Virus record (IMG/VR): IMGVR_UViG_3300033475_000031
Location: 1-52,841 of that record
Length of the DNA: 52,841 nt
Reading direction: 5' to 3' (one strand)
Origin: a virus
Taxonomy: Duplodnaviria; Caudoviricetes
Shown: piece after piece, positions 1 to 52,841 of the stretch
How positions within the stretch are numbered: position 1 is the first letter of the stretch
Layout of the letters: every line of letters begins with the position of its first letter
Position numbers and translations under genes: made by a program
Notes under the pieces: model-generated
What the model was told of the DNA's origin: nothing
The model's database searches: none
What the model saw: the letters and a program-made list of their open reading frames with translations, nothing else

Positions 1-23
1 ACTCCCCTGCCCCGAGTATCAAC

Positions 24-54
24 GCGGCCCTTCCCATCCCCAAGGAAGGGCCGC
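24..54. repeat. Perfect 11-bp GC-rich inverted repeat (hairpin) upstream of the packaging operon
   Basis: GCGGCCCTTCC (24-34), 9-nt loop, GGAAGGGCCGC (44-54); no U-tract. Confidence 0.6.
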
Positions 55-269
55 ACCCCTGTCTGGGGTACTCTCCTGCCACACCCCCGGCCAAAGCCTC
101 TGTACGGGCTTCCTAGGGCCTTGCACGATGTGCTGCATCTGCATAGGCAGAGAAGTCTTGGCCCTATACGCATGCCTGAAAACAGGCCGTTTGGGCCTCT
201 TTCACCCGCAAACCCCTGCATTTAGTGGGTCGGGCGATCCGCTCAATTCCAAACCAAGGAGATAGATTG

Positions 270-545
270 ATGACCGTTCGCGCCAAATTCCGGCTGACCA
301 AAAAGGCCGACATTTTCGGTTCGGAAGCTAAGGAGCTGACCTTCAGTGCCGAGTACGATAACTCGATCGCTGAGGACATGAATTTCAACAAGTACACGCC
401 CTATGGTCAGTTCGTGATGGTGTGCTGCAATCCAGCTGCGCTCGCGCAGTTCGAACTCGGCAAGCAGTACTACTTCGATATGAATCCTGCGATGCCTGTT
501 CCGGTCAAGCCGGCAGCTGGCGAAGGGGCTCAGCCTTCAGCGTAA
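270..545 (+). CDS. Small conserved phage protein (VRAKF...TPxG...GKxYYxD family), function unknown
   Basis: AAGGAG RBS at 256-261, ATG at 270; MTVRAKFRL...FNKYTPYG...NPAALAQFELGKQYYFD pattern is common in phages. Confidence 0.8.
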   Translation: MTVRAKFRLTKKADIFGSEAKELTFSAEYDNSIAEDMNFNKYTPYGQFVMVCCNPAALAQFELGKQYYFDMNPAMPVPVKPAAGEGAQPSA

Positions 546-621
546 AGCGTAAGCGTAGCGTAACGCCTTATTCGTCGATTTCCTCCCACGTGCAAACTCA
601 GCAAGGCTGGTCATCGGGGAG

Positions 622-1122
622 TTGAGAGTTGGGGGCCGTCAATTTCTGGCGGTTGGAGAGAGGCCAACTTTCGGCTCGGCAATCCCGGCGGCCAGCCTAT
701 TTTTCGAGAAGGATCACCCCGCGTTGTCCAAGAAGCGCGTTTCTTCCCGTCCAGCCGATGCCGCGCTGGTCCAGAAGGATCAGCAGATACGCCAGCGCAT
801 GCAGGACAGCGGCGATCCCATGCCGCTCGACTACATGGAAAAGAACATGCACTGGTACGCCGAGCAGGCGGACGAGTATGCGCGGCGCGCTGTGGCGATC
901 GGGGACACTGAGCGCTTCCGCGTGCGAAAGACCCGCGAGCGCAAGGAAAAGGAAAAGGCCCATTACGAGGCGATGGCAATCAAGATGCGCGCGCTCAATC
1001 AAGCATCTGCCGAATCGGCCGCCAACTACACCCACGCCCGTATCCAGTCGGTCAGCATCGGACAGAGCCGAGGCAGTCGCCAGCTCACCGTCGTGCTGGA
1101 AGGCTCTGACATCGACCTCTGA
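622..1122 (+). CDS. terS: Terminase small subunit (putative); start uncertain
   Basis: Directly upstream of terL with TGATG overlap; helical PLDYM...AANYTHARIQSV pattern seen in alphaproteobacterial phage TerS-like proteins. Confidence 0.6.
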   Translation: MRVGGRQFLAVGERPTFGSAIPAASLFFEKDHPALSKKRVSSRPADAALVQKDQQIRQRMQDSGDPMPLDYMEKNMHWYAEQADEYARRAVAIGDTERFRVRKTRERKEKEKAHYEAMAIKMRALNQASAESAANYTHARIQSVSIGQSRGSRQLTVVLEGSDIDL

Positions 1123-2870
1123 TGTCCGAAGTCACCGAGCGCCGTCGACCGAAAGCACTGGAGCGTCGCCGGCCCAAGGCTGACCTGAAGCCAGTACCCT
1201 ACACGGTGATGACCGAGGAAGCGGTCATCGATCAGCTCGATCAGGACTTGATCAAGGCCGGCCTCGGCAAGCTCAGTACCAAGCAGCAGCAGGCCAACGT
1301 CCTTCTCGGCAGTGCGGCGCGCCATATCTGCCTTGTCGGCGGTTCGCGCTCGGGCAAGACGACAGCGCTGGTGCGGGCGGTCGTCATTCGCGCGCTCAAG
1401 GTCAAGAGCCGTCACGCCATCCTGCGCTTCCGGTCGAATGCCGTTTGGCCCTCGATCGGCATGGACACCTTCCCGAAGGTGATGGCGACGTTCTTTCCGG
1501 GCATCCGGTATATCGCCAACAAGTCGCTCCACTACTTCGAATTTGAAAACGGCAGTCAGGTTTGGCTTGGCGGGCTCGACGACAAAGAGCGCACCGAGAA
1601 AATCCTCGGCAACGAATACTCGACCATCTATCTCAACGAGTGTTCGCAGATTCCCTACTCCTCGGTGATGATCGCGCTGTCGCGACTTGCCGAGAATGTG
1701 ACGGGCCTCAGGCAGAAGGCCTACTACGATCTCAACCCGAGTAGTACTGCTCACTGGACCAACATCCAGTTTGGCGACAAGAAGGACCCGATCAGCCGGC
1801 GTCCATTAACCAATCCAGAAGCGTACTGCCGCTTGTTCATGAACCCGCATGACAATGCGGAAAATCTCGACAAGGACTACCTTCTATCGCTCGACGATAT
1901 GCCCGAGCGATATCGCAAGCGCTTCCGCGATGGCGACTATGTCGACGAGAGCGACGATGCGCTGTGGAAGCTGACCACGCTCGCCAGATGCCGCCGATAC
2001 AGCGACGAGGTACCGCGCCTCACGCGTATCGTGGTTGCGGTCGACCCCTCAGGTGCAAAGAACCAGTTCGATGTCACGCATGATGAAATCGGCATCATGG
2101 TGGTGGGCATTGGTGAAGATGGCCACGGCTATGTGCTTGCAGATCGCACGATGCTGGGTGGTCCGCACGACTGGGCGCGGGCTGCAGTGTTCGCCTACCA
2201 CACTTACAAGGCCGATTCGATCGTGGCCGAGATCAACTACGGCGGCGCGATGGTCGAGTCGACCATCCGCACGGCCGATCCAGCGGTCCCGATCAAGGTC
2301 GTGACCGCGTCGCGCGGCAAGACGCCTCGCGCCGAGCCGGTGGCGGCGCTGTACGAGCAGGGCAAGGTTCATCACGTCGAGCGGCGCGACCCGACCGCAA
2401 TGCTGGGCATGGACCCTGAAGGGTTCGCCAAGCTGGAGGACGAGCAATGTGCCTTCACGACCCACGGCTATATCGGCGAGCGCTCCCCCAACCGGGCCGA
2501 TGCGCTGGTGTGGGCCGTGAGTGAGTTGATGGTCGAGCCGAGCGCAACCGGCTTCCTTGAGTACTACCGTCAGCAGGCCGATATCGCCCATGGCCGTACG
2601 CCGACCCCTTCAGCCAATACCCCGATCCCCCGGTCGTTTGCCGAAGCGATGCATGCCGGCACGCCGCTCGGGATGATCCCGACGCCGCAGGAGCCGGATG
2701 AGATCGTTCTGCGGACGGAACCAAACGCCAATTTCTACGTCCCTTCCAGTACTGGCCGGCCGGTCCGCGTTGCGTCCGATCGAATGGGCCTGCTCAGAAC
2801 CAAGGACGAAGTCGTGGCGCAGACGCTGATGCAACAAGGCTGCCGAAGGGTAGTGGCCGAAACAGTTTGA
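1122..2870 (+). CDS. terL: Terminase large subunit
   Basis: Walker A GGSRSGKT, Walker B IYLNE, coupling motif DLNP, RNase H-like nuclease VAVDPS...SPNRADA; ~110 aa C-terminal extension. Confidence 0.95.
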   Translation: MSEVTERRRPKALERRRPKADLKPVPYTVMTEEAVIDQLDQDLIKAGLGKLSTKQQQANVLLGSAARHICLVGGSRSGKTTALVRAVVIRALKVKSRHAILRFRSNAVWPSIGMDTFPKVMATFFPGIRYIANKSLHYFEFENGSQVWLGGLDDKERTEKILGNEYSTIYLNECSQIPYSSVMIALSRLAENVTGLRQKAYYDLNPSSTAHWTNIQFGDKKDPISRRPLTNPEAYCRLFMNPHDNAENLDKDYLLSLDDMPERYRKRFRDGDYVDESDDALWKLTTLARCRRYSDEVPRLTRIVVAVDPSGAKNQFDVTHDEIGIMVVGIGEDGHGYVLADRTMLGGPHDWARAAVFAYHTYKADSIVAEINYGGAMVESTIRTADPAVPIKVVTASRGKTPRAEPVAALYEQGKVHHVERRDPTAMLGMDPEGFAKLEDEQCAFTTHGYIGERSPNRADALVWAVSELMVEPSATGFLEYYRQQADIAHGRTPTPSANTPIPRSFAEAMHAGTPLGMIPTPQEPDEIVLRTEPNANFYVPSSTGRPVRVASDRMGLLRTKDEVVAQTLMQQGCRRVVAETV

Positions 2871-2878
2871 GGGATTCG

Positions 2879-3244
2879 ATGGCAACGCTGGGCAAAGAGC
2901 CGTTCTACGATGAGAAGTCGGGCATGACGATCCGCAAGTGCAATGAGATGCCGCGCGGCGTGCAGGCCTTCTGGACTTCGAAGAATGGCGGCTATGGCGT
3001 CTGGGCTGGCTGGATCACCGAGCCGATCCCGACCGAACTACGGATGGAGCACAAGCCCGACACGATCGTCCTCAATCCGCTCGACTACGAAGCGGTGAAG
3101 AAATCCGTGATGGAAACACCCAAGCGTGACCGCGCGCGCGAGATGCGCAAGCGCGGCTATGGCGACCTCATCGGCTTCGATCCTGCCAAGCGGATTCGCG
3201 AGAGCATGGCGCGGCAGAGGGAGATCAAGGAGAAGCTGCAATGA
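2879..3244 (+). CDS. Hypothetical protein
   Basis: GAGGG RBS, phage-typical codon usage, ATGA overlap with next gene. Confidence 0.7.
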   Translation: MATLGKEPFYDEKSGMTIRKCNEMPRGVQAFWTSKNGGYGVWAGWITEPIPTELRMEHKPDTIVLNPLDYEAVKKSVMETPKRDRAREMRKRGYGDLIGFDPAKRIRESMARQREIKEKLQ

Positions 3245-3474
3245 GTGAGTCTACAGCGCGTGTCACGGGCAAGGTGAAGTGGTTCGACATCGCTAAGGGC
3301 TACGGGTTCATCACCCCGGTGCCTGACCAATCGATCAATGAGGATGTATTCGTTCACATCACCTCGATGCACAAGTCCAAGCTCAACTCGCTCAATCAAG
3401 GCGACCTTGTCAGTTTCGAAATCAAGGACAACAAGGGCCGGCCGCAAGCGATCCATCTCAAGATCGAGCACTAG
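3241..3474 (+). CDS. cspA: Cold-shock domain protein
   Basis: TGKVKWFD, RNP1 KGYGFI, RNP2 VFVH, C-terminal KGRPQA. Confidence 0.93.
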   Translation: MSESTARVTGKVKWFDIAKGYGFITPVPDQSINEDVFVHITSMHKSKLNSLNQGDLVSFEIKDNKGRPQAIHLKIEH

Positions 3475-3526
3475 GAGTTATTCCACTTCCAGTGCAGACT
3501 CATTCTCGCCACGATGGGAGGGTCAC

Positions 3527-3904
3527 ATGGGAAGTAACGGCCCGTTCATCTGGTGGGGCACGAACCTCGATCTGATGGCAGTGTGCCAAGGGACGGCACT
3601 TATTGCCTCAGGCATCGTTATCTTCATCAAGGAAGCGCGGGCTTCTTCGGTAGTAGTCGCGCTTCTCACTAGCATCTTGTTCACGGGAGTTGGCGTCCCG
3701 TATGTCGCCATTCACATGCAATGGGAGTGGACGGGCCTGTCCATGCTCAGCGCAGGCTTTGGGTTCGGTTCGATGACACTGGCCTACAGCGCGATGCGCG
3801 TCGCTGAAGTGCTGCAGAAGCGAGCCGAGTCGATGGCGATCAAATGGGGTGGCGACAAGCTCGGGCTGCCCGATGACGAACAGGACCAACCGAAGGGAAC
3901 CTGA
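3527..3904 (+). CDS. Membrane protein with about 3 TM segments (holin-like)
   Basis: GGAGG RBS before ATG 3527; three hydrophobic stretches and a charged C-terminus. Confidence 0.65.
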   Translation: MGSNGPFIWWGTNLDLMAVCQGTALIASGIVIFIKEARASSVVVALLTSILFTGVGVPYVAIHMQWEWTGLSMLSAGFGFGSMTLAYSAMRVAEVLQKRAESMAIKWGGDKLGLPDDEQDQPKGT

Positions 3905-3906
3905 CG

Positions 3907-4320
3907 ATGCCTCATTACAACGTTGAAGCCGAACTTTGGAGTTTGGTGCACTGGCTGGAGCCTTCGCTTTGGACGGTGCGCGCGCTGGCAGCAGCAGCTG
4001 TGTTCTTCCTGCTGTTCTTCCAGCCATGGAAAGTGTCCCGCGTCGCGTTGTTTTTCCGCTACATGTCGATGATCGGTGCGATCGTCGTCGGGTGCAGCAT
4101 CGTCAATCGCCCCTTGGGCCCGCTTGGTGATCTGATCTTCTGGCCGTCGTACATGGCCTATCAGGCGGTGATGGTTTACAAGATGCTGCCGGCGCTGCTC
4201 GCCCAGAAGCGCGTAGGTCCAGCCTTCCCCGAGACCACGGTGCTGCGTTACGCGTTCACACGACGCTTGCCGCACCCGAGTAGTACCTACGGTCCATTTC
4301 AGAGACGCGACGCTGCGTGA
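3907..4320 (+). CDS. Membrane protein, hypothetical
   Basis: About 3 hydrophobic segments; tight spacing to neighbours. Confidence 0.65.
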   Translation: MPHYNVEAELWSLVHWLEPSLWTVRALAAAAVFFLLFFQPWKVSRVALFFRYMSMIGAIVVGCSIVNRPLGPLGDLIFWPSYMAYQAVMVYKMLPALLAQKRVGPAFPETTVLRYAFTRRLPHPSSTYGPFQRRDAA

Positions 4321-4652
4321 AGCTCGCGGGGATCGTTTCGGCAATCTTACTTACCGCTACGATCCCCACCGCACTGGCTCATGGAGACGCCGAGTGGATA
4401 CAGCTCGGCCGCTATGTCGATGAAGGGGGCACGCACTGCTGCGGCCCCAACGATTGCCACAAGGATGTGTGGCATCAGGCCAAGGTGATCGCTGAGAACG
4501 ATGAGACCGTCACCGTTTCTTTCGACGGCAAGACGGTGACTCTCAAGCGCTATCACGGTTGGTATCCCAGCAAGGACGATGAAGTCTGGATTTGTTTGCG
4601 AGGCGGTTACGGTCGCCTCGTATGCGCTTTCACGCCTGAGTTTGGAGGGTAG
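4317..4652 (+). CDS. Secreted Cys-rich small protein
   Basis: Signal peptide ending ALA-H; CCGPNDC...PSKD..WIC...CAF pattern. Confidence 0.7.
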   Translation: MKLAGIVSAILLTATIPTALAHGDAEWIQLGRYVDEGGTHCCGPNDCHKDVWHQAKVIAENDETVTVSFDGKTVTLKRYHGWYPSKDDEVWICLRGGYGRLVCAFTPEFGG

Positions 4653-4653
4653 C

Positions 4654-4887
4654 GTGCCAGAATCCATTCAGGTCATCGGCTACGAGATGGAAACCGGGGT
4701 AGTGGTCAGATACTTCGCGATGGACATCCTCGCGGCCGGCCGCCTCTATCGCTTCTATTGTCGGCCGTCTGTCATGGCGACCGACATGGATTCCTCCTGC
4801 ATGCCGATCAATGGCGCTTTGACGATGCAGGAGATGGAATGCGCCGCGCGGCGGCTCTACCACATGGACCACGCCGGCAGCGCTTAA
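4654..4887 (+). CDS. Hypothetical protein
   Basis: GGAGGG RBS before GTG 4654. Confidence 0.55.
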   Translation: MPESIQVIGYEMETGVVVRYFAMDILAAGRLYRFYCRPSVMATDMDSSCMPINGALTMQEMECAARRLYHMDHAGSA

Positions 4888-4902
4888 AGAGGAAAGATCA
4901 CA

Positions 4903-5181
4903 ATGAGCAATGAGCAGGCGCTTGGTGGCAACACCAAGCATCGCCAGTCGCTGGAGGCTGTCGTCGTCAAGTCGTGCCCGCACTGCGGCGCGCCGGGCGT
5001 CTGGGTGGCTCCCAAGAATGTCGCTGAGGCCAAGCACTACATGGGCTGGCCCGGCTGCATCGTCGCTACCGAGGACCCGCGCTCAGGCAAGCCGGTCGGC
5101 GAATTCTGCCCCAACTGTAACGGTCGACGTGTCGGCCTTGTGAAGGTGCTGGGAGAAATCTGGCATCGCATCTTTACCTGA
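4903..5181 (+). CDS. Zinc-finger protein
   Basis: CPHC...CPNC; GAGGA RBS. Confidence 0.7.
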   Translation: MSNEQALGGNTKHRQSLEAVVVKSCPHCGAPGVWVAPKNVAEAKHYMGWPGCIVATEDPRSGKPVGEFCPNCNGRRVGLVKVLGEIWHRIFT

Positions 5182-5194
5182 GGAGTACTACCGC

Positions 5195-5410
5195 ATGGAT
5201 ATCCACATGAGCGTCAATCGCGTGAGCAGCACCCAGCGCTCGACCATTGCCGACATCAACGGCGTGCCGACCGAGGTCGTCGTACCGATCACCGAGGTCG
5301 AGCTGGTCGACCCGACTGGCACCCACGGCTCGCTGGTCCTGCGTCTGTCGACGGCCGATCCCAACGTCCAGCGCTTCACCGAAGGCGGCACCGCCATCAT
5401 CACCGTCTGA
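5195..5410 (+). CDS. Hypothetical small beta-rich protein
   Basis: GAGGAG RBS, strong codon bias. Confidence 0.7.
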   Translation: MDIHMSVNRVSSTQRSTIADINGVPTEVVVPITEVELVDPTGTHGSLVLRLSTADPNVQRFTEGGTAIITV

Positions 5411-5441
5411 CGCTCACGCTCGCAAGAGGATCACGCTCACC

Positions 5442-6746
5442 ATGGATATGTCGGCCATCGATCGCGTCCGCGAAAACGAGTTCATCGAGGAGATCAACCT
5501 TCGCGGCCACGACTTCTTCGAAGATCAGAAGTTCTTGGTGGCGGCCAGCTACTTTGAACGCTGCATGCTGAGCCGCCCGGACAACCCGACCTATACCGCC
5601 AACTATGGAGCCTGCCTGTGGCAGCTCGGGCGCTACGACGAGGCAGCGGCGCTGCTCAGCAAGGCAGCCGAGCGGTGGCCGGAATACGATGATGTCCGTG
5701 AGAACTACGGAAAGACGCTGACGACGCTGGAGCGTTTCCATGAAGCGGTCAACCAGTTCGACATCGTCCTCGGCCGCAACCCCGACAAGTTCAAGGTACT
5801 ACTGCAGCGGGCCTTCACCCGCCTCGACATGGGCGACTGGGAAAAAGGACTGGTCGATTACGAGGCCCGGCGACTGGTCAACAAGTACCAAGTGTTTCCC
5901 ATGCCGCAGTGGGATGGCGAGGACCTGACGGACAAGACGCTCTATGTGCAGAGCGAGCAGGGCGCGGGCGATACCTTCCTGTTCAGCCGGTACCTGTGGT
6001 GGATCAAGCAGAAGTGGCCGACCTGCACGATCAACCTCTGCTGCCACCATCAGCTGATCAAGCCGCTGTGGCAGTATGTCAGCCGGGGCATCGTGAACTA
6101 CAAACCCGAAGGCATTCCGTGGGAGGACAACAAGGCCGACTACGGAACGTACATGATGAGCTTGCCGCGCATCCATGGCACGCGGCCCGACACCATCCCG
6201 CTCGATCCGGGCCTGATCGAGCAGCGCTGCGTCGCGCAGGAGTTCGCCATTCCCAAGCCGGAACTGGGCAACCCGCTCAAGGTCGGCATCGTATGGAACG
6301 GCAACCCCGAGATGCGCGAGAACGGTCGCCGCTCGGTGCCGATCGAGAAGTTCATCGAGCTGTCGGGCGATCCGCGCTGGATGCTCTACAGCCTTCAGGT
6401 CGGTCCCGGCCGCGACGATCTCTATACCAGCTCGGGCAACGAATCGATTTGCGATCTCAGCAAGTGGGTGGGCCAGCCCTATGGCTTCGTCGCCACGGGC
6501 GCGTGCATGGCCAAGCTCGATCTCGTGATCACGATCTGCACCTCGGCTGCCCACCTTGCGGGCTGCATGGGCGTGCGTACTTGGGTACTACTCGGCAAGG
6601 AGCCGTATTGGATTTGGGGACGCCACGGTAATACCTCTGACTGGTACCCGAGCGTTCGACTGTTTCGGCAACCGGAGTTTGGCGACTGGGATAGCGTGTT
6701 CGACGAACTACGCGACCAGCTCGGCAAGCTCTACACGATGGTCTGA
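5442..6746 (+). CDS. TPR-repeat GT-B glycosyltransferase (GT9-like / FlmG-like architecture)
   Basis: N-terminal TPRs, then EQGAGD..FSRY, VGIVWNGNP, DLVITICT..HLAG.MG, W.W....SDWYPSVRLFRQ..GDW. Confidence 0.88.
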   Translation: MDMSAIDRVRENEFIEEINLRGHDFFEDQKFLVAASYFERCMLSRPDNPTYTANYGACLWQLGRYDEAAALLSKAAERWPEYDDVRENYGKTLTTLERFHEAVNQFDIVLGRNPDKFKVLLQRAFTRLDMGDWEKGLVDYEARRLVNKYQVFPMPQWDGEDLTDKTLYVQSEQGAGDTFLFSRYLWWIKQKWPTCTINLCCHHQLIKPLWQYVSRGIVNYKPEGIPWEDNKADYGTYMMSLPRIHGTRPDTIPLDPGLIEQRCVAQEFAIPKPELGNPLKVGIVWNGNPEMRENGRRSVPIEKFIELSGDPRWMLYSLQVGPGRDDLYTSSGNESICDLSKWVGQPYGFVATGACMAKLDLVITICTSAAHLAGCMGVRTWVLLGKEPYWIWGRHGNTSDWYPSVRLFRQPEFGDWDSVFDELRDQLGKLYTMV

Positions 6747-6804
6747 GCCATCTTGGTTCGCCCCCGATCACCCCTCTAACCCCCGATCAAGTTAGGAGAC
6801 TTCG

Positions 6805-7479
6805 ATGGCGAACGCCTCTGTCGTGACGTACCCCGGCCGCTCCATCCTGTGGAGCCGCATGAAGGGACTGGGCTCTGAGCCGCTGAACATCGGCTGGGGC
6901 ACCAGCGCCGTGACCGCGTCGGCTAACTCTGACGTGAACTTGTTCGCGCCAGCTACGGAAACGCGCGTCGCCGGCTCATCGACGGCGATCACCTCGACCC
7001 AGCTGGCCGACACCTATCAGGTGACCGGCACGCTGACCTGCCTTGTGGCTGGCAAGACCATCACCGAGGCCGGCCTGTTCGACACCACGACGCTGTCGGG
7101 GACGACCACGATCGCCTCGACGATCAGCACCAACGCGCAGACCAGCGTGACATTGGGCGCGGCGACCGGCCCCACGACCCTCAACTTCTACATGCAGATC
7201 GGCAACGAGGTCGTGCTCGTGACGGGTGGGCAGAACACCACCACGATCACCTTCTCGCGCGGCCAGCTCGGCTCGACAGCCGGCACGTCCTATCCGGTCG
7301 GCACGCCGATCACGGTGGGTGGTGATGGTGGTGCGCGCGCCAACTTCACGCTGGGCGGTCAGACCGCGACCGTCAACGCGGCGGCGGGCGGCAACATGTT
7401 CGCCCATGCTGACTTCGGTGGCATCGCCCTCAACGTGAACGACTCGATCCTGTTCACGTGGAAGGACACTCTGACCTAA
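6805..7479 (+). CDS. Thr-rich virion fibre/collar-type structural protein with an inserted beta module
   Basis: IGWGT...ETR...ITEAGLF...GNMFAH.DF...DSI.FT resembles tail-collar-fibre-like folds; AGGAG RBS. Confidence 0.65.
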   Translation: MANASVVTYPGRSILWSRMKGLGSEPLNIGWGTSAVTASANSDVNLFAPATETRVAGSSTAITSTQLADTYQVTGTLTCLVAGKTITEAGLFDTTTLSGTTTIASTISTNAQTSVTLGAATGPTTLNFYMQIGNEVVLVTGGQNTTTITFSRGQLGSTAGTSYPVGTPITVGGDGGARANFTLGGQTATVNAAAGGNMFAHADFGGIALNVNDSILFTWKDTLT

Positions 7480-7493
7480 GGGGTAGTACTACC

Positions 7494-7853
7494 ATGGCAA
7501 AGAATGCTCCCACGCAGGGCTATCTCCTTGCGCGCGTCCAGACCAAGAACACGACCAACGCGACGTTGGTCAAGGCCGCCCCCGCAACGCTCTACGGCTA
7601 CTCGCTGCACAACAGTGCAGCGGCGGCGGTCCACGTGAAGGTCTACGACAAGACTTCTGCCCCGACCGTTGGCACCGATGCGCCATGGTTCACGATCTCG
7701 ATCCCGGCCAACCAGTCGACAACCATTCCTCTCCCGGATGGTTTGCCCAGCTCAAGAGGCTTTGGCTGGGCAGCGACGACCGGCGCTGCCGACAGCGACA
7801 CTGGGGCCCTTGTGGCGGCCGACACCGTCACAGGCTACTTCCTGTATGTGTGA
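7494..7853 (+). CDS. Small virion structural (jelly-roll/spike-like) protein
   Basis: TNATLVKAAPATLYG...KVYDKTSAPTVGTD..W.I.IPA pattern found in phage fibre clusters. Confidence 0.6.
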   Translation: MAKNAPTQGYLLARVQTKNTTNATLVKAAPATLYGYSLHNSAAAAVHVKVYDKTSAPTVGTDAPWFTISIPANQSTTIPLPDGLPSSRGFGWAATTGAADSDTGALVAADTVTGYFLYV

Positions 7854-8149
7854 TGTCGGTCGCTTCGGTCCTACTTAGCATCGAGCGGGCCAAGCGTCCT
7901 ATTCAGCTGTCGGTGGTGACCGGCATCATCGACAAGTACGGCGGCTTTCGTGTCGTGGTCGAGCGTTCCTTCGCAGTCGGCGATCACATCTCGGCTGAGC
8001 GTGAGGAGGAAGGCTTCACCATCCCCTACTACTGGGTGCACGAGCCCGTGCACTGGGAACGCATCCCCAAGGTAATGGCGGATGCGGCCAACCACACCAA
8101 CGCGTGTCTGATCAAGGCCGGGCGGAATATGCGGGTGTCGGCTAAGTGA
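7853..8149 (+). CDS. Hypothetical protein
   Basis: TGATG overlap with previous gene; phage-typical codons. Confidence 0.6.
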   Translation: MSVASVLLSIERAKRPIQLSVVTGIIDKYGGFRVVVERSFAVGDHISAEREEEGFTIPYYWVHEPVHWERIPKVMADAANHTNACLIKAGRNMRVSAK

Positions 8150-8154
8150 CTGAA

Positions 8155-8664
8155 TTAAGCACGAGCAAATTTACCGAAATGTTGCTGCGCTGCTTTTCGA
8201 TAAGCGTCATTGGCTGCCTTGGGAGTGCTAAACGTTCCGAGATTGATGATTTTGTAATGAATGCCGATCACGGCTCTAAAGCGACCGTTTGGAAGTTTAG
8301 TGATTCCTTTTATTTTGGAACGGCTGCTTTTCTTTGCCAATCGATTGCGTCTGTTTTCGAGCACCGAAGCTTCTCTAAGGTTCGACAAGCGGTTGTTGTT
8401 TTTAACGCAATCTATGTGATCGATTTCAGCTACTGGCCATCGCCCAAAAACGATCAGCCAAATCAATCTGTGAGCCAAGTACCTTTTGGTTCTTATTGTT
8501 ACTTGAATGTAGCCATCACTCATCAGAAGCCCAGCAACGTCACCGGACTTTACGCTGTAGCTTGGTCTTATTTTCCAAAAGAGCTTTCCGCTTTGTGGAT
8601 CATAGCGAAGTATCTTTCTGACGAACTTTGCAGTGAGGCCGCTGTGTATGTCGTTTGGTTTCAT
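8155..8664 (-). mobile_element. Free-standing HNH-AP2 homing endonuclease gene, antisense to the late operon
   Basis: YDPQSG.LFW, AHRLIW, IDHIDCVKNNNRLSNLREAS...N, AP2-like LGTFST..AA..AY..AA...FG.FA; AT-rich relative to flanks. Confidence 0.9.
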
Positions 8665-8693
8665 TTGCGTCACGCTAAGGGAGACTGACGCAA

Positions 8694-11600
8694 GTGACAA
8701 TGGTCTTCCTCACCAGCAGCTCGACATCGCCGTGGACTGCGCCATCGTCGATGACGGTGGCCGGCCATACGGTCGAGCTGGCGTCGTCGGGCGGCAATGG
8801 TGGAGCGAGTACTACTGGAACGTCGGGACGCGGCGGTTCGGGCGGTGGTGCTGGCGTCTACACTCTGCTCACGTATTCGAGTGGCACGATCACGCCCGGC
8901 ACGACGACGATTGCCTTTCAGGTCAAAGGCGGCAACAGCGCCACCAGCTACAGCGTCGCCAACTCGACCATCTGGGAAGGCACGACGGCCACCAATACCT
9001 ACGAGGCCAAGGCAGGCCTTGCAGGTGCCAACGCTTCGGCAAGCAGTACTACCGCTGGCGCGTTCGTCACCAACGGCACGCCCTCGATCACCTACACCGT
9101 CACGACGACGAATGCGGGTGGTGTTGGTGGGGCCACGGCGTCGGCCGCGACCGCGTCGGGTGGTGGCGGTGGTGGTCCCGGCGGACCGAGCGGCGTTGGA
9201 GGTGCAGGTGGAACGTCGGCTAGTGCATTTGGCGGTGGCGGTGGTGGTGGCGCTAACAATCGCTCTGCTGGCAGTAATGCTGCTGCAACCACTGGCGGCG
9301 CGGGTGGTGGCTCAGGCGGTGCAGGCGGCACCTCGGGGACCCACGTCGGCAGCCCCGGCACCAATGCCGGCTCAGGCGGCGGTGGCGGCTTCTATGGTTC
9401 GCAGACCAGCTCGGCCTCGACTGGCGGCGCGGGTGATACCAATGACGGGGCTTGGACCACCAACGGCCTAGGCGGTGGCGGCGGTGGTGGCGGAGGTAAT
9501 ACCTCTACTTCCGGTACGCCCTCGACCAGCGGCGGTGATGGCGGCACCTACGGTGCAGGCGGCGGCGGTGCAGGCTTCCGGCGCACGGCGGCGGGAACCG
9601 GGGCAGGTGGCAATGGCCAAGGTGGTCTCATTGTCATCACCTACACGCTCAACGTCTCGCTGCCATGGACGACCGACTACACCAACGCGGCGGCTCCCAA
9701 CGATGGAGCGATGACCTACGGCGGCGGGGCCAACGGCACCATCTGGAACAGCAGCGGCTTTGTGGTCGCGGCTCCTTCGTCCGGGCGCATCACCTACGAT
9801 CCGAATGCGACGACGAATCCCCTCGGGCTGCTGATCGAAGAATCTCGTACCAACGTCTCGCTGCAATCCAAGGATTTCAGCGCCGCCAACCACAATCCCA
9901 ACAATCTGACGGTTGCGGCCAACGCCACGACCAGTCCTGATGGCACGACCGACGCGGCATCGGCGACCGGCTCGGCCTCTACCGCGATCCATGAGTTCTT
10001 CACCGATCCCATCACCGGCATCAACACCTCGACCAGCGATGTCGTGGTGTCGTACATGCTCAAGAACAGCACGGCCGGCTTTGCTTACATCACGGCTTCG
10101 CCCAACAACACAACCAACGACTGGTTTGCTGCGTCGTACAATATTGGAGCGACACCGTCGGTCGGCAACACGTTGGTTGGCTCCAACAATCCGACGATCG
10201 TGGCGACAGGGGTAATACCCTATCCGAATGGCTGGGCGCAGTGCTGGGTGTCCGGCCGCCAGACGCTGGCCAACAACTTCGCCGCGCTGGTCGGTTATCT
10301 CGACAACACGACGCTGTCAGGGGGCGGCAGCTTTGGCGAGTTCACCAGCTCGGCCAGCAAGGTGTTCTTTCCGTTCCAGAACCAGATCGAGCTGGGCAGC
10401 TATCCATCGAGCCCGATCTTCACACTGGGCGCGTCGGTCACACGTTCCGCCGATACCTCGACGGTCACCGACAGTACGATCCTTGGCGCACGCGGCCTCG
10501 CGTTCTTCGGCCGGACGCCGATCGGCCTCAAGAGTGGCGTCACCGCGACGCTGATCCAAGCCGACGACGCATCATCGAGCAATCTGTGGCGACTATTCTA
10601 CAACTCCAGCAACGAGGTGCACTTCACCGTCGTCTCGGGCGGTACTACCCAGTGCGATCTCAATCTCGGCACAGTGGCGTTCAACACCGACTTCCATGTC
10701 CGCGTACGGTGGGGCACCAACGACTTCGCCGGCTCGTTGAACAATGCTGCCGTCATCACCGACACGTCGGGCTCGGTGCCGGCTGGCATCACCACCTACC
10801 GGCTGGGCTACGATCAGGCTGGCGGGACCTACTGGAACAGCACGATCGCCACGGTCACGTGGGCCACGACCTACACCAATGCGCAGCTGCAGGGCAGCTC
10901 AGGCACCCAGTACAATCAGGCGGTCTCGATCAGCTCGACCAATACCGCGACCTTGATGCGCGCGGCCGGGCATCTGATCAACGTCACGACGCCCGAGACC
11001 ATGCTGGTGCGCAAGGCGACTTCTAAGTTCATCGCTTCGGTCAATGCCAATTCGGCCAATCTCAGGAAGCAGGTGGGCAAGCCACTCAGCCTCAGTTCGC
11101 CCGAAGCGTTGACCGTGGTGCCGGGCAAGCAGGCCTTGAAGGCGATCAGCCTCGCCTCGACCACTACCTTGTCGCTGACCCGCCAGATCGGCCATCTCCT
11201 CTCGCTCAGCTCGGGCAATACCCTTCAGCTGGCCAAGCAGGTTGGGAAGACGATCAGCCTCGCAACTACGGAAGTGCTTAGCCTGATGAAGGCGATGCCG
11301 AGGTCGCTCAGCCTTTCATCGCCCAATGCCCTGACCCTCAGCCGCCAGATCGGGCATCTGCTGGCCATGGCCAACGCCAATGTGCTGGCACTCAGCCGCC
11401 AGATCGGCAAGGGCATCTCGCTCAGCTCGGCTTCTTCCGTAGCTGTGCTGCGTCAAGTATCCAAGGCGATCTCGATCAGCACCAGCAACCTACTCACACT
11501 GGTCAAGGGAAAGTCGCTCAGCAAGACGATTTCGATCACGTCACCCAATACCCTCACATTGGTTCGGACGGTTGGGAAGGTGTTCTCGATCAGCTCGGCC

Positions 11601-12635
11601 AACGCGCTGACCCTGTCGCGCTCGATCGGCAAGGCGATCAGCCTCTCAACTACGGAAGTGGTCACGCTAAGCAAGGGGCTGGCCAAGACCTTCGGCCTCT
11701 CATCGCCCAATGCCCTGACGGTCACGCACCAGCTGGCCAAGACCTTGAGCATCGCCTCGGGCAACGTTCTGACGCTCACGCGCCAGATCGGGCATATCGT
11801 CAATATCGGTTCAGCCGAGGTCGTCACGGTCGGCCGTGCCTTGGCCAAGACGATCGGACTCAGCTCCCCCAATACCCTGACGTTGCGGGTGGGCAAGGCG
11901 TTGAGCAAGGCACTCAGCCTCGCTTCGGCCAATACCCTCAGCCTGACGCGATCGGCCGGTAAGCAGCTCGGGCTCAGCTCGCCCAACGTCCTGACACTGC
12001 GACGCGGTATGGCCAAGACGATCGGGCTCACGAGTGGCTACGCGCTGGCAGTCGGGCGTGGCATGGCCAAGGCGATCGCGATCACGTCATCCAATACCCT
12101 GACCATGACGCGCCTCAAGGCGATCGGGGTGTTTCTCAATCTGTCGACGGGGCAGACGCTGGCCCTTTCCCGAAAACTCGGAAAGCTCATCACCCTATCT
12201 TCACAGATGCCCGTGAGCTTGGTCCGCAGTATCGGCAAGGTCGTGTCGCTTGGCTCGTCGAATGTCCTGACCGTCAGCGCGTTGCGAAGGGCTGGTGTCG
12301 TTATCCAGCTTGCAGGTGGGAACGTGCTGACGGTCGGACGCCAGCTCAGCAAGGTCATAGGGCTTCAATCGCCGCAGGTGCTGAGGCTTCAGCGCGGCCT
12401 CGCGCACCTCATCAGGCTCACGACGCACAACACGCTCACGCTGGTCGCTTCGATCCATGTCACGGTCGCGGTCGATCCTGAGCGCATCGTGCTTGCGGTC
12501 AAGCGGCTGCGCACGGCGGTGGATGATGGTCGCAAGCGCACGGCCACAGGCGTGAAGCGGCTGCTGGTGGCGCTCGACGTTGGCCGCGTTCGCATCGGCA
12601 AGGCCGCCAAGGCCCTACGCAGTTCTCAGGAGTAG
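8694..12635 (+). CDS. Large fibre/spike protein: Gly-rich domain, lectin-like head-spike domain, long beta-repeat stalk
   Basis: GGGGGG-rich N-terminus; GLLIEESRTN...QIELGSYPSSPI.T...VTRSAD; about 25 repeats of 19-21 aa. Confidence 0.8.
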   Translation: MTMVFLTSSSTSPWTAPSSMTVAGHTVELASSGGNGGASTTGTSGRGGSGGGAGVYTLLTYSSGTITPGTTTIAFQVKGGNSATSYSVANSTIWEGTTATNTYEAKAGLAGANASASSTTAGAFVTNGTPSITYTVTTTNAGGVGGATASAATASGGGGGGPGGPSGVGGAGGTSASAFGGGGGGGANNRSAGSNAAATTGGAGGGSGGAGGTSGTHVGSPGTNAGSGGGGGFYGSQTSSASTGGAGDTNDGAWTTNGLGGGGGGGGGNTSTSGTPSTSGGDGGTYGAGGGGAGFRRTAAGTGAGGNGQGGLIVITYTLNVSLPWTTDYTNAAAPNDGAMTYGGGANGTIWNSSGFVVAAPSSGRITYDPNATTNPLGLLIEESRTNVSLQSKDFSAANHNPNNLTVAANATTSPDGTTDAASATGSASTAIHEFFTDPITGINTSTSDVVVSYMLKNSTAGFAYITASPNNTTNDWFAASYNIGATPSVGNTLVGSNNPTIVATGVIPYPNGWAQCWVSGRQTLANNFAALVGYLDNTTLSGGGSFGEFTSSASKVFFPFQNQIELGSYPSSPIFTLGASVTRSADTSTVTDSTILGARGLAFFGRTPIGLKSGVTATLIQADDASSSNLWRLFYNSSNEVHFTVVSGGTTQCDLNLGTVAFNTDFHVRVRWGTNDFAGSLNNAAVITDTSGSVPAGITTYRLGYDQAGGTYWNSTIATVTWATTYTNAQLQGSSGTQYNQAVSISSTNTATLMRAAGHLINVTTPETMLVRKATSKFIASVNANSANLRKQVGKPLSLSSPEALTVVPGKQALKAISLASTTTLSLTRQIGHLLSLSSGNTLQLAKQVGKTISLATTEVLSLMKAMPRSLSLSSPNALTLSRQIGHLLAMANANVLALSRQIGKGISLSSASSVAVLRQVSKAISISTSNLLTLVKGKSLSKTISITSPNTLTLVRTVGKVFSISSANALTLSRSIGKAISLSTTEVVTLSKGLAKTFGLSSPNALTVTHQLAKTLSIASGNVLTLTRQIGHIVNIGSAEVVTVGRALAKTIGLSSPNTLTLRVGKALSKALSLASANTLSLTRSAGKQLGLSSPNVLTLRRGMAKTIGLTSGYALAVGRGMAKAIAITSSNTLTMTRLKAIGVFLNLSTGQTLALSRKLGKLITLSSQMPVSLVRSIGKVVSLGSSNVLTVSALRRAGVVIQLAGGNVLTVGRQLSKVIGLQSPQVLRLQRGLAHLIRLTTHNTLTLVASIHVTVAVDPERIVLAVKRLRTAVDDGRKRTATGVKRLLVALDVGRVRIGKAAKALRSSQE
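10915..12460 (+). repeat. Tandem 19-21 aa protein repeats, consensus R-x-I-G-K-x-I-S-L-S-S-x-N-x-L-T-L
   Basis: Seen directly in the translation, e.g. RQIGHLLSLSSGNTLQL, RSIGKAISLSTTEVVTL, RTVGKVFSISSANALTL. Confidence 0.9.
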
Positions 12636-12638
12636 TGG

Positions 12639-12986
12639 ATGACCCTCGCGATCGAACTTCGGCCTCCTACCGAGCCCGGGGAAGTCGAGACGTTGACGTT
12701 CGACTTTGGCCCGGCCTTGGCCAACGTCGAGACCATCACGTCCGTTACCTCGATCAAGTGCGCGGTCATCGTCGGCAGCGACTCAGCGACTGGCCATCTG
12801 CAGGGGGCCGCCGCGATCGAGCCGTCTCCCAGTACCGGCTTGCCCAGTCAAGCCGTGCTGCAGCAGGTCAAGAGCATGCTCGCCGGCTGCACCTACCAAT
12901 ACCAATGCTTGGTGCTGACCAGCGCCGGCCAAGCTTTACAGCTTAGGGTCAACCTGCCCTGCGCCTACGTTCCCCCCGGAAGTTGA
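12639..12986 (+). CDS. Fibre adaptor-like virion protein
   Basis: TFDF...L..ETI...G.D...V.Q.V....G..Y...C...TSAGQ pattern typical of small genes after phage fibre genes; AGGAG RBS. Confidence 0.6.
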   Translation: MTLAIELRPPTEPGEVETLTFDFGPALANVETITSVTSIKCAVIVGSDSATGHLQGAAAIEPSPSTGLPSQAVLQQVKSMLAGCTYQYQCLVLTSAGQALQLRVNLPCAYVPPGS

Positions 12987-13003
12987 AAAGGATCATCTGA
13001 CAA

Positions 13004-13444
13004 ATGGCTGCCAACACCACCCCGATCTTCCCCGCTGCCCCGGTCAGCGCTCCCGTTCAGTTCCTGAACGCGGACGGTACTACCGCCAAGCAGATTTACG
13101 CGCCCACGCTTACCAACGGGGCGCGCGTCGTCGGCCTCACACTGACCAGCACCGATACCGCGACCAACAGCTTTCAGTTGTTTGTCAGAAAGGGCGGCGT
13201 CAACTACCTGATCGGCACGACCGCCGTTGCGGCCAACGCTGGCAACCTCGGCACCGTGTCATCGCTTGACGTGATGCAAGGCATCATCAATGCTTCAGGC
13301 CTCAACGCCAATCCGTTCCTGTTCGATGCCTATGGCAACAGCATCATCTATCTTGATGTCGGCTCGACGCTCTTTGGCGGCGTGCTGACCACGATCACCT
13401 CGGGCAAGCAGGTCAACCTTGTGACTTGGGCTGAGGAGTTCTGA
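13004..13444 (+). CDS. Virion structural protein (spike-base-like)
   Basis: MAANTTPIF...GARV..L..TSTDT pattern; beta-rich. Confidence 0.6.
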   Translation: MAANTTPIFPAAPVSAPVQFLNADGTTAKQIYAPTLTNGARVVGLTLTSTDTATNSFQLFVRKGGVNYLIGTTAVAANAGNLGTVSSLDVMQGIINASGLNANPFLFDAYGNSIIYLDVGSTLFGGVLTTITSGKQVNLVTWAEEF

Positions 13445-13447
13445 TCG

Positions 13448-13876
13448 GTGCTGCAAGGTCTCAGCCAAGCCCAGACGATTGAAATCCCGAATCGCTTTTA
13501 TTCGAAGGCCATGACCGGGAGTATCGCGCTGAACAACACGACGGTGTTTTTCAACGTGATCAGTATCGATGTCGGACGTGTCGGCGTCTGGGAGGTCTAT
13601 TCGCAGATGCTCCTGCAGGACGCCGTGGCAGGATCGGGTATTACCTTTTACGGGCGCATGTGGGACGGTGTGACCACCTTTGCTTCTGGGATCAATCAAA
13701 CCGACAGTGTGAATTGGGCACTCGTCCACCCGATGTGGTTGCTGGGCATTGTGGTAAATCCTAAAGGTCCACTCGTCTTGCAAGCCAACGATTCGACGGG
13801 CGCGGGTGGTTTTGTTGAGGGCAACCAGTCAGGGCTTGGGTTCGATACTTCGATGTGTGCGTTCAGGATCGCGTAA
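13448..13876 (+). CDS. Paralogue 1 of triplicated beta-sandwich protein (putative fibre tip/adhesin)
   Basis: Shares LNNTTVxF, SIDVGR, NPKGP, ANDST, DTS..RI with the next two genes; GAGGAG RBS. Confidence 0.75.
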   Translation: MLQGLSQAQTIEIPNRFYSKAMTGSIALNNTTVFFNVISIDVGRVGVWEVYSQMLLQDAVAGSGITFYGRMWDGVTTFASGINQTDSVNWALVHPMWLLGIVVNPKGPLVLQANDSTGAGGFVEGNQSGLGFDTSMCAFRIA

Positions 13877-13889
13877 GAAGGAATCGTAA

Positions 13890-14297
13890 ATGTTTGATGG
13901 GATTAGCCAGAGCCTTCCTCCCTCATTTAGAAACCGTTACTACTCAGTGTCGAGTGGGGTGACTAATCTCAACAACACGACTGTCTGGTTCACGATCTGC
14001 AGCATCGACGTAGGTCGCGTCGGCGTGTGGTTTGCTTGGGGCCAGATGGCCGTATCCGACACGGCTACTACTGCGAATATCTATGGGCAGCTGAATGACG
14101 GCGTCAGGGCATTTTCTTCTGGCTTGACCCAAGTGCCTACCTTTGTAGTCATGCCTTTGCAGTTGGGAGGCATCATCGTCAATCCCAAAGGCCCGATCAG
14201 AATGCAAGCCAACGACTCGACGAGTTCGGCTGGAGGCGTCTCGCAGTACAGTGGTGCAGGCTGGGACACTTGTCTGAGAGTTTGGCGCATCGGTTAA
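13890..14297 (+). CDS. Paralogue 2 of triplicated beta-sandwich protein
   Basis: Same conserved blocks; AAGGA RBS. Confidence 0.75.
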   Translation: MFDGISQSLPPSFRNRYYSVSSGVTNLNNTTVWFTICSIDVGRVGVWFAWGQMAVSDTATTANIYGQLNDGVRAFSSGLTQVPTFVVMPLQLGGIIVNPKGPIRMQANDSTSSAGGVSQYSGAGWDTCLRVWRIG

Positions 14298-14310
14298 GGG
14301 AAAGTCTTAC

Positions 14311-14721
14311 ATGCTTCAGGGTATTAGTCAGAGCCTTCCTGTTTCGTTTCGCAATCAGTACTACAAGTCAGCTCTTTCAGGGCCGATCGGATTGAACAAC
14401 ACGACTGTCTGGTTCACTATTTTAAGTATCGATGTTGGGCGGACGGGAACATTTTTCTGCTACTTTCAAGCATGCATGCAGGATACGACTGGAGCTGCGT
14501 CTTTGTTTTCTCGCATCTGGGATGGCGTTCAGAATTACGCTTCGGGGCTCGTGCAGGTTAGTGGAGGAGCGGTCAATTTGCTTGCGGTGTCAGGCATCGT
14601 CACCAATCCGAAAGGCCCGATCACAGCGCAGTGCATCGACACGACGTTCGCATCAGGCGTTGTCTCCCAGTATTCCGGTTTGGGTCAGGACACGTCGCTC
14701 AGAATTTGGCGCATCGCCTAG
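14311..14721 (+). CDS. Paralogue 3 of triplicated beta-sandwich protein
   Basis: Same conserved blocks. Confidence 0.75.
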   Translation: MLQGISQSLPVSFRNQYYKSALSGPIGLNNTTVWFTILSIDVGRTGTFFCYFQACMQDTTGAASLFSRIWDGVQNYASGLVQVSGGAVNLLAVSGIVTNPKGPITAQCIDTTFASGVVSQYSGLGQDTSLRIWRIA

Positions 14722-14745
14722 TACCTTTCACAAGTAGAGGACTTA

Positions 14746-17376
14746 ATGGCTGACGACTTCAAGACGGTGAAGCCGCCCAGTGCGCTGACCCGCTCGATCC
14801 AGCGCGTGCGCACGACCATCAAGGGCGTGAGTGAGGCGTGGTTCGGGCCGATGCAGCCCCTCAAGCCGCAGGCGCAGGACGCCAAGGGCCGCATCTGGGA
14901 CTACCCGGTCGCGTTCAACCTCAACTACCAGCCGCGCGCCAACATGGCGCTGTCGTTCCATGACCTGCAGGCGTTGGCCGACAACTGTGGCATCCTGCGC
15001 TCGGTGATCGAGACGCGTAAGGATCAGCTGGAGTCCATCGACTGGCATATCCAGCCGCGCAAGGTGAACAAGAAAACCGTTCTTCCGAGCGGCGATCAGA
15101 ATGATCGCATCAAGTACGCCTCGCAGCTGTTCATGTCGCCCAGCAAGGAGACCGACTGGCCGCAGTTCGTGCGCCAGATTCTGGAGCAGCATTTCGTCTA
15201 CGATGCACCGTCACTGGAGATGGTGCCCAATCGCTCGGGCCAGCTGTGCAACATCAAGGTACTGGATGGGGCGACGATCAGCGTCATGCTCGATGCCAAC
15301 GGCGGCATCCCGTCGCCGCCGAGCGTTGCCTACCAGCAGGTGTTGAAGGGCCTGCCGGCCGTCGACTTCACCAGCGACGAACTTCTCTACTACCCGCGCA
15401 ATCGCCGGCCGGGCTTCGCCTACGGCTACCCGCACGTGGCGCAGATTTACACCTACGTGAATCTCTCCATCAAGCGCGTCACCGAGCAGCTGGCCGCCTA
15501 TGATGGAGCCAATGCGCCGCACGGCGTGATGGAAGCCGGCACCAACATGACGATCGACCAGATCACGGCGATGCAGCAGTACTGGGACGGCATGTTCACC
15601 GGCAAGATCGTGAACCGGGCCAAGACGTGGTGGGTGCCCAACGGTTCGAAGTACACCGCACTCGGGGCCGGCGAAATCCTGTTCGACGAGTTCGACGAAT
15701 GGCTGGCCCGCGTCATCTGCTACTGCTTCTCGATCAGCCCGACGCCGTTCATCAAGCAGAACAACCGGGCGACTGCCGAGTCCTCGCAGGACATGGCACA
15801 GAACGAGGGCACCAAGCCGACGATGGTGTACCTCAAGCACCTGTTCGATCGCATCCTGAGCAAGCATCTCAACTCGCCCGATCTTGAATTTGTGTGGGAC
15901 CACGATTTCGAGACCGATCCCGCGCAGGCGGCCGAGATCACGACGACCTACGTCAAGAGCGGCATCATGACGATCGACGAGGCGCGCGAGGATTTGGGCA
16001 TGGATGCCTTTGGCGGCGCGGCCGGCGAGCCGATGGCGTTGACGGCGACCGGCTACGTCCCGATCGACCCGCAGGAGCGGACCGACATGGGGACCGAGGC
16101 GAGCATTGCTGCACGCCCCCTGCTGCCCCCGGGAATGGGCGCTCCCGGCCAGCCCGGCCAACCCGGGGGAGGCAAGGCCTTGGCAGGGCCCAATGGCGGG
16201 GCTGGCAAGCCCAACGCAGCACTTCCGCCCCCGGGCAAGGGTGGAGGGGCCGTCCCCGGGAAACCCGCCCTACAGGCCCCGCAGGGCCGTCCCGCAGCCG
16301 CCCCCGCGCAGGCCCGGGCAACGGCTTCAGTCAGTGTGAAAAAGCCCGGCCAGCCGGTCCAGAAGGTCCTGACTACGGAAGCGGTCTACGAGGTCGAGCG
16401 TCCGCTCGCCAATCCGGGCGGCCTGCAGGACTGGGCCCGCTCGATCGGCCTACAGCCGCTCGATCGTCTGGTGGTCAAATTCACCGGCTTCGTCGAGCCC
16501 GAGGCGACTGAGCCCTTTCTGCTGGTCGAGAACTACACCGCGCGGCTGGCCAAGGATGAGGATGGCTTCCGGCTCTACTTTGACTGGCAGCCGCTGCTCG
16601 ATCGCGCCAGCGAATTGCTGGCGGTCGACGGCACGCCCTCGATCCTGCTGACTGATCCGACCGATGCCGAGCTGCCTGAGGATGCGCAGGCCTACACGGG
16701 TGAGCTACTACTCGGGCCGGAAGAGATCACCAAGCGCTGGGACCTTGCGGCGTTCGACGCCGATCATGATCCGACGCCGGGCCAGAAGCGCGCCGGCAAC
16801 TACCGCATGGGCCACATCCAGTTCCAAGGCCTCGACCTCAGCATCGAGAACCCGGTCGGCTCGGCGCGGCGCGGTGACGACTGGAAAGTGATCATGCCGC
16901 ACCACTACGGCTACATCAAAGGCACGGTGGGCGCGGACGGCGATCATATCGATGCCTTCGTCGGACCGAACCCCGATGCCAAGATGGTCTATGTCATCGA
17001 CCAGAACGATCCTGATCGTGGCTCGTTCGACGAGCACAAGGTGATGCTCGGCTTCGACACGTGGACGGCGGCGAAGCTCGCCTACCAGCAAGCCTTCACC
17101 GATGGCAAGCAGCGCATCGGCAACGCGGCGATGCTGACCATGGACGCGTTCAAGCGCTGGCTCGCGACAGGCGACACTATGTTGCCGATCGGTGTGGCCA
17201 TGGCCAAGGACGTGACGATGGCGACCGGCCTCTATGGCTACGACCAAGGTCCGGTCCTGACGCCGCACGAGAAGCAGACGGACGAAGAGGATGAGAACAA
17301 CGATGTCGTGAGCGCTGGTCCGCAACCAGTACTCAAGAGCGACGCTCGACGCTTCTCGCGCTGGGTGGACTACTAG
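14746..17376 (+). CDS. Portal protein fused to a Pro/Gly linker, a degenerate Acb1-like 2H domain and an inorganic pyrophosphatase-like domain
   Basis: Portal core (YGYPHV...ARVICYCFSISP...GIMTIDEARE.LG); InPase motifs GNYRMGH...IENP.GS.R...HYGYI.GT.GADGDHID.FVG...FDEHKVMLGF. Confidence 0.9.
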   Translation: MADDFKTVKPPSALTRSIQRVRTTIKGVSEAWFGPMQPLKPQAQDAKGRIWDYPVAFNLNYQPRANMALSFHDLQALADNCGILRSVIETRKDQLESIDWHIQPRKVNKKTVLPSGDQNDRIKYASQLFMSPSKETDWPQFVRQILEQHFVYDAPSLEMVPNRSGQLCNIKVLDGATISVMLDANGGIPSPPSVAYQQVLKGLPAVDFTSDELLYYPRNRRPGFAYGYPHVAQIYTYVNLSIKRVTEQLAAYDGANAPHGVMEAGTNMTIDQITAMQQYWDGMFTGKIVNRAKTWWVPNGSKYTALGAGEILFDEFDEWLARVICYCFSISPTPFIKQNNRATAESSQDMAQNEGTKPTMVYLKHLFDRILSKHLNSPDLEFVWDHDFETDPAQAAEITTTYVKSGIMTIDEAREDLGMDAFGGAAGEPMALTATGYVPIDPQERTDMGTEASIAARPLLPPGMGAPGQPGQPGGGKALAGPNGGAGKPNAALPPPGKGGGAVPGKPALQAPQGRPAAAPAQARATASVSVKKPGQPVQKVLTTEAVYEVERPLANPGGLQDWARSIGLQPLDRLVVKFTGFVEPEATEPFLLVENYTARLAKDEDGFRLYFDWQPLLDRASELLAVDGTPSILLTDPTDAELPEDAQAYTGELLLGPEEITKRWDLAAFDADHDPTPGQKRAGNYRMGHIQFQGLDLSIENPVGSARRGDDWKVIMPHHYGYIKGTVGADGDHIDAFVGPNPDAKMVYVIDQNDPDRGSFDEHKVMLGFDTWTAAKLAYQQAFTDGKQRIGNAAMLTMDAFKRWLATGDTMLPIGVAMAKDVTMATGLYGYDQGPVLTPHEKQTDEEDENNDVVSAGPQPVLKSDARRFSRWVDY

Positions 17377-17379
17377 CCC

Positions 17380-19740
17380 ATGGACGGCTTGCTGAAGTAC
17401 GATCCCAATCACGGCAATCACGGCGAGTTCTCCAGCGGCGGGGGTAGTGGGGAAGGCGGCTCATCTCAGCCGACCCAGCAGCAAGCCGAGGCCGTGCAGC
17501 AGCAAAATGCGCAGACCTTGGCCGCCCGAGAAGCTTTGGACACGCGCGCGAAAGCCGTCTCGTTCAGCAGCCATCCCAAGAAAGCGGGCCATGTCAGCTG
17601 GTACGGCCGACTTCCTACTGGCCAAGAAGGTCCGGGCTACAAGCAAAACCTGAAGTATCAGGCGATCAATGCGCGCAACGCCAAAAGCCGGGGCGGCCTG
17701 CAGGGCAAGAGCAAGCTCGGCAAGCTGCTGAAGGGTGAAGTCACTGCCCCCATTGATCTTCTCAAATTCAACCAGCCTGAGTACTACCACGACGCCAAGA
17801 CCAAGAAGCGCTTCATCAAGCTGCCGTCTGGCATCGGGGTCGACTGGCAGGGCAAGCGCCCGCAAATCGACAAGTACGCCAACGCGGTCAAGCGCTGGCT
17901 CGATCAGGTCAAGCTCAACGCTCAGGTCCAGCTACGGAAGCGTGGTTCGGCCAAGCTCGCCAAGGCTGATTCTCTCGCCAAGGCCACGCCCGAGGAAGAA
18001 GCCGAGGCCGAGCGTATCGCGGCCGAGATCGCCGACGCGCTGGAGATGGGCGATGCCGAGCTGCTGGTGACGCTGCTCGATGAGGTCACTACTACCGCTG
18101 TGCGTGACGGGGTCGAGCAGACGCTGGGCAAGATGGGCTTGCCCGACACCAACGAGTTGTTTGACCGGGTTGATGATTACGCGGTGCGTTGGGCCGAGGA
18201 GCGTTCAGCCGAGCTGGTGGGCAAACGCTGGATCGACGGCGAGCTGGAGGACAACCCCAACGCCCGCATGCGCATCGACGAGACCACACGCCTCATGCTG
18301 CGCCAGACGATCGCTGATGGCCTGATGGACGGCTTCACGATGGAAGAGATCGCGGCGACGCTCAACGATCTCTTTCCGTTCAGCGAGGAGCGGGCCGAGC
18401 TGATCGCAGCTACGGAAATCAACCGGGCGCACAGCGAGGGCGCGCTCAAGGCGGCCAAGGATGCGCGCGACGATCTTGGCATTCAGTCGACCAAGGCGTG
18501 GATCGTGGCGGACACGCCGTGCCCGATCTGCGACGCCAATCACGAGCAGGGCTGGATACCGCTCGATGATCCTTTCCAGTCAGGTGATGACGCTTCGCCG
18601 GCTCATCCTTCCTGCCGCTGCGCCATCGTGTTCAAGGCTCAGCTGCCAAGCGAGGCCGCTGCAGCGGCCGAGGATGACGACAGCGAGCCGATCAACCTGA
18701 TGGCCAAGCACCTCGCGATCTTGGGCGACGCCTTGGTGGCTGAGCTTAAGGGTACGCCACTACTCAAGTATTCGGAAGATCAGCCGCGTGACGATCACGG
18801 CCGGTGGTCCGCTGAGGGCAGTAGTACTGATGGTAAAGTTGAAGTGCCTCAGCGCCTGATCGCTGGGCTGCCCAAATCGGCTTCTCAGCCTTTCAATACA
18901 TGGGATCAATTGAAGGCCATGGGCACGCAAGCGCGCGACCAGATGGCCGAATGGCTCGACAAGGGTAGTGGCGTCGTTTCCCAGATGGGCGGCATCAACA
19001 AAGACATGCCGCGATCCAAAGAAGAATGGCAGAAGCTGATCTCTGAAACGACGGGCAAGCCAGTACTCTTTATCGCGCCCTTGAAGGGCGAAGCCCGGGC
19101 CACTGAGAAGGTCGTGAAAGAAGAAGGCGGGGACTGGAGCAAGCTGCTCGACGTGACGCGGGGCATGATCGCGGTCGACAAGCCCAGCGAAGTGGAAGGC
19201 GTTTTGCGCCGGCTTGAGCAGAGCGGTGTTAATGTGGCCCGCCAAGCCAAGGATCGAATCAACCAGTCTTTGCCGGATGGCTATCGCGCCGATGTGCTGC
19301 TCAGCCCCGTGATGCGTAATGGCATGATCACCGAGCTACAGGTCGGCGTTAAGAAGATGTTCATGACCAAAGAGACCGAAGGCCACGCGATCTACGAGCA
19401 CGATCGTGGTATTACCGGCAAGTATGTGGGGAAGCCTGAGTCCGAATGGTCTGCGCAAGATAAGCTTGTGCATGCCCGGAACGTTTCCCAGATGAAGGAC
19501 TTGTACGAGCGGACTTGGAATGAGGTCATGGCGGGAAGCCACAGCTACAACGCTCATCAGATTGATAAGTCAGAGTATTTCTACGTCGATGTCGACGGCA
19601 CGACTTATCGCGGAACGCGCACCTACATGATCGTGAGCGATATGTGGAAGAATGGCGCGTGGGTGCCTTCCAATCTCGATACCACTACCGTTCTGTCAAG
19701 CGGTCCCTTCACCGGGCCTCCCGGCAAGGGTAAGGAGTAA
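17380..19740 (+). CDS. MuF (SPP1 gp7-like) head morphogenesis protein with C-terminal RelA/SpoT-type synthetase domain
   Basis: MuF: RAELIAATE..RA, K.W, CPIC, PAHPSCRC; synthetase-like: LKGEARATEKV, LLDVTR, GYR.D, ELQV, H.IYE. Confidence 0.88.
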   Translation: MDGLLKYDPNHGNHGEFSSGGGSGEGGSSQPTQQQAEAVQQQNAQTLAAREALDTRAKAVSFSSHPKKAGHVSWYGRLPTGQEGPGYKQNLKYQAINARNAKSRGGLQGKSKLGKLLKGEVTAPIDLLKFNQPEYYHDAKTKKRFIKLPSGIGVDWQGKRPQIDKYANAVKRWLDQVKLNAQVQLRKRGSAKLAKADSLAKATPEEEAEAERIAAEIADALEMGDAELLVTLLDEVTTTAVRDGVEQTLGKMGLPDTNELFDRVDDYAVRWAEERSAELVGKRWIDGELEDNPNARMRIDETTRLMLRQTIADGLMDGFTMEEIAATLNDLFPFSEERAELIAATEINRAHSEGALKAAKDARDDLGIQSTKAWIVADTPCPICDANHEQGWIPLDDPFQSGDDASPAHPSCRCAIVFKAQLPSEAAAAAEDDDSEPINLMAKHLAILGDALVAELKGTPLLKYSEDQPRDDHGRWSAEGSSTDGKVEVPQRLIAGLPKSASQPFNTWDQLKAMGTQARDQMAEWLDKGSGVVSQMGGINKDMPRSKEEWQKLISETTGKPVLFIAPLKGEARATEKVVKEEGGDWSKLLDVTRGMIAVDKPSEVEGVLRRLEQSGVNVARQAKDRINQSLPDGYRADVLLSPVMRNGMITELQVGVKKMFMTKETEGHAIYEHDRGITGKYVGKPESEWSAQDKLVHARNVSQMKDLYERTWNEVMAGSHSYNAHQIDKSEYFYVDVDGTTYRGTRTYMIVSDMWKNGAWVPSNLDTTTVLSSGPFTGPPGKGKE

Positions 19741-19744
19741 TACC

Positions 19745-20782
19745 ATGGACTTGATCAAGTATTCAGATGACCTAATCAAGTTCAACCAGAACCACGTGCC
19801 GCCCGGCGATTCCACGGGGGGCCAATTCGCCTCATCGGACGGTAGTAGCTCAGGCGGCGGCGATGTTCTCAAAGGCAAGGACGGCAAGCCGCAGACGTTC
19901 TATCACGGCACGGCCTCGGGCAGCCCGCACGAGGCGCGTGAGGGTGGCTACTTCCTGACCACCAGCAAGAACCTCGCAGGCGTCTATGGCGACAAGGGCA
20001 AGGTACTGGCTGTCCATCTCAAGATGAACAAGCCGCTCGATCTGCGCGACAAGAAGAACCTCAGCGGTTACCAGACTGGGCGTAAGGGCAAGGAAAGCAT
20101 CACGGCCTATGCCAAGCGTACCGGGCATGACGGTGTCATCGATCCCGCTGGCAGCTACATCGCCTTGTCCAAGGACCAGTTGGTCCAGAAGGCGCAGGGC
20201 GCGGATGATCTTCTGAAGTTCAATCCCCACCACGTGGCGGCCGGATCGCCGGAAGGCGGCCAGTTCGCGAGCGCCGATGGCGCGACTGGTGAAGGGGGCA
20301 GCGGTCAGAGCAAGAACAAGGATCGCAAGGAACTGGAGGGAATGGTCGATCGTCTGCACGAGGCGGATGGCGGCTTCACCTACAATCCGCTGAGCGGCGA
20401 GGAAGCGGTAAAGGGCTACGCGGTGTCACCCTATCCGGAGCGTTCCTTCGCCATGGATGCAAAGAGTATTACCCCGGACCATATCGACGAATATGTGCAG
20501 AAGAACCTTGACCAAATGACCCAGCCCAACCATTTCATCGGGGCTTGGCATGATCCATCGACTGGCAAGGCGTTCCTTGACGTGTCGGTGCGGGTAGACA
20601 CACCTGAGGAAGCTCGTAAGCTGGCGCTGGCACATGACCAGAAGGCCTATTTCGACTTCCAGACGTTCAAGTCGGTTGAGGTCAATGCCAACGCCACGTC
20701 TGGCGGGATAGTAGGTAAAGGAGATTTCTCATGGCGACCAAGCCCTCTCTTACGTTGGTCAAGCCCGGGCCCCGAGGCCTGA
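19745..20782 (+). CDS. Two-domain head cargo protein: ART-PolyVal-like domain plus GGFT/GxW...LDVS...Q domain
   Basis: AAGGAG RBS, ATG 19745; DGKP..FYHGT, GYFLT....A..Y, LKMNKPLD, GHDGVI; two KFN.xH..GGQF tags. Confidence 0.8.
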   Translation: MDLIKYSDDLIKFNQNHVPPGDSTGGQFASSDGSSSGGGDVLKGKDGKPQTFYHGTASGSPHEAREGGYFLTTSKNLAGVYGDKGKVLAVHLKMNKPLDLRDKKNLSGYQTGRKGKESITAYAKRTGHDGVIDPAGSYIALSKDQLVQKAQGADDLLKFNPHHVAAGSPEGGQFASADGATGEGGSGQSKNKDRKELEGMVDRLHEADGGFTYNPLSGEEAVKGYAVSPYPERSFAMDAKSITPDHIDEYVQKNLDQMTQPNHFIGAWHDPSTGKAFLDVSVRVDTPEEARKLALAHDQKAYFDFQTFKSVEVNANATSGGIVGKGDFSWRPSPLLRWSSPGPEA

Positions 20783-20895
20783 CGGCCGACCAGACGCTGG
20801 AGCTTTTCACCAAGGTCAGTGGCCGAAAGGCCACGCCCGAGGAAGAGGCTGCGCTGCGCAAGAAGGTGGCCGAGCGCGAGGCCAAGCAATCCTGA
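20731..20895 (+). CDS. 54-aa small protein not in the ORF track (MATKPSLTLVKPGPRGLTADQTLELFTKVSGRKATPEEEAALRKKVAEREAKQS)
   Basis: AAGGAG RBS 7 nt upstream, phage-typical codons, overlaps the end of the upstream gene, followed by a terminator. Confidence 0.75.
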   Translation: MATKPSLTLVKPGPRGLTADQTLELFTKVSGRKATPEEEAALRKKVAEREAKQS

Positions 20896-20927
20896 AAACG
20901 CTTCCGTAGCTGAAGCGCCCGGCCCCG

Positions 20928-20957
20928 AGCCCCGGTTCACCCCCGGGGCTTTTTGTT
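20928..20957 (+). terminator. Rho-independent terminator
   Basis: AGCCCCGG-loop-CCGGGGCT followed by TTTTGTT. Confidence 0.8.
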
Positions 20958-21065
20958 GCCCGGATTTACAATTCCTTACCTATGGTAGGGTTTTAACAAA
21001 ACCACAATCCTTTGTGGCGTTTGTCATCGCACCTGAATAGGACCCAAAGAGCGAGTGGAGTGACC

Positions 21066-22652
21066 ATGGCCCGAAATACCGCACCGGACATCGAGTTCTT
21101 CGCGGAAATTCACAAAGTAGACGAAGAGCAGCGTACCGTTTTCGGCTACGCCTCGACGGATTGTCGAGATCGGCAGGGCGAGATCGTCACCCGCGACGCA
21201 ATCGCCAAGGCACTTCCAGACTACATGCTTTGGAAGAACGTGCGCGAGATGCACCAGCCGAGCGCTGTGGGCCGCGCCATCGAAGCCAACATGGACGAGA
21301 AGGGCCTCTACTTCGGGGCCTATGTGGCTGACGACCGGGCATGGAAGAAGGTCAAGGACAAGGTCTACAAGGGCTTCTCGATCGGCGGACGCGTGCTCGC
21401 GCGCGACCCCAACGACAAGACGATCGTGACCGGCGTCATGATCACCGAGATCAGCCTTGTCGATCGGCCGGCGAATCCTGAGGCCAAGTTCGACTGGTTC
21501 AAGCGCGCCGATGATCACCTCGCCTTCACGCCAACCCAGTACTGGGGCTGCGGCTGCAAGGACCATCAGCACATCGCCAAGGCCGAAGCACAGGAGTGCA
21601 TGGCCGATCAAGCCGCCGACCTCAAGAAGCGGCTCGATGACGGCGGCCTGCTGAAGTTCAACCAGAACCATGCGCCGGCTGGCGGCCCCGATGGGGGTCA
21701 GTTCACCGACGACAAGGGTGGTGACGGCGACAGCATCAAGAACCAGTACGGTGGTCGCCGCCCGAAGGCGAATGCCGAGACTGGCAAGAATGCCGGCAAG
21801 TTCCAGCTCAAGCTCGCGAGCGGTCGCGCTCCCAAGGCCGGCCCGATCGCCGGCAAGGAGGGCCCGCACAACGTGGATCATTTCGTCGATCAGTACGGCA
21901 ACCTCCATCGTGCCGGCAAGGACGGCAAGATGCACGAGGTCCAGAAGCTCGATGAGGTGCGTGAGATTTTGAAAGCCGCTTTTGACGAAGCCGAAGCGAT
22001 GTCCAAGATCGACTCAGACGGCTTCGATACCGAGACCGGCGAGTTCATGGGCAAGCGCGAGTTCAGCCAGAAGGAACGCCAGCAGGACGCCAAGGCTGGC
22101 ATCGCCATGCCGGGCGGTGGCTATCCGATCAAGGACACCGAGGACCTGCACAACGCCATTCAGGCCTTCGGCCGCGCCAAGGACCCTGCCGCGACTAAGG
22201 CGCACATCAAGCAGCGCGCCAAGGCGCTGGGTGCCGAAGATCAGCTGCCCAAGGAATGGACCAGCGGCGGCGCGGACGATGATGTGAACAAGGCTATGAC
22301 GCCGCCGCGTCACATCGAGACCAGCCGGTTCGCTGGCCACTTCAAGAGCAAGGCCGAGGCCGAGACATTGGCCAAGCAGCACGGCGAAGCTGCCGACAAG
22401 GCGACCAAGCTCCACAACAAGCACATGAAGCTTTCGGAAGAGAGCGCCAAGGCTGGCAATCCAGCAGGTGCTGCCGCTCACCGGGCCATCGCCAGCAGCC
22501 ATCGCACGATGGCGGCCCGGCACTCCATGCTCAGCAACAAGTACAGCAAGCTTGCCGAGTCGCATGGCAAGTGGGCTGCCCCGGAAGGCAATGACGCCGT
22601 GTCTGTCGCCAAGCGCGCGTTGGCCGAAAAGCTCGCGAAGCTGGCGGCCTGA
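21066..22652 (+). CDS. Prohead maturation protease (XkdF/HK97-like) with C-terminal cargo modules
   Basis: VFGYAST...DRQGE, REMHQ..AVG, YKGFSIGG, EISLVDRPANP; GGAG RBS. Confidence 0.9.
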   Translation: MARNTAPDIEFFAEIHKVDEEQRTVFGYASTDCRDRQGEIVTRDAIAKALPDYMLWKNVREMHQPSAVGRAIEANMDEKGLYFGAYVADDRAWKKVKDKVYKGFSIGGRVLARDPNDKTIVTGVMITEISLVDRPANPEAKFDWFKRADDHLAFTPTQYWGCGCKDHQHIAKAEAQECMADQAADLKKRLDDGGLLKFNQNHAPAGGPDGGQFTDDKGGDGDSIKNQYGGRRPKANAETGKNAGKFQLKLASGRAPKAGPIAGKEGPHNVDHFVDQYGNLHRAGKDGKMHEVQKLDEVREILKAAFDEAEAMSKIDSDGFDTETGEFMGKREFSQKERQQDAKAGIAMPGGGYPIKDTEDLHNAIQAFGRAKDPAATKAHIKQRAKALGAEDQLPKEWTSGGADDDVNKAMTPPRHIETSRFAGHFKSKAEAETLAKQHGEAADKATKLHNKHMKLSEESAKAGNPAGAAAHRAIASSHRTMAARHSMLSNKYSKLAESHGKWAAPEGNDAVSVAKRALAEKLAKLAA

Positions 22653-22696
22653 TCACACCCACTACCCCAACTCCCCTCTATTCAGGAGATACACCG

Positions 22697-24400
22697 ATGC
22701 CCGAGAAGTCCCAAGCGCAGATCGCAGAAGATGCCCTGAAGGCGCTGCAGGCTGCTACCGCTCCGCTCGCCAAGGCCGCTGTCGATGAGGCGCAAGCCGC
22801 GCTGGACGAGGCCAAGAAGTACGACGCACAGGTGACCGAGGCGCTGACCAAGGCGGCTCCCCCGGAACAGGATGCGGACGGCGACTACGACGGCGACACC
22901 AAGAAGCCCAAGACGCAGGTGGGCGATGGTGACGGGGACGAGGACTGTGATGAGGCGGCGGCCAAGGCGGCCGATCTGCTCGACCTCAGCAAGACGGCTC
23001 ATGAGGTCGTCAAGGCGTACATGCTCAACGCGGTCGACGAGACGGCCAAGGCCGAAAACTCGCCGTGGTCAAACTTCACCAAGACGGCGAAGGACTACTA
23101 CTCCTCGCTCAGCCAGACGCTGCAGCAGTGCATCGACGCGCGCCGCAAGTCGATGACCACGCTGACCGAGGTGGTCGCCAAGGCGGACAACGACAATCGC
23201 AAGAAGAGCACCGGCATCCTGATCGCGGCGCACGAGACATTGGCCAAGCATGCCGAGGCCGGCGTCGAGATGTGCAAGGGCATGATCGATGCAGCGGTGT
23301 GGCCGCGTCAGGAGATCGTGCTCGATCCGCCGATGACCTGCGACACCATCAAGAAGGGCTACATGAGCATCGCGTCCAAGGACGATCTGATGCGCGCTGT
23401 CGCCGAGTACAAGAACGTCGATCCGGGCGATCAGCCCCCGGTCTACGCCCACATCTTCAACGCGGCGGCGGCGCTCAAGACGGCCCTGCCGGAAGGCTGG
23501 CACAAGCCCGTGACGCTGCCGTCCGAACACAGCGCTTCCACCGGCAGCGACCAGACGGCCCGTTGGAAGAACATCAGCGAGGCCGACAAGGCAGCGGCGA
23601 TGAAGAAGGGCATGACGATCGTCGGCCCGAGCGCCGGCCTGCTCGCCACCATCCGCGCCATTGGAGCCAGCCAGCTGCTGGAGCGCATGGCGATCGTCAG
23701 CAAGGACGATCCCAACATCGGCGCGCTCAAGGAATGGATGGGCAAGGGTGACCAGCTGCTGGTCTCGATCATCGGCAACGAGGCCGAGGCGATCCGTATC
23801 CTCGATATCCCGACCTTCCCCGCCGCGCAGGCGCTGATCAAGGCCGATCACTGGACCGACGTTGCCGCCAAGGCGGTGATCGACAGTCTCAGTGACGAGA
23901 TGCCGGCCGAGCAGCGCGCGATCCGCAAGGACGTTTCGGAACGGCTGGCGGCGTCGGGCGAGGTGTTCAAGAAGGCCGAACTGCCCCAGCAGCAGACCGA
24001 AGGCTTGGTCGAGAAGGCCGAGCTGGAGAAGGTGGTCGAGGAGCGCGACGCGCTCAACGGCCGGCTGACCAAGTTCACCGAGGCACTGGTGCCGTTGACG
24101 CGCAACGCCCAGTCGCAGCGTGACGAGATCAAGAAGATGGCGGCTGAGAATGCCGCTTTGAAGGCCAAGATCACCGAGCTTGAAACCAAACCGATGCCGT
24201 CCAAAGGGCGAGTCGGGGCGGGCGGCAAGGTGGAGAAGGCCGACGACGGTGGATCGGGTACCGGCACTGAAGTTACGCCCGGCTCTGCCAAAGACCTGCT
24301 GACCAAGGCCGGAACGCTGCCGCCGGGGGCACGTGGCACTGCACTCATTGAAGCCGCGCATCGTTTCCGCGCGGAAGAGGAGGGCGACGAAGCGGCGTAA
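22697..24400 (+). CDS. Scaffold/internal head protein
   Basis: Between protease and capsid genes; Ala/Lys/Glu-rich with a C-terminal coiled coil and many hydrophobic-X-K sites. Confidence 0.7.
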   Translation: MPEKSQAQIAEDALKALQAATAPLAKAAVDEAQAALDEAKKYDAQVTEALTKAAPPEQDADGDYDGDTKKPKTQVGDGDGDEDCDEAAAKAADLLDLSKTAHEVVKAYMLNAVDETAKAENSPWSNFTKTAKDYYSSLSQTLQQCIDARRKSMTTLTEVVAKADNDNRKKSTGILIAAHETLAKHAEAGVEMCKGMIDAAVWPRQEIVLDPPMTCDTIKKGYMSIASKDDLMRAVAEYKNVDPGDQPPVYAHIFNAAAALKTALPEGWHKPVTLPSEHSASTGSDQTARWKNISEADKAAAMKKGMTIVGPSAGLLATIRAIGASQLLERMAIVSKDDPNIGALKEWMGKGDQLLVSIIGNEAEAIRILDIPTFPAAQALIKADHWTDVAAKAVIDSLSDEMPAEQRAIRKDVSERLAASGEVFKKAELPQQQTEGLVEKAELEKVVEERDALNGRLTKFTEALVPLTRNAQSQRDEIKKMAAENAALKAKITELETKPMPSKGRVGAGGKVEKADDGGSGTGTEVTPGSAKDLLTKAGTLPPGARGTALIEAAHRFRAEEEGDEAA

Positions 24401-24470
24401 GCCGACACGGTCAGCGAACTATCCTAACCGCTCATACCACTCAACCTACTACCCCTAAGGGGAGATAAAG

Positions 24471-26096
24471 ATGCCTGAAGAGAACCGCCAAGTCATGCCG
24501 GCCGATGCAGTGCACGACCGGATGATGCAGATGATCAACGGCACCAGCTATGCCGACAAGGATCGTTTTGGCTACATGAGCCGCAAGCGTGCGGGCAACA
24601 CGGTCGACCTGTTCAAAGCGGCTTTCAAAGAGCCGATGCGGGCCGAGCAGCTGTACAGCGCAGAGCTGAAGAAGAGCGTCACGCTGGCGACCGGCCTGAC
24701 CTACTACGACCTGCGCGCCCCGGCGCTCAACCTGTTCCCGACCGTCACCCCGCTGCGCAACAGCCTGCCGCGCAACCAGCGGCCGAATCCGGGTGACGCG
24801 GCGCACTGGAAGTCGGTCGACGCGATCACCGGCTCGGGCTTCCCGTACATGGGCTGGGTGCCGGAAGGCAAGCGGTCCGCGTCGATGAGCTACACGACCA
24901 ACGACCACACACTCTCCTATCAGACGATGGGCGAGGAAGACTCGATCACTGAAGAGGCGCGCTTCGCGGCTCAAGGTTTCGAGGACGAAGACGCGTTGGT
25001 GCAGCTGCGCCTCCTGCTCAAGATGTTCGTCAAGGAAGAGGCGGGCCTGCTCGCCGGCAACCATGGCACGACGCTGTCCACGCCGGCTACGCCGACCCTG
25101 TCCGCTGCTGGCTCGGGTGCTACCCTGCCGGCCGCTACCTACTCGGTGATCGTGGTCGCGCTGACGCCGGAAGGCTACCTCAACAGCTCGCTGTCGGGCG
25201 GCGTCGCGGTGGCGCTGACCATCACGGGCAACGATGGGGGCACCTACACCCTCAACGGTGGCTCGTCTGCCCAGTCGACCAACGCGACCCAAGCGGTCAC
25301 GCTCGGCCAGACCCTGTCGGCCAACACCAACACCCAGCCGGGTGCGGTGGCCTACGCGTGGTACGTCGGCACGGCCGGCAGTGAGACGCTGCAGGCGATC
25401 ACCACGATCAACAGCGCCACCTTCGCGGCCACGCTCGCGGGCGGCCGGCAGGCGGCCACGGCGGTGACCGGCGATCACTCCAAGAACGCCACGGCGTTCG
25501 ACGGACTCCTCATCACCACGTTCGCCGCGTCCAACTCGTATCTCAACGCGCTCGCGACCGGCACGCCGGGCACGGGCACGGTCCTGACTTCGTCCGGTCA
25601 GGGCTCGATCAACGAGATCGACACGATGAACAAGACGATGTGGGACACCAACCGCATCAGCAACACCGTGATGTACGTCAACTCGCAAGAGCTGAAGAAC
25701 ATCGCGGCCAAGGTGCTGAACGGTGCGTCCGCACCGCTGCTGCGCTACGCGACCGACGCCACGGACGGCGGCGTGCCCGAGTACAAGATCACGGCCTCGG
25801 GCGTGATCTCGTTCTACTACAACCCCTACACCCCGGACGGCGGCGTGAAGATGCCCATCAAGGTGCATCCGAACATGCCGGCCGGCACGATTCTCGGCCG
25901 CGCCGAAATCCTGCCGCCTTGGTACGTCTCCAACAACGTGCCTGAGGTCGCGGTCGTCCAGACCCGACAGGACTACTACGCCGAGGTGTGGCCCAAGACG
26001 ACTCGCGTGCAGTTCTACGGCGTCTATTCGCAGGAAGTCCTCGCGGTCTACGCCACGTTCGCTGCGGGCATCATCTACAACATCGGCAACGGCTAA
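24471..26096 (+). CDS. Major capsid protein with an inserted beta-sandwich domain
   Basis: Position, very strong codon bias, GLTYYDL..PA..L.P..TPLRN.LPR, GWVPEG.R, K.EE..LL.GN, HP.MP.GTI. Confidence 0.88.
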   Translation: MPEENRQVMPADAVHDRMMQMINGTSYADKDRFGYMSRKRAGNTVDLFKAAFKEPMRAEQLYSAELKKSVTLATGLTYYDLRAPALNLFPTVTPLRNSLPRNQRPNPGDAAHWKSVDAITGSGFPYMGWVPEGKRSASMSYTTNDHTLSYQTMGEEDSITEEARFAAQGFEDEDALVQLRLLLKMFVKEEAGLLAGNHGTTLSTPATPTLSAAGSGATLPAATYSVIVVALTPEGYLNSSLSGGVAVALTITGNDGGTYTLNGGSSAQSTNATQAVTLGQTLSANTNTQPGAVAYAWYVGTAGSETLQAITTINSATFAATLAGGRQAATAVTGDHSKNATAFDGLLITTFAASNSYLNALATGTPGTGTVLTSSGQGSINEIDTMNKTMWDTNRISNTVMYVNSQELKNIAAKVLNGASAPLLRYATDATDGGVPEYKITASGVISFYYNPYTPDGGVKMPIKVHPNMPAGTILGRAEILPPWYVSNNVPEVAVVQTRQDYYAEVWPKTTRVQFYGVYSQEVLAVYATFAAGIIYNIGNG

Positions 26097-26134
26097 TACC
26101 CGGCGCGCCGATCTTAACGCTTAGCTGACTGCTG

Positions 26135-26171
26135 AAGGGAGGGAGGCGATGAGGTTCGTCTCCCTCTCTTT
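26135..26171 (+). terminator. Probable terminator/stabilising hairpin after the capsid gene
   Basis: GGAGGGAGGCGA...TCGTCTCCCTCT followed by CTTT. Confidence 0.5.
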
Positions 26172-26217
26172 CCCCGCTCACCAGTACTACCCATCACCAT
26201 CACAAGGATCACCGACA

Positions 26218-26559
26218 ATGGACGAGTCCGCCAAAGCCCCGGCCGATATCGAAGCTCCTCCTGCCGCCGCCTCTCACGTGCGCATGCGTCATGCCGACAG
26301 CACCATCTCGTTCTCGTTCGCCGAGAAGCAGGACGATGGTGCATGGGTCGTGCCGATGGATCAGCTCGATCACGCCCAAGCCCACGGCCTCTACATCTGC
26401 CACACCGATGACGAGTCCGCGCCAGCGCAGAGCCCCGAGGTGCCGGCTGCCCCAGCTACGGAAGCCAAGGCAGGCGAAGCAGAAGCTGAGGCTGTCGACG
26501 AGACCGAGGACGAGCCCGGCGAGAAGCAAGAGCGCCGCCGCCCCGGCAAGAAGAGCTGA
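26218..26559 (+). CDS. Small acidic head-associated protein (hypothetical)
   Basis: AAGGA RBS, ATG 26218; directly after the capsid gene. Confidence 0.65.
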   Translation: MDESAKAPADIEAPPAAASHVRMRHADSTISFSFAEKQDDGAWVVPMDQLDHAQAHGLYICHTDDESAPAQSPEVPAAPATEAKAGEAEAEAVDETEDEPGEKQERRRPGKKS

Positions 26560-26569
26560 TCCGTAGCCG

Positions 26570-27433
26570 ATGCCGACCTACGCCATTCCCGCACCGAAAC
26601 TGATCCCGACCGCGCTGACTTCGCCGGTCGCAGTTCAGATGTGGGTGAATGGGACGGCCCCCGATGCCTCGGGCGGGGAGAACGTGGCGGTCGATGCCGC
26701 CATCATCGGCCTGATCAACACGGCGTCACGCATGGCGCTGAGCTACATCAACCGGAGCAGCTTTCTGGTCCACACGGTGACCGAGCAGCGCACCTGCTAC
26801 GACCAGCCCAGCATGATGCTGCAGAGCTATCCTGTGCTCAGCATCCAGTCGGTCACGATCGGCAACGCCTCGATCCCGGCCCAGACGACGCCGGGGAATG
26901 CAGGGTATGTGCTCGATCCATGGGACGGGCTCGGCCCGGGTGCGCCCCAGCGGCTATCCGTAGTTGGGAATTGCTTTTCCTCGGCCCCGGGCTCCAACGT
27001 GGTGATCTACACGGCCGGCTACGCCGTTCAGGGCGAAAGCCAGACGCCGTCCCCGACTGACGGAACGGTGTGGCCAAGTTCGCCGCTAGGCCGGTTTACA
27101 GCCGACTGGAAGGTGCTCGACGCGGCGGGGGCTGCCATGGCCCCAGTCACCACACCCCCCTCTGTGGGCCAGTATATCGCCCCTACAGACGATCAGACGC
27201 CCTACGTGTTCAACACGGCCCAAGGCGCGGTCAATCTCTACTATTCGTACATCCCGGCCGACATCGACTATGCGATCTGCAAGTGGGTGGGCGAGCAGTA
27301 CAAATACCGGACCCACATCGGGCTCCGCTCCGTTTCGGCCCAAGGCCAGATCACGACCGGCTACATCATCGAGAAGATGCCGGCCGATGTCGCGTTGGTA
27401 CTCAACCAGTACCAGCGCATGGTGACGGTGTGA
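26570..27433 (+). CDS. Head-tail adaptor/connector
   Basis: LI..AS....Y.NR, YPV.SI..V, V.YTAGY, PADI..A, L..Y.R. Confidence 0.8.
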   Translation: MPTYAIPAPKLIPTALTSPVAVQMWVNGTAPDASGGENVAVDAAIIGLINTASRMALSYINRSSFLVHTVTEQRTCYDQPSMMLQSYPVLSIQSVTIGNASIPAQTTPGNAGYVLDPWDGLGPGAPQRLSVVGNCFSSAPGSNVVIYTAGYAVQGESQTPSPTDGTVWPSSPLGRFTADWKVLDAAGAAMAPVTTPPSVGQYIAPTDDQTPYVFNTAQGAVNLYYSYIPADIDYAICKWVGEQYKYRTHIGLRSVSAQGQITTGYIIEKMPADVALVLNQYQRMVTV

Positions 27434-27436
27434 GCC

Positions 27437-27946
27437 ATGCAGATCAAAATCGCCCTCGTCGGTGATCGCGAGCTGGTAGCTCAGATCGATAGCCTGCCGC
27501 AGCAGGTCCACGATCAGGTCAAGCAGGCCATCACCGCGCTGTCGATCAATCTCCGCACCAAGGTGATGACCGAACAGCTGTCGGGACCGACTGGCGCACA
27601 CACCCTTTCCGTAGTTACCGGCCGGCTGCGCCGGTCGATCGCGTGGCATGTCGACGAGGAGGGCGACTCCCGCATCGTCGGCACGGTGACCTACTCGCCC
27701 GATGTGCCCTACGCCCGCATCCATGAGCTGGGCGGTACGATCCACATTCCCGAGATCACCGCCAAGAACGCCAAGGCGCTCCACTTCATGTGGCAGGGTC
27801 GCGAGGTGTTCTTCAAGAAGGTCTCGGCGCACGACGTGCACATGCCGGCGCGCGCGCCGCTCAAGACGGCGTTCCAGAACTACATCCCGACGATCAAGTC
27901 TGAGCTTCAGGAAGCAGTCAATCGCGCGTTCAGGGTCCACTCATGA
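27437..27946 (+). CDS. Tail completion/neck protein (HK97 gp10 / Mu gpG-like)
   Basis: TGRLRRSI, YARIHELGG, MPAR.P. Confidence 0.8.
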   Translation: MQIKIALVGDRELVAQIDSLPQQVHDQVKQAITALSINLRTKVMTEQLSGPTGAHTLSVVTGRLRRSIAWHVDEEGDSRIVGTVTYSPDVPYARIHELGGTIHIPEITAKNAKALHFMWQGREVFFKKVSAHDVHMPARAPLKTAFQNYIPTIKSELQEAVNRAFRVHS

Positions 27947-28398
27947 GCTTCAACAACGGCAAGACCCGGAACGACATCCTCGACGCAGCCCTCGGTTTCT
28001 TTCAGGGCATTGCCCCGTGGCAGTCAGCGCCCAGCCGCAAGTTCAAGACGTGGGACGATGTTCCCCACGCCGCGCGGCCAGCGATGTTCCTCGTCAAGAC
28101 GGGCGAGGAGCGGACCCACAACGACTTCGAAGGCCTTCCGCCCTCTATCACGATGGACGTGACGATGTTCATCTACACGTGGGCTCCGCAGTCGGTCGCG
28201 GTTCCGGACACGCAGCTGCAGGATATTTTGGACAGTGTCGATAAGGCGCTTGCTCCCTCGCCTTTGATGGGAAGCAAGCAAACGCTGGGCGGACTGGTCA
28301 GCCACTGCTGGATTGAAGGGCGGACTCTGACCATTCCCGGCGACCTCGATGGCGATGGCATCGCCGTGATCCCGCTCAAAATTCTAATCCCTTCGTAA
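27943..28398 (+). CDS. Tail terminator protein
   Basis: Position; LD.V..AL.P...QTLGGLV..C.I.G. Confidence 0.7.
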   Translation: MSFNNGKTRNDILDAALGFFQGIAPWQSAPSRKFKTWDDVPHAARPAMFLVKTGEERTHNDFEGLPPSITMDVTMFIYTWAPQSVAVPDTQLQDILDSVDKALAPSPLMGSKQTLGGLVSHCWIEGRTLTIPGDLDGDGIAVIPLKILIPS

Positions 28399-28411
28399 AG
28401 GAGATACAGGC

Positions 28412-29164
28412 ATGTCGCAGTACAATTTCGGTGTCGGGTACGTGATCGGGAAGCGGACGGATGTGTCCAACACCCAGCCCGCGTTCTTCGGTGTCGTGCA
28501 GGAATGGGAACTGGATATCGACCAGAAGCTGGTCACCCTGATGGGCCAGTACAAGGACCCGGTCGACGTGGCTCCCAGCGAGCGCACCATCACGGGCAAG
28601 ATCAAGTTCGGCCGACTGCAGATGACCCAGTGGGGCAACATGCTCTTCGGCATCGCGCCCACGGCCAACTCGGGCATCGACATGATCACCAACGAGACCA
28701 AGACGACCACGACCACGACCTACACGGTAGTTGGTGGCGCGGCCTTCACCGATGATCTCGGCGTCTACTACAACACCACTGGCATTGCCCTGACGCCGGT
28801 CGCCTCAGCGCCGACCGTGGGCCAGTATGTCCCGGGTGTGTCGGGCACTGGCACCTACACGATCAACACCTCGGATGGTGCCGCCAATCTGCTGTCGTTC
28901 TTCTACATGCAGTCCTCGACCAACCAAAACTCAGTCTCGGTCACGCAGGCCCTGATGGGTACTGGTCCGGTCTGCGAGCTGAACTTCAGCAACCCCTACA
29001 CGGTGCAGGGCGTGGTGAAGAAGATGAACATCACGCTGCCGGCCATTCGCATCAGCAAGGCTCCGCTGCAGCTGAAGAACACGGCCTACCTGATCCCCGA
29101 GATGGACTTCACCGCATTCCTCAGCGCCTCGGGCCAGATCATGCAGTGGTCGATGTCCGAGTAG
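28412..29164 (+). CDS. Major tail tube protein with inserted beta domain
   Basis: Position, AAGGAG RBS, FG.VQ...LD......L.GQ...P..VA.....I.GK.K; no sheath gene present. Confidence 0.8.
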   Translation: MSQYNFGVGYVIGKRTDVSNTQPAFFGVVQEWELDIDQKLVTLMGQYKDPVDVAPSERTITGKIKFGRLQMTQWGNMLFGIAPTANSGIDMITNETKTTTTTTYTVVGGAAFTDDLGVYYNTTGIALTPVASAPTVGQYVPGVSGTGTYTINTSDGAANLLSFFYMQSSTNQNSVSVTQALMGTGPVCELNFSNPYTVQGVVKKMNITLPAIRISKAPLQLKNTAYLIPEMDFTAFLSASGQIMQWSMSE

Positions 29165-29235
29165 TCATTGATAACGCTCACTGGGGCCAGCTTCCGTAGT
29201 TGGGGCTGGCCCATATCACGCTCAAAGGAGAACAG

Positions 29236-29679
29236 ATGCCTGAAGCCGTAAATGTCATCACCCTCGGTGGCAGGGACTACCCCGTTCAACCGCTTTCCGT
29301 TCGCCAGCTTCGCGTCGTTGTTCCTGCTGTCACCGGCCTGCTGCGCGAGCTTGGCCCGATGGTCGCGGCGGCCGAGCGACTGAAGCTGGGCAGTGAGGGT
29401 CTGACGCCCGATATGTTTGAAGCGATGATGTCGTCGCTGCAGCTGACCGAGGCTCAGTTCGATTTCCTGATTACGGCAATTCACGGCACCTTGGTGCGCA
29501 CACACCCCAACATGACCAAGGATGATTTCCTCAACCTCGACGCCACCATGATGGAGCTGTTCAGCGCGCTGCCGATGGTCATGAACATGACCGGGCTGCT
29601 GAGGTCCAAGGAAGGTGCGCCGGGGGAAGCCAGCCCCTCAGTAGAGGGGCCAGCAGCGGTGACCCCCTCGACGCACTGA
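29236..29679 (+). CDS. Tail assembly chaperone (gpG-like)
   Basis: AAGGAG RBS, ATG 29236; between tube and tape measure genes. Confidence 0.8.
   Translation: MPEAVNVITLGGRDYPVQPLSVRQLRVVVPAVTGLLRELGPMVAAAERLKLGSEGLTPDMFEAMMSSLQLTEAQFDFLITAIHGTLVRTHPNMTKDDFLNLDATMMELFSALPMVMNMTGLLRSKEGAPGEASPSVEGPAAVTPSTH
29622..29628 (+). other. -1 programmed ribosomal frameshift site G GGG GAA
   Basis: In-frame CCG GGG GAA; the -1 frame is open from 29622 to the stop at 29969; GGGGGAA is the established mycobacteriophage L5-type chaperone slippery site. Confidence 0.8.
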
Positions 29680-29969
29680 GGGACCTGAACTTTGACAAAT
29701 GGATCGTGCGCGTCCTGCGCTCGATCGGCGGCAGCTGGGAACAATGGGAGGATGAGCTAACCTACGATCGCTTCGTTGCACTGATGGAATCCGAAGAGGA
29801 AGTACCGCCCTTGTATGTGACTGGGTATCTCGTCGCAGTTTATTTCGGGGCCATGAAGCCCTCCCATAAGTCTCACGGTTCGGCACCTTCGGGTGCCGAT
29901 GCTTTCATTTCTGAGTTCGGCGCATCGGGCCAGTTGACCGGATCAATGGGGATTTGGGGCAATGGCTGA
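29622..29969 (+). CDS. Tail assembly chaperone frameshift extension (gpT-like)
   Basis: Open -1 frame GGSQPLSRG...WIVRVLRSIGGSWEQWEDELTYDRF; overlaps the tape measure start. Confidence 0.75.
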   Translation, partial: GGSQPLSRGASSGDPLDALRDLNFDKWIVRVLRSIGGSWEQWEDELTYDRFVALMESEEEVPPLYVTGYLVAVYFGAMKPSHKSHGSAPSGADAFISEFGASGQLTGSMGIWGNG

Positions 29970-32847
29970 CGACAATGAGATGCAGGCCAAGATTACGGCC
30001 GACAATGAGGACCTGAAGCAGAAGGCCAAGGAGTCCGCTGAAGCCATCAAGCAGATGGCTGCGCAAATGAAAGAGGTTGAGAAAAACCTAGATAGTTTGC
30101 GAGAAAAGATTGTTGAGGCCTTCAGCTTCGCAGCGATCGTTGAGTTTACTGAGCATTTCGCCAAGCTCGGTGATCAGGCCCTTGAGATGGCCGCTCAGTT
30201 GGGTACTACCGTAGAGGCGGTGACCGAGCTGCAGACTGCTTACAAGATCATGGGCATCGAAGGTGGGCTCAGTGCTCGTCAGTTGATTGTCCTTCAGCGT
30301 GATCTGTCCTTGGCGGCGACTAATAGCTCATCTGTGCAGGCCAAGGCGTTGTCGAACCTCGGCGTCAATATGGACGAGGTCAAGAGCAAGCTGAATGATG
30401 GCAAGGCGTTGCTCGAAATCATGCGCAAGGCATGGCAGGACAATGCCGATGGCGCAAACAAGCTCGCCAACTTTCAACGCATCTTCGGCCTCTCGTTGGC
30501 GCAAAATATTCCCTATCTCCTCAAGACCGATGAGGAAGTGGCCAAAGTTAATGAAACGGCTAAGGAGATGGGCACCATCTTTGGCGAACGGACCGCCAAA
30601 GCAATGTCCGATTCAGGAGAAAAACTTAATACCTTTTGGACTAGTACCCGAGGTCTGGGGGAAAGCATCTTTATGGTGCTCAAACCAGCATTGGACCTGT
30701 TCTTTACTACACTCACTGACATTGTTTTGTGGCTGCGCTCAGGAAGCGAAGCCATTGCCAATTTCATCAACTACTCCCCGGATGTCGTAAACCTCTCTTC
30801 TGCTTTCACGACACTTTGGCAGCAGATCGTCAAGTTCGACCAGACGATGGTCGAGCTTATGGGCACGTTTGATGCAGGAGCGCTCCTTAATTTCACGGGC
30901 TTCTTGGCCGATGTCTCAACCATGGCTCGTGATACAGCCAAGGAAATCGCTTGGATCACGGCAGCAGTTAAAGATTTGGGCGCATGGCTGACGCGAGTTA
31001 AGGAGGAGTCCAAAGAGAACAAGCTCTTTGAAACTTCATCGGAAAAAAAGGAGATCGACGATCTAACCACTAAGATCGAACTGTTGAAGGGTCAGCGGGA
31101 ACTAGCTGCTCAAGCAGATTTGATCACACATAAAAATACAGCTGCGGAAATAGAGAAGGTTATCAAGGAGTCTCAGGACAGGATCGAGATTCTGTCAAAG
31201 CTTCACGTCGATCGTTTGGAAGCCATTCGCAAAAAGCAGCTCGATGACGAAAAGAAAGCTTGGGACGACTATGGACAGTATGTTCTAGGTATTCTCGATT
31301 CGATCGAAGCCGCCAATACTGCAAATCATCATCCCAAGGAAAAGCCGGAAGGCAAAAAAGACGATGGTAAGCGTCAGCCTCCGGGTATTACTACGGGTGG
31401 TGGCGGCAAGCATCATCCGGCTCCTGAGTTCATGAAGGAGTGGAAGGAAGCCCTTCAGCAACAGCAGATCGACAACAACGATTTCTTCGATAAGGCCAAG
31501 CAGACCGAGCAGGCCTATTGGGAAAGCAAGCTTGCCTTTGTCCAATCCAACCTGAAGCAGATCACGGCTCAGTACATCGCGTCAGGTCAGACGCAGGAGC
31601 AGGCTGCTAGGTCGGTGCGCGATCTGCAATTTGGACTCGAATCTCAGATTTTCGAGCTGAAGAAAGCCAACGCCAACAAAGCCATTGAAGAGGCGAAGAA
31701 AGCGCTCGATCGCGATCTCGCTAACTTCAAAGAGCAGCTGGATGCCAAGCAGATTTCTGAATCCGAGTGGTATGAAAAATCCAGAGCTGCCCATGCTACC
31801 TACAGCGCCTTTTTGGAGAGTCAGGGCGCAAAGGATACCGAGAAGTGGAAAGATGAGCTTCGTCAGAGGGACAAGCTCGACGCTGATCATCTGAAGAATG
31901 CTTCCAAGGTCTGGGTCGATGCTTTCAACTACATCGATCAGCAGATCAACACGATGCTGAATGGCGTCCTGCAGGGCACCCAGACTTGGGAAAAGGCCAT
32001 GCAGAACTTCTTCAAAAACATGGCCATCAGCTTCATCACCCAGATCGCCCAGATGACCATCAAGTGGCTCGCGTTTAAAGCCCTGATGACGTTGAGTGGC
32101 GGCACGGTGAACATCGGCAACCCGTTCAACGCGTTAAGCGGTATCGGTAGCGCGATCGGTGGGTTGGTCGGTGGCGGTGGCGCTGGGGGAGGTGCAGCTG
32201 GCGGCGGGGCCTCTTCTAGCGAGAAGCAGCTGACTACAGCCGTTAACGCAGGAACAGCGGCTACCAAGACCCTTGCTACTGCGACTGGCAACAACACGAT
32301 CGGCACGATCGCCAATACAGGCGGCATTCTTCAGCAGATAGTCGGGGCGGTTCAATGGATTGCCGGAATGCTCGGCCTGACCACAACTACTACTGCACAA
32401 GTTGGTACCAACATTTCGTTGGAAGCTTCGAACATCGCGCTTGCCGCTGAGATGGTAGGCCTTCAGTTTGCAATCGAAGCCCTGACCATCGTTATGGCGA
32501 CCAAGCCTCCGGGCCTTGCGACTGGTGCGTGGTCCATCCCTAACGACATGCATGCGATCGTCCACAAGGGCGAGATGATCATTCCGGCTGCCCATGCCGA
32601 GGCGCTGCGCAGCGGTGCGGGCCTCAACTACGGAAGCAATGGCTCGTCGGGCCCGAGCACGCCGGTCGGTGGCGGTGGTGGCAGTGGCGGGGGCACGATC
32701 GCCGTCACCATCAATGCGATGGACTCGCGCAGCCTGCAGACCTTCCTGCAGGCCAATCCGCAATCGCTGGCGCGCGCCATGGGTGTGATCGGCCGCAACG
32801 GTAGTACTCAGGTGGCAACGGCGGCAGGGCAGGGCCGCAGGTTCTAA
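29962..32847 (+). CDS. Tape measure protein
   Basis: 961 aa, helical; C-terminal LATGAW.IP.D..A.VHKGEMIIPA and INAMD..S motifs. Confidence 0.9.
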   Translation: MADDNEMQAKITADNEDLKQKAKESAEAIKQMAAQMKEVEKNLDSLREKIVEAFSFAAIVEFTEHFAKLGDQALEMAAQLGTTVEAVTELQTAYKIMGIEGGLSARQLIVLQRDLSLAATNSSSVQAKALSNLGVNMDEVKSKLNDGKALLEIMRKAWQDNADGANKLANFQRIFGLSLAQNIPYLLKTDEEVAKVNETAKEMGTIFGERTAKAMSDSGEKLNTFWTSTRGLGESIFMVLKPALDLFFTTLTDIVLWLRSGSEAIANFINYSPDVVNLSSAFTTLWQQIVKFDQTMVELMGTFDAGALLNFTGFLADVSTMARDTAKEIAWITAAVKDLGAWLTRVKEESKENKLFETSSEKKEIDDLTTKIELLKGQRELAAQADLITHKNTAAEIEKVIKESQDRIEILSKLHVDRLEAIRKKQLDDEKKAWDDYGQYVLGILDSIEAANTANHHPKEKPEGKKDDGKRQPPGITTGGGGKHHPAPEFMKEWKEALQQQQIDNNDFFDKAKQTEQAYWESKLAFVQSNLKQITAQYIASGQTQEQAARSVRDLQFGLESQIFELKKANANKAIEEAKKALDRDLANFKEQLDAKQISESEWYEKSRAAHATYSAFLESQGAKDTEKWKDELRQRDKLDADHLKNASKVWVDAFNYIDQQINTMLNGVLQGTQTWEKAMQNFFKNMAISFITQIAQMTIKWLAFKALMTLSGGTVNIGNPFNALSGIGSAIGGLVGGGGAGGGAAGGGASSSEKQLTTAVNAGTAATKTLATATGNNTIGTIANTGGILQQIVGAVQWIAGMLGLTTTTTAQVGTNISLEASNIALAAEMVGLQFAIEALTIVMATKPPGLATGAWSIPNDMHAIVHKGEMIIPAAHAEALRSGAGLNYGSNGSSGPSTPVGGGGGSGGGTIAVTINAMDSRSLQTFLQANPQSLARAMGVIGRNGSTQVATAAGQGRRF

Positions 32848-33489
32848 ATGTCGACGCAAGTCTTTCCCAACCTCTCCTACCCCGGGCAGGCTTTCCAAAC
32901 GCAGCGCGCCACCATCTGGAGCACCGACAAGCAGTACAACATTTCCGGCAAGGAGGTGTCGACCTCGCGCTGGTCCTACCCGATCTACGAATGGACGCTG
33001 GCGTTCAACGTTCTGCGGCAGGGTTCCGTAGCTGGGGTGACCCAGACTGAGATGTCGAGCCTGCTAGGCTTCTACAATAACCGACAAGGCGGCTACGACT
33101 CGTTCCTTTATCAGGACATCCTCGATAACAGCGTCACTGATCAGGCGATCGGCTCGGGTACTGGTTCGCAAACCGTATTCCAGCTGCAGCGGCAATTTGG
33201 TGTTGGTGGGCCCGTGATGCCGATCTTCGCCCCCAACGTCGTGACCAACGTCAAGCTGAACGGCGTCGTGCAATCGGGGGGCAGCTACACCATCACCAGC
33301 TGGGCAACGGGCAACACCAACGGACCGGGCAAGATCATCTTCAATTCGGCCCCGGGCAACGGTGTGGCGATCACCTCGACCTTCACCTATTACTTCCCCT
33401 GCCTCTTCACGGCGGACCTCTGTGAGTTCGTCAAGTCGCTGCAGGGCTACTACGCGGTCAGCAAGCTCGTGTTCAGGAGCTTGAAATGA
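32848..33489 (+). CDS. Distal tail protein, DUF2460-like, copy 1
   Basis: WST......SGKE....W.YP, L.GF...R.G..DSF, G.G.G.QT.FQL, F..AP..G. Confidence 0.85.
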   Translation: MSTQVFPNLSYPGQAFQTQRATIWSTDKQYNISGKEVSTSRWSYPIYEWTLAFNVLRQGSVAGVTQTEMSSLLGFYNNRQGGYDSFLYQDILDNSVTDQAIGSGTGSQTVFQLQRQFGVGGPVMPIFAPNVVTNVKLNGVVQSGGSYTITSWATGNTNGPGKIIFNSAPGNGVAITSTFTYYFPCLFTADLCEFVKSLQGYYAVSKLVFRSLK

Positions 33490-34118
33490 CCACCAGCGTC
33501 TTTCCTTCCCTGCCGGGCCGCGCATGGCCGATTTCGCGCACGGCGATGTGGAGCACGCGCTTGCAGATCGCGCTCAGCGGCAAGCTCATCACGCAAGCGG
33601 ACTGGGTTTATCCGCTCTACGTGTGGAAGGTCGATCACAACGTCTTGCGGCAGGGCACAGTCAACGGCACGGCCTACACCGAGCTTCAAACGCTCTTCAA
33701 CTTTTACGAAGCGGTGGGCGGCTCGTTCCAGTCATTTCTCTTCACCGACTCAGACGACAACAGTGTCACCGACCAAGCTGTAGGCTCAGGGACTGGTTCG
33801 CAAACCGTGTTCCCACTGCTTCGGACCTTTGGCGGGTTCGTCGAGCGCATCCAAGCTCCCAACGTTGTGACCAACGTCAAGCTGAACGGCACCATTCAAT
33901 CGGGCGGGACCTACACCATCACGAACTGGGGCACGACCAACACCAATGGCCCGGGCTGCCTCATCTTCAACACTCCGCCAGCGGCGGCGGTCGTGGTGGC
34001 CATCACCTACACCTACTACTTTCCCTGTCGCTTTATGGCCGATCAGGCTCCCTTCGAAAATCCCTACTCAGGGCGCTGGGCTGTCAAAAGCCTGCAATTC
34101 CAGAGCATCCGCATATGA
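33486..34118 (+). CDS. Distal tail protein, DUF2460-like, copy 2
   Basis: Colinear paralogue of 32848-33489 (shared DNSVTDQA.GSGTGSQTVF and APNVVTNVKLNG). Confidence 0.85.
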   Translation: MTTSVFPSLPGRAWPISRTAMWSTRLQIALSGKLITQADWVYPLYVWKVDHNVLRQGTVNGTAYTELQTLFNFYEAVGGSFQSFLFTDSDDNSVTDQAVGSGTGSQTVFPLLRTFGGFVERIQAPNVVTNVKLNGTIQSGGTYTITNWGTTNTNGPGCLIFNTPPAAAVVVAITYTYYFPCRFMADQAPFENPYSGRWAVKSLQFQSIRI

Positions 34119-34324
34119 ACCTTTGGTCATTCATCTTTCCCGATACGCGCTGTGGCTGGGTCTCGGCGCGCGTTGCCGCGCCCACCAAGGACGAGGCCTT
34201 TCGGCTGGTCGAGGAGCGTTGCGAGTATCCCTCCAATGCCAGCTATCCGATCATCGCGTCGTTCATGGGCAGGCAGGATGTCCCCGAGGGCATCTTGGAA
34301 GCCACCTACAGGGCCATAGTATGA
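34115..34324 (+). CDS. 69-aa hypothetical protein inserted in the tail-tip operon
   Basis: ATGA overlaps with both neighbours. Confidence 0.6.
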   Translation: MNLWSFIFPDTRCGWVSARVAAPTKDEAFRLVEERCEYPSNASYPIIASFMGRQDVPEGILEATYRAIV

Positions 34325-35226
34325 AGCCAGCTTCTCCTGAACTTCAGGCAATCCTTGCCTCTCGTGAGTTCTATCAAGCCGATCTCTATACGATGTCAGG
34401 CGGCAACATGGGTAGTACCGTGCTGCGCTACACATCGGCCGATCAGGATATCGTCGCCAACGGCTTCACCTATTCCTGCGGCGGCTTCACAGGCCCTTAC
34501 TTCGATCGCAAGGACCAGAAGGGCAAGATTCATTGGAAGGGCGGCACCGAAGCGGACACGCTTTCTTTCGTTGTCGTTCCCGGCTCGTCGCAGATTTTCG
34601 GCGTCTCATGGCAAACTGCCGTCAAGTACGGCTACCTCGATGGCGTGACGGTGATGATGGAGAAGGTGTTCATGAGCACCTTCGGGGACACCCGTGCCGG
34701 CACCGTGCGTTACTTCGTCGGTCGCATGACGACGATCGACATGGGCCGCAGCATGCTCGTGCTGAATGCGGCGTCCTTCCTTGAGTTGCTGAACCTCCAG
34801 CTGCCGCGCAACGTCTATCAGTCGGCGTGCCGCAACAACCTTGGTGATTTCGCCTGTGGCGTCAACATCCAGCCGGGTGGTCCCTATTCTTTTGCGGCGA
34901 CCGTGCAGGCCGGAAGCAACTCAGCATTCATCAACGCCAACATCACGACCACATGGACTGGCAATGCCTTCAACTGGGGCAAGGTCATCATCTGGAGCGG
35001 GCCGATGACGGGCCTGCAGGCCACGATCGGCTACGTCAACCAAGGCTCGCCCACCAGCCTGATTGCTCTGCTCACGCCCTTTCCCAGTGCCCCTACGACA
35101 GGCACCGCGCTCCAGATGATCTACGGCTGCGACAAGACGTTGGGCGCTGATGGCTGTCCCAAGTTCAACAACACGCTGCGGTATCGAGCTGAACGGCTGA
35201 TCCCGCTACCGGCCACGGTTACCTGA
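34321..35226 (+). CDS. Baseplate hub protein, DUF2163 / BR0599-like
   Basis: RYTSAD.D, G..DG, F.GR, L....PRN.YQ..C...LGD..C, GCDKT...C.KFNN. Confidence 0.88.
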   Translation: MKPASPELQAILASREFYQADLYTMSGGNMGSTVLRYTSADQDIVANGFTYSCGGFTGPYFDRKDQKGKIHWKGGTEADTLSFVVVPGSSQIFGVSWQTAVKYGYLDGVTVMMEKVFMSTFGDTRAGTVRYFVGRMTTIDMGRSMLVLNAASFLELLNLQLPRNVYQSACRNNLGDFACGVNIQPGGPYSFAATVQAGSNSAFINANITTTWTGNAFNWGKVIIWSGPMTGLQATIGYVNQGSPTSLIALLTPFPSAPTTGTALQMIYGCDKTLGADGCPKFNNTLRYRAERLIPLPATVT

Positions 35227-35690
35227 TGCTGACCCCCGAAGAGATCGCCAATGAACGTGCTTCCGTAGTTGGGAGCGCGCTCGGCTGGCTGGGCACGCCC
35301 TACCATCACATGGCGATGGTCCGGAACGGTGGATGCGATTGCGTCACCTTCCTCAAGGGCTCGTTCGTCGATGCCCGGCTCCCCGGGGAGCTGCCGGCGA
35401 TCGGCTTCTACCACAAGGACTGGCATCTCCATCGAGATGCCGAGAAGTACTTGGAGGGTGTGCTTGAGGCTTGCGTCGAGCGGCCTTCCGTAGTTGAGCG
35501 CAAGCCCGAGCCGGCCGACATCCTGTTGTTCAAGATCGGACGCGTGTTCAGCCACGGCGCGCTGGTGGTCGATTTCCCCAATCTCCTTCACTCGCAGGTC
35601 AACGTGGGCGTGGCCCGGGTGAACTACAATTTCAGCGATCTCAAAAGTCGCGAGACCAAAGTGTTCACCTACAAGCGCTGGGTGGAGTAG
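35226..35690 (+). CDS. NlpC/P60 tail-associated peptidase
   Basis: WLGTPYHH....G.DC, DILLFK.GR..SHGA. Confidence 0.92.
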   Translation: MLTPEEIANERASVVGSALGWLGTPYHHMAMVRNGGCDCVTFLKGSFVDARLPGELPAIGFYHKDWHLHRDAEKYLEGVLEACVERPSVVERKPEPADILLFKIGRVFSHGALVVDFPNLLHSQVNVGVARVNYNFSDLKSRETKVFTYKRWVE

Positions 35691-35696
35691 TACCGT

Positions 35697-38600
35697 ATGT
35701 CCTTCGTCACATCCCTGTTTGGCGGCGGCGGAGCCCAGTCTGGGTCGCAGGATAGCCAGCAGCCCGTTCAAGCGACTGGCATCGATATCCAGTCGTCGGT
35801 CTACGGCATCCCGATCCCGATCCTGATCGGCTCAACGCGCCATGCCGGCAACTTGATCGAGATAAACGGACTCGTCTCCTACGGCCAGTACTCCAACAGT
35901 GGCGGTGGCGGTGGTGGCAAGGGCTTTGGTGGCGCTGGCGGCGGACAGGTCACGCTGCAGGGCTACAATTACTATGCCAACGTCGCCTTTGGTCTGTGCG
36001 AAGGCCGGATCAACAATGTCTTTCGCGTTTGGCAGGACGATAGCAGCTACAACAACGGGACCAATGTCTATTGGGCTCCTGCTTCAGGCACGATCCCCAA
36101 CAACTACTTCTGGAGTTCTGAGGCCTATTCCGGCCTAGCCTACGTGTCGAATACCAGCTTTTTCCTCGGCTCGTCGCCCAACATTCCCAACATGAATTTC
36201 GAGACATCGAGTGTTCACTCAGGTCTCGCTTTCTATTCCAACATCGGCACGATCACGGACGGCTTTGGCGAGTACACCTATGCGTGGGGCGCGCTGATCA
36301 AGCAGGGCATGGTGCAGGGCTACGGCCTCTATGATGCCTACACCGTCATCGTCAACAACGGCTGGGCGACCGGCTTCACCAATCCGAATACCGCCTACGA
36401 TGCCGACCCGGCGATGGCTGTGGCCGACCTTCTTTGCAATCCGGTTTGGGGCGCAGGGTACCCGGCAGCGCATCTTGGTGCCCCGGCTCTACAAACGGAT
36501 TCGGCCACCATTCCCGGCGGCGCTCATCAGGTCACCACGAAGTACAGCCTCGCCTATGCCTACAACGTCAATGTGAAGAACACGACGACAGGTCAGCTGA
36601 TGACCTGCGTTGCCAGTTCACCCGCGACCGGCCAGTACTCGTTCAACGATACGACGGGGGTCTACACCTTTGCGGCAGCGGACGCGGGTAATACCGTGTC
36701 AATCCGCTACGCGTACAACACTGGCTTGGCGGAATTGAGTGTGTGGGCTTACGCCACCAGCATGTGGGTTAGCTGCTACTACGACTCCCAGACTACTACC
36801 TCATCCATTCTCGATGACCTGTGCAACGCCTTGCACGTCATCCCGGTCTACTCATCCGGCTTTCTCTACTTCAAGCCGATGGCCTTTTCGAATGCATCTG
36901 GGAATGGCTACACGTGGGCTGCCCCGGCCACGCCGCTCTACAATCTAACGGACGATGATTTCGTCAATCAGCAAGGGCACACGGCGAGCCAGTCCGGGCA
37001 AAGTAGTACCGATCCCTTGATCATGACGCGCTCGCGTCAGTCCGATCAGATCAATGATTTCCGTCTGGAGTGGTTGGATCGTCTGGGCAACCAGTACGCG
37101 CCGGCCATTGCTGAAGCCAAGGATCAGGCGAACATCGACGTATTCGGCTTGCGGCCCCCTCAGTCATTGACGACCCATTACTTCTGCAACGCTGCAGCGG
37201 CCTATAACTCTGCCGCGTTCATGGTGCAGGGCCAGCAGGTTCGCAACCAGTACAGCTACACCGTCGATGAGCGGTACTGCCTGCTCGACGTGATGGACCT
37301 GATCACGCTGACCGACAGCAACAACTCAGCCGTCACGGCTCAGCCTGTTCAGATCACCGAGGTCACCGAGAACGACGATGGCACGCTCAGCATGATCGCT
37401 GTCGAGTTCCCGCTCGGTGTCACGCAGGCTCCGCTCTTCACATTTCAGACCGGCTCAGGCACCCAGATCAACACGGGACAAGACCCGGGCTCGGTCAACA
37501 CCCCGATCGTCTTTGCTGCGCCAGTTGGCTACGCGCAAATCCAAGGCCTTGAGATGTGGGTTGCGGTCTCGGGCAGCGCGAGCCAGAACTGGGGTGGGGC
37601 TCACGCTTTCGCCAGCACCGACAACGCGACCTATAAGTACATCGGCCAGATCAACGTGCCGGCGCGCACAGGCCTGACCACTACCCTCCTGCCGGTTAAC
37701 AGCGATCCTGACACCAGCGACAGCGTCACCGTCAACCTCACGTCGTCGAATGGCCAGCTGGCCAGCGGCACGCAAAGCGATGCCGATCTTCTCAACACCC
37801 TGTGTCTGATCAGAGGTTCCAATGGAGATGAGTACATCTCCTACGAATCGGCGAGCTTGATCGGGGCCAATATCTATACGCTCGGCACCTATCTACGGCG
37901 CGGACAGCTCAACACCAACATCGTCTCTCATCCGGTCGGATCGCCCTTCATCCGCATCGATGTCAATTCGATCTTCCGGGTGCCGTACACGCCCAACCAG
38001 ATCGGCCAGACGATCTATATGAAGTTCACCAGCTTCAACACCTTCGGGGCTGGCGAGCAGAACATCGCGTCCGTCACGGCCTATCCGCTGGTCGTGCCTC
38101 AGCCGCCGCTACCGCCTAACGTCACGGGCTTCATCGTCCAGCAGTTCAATACGGCGGTCACCTTCAAGTGGAACGCGGTCAACTACCCGCTGATCGCTCT
38201 GTCGGGCTACTACATCGGCTTTGCTCCACAAGGTACTACCGACTGGTCGCAGTTCACCATGCTGACCATCGCTCAGGGCGGCGATGGTACCGAAATGACG
38301 AATGCCGATGTGCCCCCCGGCACATGGACGTTTGCCATCCGGGCGGCCAACATCGCCAATACCCCGGGCACGACCAACGGCCTGTCGCCCCTGATGACGA
38401 CGGCCGACCTCACGGTCCAGAACAACACCAACAACGTCTCCAACGTCGAGCAGTCGCCGGCTTGGGAAGGCATGACGGCGGGCTTTGCGCATGACGGCTT
38501 CAGCTCCCTGATCCCGCACGGCACAATCCCGGTCGGCGGCTATCCTGCACTGGCCTCTCCGCCGACGCCTACGCTTGCTTCCGTAGCCAGCGGCCTCGCC

Positions 38601-39434
38601 TTCGCCGCCACGGTGTTCTGCAAGATCACCTATGTCACGGCGTTCGGGGAAACGTTGCCGTCGAACGAGTCCAGCATCGCCATCACCTCGGGCCATGCCG
38701 TGCAGGTCACGAGTCCGCCCGCCTACAACAACGCGACGGGCTACAACATCTACCTTTCGACCACTACCGGGACCGAGACGCAGCAAAACGGTACGCCGAT
38801 CAACATCGGCACCAACTGGACGCAGTCCATCAACGTGTTCACGGGCGCATCGCAGCCGACCCACAACTCGACCGGCTTCGAGCCCTATGGTGATGACTTC
38901 GTGCCCAATGTCACGCCGCTTGCCTACTATATGCCGCCCACGGTCGATGCCGGCCTCGACCTGCAGCTGCGCATCTTCTTCACGTCGAGCGAGGTGCAGG
39001 GTCCGCTGCAAGGCGGCACGGCCGGCACAGGCATCAGCTACGGAGTCGATGCATGGACCAGCATCGGCAGCGACAGCGATGTCTTTCAGCCTTGGACCAT
39101 CGGCAGTGTGACGGCGCGCTACGTGCGCACGATGCTGCTCTATCAGCCGATCGTGCAAGATCAGGTGTCGGTGATCACCCAGTTCCTGCCATCGATCAAC
39201 GAGGTCACCTCGGAAGTCGACTCGCAGAACATCGCGATTGCGCCGGGCGGCACGACGGTGTCCTTCGGCCGCTCCTACGTCACGAAACCTTTCGTCACTG
39301 CCACGGTGGAGGCGGGCACCGCGCTCTTCGCGTCTGTTGTCTCGATCACCACGACGCAGTGCACGGTGCATGTCTGGAACACTTCGGGCGTCGATGTCGG
39401 CGGCACCGTCAATCTGCAGATCACAGGACAGTAA
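35697..39434 (+). CDS. Central tail fibre / megatron-like host specificity protein
   Basis: Q.S.YG.PIP...G..R..GN.I, A.GLCEG, YSGLAY, P..NFE, W.GA....S.D, RRGQ..T...H..G..F, fibronectin-like repeats. Confidence 0.88.
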   Translation: MSFVTSLFGGGGAQSGSQDSQQPVQATGIDIQSSVYGIPIPILIGSTRHAGNLIEINGLVSYGQYSNSGGGGGGKGFGGAGGGQVTLQGYNYYANVAFGLCEGRINNVFRVWQDDSSYNNGTNVYWAPASGTIPNNYFWSSEAYSGLAYVSNTSFFLGSSPNIPNMNFETSSVHSGLAFYSNIGTITDGFGEYTYAWGALIKQGMVQGYGLYDAYTVIVNNGWATGFTNPNTAYDADPAMAVADLLCNPVWGAGYPAAHLGAPALQTDSATIPGGAHQVTTKYSLAYAYNVNVKNTTTGQLMTCVASSPATGQYSFNDTTGVYTFAAADAGNTVSIRYAYNTGLAELSVWAYATSMWVSCYYDSQTTTSSILDDLCNALHVIPVYSSGFLYFKPMAFSNASGNGYTWAAPATPLYNLTDDDFVNQQGHTASQSGQSSTDPLIMTRSRQSDQINDFRLEWLDRLGNQYAPAIAEAKDQANIDVFGLRPPQSLTTHYFCNAAAAYNSAAFMVQGQQVRNQYSYTVDERYCLLDVMDLITLTDSNNSAVTAQPVQITEVTENDDGTLSMIAVEFPLGVTQAPLFTFQTGSGTQINTGQDPGSVNTPIVFAAPVGYAQIQGLEMWVAVSGSASQNWGGAHAFASTDNATYKYIGQINVPARTGLTTTLLPVNSDPDTSDSVTVNLTSSNGQLASGTQSDADLLNTLCLIRGSNGDEYISYESASLIGANIYTLGTYLRRGQLNTNIVSHPVGSPFIRIDVNSIFRVPYTPNQIGQTIYMKFTSFNTFGAGEQNIASVTAYPLVVPQPPLPPNVTGFIVQQFNTAVTFKWNAVNYPLIALSGYYIGFAPQGTTDWSQFTMLTIAQGGDGTEMTNADVPPGTWTFAIRAANIANTPGTTNGLSPLMTTADLTVQNNTNNVSNVEQSPAWEGMTAGFAHDGFSSLIPHGTIPVGGYPALASPPTPTLASVASGLAFAATVFCKITYVTAFGETLPSNESSIAITSGHAVQVTSPPAYNNATGYNIYLSTTTGTETQQNGTPINIGTNWTQSINVFTGASQPTHNSTGFEPYGDDFVPNVTPLAYYMPPTVDAGLDLQLRIFFTSSEVQGPLQGGTAGTGISYGVDAWTSIGSDSDVFQPWTIGSVTARYVRTMLLYQPIVQDQVSVITQFLPSINEVTSEVDSQNIAIAPGGTTVSFGRSYVTKPFVTATVEAGTALFASVVSITTTQCTVHVWNTSGVDVGGTVNLQITGQ

Positions 39435-39436
39435 AC

Positions 39437-40594
39437 ATGGCGACTGCTCAGGGTATTACTCCGCTTCCAAACCTCTTCTTCACCAAGAAGTCGGTTCAGG
39501 ACCCGACGACCTACGGCGTCAATATCGATGCGGCGGTCACGGCGATGGGACGCGTCGGCGGCAACTACATGCCGATGACATGGCCGGGCCAGTTCACGGC
39601 GTCCATGAGCATGATGGTCGGGCCGGGCCATTTCTACAACGGCACGTCGCTGTCAGAGTTCGGCGCGCGCACCACGGGTAATACCGCCAACGCCAGCGCG
39701 TCAGTATCGAGCGTCCAGAACACGACCGGCATCTTGGTCGGCATGATGGCCGTGATCTTCACCTTCACGGCGGTCACCTTCACTGCCAACACGACCAATG
39801 GTTCCAACTCACTCTCTTCGCCCAGCTCGACCACAGGCCTGTTCGTTGGCCAGTCGATCTATGGCCCGGGCATCCCGGCCGGCACGACGATCACAGCAAT
39901 CGGTGCGTCGGTCACGATCAGCAATAACGCGACCGCGACCGCGACCGGCGTCACCATCCAGAGCACAGGCTTTGCGCCTTGCGTGCCGTTCAACACGATC
40001 GTGACGGCGGTCACCGCGACCTCGATCACGCTCAGCCAGAACGCCACGGCCACGGTGACGGGCGCATACATCTGGATTTGCCAGCCGGTTGGGACACGCA
40101 CCACGGGTAATACCACGAACGCCTCCTCGACAGTGACCAACCTGCCGAGCACGCAGGGTGTGTTCGTCGGCATGAACATCGCAGGCACGAACATCCCATC
40201 AAACACCACAGTGGCGGCAATCCTCAGCAGCACCTCGATTCAGCTGAGTGCCAACGCGTCGGGACCCGGTACCGGCACGGTGCTGACTGTGACCTTACCA
40301 GCCCCATCAGCCAACAGCCGCATCGATCTAGTGACGGTCAATGCGCTGACCGGGCTCATCAACTGGGTGGAGGGTGTGCAGGCCGCGACGCCGTCCCCGC
40401 CCGCGCTGCCTGCCGGGCAACTACCCTGTGCGATGATTTTCATGACCAGCTCCCAGACCTCGATCGGCACGACGGATATCTCTGACGTGCGTGACCTCGG
40501 TGCCATGGGACTGGCCAACGGTGCCTATACATCCTTGAACCAAGTGTCGGCGGTCGGCCTTGCAATTCGAATGGGTGCCAACCTCGGGGGATAG
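39437..40594 (+). CDS. Tail fibre with three Thr-rich beta repeats
   Basis: AGGA RBS, ATG 39437; repeats TGNT.N.S......T.G..VG..I.G..IP..T.V; AP..NSRIDLV motif. Confidence 0.75.
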   Translation: MATAQGITPLPNLFFTKKSVQDPTTYGVNIDAAVTAMGRVGGNYMPMTWPGQFTASMSMMVGPGHFYNGTSLSEFGARTTGNTANASASVSSVQNTTGILVGMMAVIFTFTAVTFTANTTNGSNSLSSPSSTTGLFVGQSIYGPGIPAGTTITAIGASVTISNNATATATGVTIQSTGFAPCVPFNTIVTAVTATSITLSQNATATVTGAYIWICQPVGTRTTGNTTNASSTVTNLPSTQGVFVGMNIAGTNIPSNTTVAAILSSTSIQLSANASGPGTGTVLTVTLPAPSANSRIDLVTVNALTGLINWVEGVQAATPSPPALPAGQLPCAMIFMTSSQTSIGTTDISDVRDLGAMGLANGAYTSLNQVSAVGLAIRMGANLGG

Positions 40595-40596
40595 TC

Positions 40597-41091
40597 ATGC
40601 TCAACATCAAGCAGGTTCGCGATCTCATCATCATGCCGGTGCTGCGCACGCTCGACCTGCCGTCCGATCGGCCGACCAATGGCGTGGCCGCGTGCGAATT
40701 GCTGATGGGCACGGCGATGCAGGAGAGCCGCTTCGAAGCGCTGCACCAGTACGGTGGCGGACCGGCGCTCGGGCTGTGGCAGATGGAGCCAGCGACCGCG
40801 ACCTACAACTGGACTTGGTTGAACACCAAGGCGGACATCAAGGCCTCGGTCATGAAGTTTGTGACTGGCCAGAACTGGAACGATCAGCTGGTTGGCAATC
40901 TATATCTCGCCTGCGCGCTTGCTCGCATCGACTATTACCGTCAACCCGACCCGCTGCCAGCGGCCGGTGATCTCCCAGCGCAGGCCGCCTACTACAAAAA
41001 ATTTTACAACACGCCAGCCGGCGCGGCGACGGTCGAGGAATACATCACCTACTGGGGCATCATGCAGAACGCCATGGCGCATCAAGCGTAG
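40597..41091 (+). CDS. Endolysin, lysozyme/transglycosylase-like
   Basis: LLMGTAMQES, GPALG.WQMEPAT, AR..Y.R...PLP, A.YYK..YNT..G. Confidence 0.8.
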   Translation: MLNIKQVRDLIIMPVLRTLDLPSDRPTNGVAACELLMGTAMQESRFEALHQYGGGPALGLWQMEPATATYNWTWLNTKADIKASVMKFVTGQNWNDQLVGNLYLACALARIDYYRQPDPLPAAGDLPAQAAYYKKFYNTPAGAATVEEYITYWGIMQNAMAHQA

Positions 41092-41120
41092 AGTACTACC
41101 CCCTCCAAAAGGAAGTTAAA

Positions 41121-41453
41121 ATGAATAACGATATCGTCAAGTCAGTTGCCACTTCGGTGGTCATGTCCGTGCTAGGCACGGTAGGCGCTTGGTTGGTCAA
41201 CAACGGCATTGTCACGTCCGATGACTGGTCCAAGGCGGTGCCGGGCATCGCCATGCTGATCGTCGCCATCGCGCTCGCGGCATGGAAGGCCCTGCAGCAC
41301 ACCGATGCGGCCAAGGTCGACAACATGAAGGACGTGACAGGTACGACCGTCGTGGTCGACATGAAAACGGCAGCGCCGGCTGTCCAGCAGCTGGCGAATG
41401 ATCCCGCCGTCAAGCATGTCGAGCCCGCGCCTTCCGCTCAACCTGCTCAGTAG
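41121..41453 (+). CDS. Holin-like membrane protein with 2 TM segments
   Basis: Directly after the endolysin; two hydrophobic helices. Confidence 0.65.
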   Translation: MNNDIVKSVATSVVMSVLGTVGAWLVNNGIVTSDDWSKAVPGIAMLIVAIALAAWKALQHTDAAKVDNMKDVTGTTVVVDMKTAAPAVQQLANDPAVKHVEPAPSAQPAQ

Positions 41454-41592
41454 CATCATCCTCGCGCTGGCCCTCAGCGGCTGCTTGAAGGGAGTTCCCT
41501 ACGGCATCGCTGTGCCAGCGCGAGGTGTCTACCCATCAGGCTCACTGAACGGCGAGCCGACGCAGATCGTCGGCTGGAAATTCTACTTTTGA
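41416..41592 (+). CDS. Small lipoprotein
   Basis: IILALALSG-C lipobox; overlaps the holin 3' end. Confidence 0.45.
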   Translation: MSSPRLPLNLLSSIILALALSGCLKGVPYGIAVPARGVYPSGSLNGEPTQIVGWKFYF

Positions 41593-41602
41593 GGAGAATG
41601 GT

Positions 41603-42412
41603 ATGCCTTTCGATGGCGTGAAGCGCAGCTACGGATGCTTGCGCGACGTGAAGGACCTGCTCAACGACTGGCAAGCGGCAGACCATCCTCAGCTGTTCAA
41701 GGCTGCGCACCTTCCCGACGTGATGACCGAGCAGGAGCAATGGCTTGGCCCGGCGCTCGATCAAGGCATCGAAGGCAGCTGCACGGCGCATGGGCCGGGA
41801 TGTGGCGCGCACATCCTGATCAACAAGCGCCACACCACCTACGACTTCGCCATGTCGATGAACTTCCAGTACTTCAACGCACGTTGGTTGGAAGGCACCA
41901 TCAAGTCGGATAGCGGGGCCCAGATACGAAACGCCATCAAGGCGATGAACAAGTACGGCATCTGTAGCGACGAGCTGTGGCCCTACGATCCCAAGACGAT
42001 GTTCAACAAGCCGACGCCTGAGGCGTACATCGATGCGCTTCAGTACAAGGTGCTCGACTACTACCGCGTGAGCGTCGACCAGAACGCGATCAAGCAGGTG
42101 ATCGCCTCGGGCTATCCGCTGGTGATCGGTATCTCGATCTACGAGAGCTTTGAATCCCCTCAGACTGCCGAGAGTGGCGTCGTGCCTCTGCCGCAGAAAG
42201 GCGAGGACCTGATGGGCGGCCACTGTATGTGTGTCTACGGCTACGATCAGGAGGGCGCACACGTGCGCAACAGCTGGGGCCCGGCATGGGGCAAGAACGG
42301 CAGCTGCCTGATCCCATGGAACTATATCGCCAATCCACAATTCGGCAGCGACTACTGGGCACTCCGGGTTTTTGGTAGCGATGCTGAGCTGAAAGCTGGT
42401 ACTGCTGCTTGA
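41603..42412 (+). CDS. Papain-like cysteine peptidase (C1A)
   Basis: DQG..GSC, GGHCM...GYD, VRNSWG..WG..G. Confidence 0.92.
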   Translation: MPFDGVKRSYGCLRDVKDLLNDWQAADHPQLFKAAHLPDVMTEQEQWLGPALDQGIEGSCTAHGPGCGAHILINKRHTTYDFAMSMNFQYFNARWLEGTIKSDSGAQIRNAIKAMNKYGICSDELWPYDPKTMFNKPTPEAYIDALQYKVLDYYRVSVDQNAIKQVIASGYPLVIGISIYESFESPQTAESGVVPLPQKGEDLMGGHCMCVYGYDQEGAHVRNSWGPAWGKNGSCLIPWNYIANPQFGSDYWALRVFGSDAELKAGTAA

Positions 42413-42936
42413 TGCCTGAATGGATTAATTTGACCGGCCAAAGATATGGTTGGTGGATCGTGCTTAGGCACAGTCATGATCGTAGTTGGCTGTGTCGCTG
42501 CTGTTGCGGTGTGAAGAAAATAGTCACAGCGCCGAATCTGAGAAATGGCATGAGCACCAAGTGCAGAACTTGCTCTAATCAAATTGGCAAGTTCACTCAA
42601 ACGCATGGAATGTCTTGGAGCAGGATTTACCGTTGCTGGGCTGGAGTGATTCAGCGTTGTACCAATCCTAAGTTTCATAGTTTTGGAAACTATGGAGGCA
42701 GAGGTATTACTGTATGTGATCGCTGGCGTAATTCTTTTGAGAATTTCTATGCTGACGTAGGCGACCCACCTACTACTAAGCATACGCTCGATCGCATCAA
42801 CAATGACGGGAATTATGAGCCCGGCAACGTACGTTGGGCGACACGCAAGCAGCAGGCAAACAATCGTCGGCCGCGTCGTCGACGGAACCCAATCGGCAGC
42901 ATTACTGACGCCGAGAAGAAGGCCGGCACGGCCTAA
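42412..42936 (+). mobile_element. HNH-type homing endonuclease gene
   Basis: LTGQRYG, WLCRC.CG, HGMS, QRC.NP....Y.NYGGRGITVC.RW..SFENF, TLDRINNDGNYEPGNVRWAT; AT-rich. Confidence 0.88.
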
Positions 42937-42958
42937 CGATCAACACAGGAGATAGGAT

Positions 42959-43474
42959 ATGAATCGTCGTACCTTGGTGGCAGGCTTGCTTGCCACGACA
43001 GCGCTGACAGCGTGCGCCACCACGCTCGACACCAACATGAAGAACGCGGCCTTGGATGCCAAGATTCTGGCCGATGGCTTGGCCGGAATTCAGACGCAGC
43101 TCGGCATGCTCAACATCCCGGCGCTGACGCCGGCCGTCATGAACACGGTCTCGGATGTCGTGAAGGGCGTGCAGGCCGAAGCGGCGGCCATGCTCAACTA
43201 CACCGCGACCAAGTCCTCGATCACAAGCGACGTGCAGAACATCGAGGGCTACGTGAACCAGTTCTTCGGGGCCATCACCCCGGCTGTGCTCGCGTTGATC
43301 CCACCGCCGATCAGTACGGCGATCACGGCCATTGCCGTGCTGCTGCCGGTGATCGAGGCGGCGGTCAACCTGATCCTGCCGCAGGCAAGCCGCACGGCGG
43401 CCATCCGCAACGGCACGACCATGAATGTGGGCGAGGCGCGGCTGCAGCTCCGCATGGCAGCGCTCAGCAAGTAG
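42959..43474 (+). CDS. Lipoprotein with twin-Arg-like signal
   Basis: MNRRTLVAGLLATTALTA-C; AGGA RBS. Confidence 0.75.
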   Translation: MNRRTLVAGLLATTALTACATTLDTNMKNAALDAKILADGLAGIQTQLGMLNIPALTPAVMNTVSDVVKGVQAEAAAMLNYTATKSSITSDVQNIEGYVNQFFGAITPAVLALIPPPISTAITAIAVLLPVIEAAVNLILPQASRTAAIRNGTTMNVGEARLQLRMAALSK

Positions 43475-43481
43475 TAAGCTC

Positions 43482-43661
43482 ATGCTCGACTGGTTAATCG
43501 ATCTCGTCCTCGGGCTATTTGGGCTCCAGCGCAAGCCGGCGGCCAAGCCCGAGGATGTTGGGCTGAGGGAGGTCCACGATGCCAATGAGGCAGCCAAGAA
43601 AGTCGAGCAGGAAAATGCTCGCCCTGTCATCAAGCGTGATCCTAACGATCTCGATGCTTAG
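43482..43661 (+). CDS. Small membrane-anchored protein (i-spanin-like)
   Basis: N-terminal hydrophobic segment, charged helix, overlapped by a downstream lipoprotein gene. Confidence 0.5.
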   Translation: MLDWLIDLVLGLFGLQRKPAAKPEDVGLREVHDANEAAKKVEQENARPVIKRDPNDLDA

Positions 43662-43902
43662 CGCTTGCACGGTCAACACGGGTGGGGTCAGTCACGAGCC
43701 CTTCGTCCCGCCCGGGCCGCCAGCTACGGAAGCCGCTCGGGGCATCTGCGAGGCCCTGCGTCCTGAGTTCCCCATCCCCTTTCACGGCGGGCGACTGGCC
43801 AAGGGCAGGGAGTATGGCGAGGCCGACCCGGCCGCCGACCGGGCCGACACGGTGCTGCGCATCAAGCGGGTAAATGCCCGCTATGATGCAATTTGCAGTT
43901 AA
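43615..43902 (+). CDS. Lipoprotein (o-spanin-like)
   Basis: VILTISMLSA-C lipobox, Pro-rich, C-terminal N..Y.A.C. Confidence 0.6.
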   Translation: MLALSSSVILTISMLSACTVNTGGVSHEPFVPPGPPATEAARGICEALRPEFPIPFHGGRLAKGREYGEADPAADRADTVLRIKRVNARYDAICS

Positions 43903-43909
43903 GACCCTC

Positions 43910-43961
43910 TTGAAATAGGGTACTACCGTACCTACCCTTGGGTAAGGGTAGTACCCTTACC
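43910..43961 (+). promoter_or_regulatory. Sigma70-like promoter with two GTA-N-TAC operator copies
   Basis: TTGAAA-17-TACCCT, GGGTACTACC in the spacer, then GGTAAGGGTA-G-TACCCTTACC inverted repeat abutting the AGGAGG RBS. Confidence 0.7.
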
Positions 43962-43976
43962 AAGGAGGTCAACTAA

Positions 43977-44324
43977 ATGAGACGCAGATTTCTACTTGCC
44001 GGGCTGGCCGCGCTGGCGATCACCGGCTGTACGGCCCGAAGCGGAAACGAGTTCCATGCGGACAAGGCCGAGCAACTGGTGCCCGGCAGGACCACGCTGA
44101 CTGAGGCCCGGCAGATCATCGGCCAACCGACTGGCTATGGGGCGACTGGTGAAGGTGGCAAGGTCGTGGTGTGGCAATACACTCATGCGACGGTCATGCC
44201 CATCGTTCCCTTCGTAAATGGGGGCCACGGTAATACCTTGGCTATCCAGTTCGACAAGAACGATGTGATGGTGCGGATCGTGAGCCAGCATGGCGTAACG
44301 TCGGGCATCATCGATCAAAAGTGA
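43977..44324 (+). CDS. SmpA/OmlA(BamE)-like outer membrane lipoprotein (moron)
   Basis: AITG-C lipobox, L.PG.TT..E....G.P, W.Y, L.I.FD...V. Confidence 0.75.
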   Translation: MRRRFLLAGLAALAITGCTARSGNEFHADKAEQLVPGRTTLTEARQIIGQPTGYGATGEGGKVVVWQYTHATVMPIVPFVNGGHGNTLAIQFDKNDVMVRIVSQHGVTSGIIDQK

Positions 44325-44329
44325 CGATC

Positions 44330-44734
44330 ATGAAACGCAGGTTCTGGATCGCCCTTGCCGCCTTCGTCGTTGTAGCTTCCGTAGTTGGCTGGGGGCTCGA
44401 CATCCGCTCGTTCGGCCATTCCTTCAACATCGATGCGGCCGACGAACTGGTGCCGGCCAAAACGACCTACAACGAGGCGGTGGATTTGATCGGATATCCG
44501 GTCAAATACGAGCGTTTCGGAACGTTTAGGGAGCGCAGGAGTGCTAACTGGTCCCATCTACTCCAAGTCTCTTTCTTCCACATCAACCTCTACTACCGCA
44601 CCAAGCTTCTCATTGTTTTCTTCGACAGTTCTAACGTGATGGACTTGGTCGCCCCAGCGACCGAGGTGAGGACTCTAAGCATTCTCGATGGCAACAAGGA
44701 GCATGTCATACAGAACGGCTTCAATAAGCCTTGA
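44330..44734 (+). CDS. Membrane-anchored paralogue of the preceding BamE-like protein
   Basis: F..D.A..LVP..TT..EA...IG.P shared with 43977-44324; TM anchor without lipobox. Confidence 0.7.
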   Translation: MKRRFWIALAAFVVVASVVGWGLDIRSFGHSFNIDAADELVPAKTTYNEAVDLIGYPVKYERFGTFRERRSANWSHLLQVSFFHINLYYRTKLLIVFFDSSNVMDLVAPATEVRTLSILDGNKEHVIQNGFNKP

Positions 44735-44760
44735 GGCCCGATCCCTAGCTACGGAAGCAG

Positions 44761-44789
44761 AAACCCCCGGCATCGGCCGGGGGTTTTTT
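44761..44789. terminator. Bidirectional Rho-independent terminator between convergent blocks
   Basis: AAACCCCCGGC-ATCG-GCCGGGGGTTTTTT. Confidence 0.88.
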
Positions 44790-44884
44790 CGTTTCAGGGG
44801 AATAAAGTACCGGGACGACTACTACTCCTCGGGGGAGATACGTTGAGGTTGGTGTGAGCCGTCCCGGGCGCTGGCAAATGGCGA

Positions 44885-45247
44885 TCAGGCGGCCAGCTGA
44901 GGTGCCTCGATGGTGCTGCGCTCGGCGCGGGCCTTCTGCTTGGCCGTGCAGCGCAGCTGGGTGACGACGGTCGCGCTGCAGTTTTCCTTGTACCACTTCT
45001 CGGGCTCGTTCAGCCCGAGGCGCTTGAGCTTGGCGAGGACTTTGTCCTTGGCCATGATCAGGCGATCGAACACCGACACGGTGGCGTCGTAGAAATCGCC
45101 CGAGTACTTGCCGGCCCCGTAGCGCTTGAGCTTATCCTCCAGCGCGGCCAACTCTTCCAGCGGCTGGGCCAGTTCGGCTTTCTTGAGGCCGATCTCGTCG
45201 ACCAGCTTGCTGATCTCTTCCAGCTGGGCAGCAGTGTATTGGGTCAT
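44885..45247 (-). CDS. Early hypothetical protein
   Basis: Own promoter and CCGAACGAGGT leader; LVDEIG..KA....L...E..LK. Confidence 0.75.
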   Translation of the reverse strand: MTQYTAAQLEEISKLVDEIGLKKAELAQPLEELAALEDKLKRYGAGKYSGDFYDATVSVFDRLIMAKDKVLAKLKRLGLNEPEKWYKENCSATVVTQLRCTAKQKARAERSTIEAPQLAA

Positions 45248-45280
45248 GGGGTGATGCACCTCGTTCGGTTTCAGGTCGAC

Positions 45281-45310
45281 AGGATATGGGTACTACCCAT
45301 CGGCCGTCAA
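45281..45310 (-). promoter_or_regulatory. Sigma70-like promoter with operator
   Basis: TTGACG-18-TATCCT; ATGGGTA-N-TACCCAT palindrome at 45286-45300. Confidence 0.7.
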
Positions 45311-45541
45311 TGGTTCCGTGCGTGGTATGCGCTCGATCAACCCATCGATGGTCCTGATCCTCCCGACCGCAACATGTTCCTTACCGGGCTCGGGCTGGAA
45401 GCCTTTGCGATCGAAGTTCGCCAGCCGCTTTTCCAGCTTGCGCCGCAGAAAGGCCAGCCCCTGTCGGATGGCGACTCGCTCGGCCGGCGTCAGGACGACG
45501 GGCCACTCGGCCGCGTCGGTATGGTCAGGCCCTCGGGGCAT
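45293..45541 (-). CDS. Early hypothetical protein related to 49132-49542
   Basis: LT.AER..IRQ.L and F.P.PGK shared. Confidence 0.6.
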   Translation of the reverse strand: MPRGPDHTDAAEWPVVLTPAERVAIRQGLAFLRRKLEKRLANFDRKGFQPEPGKEHVAVGRIRTIDGLIERIPRTEPLTADG

Positions 45542-45929
45542 CTTGGAACGCCTCCCCGCTCGCCAGCTGGGCTTTTCGCTTGGCCAGTACCGCACAGAGC
45601 GAATCGAAGCCGTAGGCCACGTCGGTCGATTTCTGGAAATGCCAGCGGTTCGGATCACCGAAGGCAGTCGAGAACAGGGCCGTTGAAAGCCGGATGTTCC
45701 ACGACAGTACAAACACGCCGGGCTGCGGCGAGCGGCGATCGAAGTCGATCCCCAGTCGGACGCCACGCGGGCCGTTCAACGTGATCATCATAGCATCTTT
45801 GCCGAGGAAGAAATCGTCGGTGTGCCCCTCGATCTTGGCCGTGAAGTCAGGGCCGGCATCCTTGAGCCACAAGTCGTGGACGGCCTTGGCCATCACCTCG
45901 CGATCGGCTTTTCGTTTTTCGGACAGCAT
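45525..45929 (-). CDS. Early hypothetical protein
   Basis: AAGGGG RBS, tight packing. Confidence 0.7.
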   Translation of the reverse strand: MLSEKRKADREVMAKAVHDLWLKDAGPDFTAKIEGHTDDFFLGKDAMMITLNGPRGVRLGIDFDRRSPQPGVFVLSWNIRLSTALFSTAFGDPNRWHFQKSTDVAYGFDSLCAVLAKRKAQLASGEAFQDAPRA

Positions 45930-45931
45930 GA

Positions 45932-46120
45932 TCAGTTCCCCTTGAAGGTCTCGCGCAGCGCCATTTCTATGGTGTCGCCGTCTGCGCCAAATTCCACATC
46001 CAGCTCTTTGGCCAGCTGGGCGGCAGCTTGGTGTGCGCCGGCATCGAACGCATTTTTCGATGCCGGATCGTAGCTGTTGACGAAGAACGCCGTCAGGACT
46101 TTCACAGGGTCGATGGTCAT
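45932..46120 (-). CDS. Early hypothetical protein
   Basis: GGGAG RBS before ATG 46120. Confidence 0.65.
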   Translation of the reverse strand: MTIDPVKVLTAFFVNSYDPASKNAFDAGAHQAAAQLAKELDVEFGADGDTIEMALRETFKGN

Positions 46121-46142
46121 GACCAGTCTCCCAGATCGTTCA

Positions 46143-46478
46143 TCAGGATTCCCAGTAGGTATTGGACGAGACCGAAAGGTAGTAGGGCAGGTTGGACTTC
46201 TCCCACACCTTGCCACCAAACCGCAGGTTTTCGACCTGCCGGTCGTAGACTACCTCAAACTCGTATTCCAGCCGCTCGGCCACGGCGTAGTCAGGCTGAA
46301 GGTCATTCAACTCTGTGGCCGAGAAGGACCGAGCGTTCAGCTTGGCGGCGAGCCGCATGGCGTCGCTCTTGCGCTTGTAGCTCTTTTTCTCGACGGTCGA
46401 TCCCACTGCGTAGACCACGTAGCTGGGCTTCCGCTCGGGGGACATCAGGTATTCGAAGTAGGATTGTTCGGATTTCAT
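46143..46478 (-). CDS. Early hypothetical protein
   Basis: Own promoter and CCGAATGAGGT leader. Confidence 0.75.
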   Translation of the reverse strand: MKSEQSYFEYLMSPERKPSYVVYAVGSTVEKKSYKRKSDAMRLAAKLNARSFSATELNDLQPDYAVAERLEYEFEVVYDRQVENLRFGGKVWEKSNLPYYLSVSSNTYWES

Positions 46479-46503
46479 AAAAACCTCATTCGGTTACAAT
46501 CTC

Positions 46504-46532
46504 AATGTAGGGTACTACCCTTGGGATTGCAA
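46504..46532 (-). promoter_or_regulatory. Sigma70-like promoter with operator
   Basis: TTGCAA-17-TACATT; AGGGTAGTACCCT spans the spacer up to the -10. Confidence 0.8.
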
Positions 46533-46584
46533 GGGCCTAGAACGGTATCTCGTCGTCCAGCTCAGACCAAACATCGGAAAGGTT

Positions 46585-46860
46585 TCATTTGAAATCTCCT
46601 AAGTGGACGCCGGCCCAGAGGGCCACAGCGCCGGCTCTCTTGCCCTTGTCGAGGCCGTAGGCCGGATGGTTCATCAGGTTGACCTTGGAGGGCCCGAGCT
46701 GGTTCAGCTGGTCCAAACCACTACCACTGAACGAGTGGAGAGAAGCGCGCAGCTTTGAAGTCTGTTGGTAGCCTTCGCTGAAGGCCTTGGCATACCGGGC
46801 AAGCGCCCGCCGCCGTTCCTTCTCGACGTTGGTAAACTCACCGTTGTTGCGATTGCGCAT
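46585..46860 (-). CDS. Early hypothetical basic protein
   Basis: Own promoter and CCGAATGAGGT leader. Confidence 0.65.
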   Translation of the reverse strand: MRNRNNGEFTNVEKERRRALARYAKAFSEGYQQTSKLRASLHSFSGSGLDQLNQLGPSKVNLMNHPAYGLDKGKRAGAVALWAGVHLGDFK

Positions 46861-46891
46861 TTTGGAAAAGGACCTCATTCGGTACGCCCTG

Positions 46892-46920
46892 AATGTAGGG
46901 TAGTACCCTGAGGGTTTCAA
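46892..46920 (-). promoter_or_regulatory. Sigma70-like promoter with operator
   Basis: TTGAAA-17-TACATT; AGGGTACTACCCT spans the spacer up to the -10. Confidence 0.8.
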
Positions 46921-47114
46921 GCTGAGAATGGATCGCATCCCCAAACCCCCGTTTGTCCCCGGGATGCACAGGCTGTGAATTGCCCAGCTACGGAAAAGGG
47001 GCCATAGGCCTTTAAAGGCCTTAGGGAGGGTTATGCAGGGGCAGGAATTTACCGGCTACTCGGGTACCAGCCTGTTTGCCGCAACCCACAGAATCTAAGA
47101 TTTACCGGGTTGGC

Positions 47115-47966
47115 CTACGGCCTGACCTGTCGAGGTCCGGTCGGCCCGAGGTCCCGGGGGCTCAGAACCTGAGGAAGCCCTTCTGGAAGTAGGGCTATAC
47201 GGGCGTCCCCGGACGGCAGGCAGACCATGTTGCTGCAGACGACGTTGGGAAAAACGTTCTCGGCCGCGCCCCGGAAGTTGCCCGGCTGGAAGAGATCGAC
47301 CACGTGCCACCAGCAGCGATAGTTGATCTGCTGCAGGAACCGGATCAGCTCGGCACTGAGCGGCCCGCCGTTGTTCTCGACATAGAGGATCGGCCGGCTG
47401 GTGCCGATGATGCCCGAAGCCCCGAGGAGCGTCGGCAGCTCCATCCCCTCCACATCGGCCTTGATCAGCGCAATGTGCTCCTGCGTGCCGGCGAAGGTAT
47501 CGAGCTTCACCGTCTTGACGGGGCGACCGACGCCGGGCGGACCAAGCATCACGCCGCCGAAGTTCTCAGGGCTTCCGTAGTCGAGCACAGGAACCGACAG
47601 CGTGCCGTCCTTGAGCGAGGTCCCGGCTGAAAAGGCGCTGACGTTCCGGCAGTCATTCTCCTTCAGGTTCAGGGTCAGAAGCGCGTAGACCACGGGCTGC
47701 GGCTCGAAAGCTAGTACTACTCCATTCGGCCCGACACGCTTGGAAAGCGCCACGGTGTCGGCCCCGATGTTGGAGCCACACTCGATCACCCTGTCGCCCG
47801 GCTGCAGCAGTGTGAGCAGCAGGTCCATTTCCGGCTGGCACCATTCACCGTAGACCTTGAGCGATTTGCCCACGTACACGTCATGGGCCAGCCACGCCAT
47901 CGGCCCATAGCGGCATTCGTCCGACTCGATCGGGTACATCGGCGCGTCGGACTTGTCGTCGTTCAT
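47115..47966 (-). CDS. FkbM-family methyltransferase
   Basis: CRYG.M.....D.YVG.SL..YGEW...E, VIECGSNIG, AFEPQ, ENFGGV, LIKADVEGME..L.GA, RP.LYVEN. Confidence 0.9.
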   Translation of the reverse strand: MNDDKSDAPMYPIESDECRYGPMAWLAHDVYVGKSLKVYGEWCQPEMDLLLTLLQPGDRVIECGSNIGADTVALSKRVGPNGVVLAFEPQPVVYALLTLNLKENDCRNVSAFSAGTSLKDGTLSVPVLDYGSPENFGGVMLGPPGVGRPVKTVKLDTFAGTQEHIALIKADVEGMELPTLLGASGIIGTSRPILYVENNGGPLSAELIRFLQQINYRCWWHVVDLFQPGNFRGAAENVFPNVVCSNMVCLPSGDARIALLPEGLPQVLSPRDLGPTGPRQVRP

Positions 47967-47971
47967 CGGAC

Positions 47972-48151
47972 TCACTTGAGCTTGAGGAAGATCATGACCA
48001 GCATCAGGCACGTCACGGTGCGCAATGCCAGCTCCTGAAACTTGAGCTTGGTTTCGATCGGACGCCCACTACTGAACCCTTGAGTGAAGTACACCGCCGC
48101 CAACAGGATCAGGCTGGCCGTGAGGATGAGGAGGGTGGCGTCTAGGATCAT
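47972..48151 (-). CDS. 59-aa two-TM membrane protein not in the ORF track
   Basis: MILDATLLILTASLILLAAVYF...VTCLMLVMIFLKLK; ATGA overlap with the upstream gene. Confidence 0.6.
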   Translation of the reverse strand: MILDATLLILTASLILLAAVYFTQGFSSGRPIETKLKFQELALRTVTCLMLVMIFLKLK

Positions 48152-48408
48152 CGCATCAGGTCCTCGTAATGCAGCTCGCGCGAGTGCAGCGTCTCTTTCA
48201 CCTGCCCGATGGCGAGCGCGTGCTTCCGGGCTTTGGGACGGCTCAGGAACTCGTGCTGATGCGTGAGGAAGCCATGGGTCGCGCGGGCGATCGCGGAAAT
48301 GCTCTCGTGTGGACGCATCCGCTTGACGAGGTCCGTGTGGTCGCCCGAGCGCAGCGCGATCGAGTAGATCGTCCCGCGCTCCAGTTTGATCGCAACGTCG
48401 GTGATCAA
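48148..48408 (-). CDS. Hypothetical phage protein
   Basis: I..VAIK...H...GFLT...F.SR..A...A...GQ...L.S.EL..EDL pattern common in phages. Confidence 0.7.
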   Translation of the reverse strand: MITDVAIKLERGTIYSIALRSGDHTDLVKRMRPHESISAIARATHGFLTHQHEFLSRPKARKHALAIGQVKETLHSRELHYEDLMR

Positions 48409-48719
48409 GGAATCGGCTTCCTCGATCGCTGGACGCGCAGGTCGCCGTCGTGAGCCGGCCGTTCGGGGAACGGCTCGATGTAGACCACGGCCTCGCGCAT
48501 GCCGTTGTAGGTCAGGGTCGCGGACAGGGAGTCGACACGATGAACTGTTCGCTTAGTACCTTGGTTTTTCCAGTACGACAGCCAGCGAGTCATTTCCCGC
48601 TTGGCTGTGTCGAGATCGGCGGCAACGCTCAGTCTTTGCCGAAGGCCGTCACCCCGTTCGATCCAGAGCACCGGAGCGATGATGCCAGCCGGCTCCAGCA
48701 GTTCGTTCACGTCGTACAT
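48405..48719 (-). CDS. Early hypothetical protein
   Basis: CCGAATGAGGAG leader. Confidence 0.7.
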   Translation of the reverse strand: MYDVNELLEPAGIIAPVLWIERGDGLRQRLSVAADLDTAKREMTRWLSYWKNQGTKRTVHRVDSLSATLTYNGMREAVVYIEPFPERPAHDGDLRVQRSRKPIP

Positions 48720-48740
48720 AATTACCTACTCCTCATTCGG

Positions 48741-48770
48741 AATGTCGGCCTACTACCCTGTGGATGTCAA
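48741..48770 (-). promoter_or_regulatory. Probable sigma70-like promoter with half operator
   Basis: TTGACA-18-GACATT; AGGGTAGTAG in the spacer. Confidence 0.45.
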
Positions 48771-48779
48771 TCGGGACAA

Positions 48780-48902
48780 CTATTTCTTTTCCGTGAACCC
48801 GAAGAGCGCCAAGCTCACGACCAGAATTCCCAACGTCATCAGCGCGAAGTTGGTTGCATGACAGAGCAGGGGTGAGTTGCTGCACACCCAGTACTCAAGC
48901 AT
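48780..48902 (-). CDS. 40-aa single-TM protein not in the ORF track
   Basis: MLEYWVCSNSPLLCHATNFALMTLGILVVSLALFGFTEKK; fills the gap and overlaps the upstream gene. Confidence 0.45.
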   Translation of the reverse strand: MLEYWVCSNSPLLCHATNFALMTLGILVVSLALFGFTEKK

Positions 48903-49101
48903 GGGACTTCTCGTCGGCTAGGTATTGGCGGATCACGGTCAGCTGCCAGTCGGCCAGCTTGCCGTCCTGATCGATCCTGCGCACCGCTTGCTGGGCGAAG
49001 CTCATGGTATGGGCCTTGCGGCTCAACCACGACGCCTCCCGCTGATGGCTCGCCTGAAAGCGATCCCAGTTTGGGCCCAGATCGAAAACCTTCATTGACA
49101 T
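48895..49101 (-). CDS. Early hypothetical protein
   Basis: CCGAATGAGGT leader. Confidence 0.65.
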   Translation of the reverse strand: MSMKVFDLGPNWDRFQASHQREASWLSRKAHTMSFAQQAVRRIDQDGKLADWQLTVIRQYLADEKSHA

Positions 49102-49131
49102 GACCAACCTCATTCGGCCGGGGGTAGTAGT

Positions 49132-49542
49132 TTAGCGAACGTGGTAGTCCGCTACTCGCTCGACCCGGGCCTGCGGCTCGGGACGATTTGCTGAGGGCGT
49201 GCCGGCGTCGGGAATTCTCTCCGCAAGCTTGCTCGCATCGTGCATGTCGGTCGCCGGGATTTCGTCGTTGGGGCGCGTTCCGTAGGTGAGCAGCGCCTGA
49301 CGCAGGATGCGGCGCTCGGCATCCGTAGTCTGAAGGACGACCGTCCCGGTCTCGGGAACGCCGATGCGATCGAGCAGCATCGCACCGATGCGCATGATCT
49401 CGACGTTGCGATCGACCTTGCCGGGCTTGGGGACGAAGCTCGGATCGTACCGCTGCTCGGCATGACGCCGATAGGCGGTCAGGGCGCGGATCACGAGCGC
49501 GCGGCTCGTGCCGGCGATGCTCAGTTCTATGATCTCACTCAT
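49132..49542 (-). CDS. Early hypothetical protein with internal duplication
   Basis: AAGGAG RBS; two similar helices (R.LVIRAL.AY and RRILRQALLTY). Confidence 0.7.
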   Translation of the reverse strand: MSEIIELSIAGTSRALVIRALTAYRRHAEQRYDPSFVPKPGKVDRNVEIMRIGAMLLDRIGVPETGTVVLQTTDAERRILRQALLTYGTRPNDEIPATDMHDASKLAERIPDAGTPSANRPEPQARVERVADYHVR

Positions 49543-49544
49543 GA

Positions 49545-50474
49545 CTACTCTCCTTGCTCTTCCTTCAACTGTCGGATTACCCGGCGCAGGGCCCGGCGTT
49601 CCTCTCGCGTGATCTTCCAGCTGGGGTCCTGTGTGATGATTTCCAAGTCCTTCAGGGTGAACTCATTTAGACCCATGCCGTCCAGTACCCCGTCTTCGTC
49701 GACTACGGAAGTATCGAAAGGCAAAGGCTCGGCTTCAACTTGCTTGGCCTTGATTGCCTGCTGGTAAATCTTGTCCGCCTCCTTGGCCTCGCTCACAGCG
49801 TCTCCCAGCTTGTTCAGCGGGAAGCCGAAGCGTGCGTAGCCGGCCGCGATCTTTTCCAAATAGTCGCCCGAGGGCGGAATGAGCCGGCCCTTGGGCTTCT
49901 GGTAGTAGAGCACGTCCCTCCAGTTGCCGCGCGGCGTGAAGAACTTGAAGGTCTTTTTATGGTACGACCCACTACCCACCCCTTCGAACTTGTCGAGCCA
50001 TTGCTCGTCCTCGGGATGGATCAGCCACATGAACCCGGGAACCGAGTCGGTCTCAGCCCCCTCGACGATGTTGGCGTACCGCTGGAACTCCAGCTTGAAG
50101 CCGGGCAGCTCGTGCGGGTAGAGCTTGGTCGCGCCCGGGCAGCGATGCCGCATCTGACTTTCCAGCAGGTTGCTGCCATAGGCGAAGTAGATGCGCCGAT
50201 CGACGCGCGGGGTATACACAGGCGTGCTATGAGCCTTCACCCGAACGTGCGGCCGCACCTGCCGATCATGTATCCACGCATCGAAGTCCCGGCTGCCCAT
50301 TGGTGTTGCAAGGCGAGTGCTCTCCCGCTGCTCACGCTCCAACCGCTCCTCGCGCTCAGCGATCAGCTTGGCCAACCGTGCCTCCTCGCGATCCCAGTTG
50401 CCCTGCGTCTTGGCAAGGTATTGGGTAGGACTGACAATCCGGTTTGACTTCTCTTTCCACTTTTTCTTACTCAT
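49545..50474 (-). CDS. Gamma-glutamylcyclotransferase-like protein (AIG2/GGCT) with N- and C-terminal extensions
   Basis: YFAYGSNL...QM..RCPGA, LDKFEG...Y, PS..YL..I..GY..FG. Confidence 0.88.
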   Translation of the reverse strand: MSKKKWKEKSNRIVSPTQYLAKTQGNWDREEARLAKLIAEREERLEREQRESTRLATPMGSRDFDAWIHDRQVRPHVRVKAHSTPVYTPRVDRRIYFAYGSNLLESQMRHRCPGATKLYPHELPGFKLEFQRYANIVEGAETDSVPGFMWLIHPEDEQWLDKFEGVGSGSYHKKTFKFFTPRGNWRDVLYYQKPKGRLIPPSGDYLEKIAAGYARFGFPLNKLGDAVSEAKEADKIYQQAIKAKQVEAEPLPFDTSVVDEDGVLDGMGLNEFTLKDLEIITQDPSWKITREERRALRRVIRQLKEEQGE

Positions 50475-51622
50475 GCTGCCTCACTCGACTGGCTTTCCTC
50501 AACCAGTACCCCAGCCAACCTCTTGAAGTGGTTTTGCCGGGCCTTGTAGTACTCTGTCACCTCGGGAGGTATCCCAAGGAACACATTCTCGACCACGGGC
50601 GGTGCCGGGGGAGCCTCCTCGGCTGAGCCCGGCTCAATCGCATAGACGTACTTGCACCGCTCCGTGTCCCGATTCGGGTTGTTGAGCTTTATCAGCCCAA
50701 ATTTCTTATCCTTGAAGTGCTGCAGGATCACGCTGATCTGCGTCAGGTCCTGTTTGACCAGCTCGCTCAGCTGATCCCGCGTCAAGCCTACGGTCGTGTT
50801 GAGTAGTAGCTCGGCGACCCGATAGGATTTCGTCACCTCGCCCCGGTAGGTTTTCTTGATTGCCTTCAGCACGTCGGCGGCGCTGTTGTATTTCTTCATC
50901 AGCTGCGGAGCCGTGCCGAGAATGACCGTGCCGCGTGCCTTGGCGATCGTGGTCTCGACAAAGGCGACACAGAACTTGACCCAGTTGATGATCTTGTCGG
51001 CCTCGATCGTTCCTTGATGGTGCCGGAACTCGATCGTCGGGTGGCCGTGCGAGGCCGTCAGCAGGTTGAGCTTGGTATAGCGATTGTAGCCGTACATTCT
51101 GCCAGCGGCGTACTCGATGGTCCGCGTGAGGTTCACCAGAGCAGGCGCGTTCCGCCAGTTTCTAAGGCCTTGGCAGTAGATGCCGCCGCCGATCGCACCG
51201 CCATTGTCGCCCCGCCGCGACGCGGACATCATCCAGTCCAGTTCGGCCTCGTGCTGGGCGTAGCGCAGGAACACGTTGGCCTTCTCCTGCTCGCTCATGC
51301 CCGCGTGGCCGATGTGCACATGCATGCCGCATGTCTTGTTGATCCTGAAGCCGGCTTCAACCAGTACTGCGGAAACCTTCCGTAGCTGGTCCAGCCCCGC
51401 GTCCCCGGAGAGGACCGGACTCACCAGCTCGCAGCCGTCCATCACGGTTGCGTCGCTGGTCACCTTCCATTGCCCCGTCGTTATGTGGCTGTAGCCTGCA
51501 TCATAGCAGGGAACGCCCTTGGCACTCAGCAGTCGGGCGAGGCTCGCTTGTGAGCGGATCGAGCCGTCTGCTGGATAGGCGATTTCCAGTTCGACGCCAA
51601 AGGTTCTGTTGCTTACGAGCAT
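50471..51622 (-). CDS. Putative amidoligase (COOH-NH2 ligase, Amidoligase_2); a longer in-frame form from 52618 is possible
   Basis: RTFGVELE, WK...DAT, ELVSPVL, CGMHVH, RY.KLN, TIEFRHHQGT; own promoter and CCGAATGAGG leader before ATG 51622. Confidence 0.9.
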   Translation of the reverse strand: MLVSNRTFGVELEIAYPADGSIRSQASLARLLSAKGVPCYDAGYSHITTGQWKVTSDATVMDGCELVSPVLSGDAGLDQLRKVSAVLVEAGFRINKTCGMHVHIGHAGMSEQEKANVFLRYAQHEAELDWMMSASRRGDNGGAIGGGIYCQGLRNWRNAPALVNLTRTIEYAAGRMYGYNRYTKLNLLTASHGHPTIEFRHHQGTIEADKIINWVKFCVAFVETTIAKARGTVILGTAPQLMKKYNSAADVLKAIKKTYRGEVTKSYRVAELLLNTTVGLTRDQLSELVKQDLTQISVILQHFKDKKFGLIKLNNPNRDTERCKYVYAIEPGSAEEAPPAPPVVENVFLGIPPEVTEYYKARQNHFKRLAGVLVEESQSSEAA

Positions 51623-52618
51623 TGATCTAGCCTCATTCGGCTGTGGTTCAGCTACGGAAGATATAGGGCTTGGGGTAGTACCCGTCAAGCCCCTTTCTAT
51701 ACGGGTATTTTCATCAGGAATTACTTGGTCCAGAAAACGTCGATATTCCTGAAATTGTTCGGGTATCATCGCCGATCGATAGAATGAAAGCGGATCGATA
51801 TCGGGCGTGGGCTCAGCTCGACCAAAAGTCGGATCGGCCCGGCCGGGGAATGGAGGCCGAGGGCGTTCAGCAGTGGGGATCGCCCAGATATAAACCTCAT
51901 CAGCATCGGACCCCATAGGCCGATATTCCCGGCTGAACGAAAAGCAAAGGTTTCCCGGGGAGGAGTTTGAAGGATGGTCGGGGCCAAAAAATACACCGAA
52001 GGGCTCCCACAACATCCTTCCGCTGCTGATGAGCCGAGCGTGAGTGGAATCGAGCGGAAGCCTTGGCCAGTTGAACCTATCGCTCAGCTCGCGCGCGCAG
52101 TCGCGTATGAAGGCTGATGACACACGGCCATCAAGCGCGAAGTATCTTGAGCTTCTTAGTCCTTGAGCTGGAGCGGTAGCGACGGTGTTGGTCTGATCTA
52201 TTGAAGTGACTGTGTGGCTGACCGTGGCTTGCGGCAATGATTCGGGTAGTAGCCATCTCCATTCGCGAGCGGGCTGAATGTCCGAAGTATCACGCCAAGT
52301 TAAACATCCAGCATTGCCGCCTATAGCGGTGGGTCCGTAGAAATGTCCATCCGCATACGGCACCCTGTTGTCGACGAGTAACGTTCCTTCAGGCAGCTCT
52401 CCTAGAATGCCTTCTCGCGCGAGAAAGCTGATCGCTGCATGAACTACGTTCGGATCAATAGCAGGGCGTGGACGTTGGCCAAGTGCGCGTACTCCCTCCA
52501 TTGCTCGACGAATGATTGCGCCCGAAGCTTCCATCGTCGAGCGCGTCCTATTGATCTCAGCGTTCGTTATGGTGGTGTTGACGGAAGGTGGAGTGGGACG
52601 GCGAGGACGGCGCGGCAT
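51623..52618 (-). CDS. In-frame ~330 aa N-terminal extension of the amidoligase frame, unknown function
   Basis: No stop codon across ~1 kb of lower-GC DNA; weak repeats (F.GP.......L...R......W..P). Confidence 0.5.
51660..51688 (-). promoter_or_regulatory. Sigma70-like promoter inside the long reading frame
   Basis: TTGACG-17-TATATC; GGGTACTACCC adjoining the -35; CTACGGAA site at 51652-51659 at the expected transcription start. Confidence 0.7.
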
Positions 52619-52672
52619 TGATAAAAGCCTTATAAAATCGATCTCAAACGAGACCAGCACAATTCGCCCGAT

Positions 52673-52701
52673 TTGACAAGAGAGTAGTACTGTGCTACAC
52701 T
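52673..52701 (+). promoter_or_regulatory. Strong sigma70-like rightward promoter
   Basis: TTGACA-17-TACACT; AGTAGTACT in the spacer. Confidence 0.8.
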
Positions 52702-52734
52702 ACTACTGTAGTGGAAAACCGAATGAGGTTGTGG

Positions 52735-52841
52735 ATGATTGCTGATCTTGAACTCCCGAACTTCCTGAAAAGCGAGCGTGGCAAGAAGATGCCGCGTGCG
52801 ATCAGATGGAAGAGGTTGCCCAAGGCGTCACCGCCCGAGGG
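52735..52841 (+). CDS. Partial CDS running off the window (MIADLELPNFLK...)
   Basis: CCGAATGAGGT leader at 52719-52729. Confidence 0.65.
   Translation, partial: MIADLELPNFLKSERGKKMPRAIRWKRLPKASPPE

What the first reader, a model, noticed from the sequence alone, without database searches (positions are those of the whole stretch)
5705..51659. Dispersed 8-mer CTACGGAA at about 20-fold excess, in several reading frames and on both strands
Manual count found 26 exact copies. Plus strand: 5705, 6140, 6953, 11266, 11650, 16373, 17932, 18410, 26456, 32628, 43724, 44749, 46988, 49703, 51652. Minus strand: 11435, 20902, 27607, 29192, 33024, 35261, 35486, 38579, 44377, 47573, 51378. A base-composition estimate at ~62% GC gives about 1.3. 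The usual context is RRCTACGGAAR, and CTACGGAT variants occur near 3048, 26560, 26957, 41629 and 49321. It is read as A/T-T-E, S-V-A/V, N/D-Y-G and Q-L-R-K, often forcing codons that are otherwise uncommon here (GTA, CTA, ACT, GCT). It also lies in intergenic DNA beside terminators (20902, 44749), inside a hairpin (29192) and at a predicted transcription start (51652). That points to selection on the DNA, not the protein. It is not strand-polarised, unlike Chi, KOPS or mycobacteriophage stoperators. Inference: it is the site of a phage-encoded genome-organising, silencing, partitioning or self-marking protein.
Basis: partly seen in the sequence, partly recalled or inferred. Interest (0 to 1): 0.85.

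Follow-up and report, generated by a model that had tools for sequence, protein, structure and literature searches.

The report
Private 12-base word saturating a soil phage
An uncultured soil phage keeps 27 copies of one strict DNA word, written into its genes through rare synonymous codons on both strands; it looks like the recognition site of an unknown DNA-reading protein, but no function or binding protein could be assigned.

Summary
Shuffles that keep every protein give about 0.65 coding copies against 22 observed. Of 57 codon contexts that could spell the word synonymously, 22 do. The conserved unit is longer: C-A-R-CTACGGAA-G, with 14 full copies. Spacing and orientation look random.

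The record is a metagenomic siphovirus-like contig, about 87% complete, with no close relatives. Conservation in relatives could therefore not be tested.

The word is rare in every bacterial genome sampled: at most 110 copies per genome in 402 genomes. A full IMG/VR scan found no other phage carrying it.

Density (1 per 1.96 kb) and two-strand spread match Chi in phage P1 (31+/19-). But P1's Chi sites carry no flank information (0.35 bits against 4.4 here).

Best reading (0.4): the site of a phage-specified, sequence-specific DNA-binding or DNA-processing protein. Main rival (0.18): the unknown host's Chi-like word. A second dispersed word, GGTANTACC, also exists.

The parts
5705..5712 (+). 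exact copy, coding, sense (N-Y-G-K) in TPR-protein gene
6140..6147 (+). exact copy, coding, sense (D-Y-G-T), same gene
6953..6960 (+). exact copy, coding, sense (A-T-E-T), gene 6805-7479
11266..11273 (+). exact copy, coding, sense (T-T-E-V), 1313-aa gene; paralogous with 11650
11435..11442 (-). exact copy, coding, antisense (S-S-V-A), 1313-aa gene
11650..11657 (+). exact copy, coding, sense (T-T-E-V); repeat partner of 11266
16373..16380 (+). exact copy, coding, sense (T-T-E-A), portal gene
17932..17939 (+). exact copy, coding, sense (L-R-K-R), Mu F-like gene
18410..18417 (+). exact copy, coding, sense (A-T-E-I), Mu F-like gene
20902..20909 (-). exact copy, intergenic, 18 nt before terminator-like hairpin 20927-20951
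26456..26463 (+). exact copy, coding, sense (A-T-E-A); the 99.75% identical contig L214 holds as many copies as this window does in that stretch
27607..27614 (-). exact copy, coding, antisense (L-S-V-V); the 99.75% identical contig L214 holds as many copies as this window does in that stretch
29192..29199 (-). exact copy, intergenic, within a hairpin formed by flanking complementary arms
32628..32635 (+). exact copy, coding, sense (N-Y-G-S), tape-measure gene
33024..33031 (-). exact copy, coding, antisense (G-S-V-A)
35261..35268 (-). exact copy, coding, antisense (A-S-V-V)
35486..35493 (-). exact copy, coding, antisense (P-S-V-V)
38579..38586 (-). exact copy, coding, antisense (A-S-V-A), tail-tip J-like gene
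43724..43731 (+). exact copy, intergenic by my gene calls (inside an alternative ORF 43579-43902)
44377..44384 (-). exact copy, coding, antisense (A-S-V-V)
44749..44756 (+). exact copy, intergenic at the convergent junction, just before an 11-bp-stem hairpin
46988..46995 (+). exact copy, intergenic, about 70 nt upstream of minus-strand promoter-like site 46920-46892
47573..47580 (-). exact copy, coding, sense (D-Y-G-S), FkbM-type methyltransferase gene
49703..49710 (+). exact copy, coding, antisense (T-S-V-V), GGACT-domain gene
51378..51385 (-). exact copy, coding, sense (L-R-K-V), amidoligase gene; near-inverted partner CTGCGGAA at 51367
51652..51659 (+). exact copy, antisense in long ORF 50471-52660; lies between the GGTAGTACC box (51674) and the leader CCGAATGAGG of an internal start at 51622
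3038..3045 (+). variant CTACGGAT
26559..26566 (-). variant CTACGGAT
26956..26963 (-). variant CTACGGAT with CAA flank, at a permissive S-V context
41629..41636 (+). variant CTACGGAT with CAG flank
49321..49328 (-). variant CTACGGAT

Best explanation
The word is the core of an asymmetric recognition site at least 12 bp long (consensus Y-C-A-R-CTACGGAA-G). It is read by a sequence-specific protein that belongs to this phage lineage, not to a host-wide system.

Selection has written the site into the genome wherever the proteins allow it, on either strand and without regard to transcription. The site therefore works independently of orientation, as a genome-wide mark on double-stranded DNA. The likeliest action is as loading or nucleation points for a protein that binds, coats or identifies phage DNA.

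Shown: the excess, its independence from protein coding, the extended consensus, the absence of polarity, and the rarity of the word in sampled bacteria and other phages.

Inferred: that a protein reads it, that the protein is phage-encoded, and what binding achieves.
For: Excess and independence from coding:
- 27 copies against 0.68.
- 22 coding copies against about 0.65 under protein-preserving shuffles.
- 22 of 57 permissive codon contexts spell the word exactly, 3 are one mismatch away and 32 are two or more away. The distribution is bimodal, with 0.62 expected. Rare codons are used to do this.

Extended site:
- Flanks are conserved across four reading frames: -3 C 22/27, -2 A 22/27, -1 A or G 26/27, +1 G 19/27.
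- The flanks carry 4.4 corrected bits, against 0.35 bits around the 50 Chi sites of phage P1.
- Exact copies outnumber all 24 one-mismatch variants together (27 against 16), whereas in P1 the figures are 50 against 122.
- Position 8 tolerates T (5 copies against 1.7 expected).

Private to this lineage:
- 8-mer counts reach at most 84 and at most 110 per genome in 201 + 201 sampled genomes, almost always below the reversed-word control.
- The 12-mer occurs at most 2 and at most 3 times per genome in 401 + 401 genomes, against 14 in this 52.8-kb record.
- 5 further genomes hold 49-115 copies of the 8-mer each, fewer than the reversed-word control in 4 of the 5 and about equal in the fifth.
- The nearest cultured phages have 0 copies.
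- 80 TerL-related IMG/VR loci hold 10 copies in 934 kb.
- A complete IMG/VR scan with a 16-mer version gave 22 stretches. The only one similar to this phage is a 99.75% identical fragment of it.

A second dispersed word: the palindrome GGTANTACC occurs 20 times against 5.4 in shuffles. It also sits in early-promoter regions, which shows that this genome embeds protein-site-like words in coding DNA.
Against: - No candidate reader was found. No HTH protein, repressor, ParB, nuclease or DNA methyltransferase was recognised among about 65 ORFs scanned with Pfam and/or PHROGs. Many ORFs have no family at all.
- The record is classed linear and about 87% complete, so genes may be missing.
- The host is unknown, so a host-wide word cannot be excluded. 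The genome samples cover only two classes, drawn evenly, plus 5 single genomes.
- Known dispersed phage repressor sites (stoperators) are intergenic and tied in orientation to transcription. Here 22 of 27 sites are coding, 13 sense and 9 antisense.
- Density and two-strand spread equal those of Chi in P1.
- Conservation in diverged relatives could not be tested.
Confidence: 0.4

Rival explanations
1. Chi-like word of the unknown host. The phage has no recombination module of its own. It has accumulated the host RecBCD/AddAB hotspot so that linear injected or replicating DNA is protected and recombined into circles or concatemers, as proposed for P1, LLS and MD8.
For: - The core is a strict octamer. 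It is the second most frequent octamer of the genome.
- Density is 1 per 1.96 kb, against 1 per 1.86 kb in LLS and 1 per 1.90 kb in P1 (PMC12315714, section 15).
- P1 carries its 50 Chi sites on both strands, 31 + and 19 - (my count).
- No recombinase, exonuclease or RecBCD inhibitor was recognised.
- TerL is of the Terminase_3/6 type and a Mu F-like head protein is present. From general knowledge this is compatible with headful packaging, in which both orientations would be useful.
- Chi is unknown for most Proteobacteria (abstract of PMC8022716).
Against: - Flanks carry 4.4 bits here against 0.35 bits at P1's Chi sites, and exact copies exceed their one-mismatch neighbours, unlike in P1. The unit is at least 12 nt, while from recall known Chi words are 5-8 nt.
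- The word is rare, and usually rarer than its reversed control, in all 402 sampled genomes of the two classes. In 5 further genomes it is rarer than the control in 4 and about equal in the fifth.
- LLS and MD8 show strong strand bias and right-end clustering (20/3 and 32/0). Here spacing and orientation are random-like.
- The word is not G-rich, unlike the Chi words quoted in that paper.
- The contig is only about 87% complete, so a Rec module may lie in the missing part.
Confidence: 0.18
2. Recognition sites of a phage nicking system (localized single-strand interruptions as in T5, phiKMV-like phages and phage tf), here acting on both strands.
For: - Known nick motifs are strict 7-19-nt words dispersed through coding DNA. 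Phage tf has 14 copies of TACTRTGMC, its one-mismatch variants are few (three in all) and they are not cut (PMC3517423 passages).
- That is the same sharpness of core as seen here.
- The function of such nicks is itself unknown.
Against: - In tf, T5 and phiKMV-like phages all sites lie on one strand only. Here the split is 15 + and 12 -.
- No nuclease or HNH gene was recognised (family scans listed above).
- Only contigs, not raw reads, were available, so read ends could not be examined. The table of molecule ends was empty.
Confidence: 0.12
3. A host word of another kind, such as an uptake-signal-like sequence or another host architecture or defence-related word, inherited by a phage that evolves under the same pressure as its host chromosome.
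For: - The anatomy resembles uptake sequences (features recalled, not read here): a strict core with semi-conserved flanks, both strands, about 0.5 per kb, mostly coding, with some copies beside hairpins or terminators.
- Sites 20902, 29192 and 44749 lie beside or inside hairpins, and there is one near-inverted pair at 51367/51378.
Against: - No sampled genome carries the 12-mer more than 3 times (802 genomes) or the 8-mer above 0.022 per kb.
- A genome-contig scan with a 15-mer version returned 120 stretches scattered over many phyla, 107 of them with a single 8-mer copy in the held stretch.
Confidence: 0.08
4. Target of a sequence-specific DNA modification (self-marking chemistry), for example by the FkbM-type methyltransferase or the amidoligase/GGACT early genes.
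For: - The early region encodes an FkbM-family methyltransferase, an amidoligase and a gamma-glutamyl cyclotransferase-like protein.
- A strict core is typical of modification enzymes.
Against: - From general knowledge, these families are not known as DNA-modifying enzymes.
- Modification targets are not normally enriched, and nothing links these genes to the word.
Confidence: 0.05
5. Chance, protein-sequence repeats or an assembly artefact.
For: - Two of the 27 copies (11266, 11650) are in a repeated protein segment.
Against: - 0 of 100 dinucleotide shuffles and 0 of 1000 codon shuffles come near the observed count.
- The other flank pairs are unrelated (at most 18 of 34 bases identical).
- The sites recur in independent assemblies.
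- The highest 8-mer z-scores among 24 other phage loci of 15 kb or more (median 8.7, maximum 15.5) come from tandem repeats, not dispersed words.
Confidence: 0.01

Closest known systems
Chi sites accumulated in phages without a recombination module (P1, LLS, MD8; Zheng et al. 2025, PMC12315714)
   Same: - Strict octamer core that is among the most frequent octamers of the genome.
- About 1 site per 1.9 kb, mostly inside genes.
- In P1, both strands are used (31/19).
- No Rec module recognised here.
   Different: - The unit here is at least 12 nt with informative flanks (4.4 against 0.35 bits).
- The word is rare in all sampled bacterial genomes.
- There is no end clustering or strand bias as in LLS and MD8.
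- The sequence is unrelated to known Chi words.
Stoperators of Cluster A mycobacteriophages (13-bp asymmetric sites of a monomeric repressor; PMC9283540)
   Same: - More than 20 copies of an asymmetric site of about 13 bp, spread over the whole genome, private to a phage lineage and read by a phage protein.
   Different: - Stoperators lie in promoters and short intergenic gaps, and their orientation follows transcription.
- Here 22 of 27 sites are inside genes, 13 sense and 9 antisense.
- No repressor was found.
Localized nick motifs of T5, phiKMV-like phages and phage tf (PMC3517423)
   Same: - Strict, dispersed, enriched word inside coding DNA, with very few near-variants and an unknown biological role.
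   Different: - All known nick motifs sit on one strand only; here both strands are used.
- Nicks could not be examined.
DNA uptake sequences of Neisseriaceae and Pasteurellaceae
   Same: - Core of 9-12 nt with semi-conserved flanks, both strands, of the order of 1 per kb, mostly coding, with some copies at hairpins.
   Different: - Those words saturate the host chromosome. No sampled chromosome carries this one.
- A phage has no obvious use for an uptake signal.

Membership tests
Chi-rich Rec-less phages (P1/LLS class) | Strict octamer that is among the most frequent octamers of the phage, at about 1 per 1.9 kb | tested here: met
   27 copies, rank 2 of 19,585 octamers, 1 per 1.96 kb; reference values from PMC12315714 section 15
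Chi-rich Rec-less phages (P1/LLS class) | The same word is abundant in the host chromosome | tested here: inconclusive
   The host is unknown. At most 84 and at most 110 copies per genome in 201 + 201 sampled genomes of two classes, and 49-115 copies per genome in 5 others, below the reversed-word control in 4 of those 5
Chi-rich Rec-less phages (P1/LLS class) | Recognition confined to the octamer (no flank information) | tested here: not met
   Flank information 4.4 bits here against 0.35 bits at the 50 P1 Chi sites
Chi-rich Rec-less phages (P1/LLS class) | Strand bias or end clustering (LLS, MD8) | tested here: not met
   15 + and 12 -, gap CV 0.956 against 0.951 simulated, orientation P = 0.41. 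P1 itself is 31/19, so this feature does not hold for every member.
Chi-rich Rec-less phages (P1/LLS class) | No recombination module or RecBCD inhibitor | tested here: inconclusive
   None recognised by Pfam or PHROGs, but many ORFs have no family and the record is about 87% complete
Stoperators | More than 20 asymmetric sites of about 13 bp across the genome | tested here: met
   27 sites; asymmetric consensus of at least 12 bp
Stoperators | Sites in promoters and short intergenic spaces | tested here: not met
   22 of 27 sites lie inside called genes
Stoperators | Orientation correlated with the direction of transcription | tested here: not met
   13 sense and 9 antisense among the coding sites
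Stoperators | Cognate monomeric repressor with an HTH and a second DNA-binding domain | tested here: inconclusive
   No HTH or repressor family hit in any scan; ORFs without a family were not folded
Localized nick motifs (T5, tf, phiKMV-like) | All motif copies on one strand | tested here: not met
   15 + and 12 -, against the top strand only in tf
Localized nick motifs (T5, tf, phiKMV-like) | Physical single-strand breaks at the motif | not testable with these tools
   Only assembled contigs of the runs were available
Uptake sequences (DUS/USS) | The word saturates the host chromosome | tested here: inconclusive
   Not found in the genomes searched; host unknown
Polar words (KOPS and similar) | Strand polarity switching at defined points | tested here: not met
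   Best two-arc agreement 20 of 27, P = 0.41

The most novel reading that the evidence does not exclude
A phage keeps its own private 'self' word. This would be a 12-bp asymmetric signature, driven to about 40% of all synonymous opportunities on both strands and read by a still unknown phage protein. The protein would mark or load onto phage DNA regardless of transcription. It would be the phage-owned counterpart of Chi or uptake sequences. A second, palindromic word (GGTANTACC) would work alongside it as operator and dispersed site.
Probability: 0.3. Interest if true: 0.8.

Novelty: new variant of a known kind. Interest (0 to 1): 0.62.

Why it matters
Dispersed strict words are rare windows onto DNA-level selection in viruses. 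Each known case exposed a mechanism: Chi for host recombination, stoperators for genome-wide silencing, nick motifs for a process still not understood.

Here the signal is unusually clean. Rare codons are used at 22 of 57 possible places, and the word is private to one uncultured soil phage lineage.

If a phage protein reads it, this is a new way for a virus to label its own DNA. If it is the host's Chi-like word, the phage reveals the recombination hotspot of an uncultured bacterium and could help assign the host. Either outcome can be tested with a 24-bp oligonucleotide.

Tried and rejected
Relatives for a conservation test:
- megablast against phage records found nothing.
- A portal search in IMG/VR found none.
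- A portal search in metagenome contigs gave one 38% relative (L082, 1 copy of the word in 15 kb) and a 1.1-kb fragment (L083) that does not cover a site.
- TerL relatives are only about 50% identical.
- Laying contigs of four runs on 5001-25000 showed a strain about 99.7% identical, which is too little divergence. The stretch 11004-12337, which holds three sites, was barely covered. No conclusion is drawn from this.

Host identification:
- No tRNA genes.
- The runs that hold the phage are soil and rhizosphere metagenomes.
- The protein atlas gave only portal families.
- Tail-tip and portal similarities point loosely to phages of Proteobacteria.

Other ideas tested and dropped:
- An 8-kb Myxococcota locus with 4 copies (L112) proved to be a chance cluster without the flanks and without homology to this phage.
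- A leading-strand-like switch of orientation near 20 kb is not significant.
- Local folding around the sites is slightly more stable than around random windows (-23.0 against -19.7 kcal/mol). This was not controlled for the C-rich flanks, so it is not used.
- High 8-mer z-scores in other phage loci (L010, L044) turned out to be tandem protein repeats.

Literature:
- The search for the word itself returned 2,035 papers. The 25 listed were unrelated by title, apparently primers and other sequences, so I make no claim about what is in print.
- My recollection that the nicks of phage tf lie on both strands was wrong and was corrected from the paper.
- Supplementary tables of PMC12315714 (per-phage Chi counts) are closed. 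I counted P1 myself.

Full report
What the record is. The window is a whole virus record of 52,841 bases with G+C 0.60. IMG/VR classes it as linear, and CheckV estimates it about 87% complete. Soil and rhizosphere metagenome runs hold it.

Genes run rightward from about 225 to 44,734 and leftward from about 52,800 to 44,885. Recognised products are:
- terminase large subunit (Terminase_3/6), a portal fused to an InPase domain, a Mu F-like head protein, and a protease/capsid-like protein;
- a tape measure, a lambda J-like tail tip, adaptor and neck proteins, and two glycoside-hydrolase-like tail genes;
- a cold-shock protein, a TPR protein, and an ART-PolyVal domain protein;
- in the leftward early block, an amidoligase, a GGACT-domain protein and an FkbM-type methyltransferase.

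No replication, recombination, integrase, repressor, nuclease or DNA-methylase family was recognised, and many ORFs have no family at all. The nearest cultured relatives are distant. TerL is 49% identical to two Synechococcus phages. The portal is 39% and the tail tip 34% identical to Brevundimonas phages, and the tail tip is about 35% identical to Acinetobacter and Pseudomonas phages.

The observation. CTACGGAA occurs 27 times, 15 on + and 12 on -.
- Dinucleotide shuffles give 0.68 copies (largest 3 of 100).
- An order-3 Markov model gives 0.96 (z 26.5), the most exceptional 8-mer of the genome.
- By raw count the word is the second most frequent of 19,585 octamers.
- In 1000 shuffles that permute synonymous codons within each gene, the total averaged 5.65 with a maximum of 10. 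Five of those copies are fixed intergenic ones, so about 0.65 coding copies are expected against 22 observed.

I then listed every place where the encoded peptide would allow the word by synonymous choice. There are 57. Of these, 22 spell it exactly, 3 are one mismatch away and 32 are two or more away. Codon usage predicts 0.62 exact copies. The word is built from rare codons: GTA is 6.5% of Val codons, GGA 7.3% of Gly, CTA 4.3% of Leu and TCC 14.8% of Ser. It is read as T-E (6), Y-G (5), L-R-K (2) and, antisense, S-V (9). Two copies (11266, 11650) lie in a repeated protein segment and share origin; the other flanks are unrelated. Selection on the DNA itself is therefore established.

Anatomy of the site. 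The conserved unit is longer than eight bases.
- C is at -3 in 22/27 sites, A at -2 in 22/27, A or G at -1 in 26/27, and G at +1 in 19/27, with a C-rich tendency further upstream.
- The 12-mer CARCTACGGAAG occurs 14 times, 7 on each strand.
- One-mismatch variants of the core are scarce (16 in all), except CTACGGAT (5 copies against 1.7 in codon shuffles).
- Spacing is indistinguishable from random (gap CV 0.956 against 0.951).
- Orientation shows no regional pattern (best two-arc split 20/27, P = 0.41; runs P = 0.68).
- Five sites are intergenic. One lies 18 nt before a terminator-like hairpin. One lies within a hairpin formed by flanking complementary arms and one lies just before a strong hairpin.

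Is it a host word? The host is unknown, so I looked for any genome rich in the word.
- A scan of the species-representative genome collection with a 15-mer version returned 120 stretches spread over many phyla. Of these, 107 held a single 8-mer copy in the held stretch.
- Five whole genomes behind those hits hold 49-115 copies of the 8-mer each, fewer than the reversed-word control in 4 of the 5 and about equal in the fifth.
- The tail and portal similarities point to phages of Proteobacteria, so I sampled two classes evenly. One is centred on a genome titled Alphaproteobacteria, the other on one titled Pseudomonadales.
- The 12-mer occurs at most 2 and at most 3 times per genome in 401 + 401 genomes.
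- The 8-mer reaches at most 84 and at most 110 copies per genome in 201 + 201 genomes. That is at most 0.022 per kb against 0.51 per kb in the phage, and almost always below the control.

These are samples, so the word was not found in those searched; it is not shown to be absent from the classes.

Is it in other phages?
- 0 copies in 50 kb each of the Brevundimonas and Synechococcus phages, whose own top 8-mers reach only z 10 and z 6.
- 10 copies in 934 kb of 80 TerL-related IMG/VR loci.
- A complete IMG/VR scan with a 16-mer version gave 22 stretches. The only one similar to this phage is a 99.75% identical fragment of it. Five other records checked whole hold 1-5 copies.
- Among 24 other phage loci of 15 kb or more, the top 8-mer z-score has median 8.7 and maximum 15.5, and the two highest are tandem protein repeats.

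Comparison with Chi-rich phages. Zheng et al. 2025 (PMC12315714; I read the abstract, sections 6, 15 and 18, and further passages) show that phages lacking a recombination module accumulate the host's Chi octamer. LLS has 23 sites (1 per 1.86 kb), P1 has 50 (1 per 1.90 kb) and MD8 has 32. [quoted passage not shown]

The density here, 1 per 1.96 kb, is strikingly similar, and no Rec module was recognised. LLS and MD8 are strongly strand-biased and clustered at one end, unlike this phage. However, I counted P1 myself and found 31 + and 19 -.

What does separate the two is the flank test. Around P1's 50 Chi sites, 16 flank positions carry 0.35 bits in all; here they carry 4.4 bits. P1 has 122 one-mismatch neighbours for 50 exact sites; here there are 16 for 27. 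The unit read here is at least 12 nt. Together with the rarity of the word in sampled genomes, this lowers the Chi reading but does not remove it. Chi is unknown for most Proteobacteria (abstract of PMC8022716).

Comparison with other dispersed phage words.
- Stoperators are more than twenty asymmetric 13-mers bound by a monomeric repressor. They lie in promoters and short intergenic gaps, with orientation tied to transcription (PMC9283540 passages). Here 22 of 27 sites are inside genes, 13 sense and 9 antisense.
- Nick motifs of tf, T5 and phiKMV-like phages are equally strict and enriched, but all lie on one strand (PMC3517423 passages).
- The site therefore works like these systems, as a private strict word read by a protein. 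It fails a defining feature of each family.

A second word. GGTANTACC, a palindrome, occurs 20 times against 5.4 in codon shuffles (maximum 9 of 500). Of its 15 coding copies, 14 are in one frame (GGT-ANT-ACC). Its G/C-centred form lies in the early intergenic promoter regions next to a repeated leader, CCGAATGAGG. One copy lies between the hexamers of a promoter-like site at 46920-46892. This genome therefore embeds at least one operator-like word in coding DNA, which makes a phage-protein reading of CTACGGAA more plausible.

Verdict. The finding is real, not protein-driven, not polar and, as far as could be searched, private to this phage.
- Most likely (0.4) it is the site of a phage-specified, sequence-specific DNA-binding or DNA-processing protein that acts independently of orientation.
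- The main rival (0.18) is a Chi-like word of the unknown host.
- Nicking (0.12), another host word (0.08) and modification (0.05) follow.
- The reader protein, the host and conservation in relatives remain open.

Noticed in passing
window 6627-51682 (20 copies, e.g. 6627, 9495, 36687, 39677, 40106, 43919, 43947, 45289, 46511, 46899, 51674): A second dispersed word, the palindrome GGTANTACC, occurs 20 times against 5.4 in protein-preserving shuffles. 14 of its 15 coding copies are in frame GGT-ANT-ACC. G/C-centred copies sit in early promoter regions, which looks like an operator that is also scattered through genes.
   Followed up: partly
window 46484, 46873, 48731, 49108, 51631 (+ strand text) and 52719 (-): Six copies of CCGAATGAGG (as read on the coding strand) lie just upstream of start codons of early genes, several preceded by GGGTASTACCC boxes. 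This is a repeated promoter/leader/RBS unit. One unit lies inside the 729-aa ORF and implies an internal start at 51622 for the amidoligase domain.
   Followed up: partly
whole window: GATC occurs 491 times against 381 (sd 12) in codon-preserving shuffles. GANTC occurs 89 times.
   Followed up: no
window 13218-14744 and about 17390: Strain variation was seen. A contig of run X1 replaces 13218-14744 (weak coding signal, lower GC3) with about 1120 other bases. Metagenome fragment L083 (95-98% identical) has about 820 extra bases between the portal gene and the next gene.
   Followed up: no
window 14746-17376, 17380-19740, 19745-20782: The portal is fused to an InPase domain typical of polyvalent proteins. 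It is followed by a Mu F-like protein and an ART-PolyVal ADP-ribosyltransferase-domain protein. These are probably virion-delivered proteins.
   Followed up: no
window 47115-52660 (-): The early block encodes an amidoligase (PF12224), a gamma-glutamyl cyclotransferase-like protein and an FkbM-type methyltransferase, with no recognisable replication genes.
   Followed up: partly
window 8694-12635: The 1313-aa protein has Gly-rich runs and an internal repeat (the segments compared lie 384 nt apart). ORF 8146-8688 just upstream has an unusually low GC3 (0.46).
   Followed up: no
window 32848-34118: Two adjacent paralogous glycoside-hydrolase-like genes (phrog_2913) follow the tape measure.
   Followed up: no

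Follow-up and report, generated by a model that had tools for sequence, protein, structure and literature searches.

In phage T4, internal proteins of the head carry a short N-terminal capsid-targeting peptide that is trimmed off by the gp21 prohead protease, a family S77 enzyme that cuts after Glu. The HK97-type protease (S78/U35) cuts the capsid protein after Lys. Polyvalent proteins and MuF/portal-effector proteins, as set out in main-text accounts, carry effectors such as InPase, ART, and RelA/SpoT; their genes lie among the late genes, and packaging followed by injection is predicted for them. Those accounts already include fusions of portal to InPase and of MuF to RelA/SpoT, and they ascribe the processing of polyvalent proteins to embedded metallopeptidases (Iyer et al. 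2017, PMC5512222; Zhang et al. 2012, PMC3482391; Jamet et al. 2017, PMC5576092). Here, we describe a short and highly conserved leader peptide that punctuates thousands of giant phage "cargo" proteins; it probably marks the points at which a head protease cuts, leaving a common leader on the released enzymes. We found no published description of this peptide in the literature.

Head genes and cargo modules of the window

The window (the whole stretch analyzed, 52,841 nt; IMG/VR record IMGVR_UViG_3300033475_000031) contains the head module of an uncultured siphophage, whose closest isolates are Brevundimonas phages (capsid identity, ∼37%). Its late/virion genes run in the order portal, MuF, cargo, protease-scaffold, scaffold-like, and capsid (Table 1); terminase and tape measure genes are also encoded. 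The second scaffold-like protein matched no Pfam or PHROG family. We placed the start of the cargo gene at the ATG at 19745, which is preceded by AAGGAG, and not at 19652.

The cargo set listed in the first-pass annotation held for InPase, ART-PolyVal, and a RelA/SpoT-like fold; the "Acb1-like" and "SAM-lyase-like" assignments were not supported. In the portal protein, the portal domain (∼aa 26 to 466; Pfam Phage_portal, E=1.9e-17) leads into a Pro/Gly/Ala-rich linker, a module at aa ∼565 to 665, and InPase. Acb1/2H phosphoesterase was not supported as an identity for aa ∼565 to 680: aa 556 to 680 had no Pfam match at E≤5, and BLASTP of aa ∼565 to 680 against the Acb1-bearing proteins P0140 and P0050 gave E values of at least 0.2. 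The C-terminal module of the MuF protein scored under the Pfam RelA_SpoT cutoff (E=0.0049; 17.6 bits, cutoff 27), and its phmmer match to Tas1 was weak (E=0.27). Its AF2 model (pLDDT, 78.8) found Tas1 as the best Foldseek match (6ox6_A; E=2.8e-7; TM [target], 0.54) and 41 PDB matches at E≤0.001, those listed being Tas1, RelP, SAS1/2, CapRel, and Rel; judged by this model, the module has the fold of small alarmone synthetases/Tas1. The second cargo module is modeled at high confidence (AF2 pLDDT, >90 for aa 190 to 320), and its homologues share PDGGFTY...GFAVSPYPERS...GAWHDP...HDQxAYFD. A fold search of aa 188 to 322 against 48,161 chains gave no clear match (best Z, 4.3), with no lyase among the 50 best matches listed.

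Table 1. Head genes, domains, and motif copies, with nucleotide positions in the window
Feature	Position (nt)	Strand	Basis
Portal gene with C-terminal cargo extension, 876 aa	14746..17376	+	Pfam + PHROG (phrog_2662 portal, E=9.8e-62)
InPase, portal aa 679-806	16780..17163		Pfam, E=1e-46
MuF gene, 786 aa	17380..19740	+	Pfam Phage_Mu_F
Motif copy 1, LLK-YDPNHGNHGEF, MuF N-terminus (aa 4), then Gly/Ser linker	17389..17430	+	HMM, 14.0 bits
Motif half-copy DLLK-FNQ, degenerate, ahead of MuF domain proper	17755..17775	+	Regex core only
MuF domain, aa 308-416	18301..18627		Pfam Phage_Mu_F, E=1.5e-11
Motif copy 2, LLK-YSEDQPRDDHGRW, MuF aa 461, between MuF domain and RelA/SpoT-like module	18760..18807	+	HMM, 32.0 bits
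RelA/SpoT-like pyrophosphokinase module (predicted), MuF aa ∼485-784	18832..19731		AF2 model, Foldseek
Cargo gene, 345 aa	19745..20782	+	Pfam ART-PolyVal
Motif copy 3, LIK-FNQNHVPPGDSTGGQF, cargo protein N-terminus (aa 10)	19772..19828	+	HMM, 24.8 bits
ART-PolyVal module of cargo protein	19877..20095		Pfam, E=1.1e-8, 36.4 bits (cutoff 31.2)
Motif copy 4, LLK-FNPHHVAAGSPEGGQF, cargo aa 156, between two cargo modules	20210..20266	+	HMM, 33.4 bits
Second conserved cargo module, aa 188-322	20306..20710		
S78 prohead protease fused to scaffold-like C-terminal part	21063..22652	+	Pfam Peptidase_S78
S78 protease domain, aa 17-147	21111..21503		Pfam Peptidase_S78, 33.4 bits (cutoff 21); S78_2, 30.2 bits (cutoff 24)
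Motif copy 5, LLK-FNQNHAPAGGPDGGQF, protease-scaffold aa 196, between protease domain and scaffold-like part	21648..21704	+	HMM, 25.4 bits
Second scaffold-like protein, 567 aa, hydrophobic-x-K-rich	22697..24400	+	Residue shuffles
Major capsid protein	24471..26096	+	phrog_13692, E=9.7e-86
Putative maturation site ELKK-S, capsid aa 65-69	24663..24677		

A leader peptide that opens modules

Every cargo module in the window is opened by a junction element, except those of the portal gene, which has no motif copy at all. The element spans ∼35 to 40 residues and has three parts: a short hydrophobic stretch ending in hydrophobic-x-K/R, a conserved leader, and a Gly/Ser-rich linker. Its consensus is hydrophobic-x-K/R, then [YF]-[SDN]-P-[DN]-[QH]-(P-R)-(optional V-P-A-G-x)-x-x-x-G-[RQ]-[WF]-[TAS], then the linker. 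That a related peptide opens modules in three genes had been noticed in the first-pass annotation, and a leave-window-out HMM, built from 19 copies at other loci only, confirmed all five full copies (14.0 to 33.4 bits): the best non-motif place in the window scored 4.9 bits, and the per-window best scores of 20 codon-shuffled windows were 5.9 to 11.0 bits. The half-copy, which has the first half only, was undetected by this HMM. A loose regex run on all six frames of the window returned the five copies, at the places given in the first-pass annotation, and one unrelated match at nt 30826. A Gly/Ser-rich stretch and then a domain, different each time, follow each of the five copies; the first-pass annotation had described this for most of them.

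The five DNA copies in the window differ at synonymous sites (mean column identity, 58%), and selection acts on the motif peptide. An orthologue of the cargo protein (P0121; 72% identical) carries the other variant, LIK-YSPEQARDDHGRW, at the position of copy 4. The motif had a pLDDT of <50 in both AF2 models (MuF module and cargo) and is, as modeled, unstructured on its own; a Gly-rich, unstructured stretch follows the leader, and in the model containing copy 2 a helix lies immediately upstream.

The peptide is very widely distributed: a search of 1.84 billion representative proteins gave 7,517 matching proteins at E≤1e-3, of which 1,115 reached E≤1e-10, and a single protein may hold as many as 13 motif stretches. 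We computed copy statistics on the 226 top-scoring proteins, which contain 1,007 copies at a median spacing of 249 aa. The first copy lies ≤40 aa from the N-terminus in 126 of these proteins and the last ≤60 aa from the C-terminus in just 6; in nearly all cases the motif stands in front of a module, not behind it. Precomputed Pfam assignments for the best 120 proteins showed fusions to MuF, portal, S78, ART, Zeta toxin, GNAT, ParB, Acb1, and InPase. In six proteins that we scanned, domains lie between motif copies, for example portal, motif, ART, motif, and Zeta; another arrangement has four leader copies followed by a C-terminal S78. The fusions, the spacing, and the 7,517 matches bear out the peptide as a genuine, widely conserved element with which modules of head-associated multi-enzyme proteins begin.

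The motif also has chromosomal relatives. Of 58 motif loci in bacterial genomes, 54 lacked a portal, MuF, S78, or capsid gene of the window type at distances of up to 6 kb, and both of the two loci that we looked at lie amid housekeeping genes. Genomes of Nitrospirillum, Azospirillum, and Methylocapsa, among others, each encode several two-domain proteins, in which a conserved N-domain of ∼120 to 140 aa is followed by the motif and a variable C-terminus; one such C-terminus is Ntox50 (E=1.7e-26), and the same architecture adjoins capsid genes in IMG/VR loci. These proteins, along with orthologues bearing different motif variants at one junction, would suit an element at the junction of polymorphic-toxin-style cassettes, where variable effector or toxin modules, swapped by recombination, meet constant trafficking parts, phage head cargo being one use among others. 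We consider this reading unlikely. The DNA of the copies is conserved no further than the peptide requires, so the element is not a simple recombination site, and strong conservation of the peptide requires a function at the protein level. The polymorphic-toxin layout (constant N-part, junction, variable C-toxin, and paralogues) fits the two-domain relatives but not the window genes. Cassette exchange is nevertheless compatible with, not opposed to, a processing or targeting role.

Candidate cleavage sites and the head protease

Two residues of the S78 protease, H64 and S106, do not vary across 35 relatives and, by analogy, presumably serve as the catalytic His and Ser. None of the six window head proteins contains HExxH, which leaves S78 as the sole recognizable protease among those six. 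If the junctions were cut by embedded zincin metallopeptidase modules and not by the prohead protease, as the main text of Iyer 2017 (PMC5512222) proposes for polyvalent proteins in general, the HExxH found in 89 of the 226 top-scoring motif proteins would be accounted for; we regard this as very improbable given the window proteins, the 91 of 156 proteins with ≥4 motif copies that lack HExxH, and the tracking of the K/R site with S78-clan proteases described below.

In the capsid protein, ELKK-S is present just where the first-pass annotation put it, before Ser69. A hydrophobic-x-K immediately precedes the conserved capsid core in 66 aligned relatives from IMG/VR loci, an alignment in which the Polewnik row is out of register. 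Among 41 distinct motif copies of the window capsid family, all have K/R ≤4 residues upstream (43% at random positions), and in 38 the residue two positions ahead of that K/R is hydrophobic (16% at random). The site upstream of the motif matches the invariant hydrophobic-x-K before the capsid core, which lends indirect support to cleavage. Hydrophobic-x-K tripeptides abound in helical proteins, so the further boundaries listed in the first-pass annotation (VQK, ITK, MAK, and so on) are no more than candidates; compared with residue shuffles, the tripeptides were enriched in MuF (24 versus 12.7±2.9), the protease-scaffold (16 versus 10.0±2.7), and the second scaffold-like protein (22 versus 10.9±2.9), but not in the portal (11 versus 10.5) or capsid (5 versus 4.3).

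The K/R site covaries with S78-clan proteases. On S78-clan-positive contigs, K/R occupies −1/−2 in 41 of 42 copies (21 of 22 contigs), versus 2 of 9 copies (1 of 5 contigs) in complete or near-complete genomes lacking a protease hit (Fisher p=0.0014, with just five protease-negative genomes and subject to the detection limits of HMMs). ClpP-type protease was found on none of 50 motif contigs. Lys at −1 is not invariant: of the 1,007 copies, 745 aligned at that column, and 84% of these have Lys there. Some motif proteins consistently have D, A, K-A-G, N, or F in its place. Where upstream residues resemble one another within a protein, past duplication, and not the specificity of a protease, could be the reason. 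By HMM, four of seven complete motif-bearing phage genomes had no S78, S78_2, ClpP, S49, or S77, and two of these four still encode two-module motif proteins. Because the motif occurs in protease-negative genomes and in chromosomal toxin-like genes, its association with Lys-specific proteases and head modules, though strong, is not an exclusive one.

The whole motif might be merely a recognition element for the protease, a P′-side docking site with no role once the polyprotein is cut. Its presence at nearly every module junction would be expected of such an element, as would the location of copy 5 between the protease and scaffold parts, and processing is expected for polyvalent proteins (Iyer 2017, PMC5512222, main text). 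However, the residues just ahead of the motif differ from lineage to lineage and the motif itself does not, it opens many proteins that have nothing to remove, even directly after Met, and it occurs in complete genomes without a detectable head protease. We give this explanation only a small chance.

Cleavage would also expose an N-terminal Tyr or Phe, and this could act as a bacterial N-degron (ClpS/ClpAP), making the injected enzymes short-lived in the cell just infected, with the linker as an unfolding handle. ClpS specificity covers L/F/Y/W. The first leader position is Y/F in 97% of 916 aligned copies (out of 1,007), a flexible Gly-rich stretch follows, and ART, Zeta toxin, and RelA/SpoT-like modules are among the many cargo domains with toxic enzyme activity. 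Yet such a signal leaves conservation of the next ∼15 residues unexplained; Asp, unfavorable for ClpS as second residue, occupies that position in 30% of copies, and where Met immediately precedes the aromatic residue, as in ORFs L090 and L112, a Met-Phe start would leave it unexposed. A degron therefore seems improbable to us.

Proposed processing and comparison with known systems

We favor, at somewhat better than even odds, an explanation in which S78 cuts at the junctions and the leader stays with each packaged enzyme as a module-autonomous signal. The interpretation given in the first-pass annotation is supported in part. We infer cleavage, packaging, and a role for the leader as follows. 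The phage would package InPase (in the portal), a RelA/SpoT-like pyrophosphokinase (in MuF), and the ART-PolyVal ADP-ribosyltransferase with its second domain (in the cargo protein). Inside the prohead, S78 would cut after K/R, at a site of the same kind as that used for capsid maturation, splitting the fusions into individual enzymes, each starting with the leader's aromatic residue or close to it. Since the cut site is upstream of the leader, the leader would remain on the cargo; most likely it would serve to bring the enzyme into the head or hold it there, or to let it leave together with the DNA.

Like polyvalent and MuF/portal effectors, the window has portal plus InPase and MuF plus a RelA/SpoT-like module among late genes. 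Unlike in those systems, its head proteins lack HExxH, although zincin is a frequent, not obligatory, hub domain there, and the main-text accounts present no conserved junction peptide (PMC5512222; PMC3482391; PMC5576092).

The pre-toxin motifs of polymorphic toxins (VENN in CdiA; pre-toxin domains, Zhang 2012) are likewise short elements between a constant N-part and variable C-toxins, and the two-domain motif relatives similarly have several paralogues per genome. The leader, however, differs in sequence, can recur many times in a single protein, and is associated with phage head proteins instead of type V/VI/VII secretion.

As in HK97 maturation, an S78 protease with invariant His and Ser accompanies a hydrophobic-x-K before the capsid core, but the window places the same kind of site before cargo modules, coupled to a conserved leader. 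The T4 capsid-targeting sequence shares with the leader a short N-terminal peptide and a prohead-protease site on head-internal proteins, and its overall logic agrees with the scheme of the first-pass annotation. The two peptides differ in sequence and in protease (S77 in T4, S78 in the window), and while the T4 peptide is removed, the window leader would be retained; the window leader, moreover, recurs within polyproteins and has been conserved among phages of great diversity.

The junction peptide in the window's head genes

The first-pass annotation proposed a tagged, protease-segmented head-cargo system in which related peptides open five modules in three genes. We located all five full copies as it described them, two in the MuF gene, two in the cargo gene and one in the S78 protease-scaffold gene, together with the half-copy (DLLKFNQ) in MuF at 17755. 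Scored with a profile built from 19 copies at other loci only, the window copies reach 33.4, 32.0, 25.4, 24.8 and 14.0 bits; the next-best place in the window reaches 4.9 bits, and 20 codon-shuffled windows peak at 5.9 to 11.0 bits. The peptide is conserved among the window copies, whereas the DNA is not: the mean column identity of 58% and the synonymous differences rule out recent gene conversion among them. Two AlphaFold2 models give a pLDDT below 50 along the motif stretches and confident values in the adjoining domains; such low values would be as expected of a linear motif. The window copies mostly belong to a variant with His, a long loop and GQF, and one belongs to a variant with QPR, a short loop and GRW. 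The two variants are interchangeable, because a cargo-protein orthologue (72% identical) carries the other variant at the same junction.

Principal genes of the window
Gene	Position
Terminase large subunit	1122-2870
Portal	14746-17376
MuF	17380-19740
Cargo gene, 345 aa	19745-20782
S78 prohead protease fused to scaffold-like part	21063-22652
Second scaffold-like protein	22697-24400
Major capsid protein	24471-26096
Tape measure	29962-32847

The window (52,841 bases) has an estimated completeness of 87% in its IMG/VR record, and no close isolate at the DNA level was found among 50,697 phage records. By capsid, its nearest isolates are the Brevundimonas phages Polewnik and Strzyga (~37% identity), both of which have the portal-MuF and protease-scaffold fusions but not the motif; Polewnik also lacks the cargo modules. 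The window's portal gene ends at a TAG stop, and MuF starts one codon later in the same frame (17374-17382). Portal, cargo and MuF form a single polypeptide in the related proteins P0023 and P0043, and portal and MuF are fused in Polewnik; the TAG may reflect stop-codon readthrough or a recent split. Readthrough would place motif copy 1 immediately behind the cargo of the portal. P0043, a motif-bearing portal-MuF-ART polyprotein, also contains an intein right behind its MuF domain (aa 1267-1569; Intein_splicing E=6.5e-9).

Several other features of the window stand apart from this system. Between terminase and portal lies a gene for a 1,313-aa protein (8694-12635) that matches a tail-protein PHROG (E=7.6e-35), an odd place for a tail gene. 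A tandem array of three small paralogues (142, 135 and 136 aa; 13448-14721) lies between a tail-like gene and the portal; all three share the sequence ...LNNTTV(F/W)F...SIDVGR(V/T)G...NPKGP...; neither the third of them nor an adjacent 146-aa gene has a PHROG family. G+C falls to 0.506 at 30001-32000, within the tape measure gene, compared with ~0.60 elsewhere, and a 729-aa protein encoded at 50471-52660 (-) matches an amidoligase PHROG (E=3.9e-35).

As for the cargo modules, three of the five domain names in the first-pass annotation hold: InPase, ART and RelA/SpoT-like. The InPase on the portal is recognized by Pfam at E=1e-46, the MuF domain at E=1.5e-11, and ART-PolyVal at 36.4 bits (cutoff, 31.2). 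The C-terminal module of MuF scores under the Pfam RelA_SpoT cutoff; its model (pLDDT 78.8) resembles Tas1, RelP, SAS1/2 and CapRel, with 6ox6_A as the best match (E=2.8e-7). Residues 188-322 of the cargo protein form a conserved domain that also occurs in other phage proteins, often right behind a motif copy, and has a confident predicted fold; the name SAM-lyase-like is unsupported for it, as its best structural match has a Z score of 4.3 and none is clear. Nor is Acb1-like supported for portal residues 565-680, which have no Pfam match and no similarity to Acb1-bearing proteins.

Distribution and position of the element

Column frequencies were taken from 1,007 copies aligned to the profile. 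Position -3 is L/V/I, and position -1 is K in 84% of the 745 copies aligned there. The leader itself opens with Y (65%) or F (32%) and continues with S/D/N, P (64%), D (56%), Q (75%; H in 13%), P (83%) and R (99%); an optional V-P-A-G-x insert is present in ~31% of copies, and the leader ends with D, E/D, x, G (99%), R (65%; Q in 21%), W (73%; F in 26%) and T/A/S, followed by a Gly run. Autoproteolysis via Asn-Pro or Asp-Pro chemistry is ruled out because leader positions 2-3 vary (S/D/N, then P/E/D/A).

The motif profile detected copies in many of 80 loci with a related capsid gene, often several per locus, for a total of 41 distinct copies including the window's five. In an exhaustive search of 1.84 billion representatives, 7,517 proteins match at E<=1e-3; tightening the threshold to E<=1e-10 leaves 1,115 and to E<=1e-30 leaves 62, and a single protein carries as many as 13 motif stretches. 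A profile search for longer proteins gave 813 matches among just 8,000 candidates scored. Among the top 120 of these longer matches, precomputed Pfam domains include Zeta_toxin (17 proteins), ADPrib_exo_Tox (15), ART-PolyVal (12), Phage_Mu_F (10), DUF7178 (9), GNAT (8), Phage_portal or Portal_Mu (6), ParBc and Acb1 (3 each), and InPase and Peptidase_S78 (1 each); many have no family. Short tblastn searches against isolates yielded three records with one query, of which only Nocardia phage P3.1 is convincing (one of its proteins begins with the motif), and 118 with the other, all of them low-complexity chance matches.

The copies sit at the fronts of modules. Of 226 top proteins, 126 have their first copy within 40 aa of the N terminus and just 6 have their last copy within 60 aa of the C terminus; the quartiles of inter-copy spacing are 194, 249 and 315 aa. 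Domains lie between motif copies in six freshly scanned proteins, and in two ORFs a Met immediately precedes the leader's aromatic residue. The motif is almost certainly a real, selected module leader. It is a general opener of effector modules, for which head cargo is the main context though not the sole one.

Upstream lysine or arginine as a candidate protease site

Within the window's phage family, K/R occurs within four residues upstream of all 41 distinct copies, compared with 43% of random positions in the same ORFs, and a hydrophobic residue lies two positions ahead of that K/R in 38 of 41 (16% at random positions). Hydrophobic-x-K is also found right ahead of the conserved capsid core in 66 aligned IMG/VR relatives; the putative site in the window's capsid is ELKK/S (aa 65-69).

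The first-pass annotation predicted that the motif would be associated with prohead proteases, and this was borne out in part: K/R tracks the S78 clan, but the motif also occurs where no head protease is detectable. We examined 50 other motif-bearing contigs, picked by a DNA pattern that omits the upstream residues; 23 encode S78 or S78_2 and none encodes ClpP. K/R is present at -1 or -2 in 41 of 42 copies from S78-clan-positive contigs (21 of 22 contigs) versus 2 of 9 copies from five complete or near-complete genomes with no match to S78, S78_2, ClpP, S49 or S77 (one of five contigs; Fisher p=0.0014), the latter being a small group defined by imperfect HMM detection. One of these protease-negative genomes has a sub-threshold S78_2 candidate together with K-type junctions. 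In fragments with no protease match, K/R is found in 10 of 34 copies. A known prohead protease family was undetected in four of seven complete motif-bearing genomes, two of which still encode two-module proteins.

Contexts other than K are lineage specific (for example, I-E-F, P-F-x-A, L-x-N, K-D and x-M-D ahead of the aromatic residue), and some of them may reflect other processing enzymes. In some lineages, represented by the motif locus L097 and the protein P0116, every copy has Asn abutting its leader, as L-x-N ahead of Y or W. Uniformity of the -1 residue within a protein is 0.82 versus 0.65 by chance, a difference inflated by the copies' shared ancestry. At the level of sequence, these upstream residues are consistent with a site that varies to match the protease and is coupled to a leader that is universal. 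In the window phage, we predict that the upstream hydrophobic-x-K/R is probably the S78 cleavage site. On balance, we lean slightly toward the fuller reading of these sequences, in which S78 would cut after K/R and free cargo enzymes that keep the leader as a module-autonomous signal.

Bacterial loci and comparison with known systems

Scanning one genome per species with a strict pattern identified 58 motif loci, mostly in Alphaproteobacteria. Just four of them lie within 6 kb of a portal, S78 or capsid gene of the window type; the two loci inspected have housekeeping genes on their flanks. The motif proteins at bacterial loci (~300-420 aa) consist of a conserved N-terminal domain, then the motif, then variable C termini. 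In this two-domain, toxin-like family the N-terminal domain is ~120-140 aa (L190, L193, L194, L195, L207 and others; L017, L022 and L024) and has no Pfam or PHROG family; C termini include Ntox50 (L202) and DUF6572 (L024). The five genomes searched contain four to seven profile matches each, and the same architecture also adjoins capsid genes in IMG/VR viral contigs. In each of two Nitrospirillum genomes (G051:C1:359645-372166 and G052:C5:364040-373535) there is a single window-type capsid gene (42% identity to that of the window), with one motif match ~8-11 kb away and three more dispersed. This layout may point to a resident cluster of capsid genes served by cargo genes in trans; with one copy nearby and three dispersed, it fits loading in trans.

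A window-type capsid gene is present at just 9 of 105 pattern-derived motif loci. Conservation of the motif across phages with such different capsids argues for a conserved leader partner, and is equally compatible with a role in the recipient cell. We tentatively put forward the leader as a putative packaging, retention or ejection signal; if it is one, it could serve as a tag to load chosen proteins into capsids. We are more doubtful of a general scheme in which the leader and upstream protease site would serve as a portable code for both the addressing and the processing of proteins loaded into the capsids of tailed phages, and possibly into GTA-like ones. Under such a code, any leader-bearing enzyme would enter the capsid, be released by cleavage and be delivered along with the DNA, whether it is part of a polyprotein, has its own gene next to the head genes or is encoded elsewhere on the chromosome.

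Literal motif strings retrieved only unrelated papers from literature full text. In the open-access main text covered, we found neither the junction element described nor any account of how many copies exist, of its place as a leader or of its link with a protease-type site; the peptide is not mentioned in the passages covered of PMC5512222, PMC5576092, PMC3482391, bioRxiv 10.64898/2026.04.10.717836 and PMC12991175. The supplementary alignments of Iyer 2017 may show the motif. At the domain level, the picture is already in print (PMC5512222, PMC3482391 and PMC5576092): portal-InPase and MuF-RelA/SpoT fusions, ART cargo, and polyvalent proteins encoded close to late genes. Packaged effectors and polyvalent proteins are known; for the separation and addressing of their many domains, the explanation proposed so far is a self-cutting metallopeptidase embedded in polyvalent proteins. 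That metallopeptidase is absent from the window's head proteins and missing from most motif-rich proteins (91 of 156 with at least four copies). The junction element is of note because it is very widespread and directly testable: it provides a sequence handle for finding, in metagenomic data, packaged enzymes of anti-defence and takeover, among them uncharacterized domains flanked by two copies, and would put phage cargo processing and packaging within direct experimental reach.
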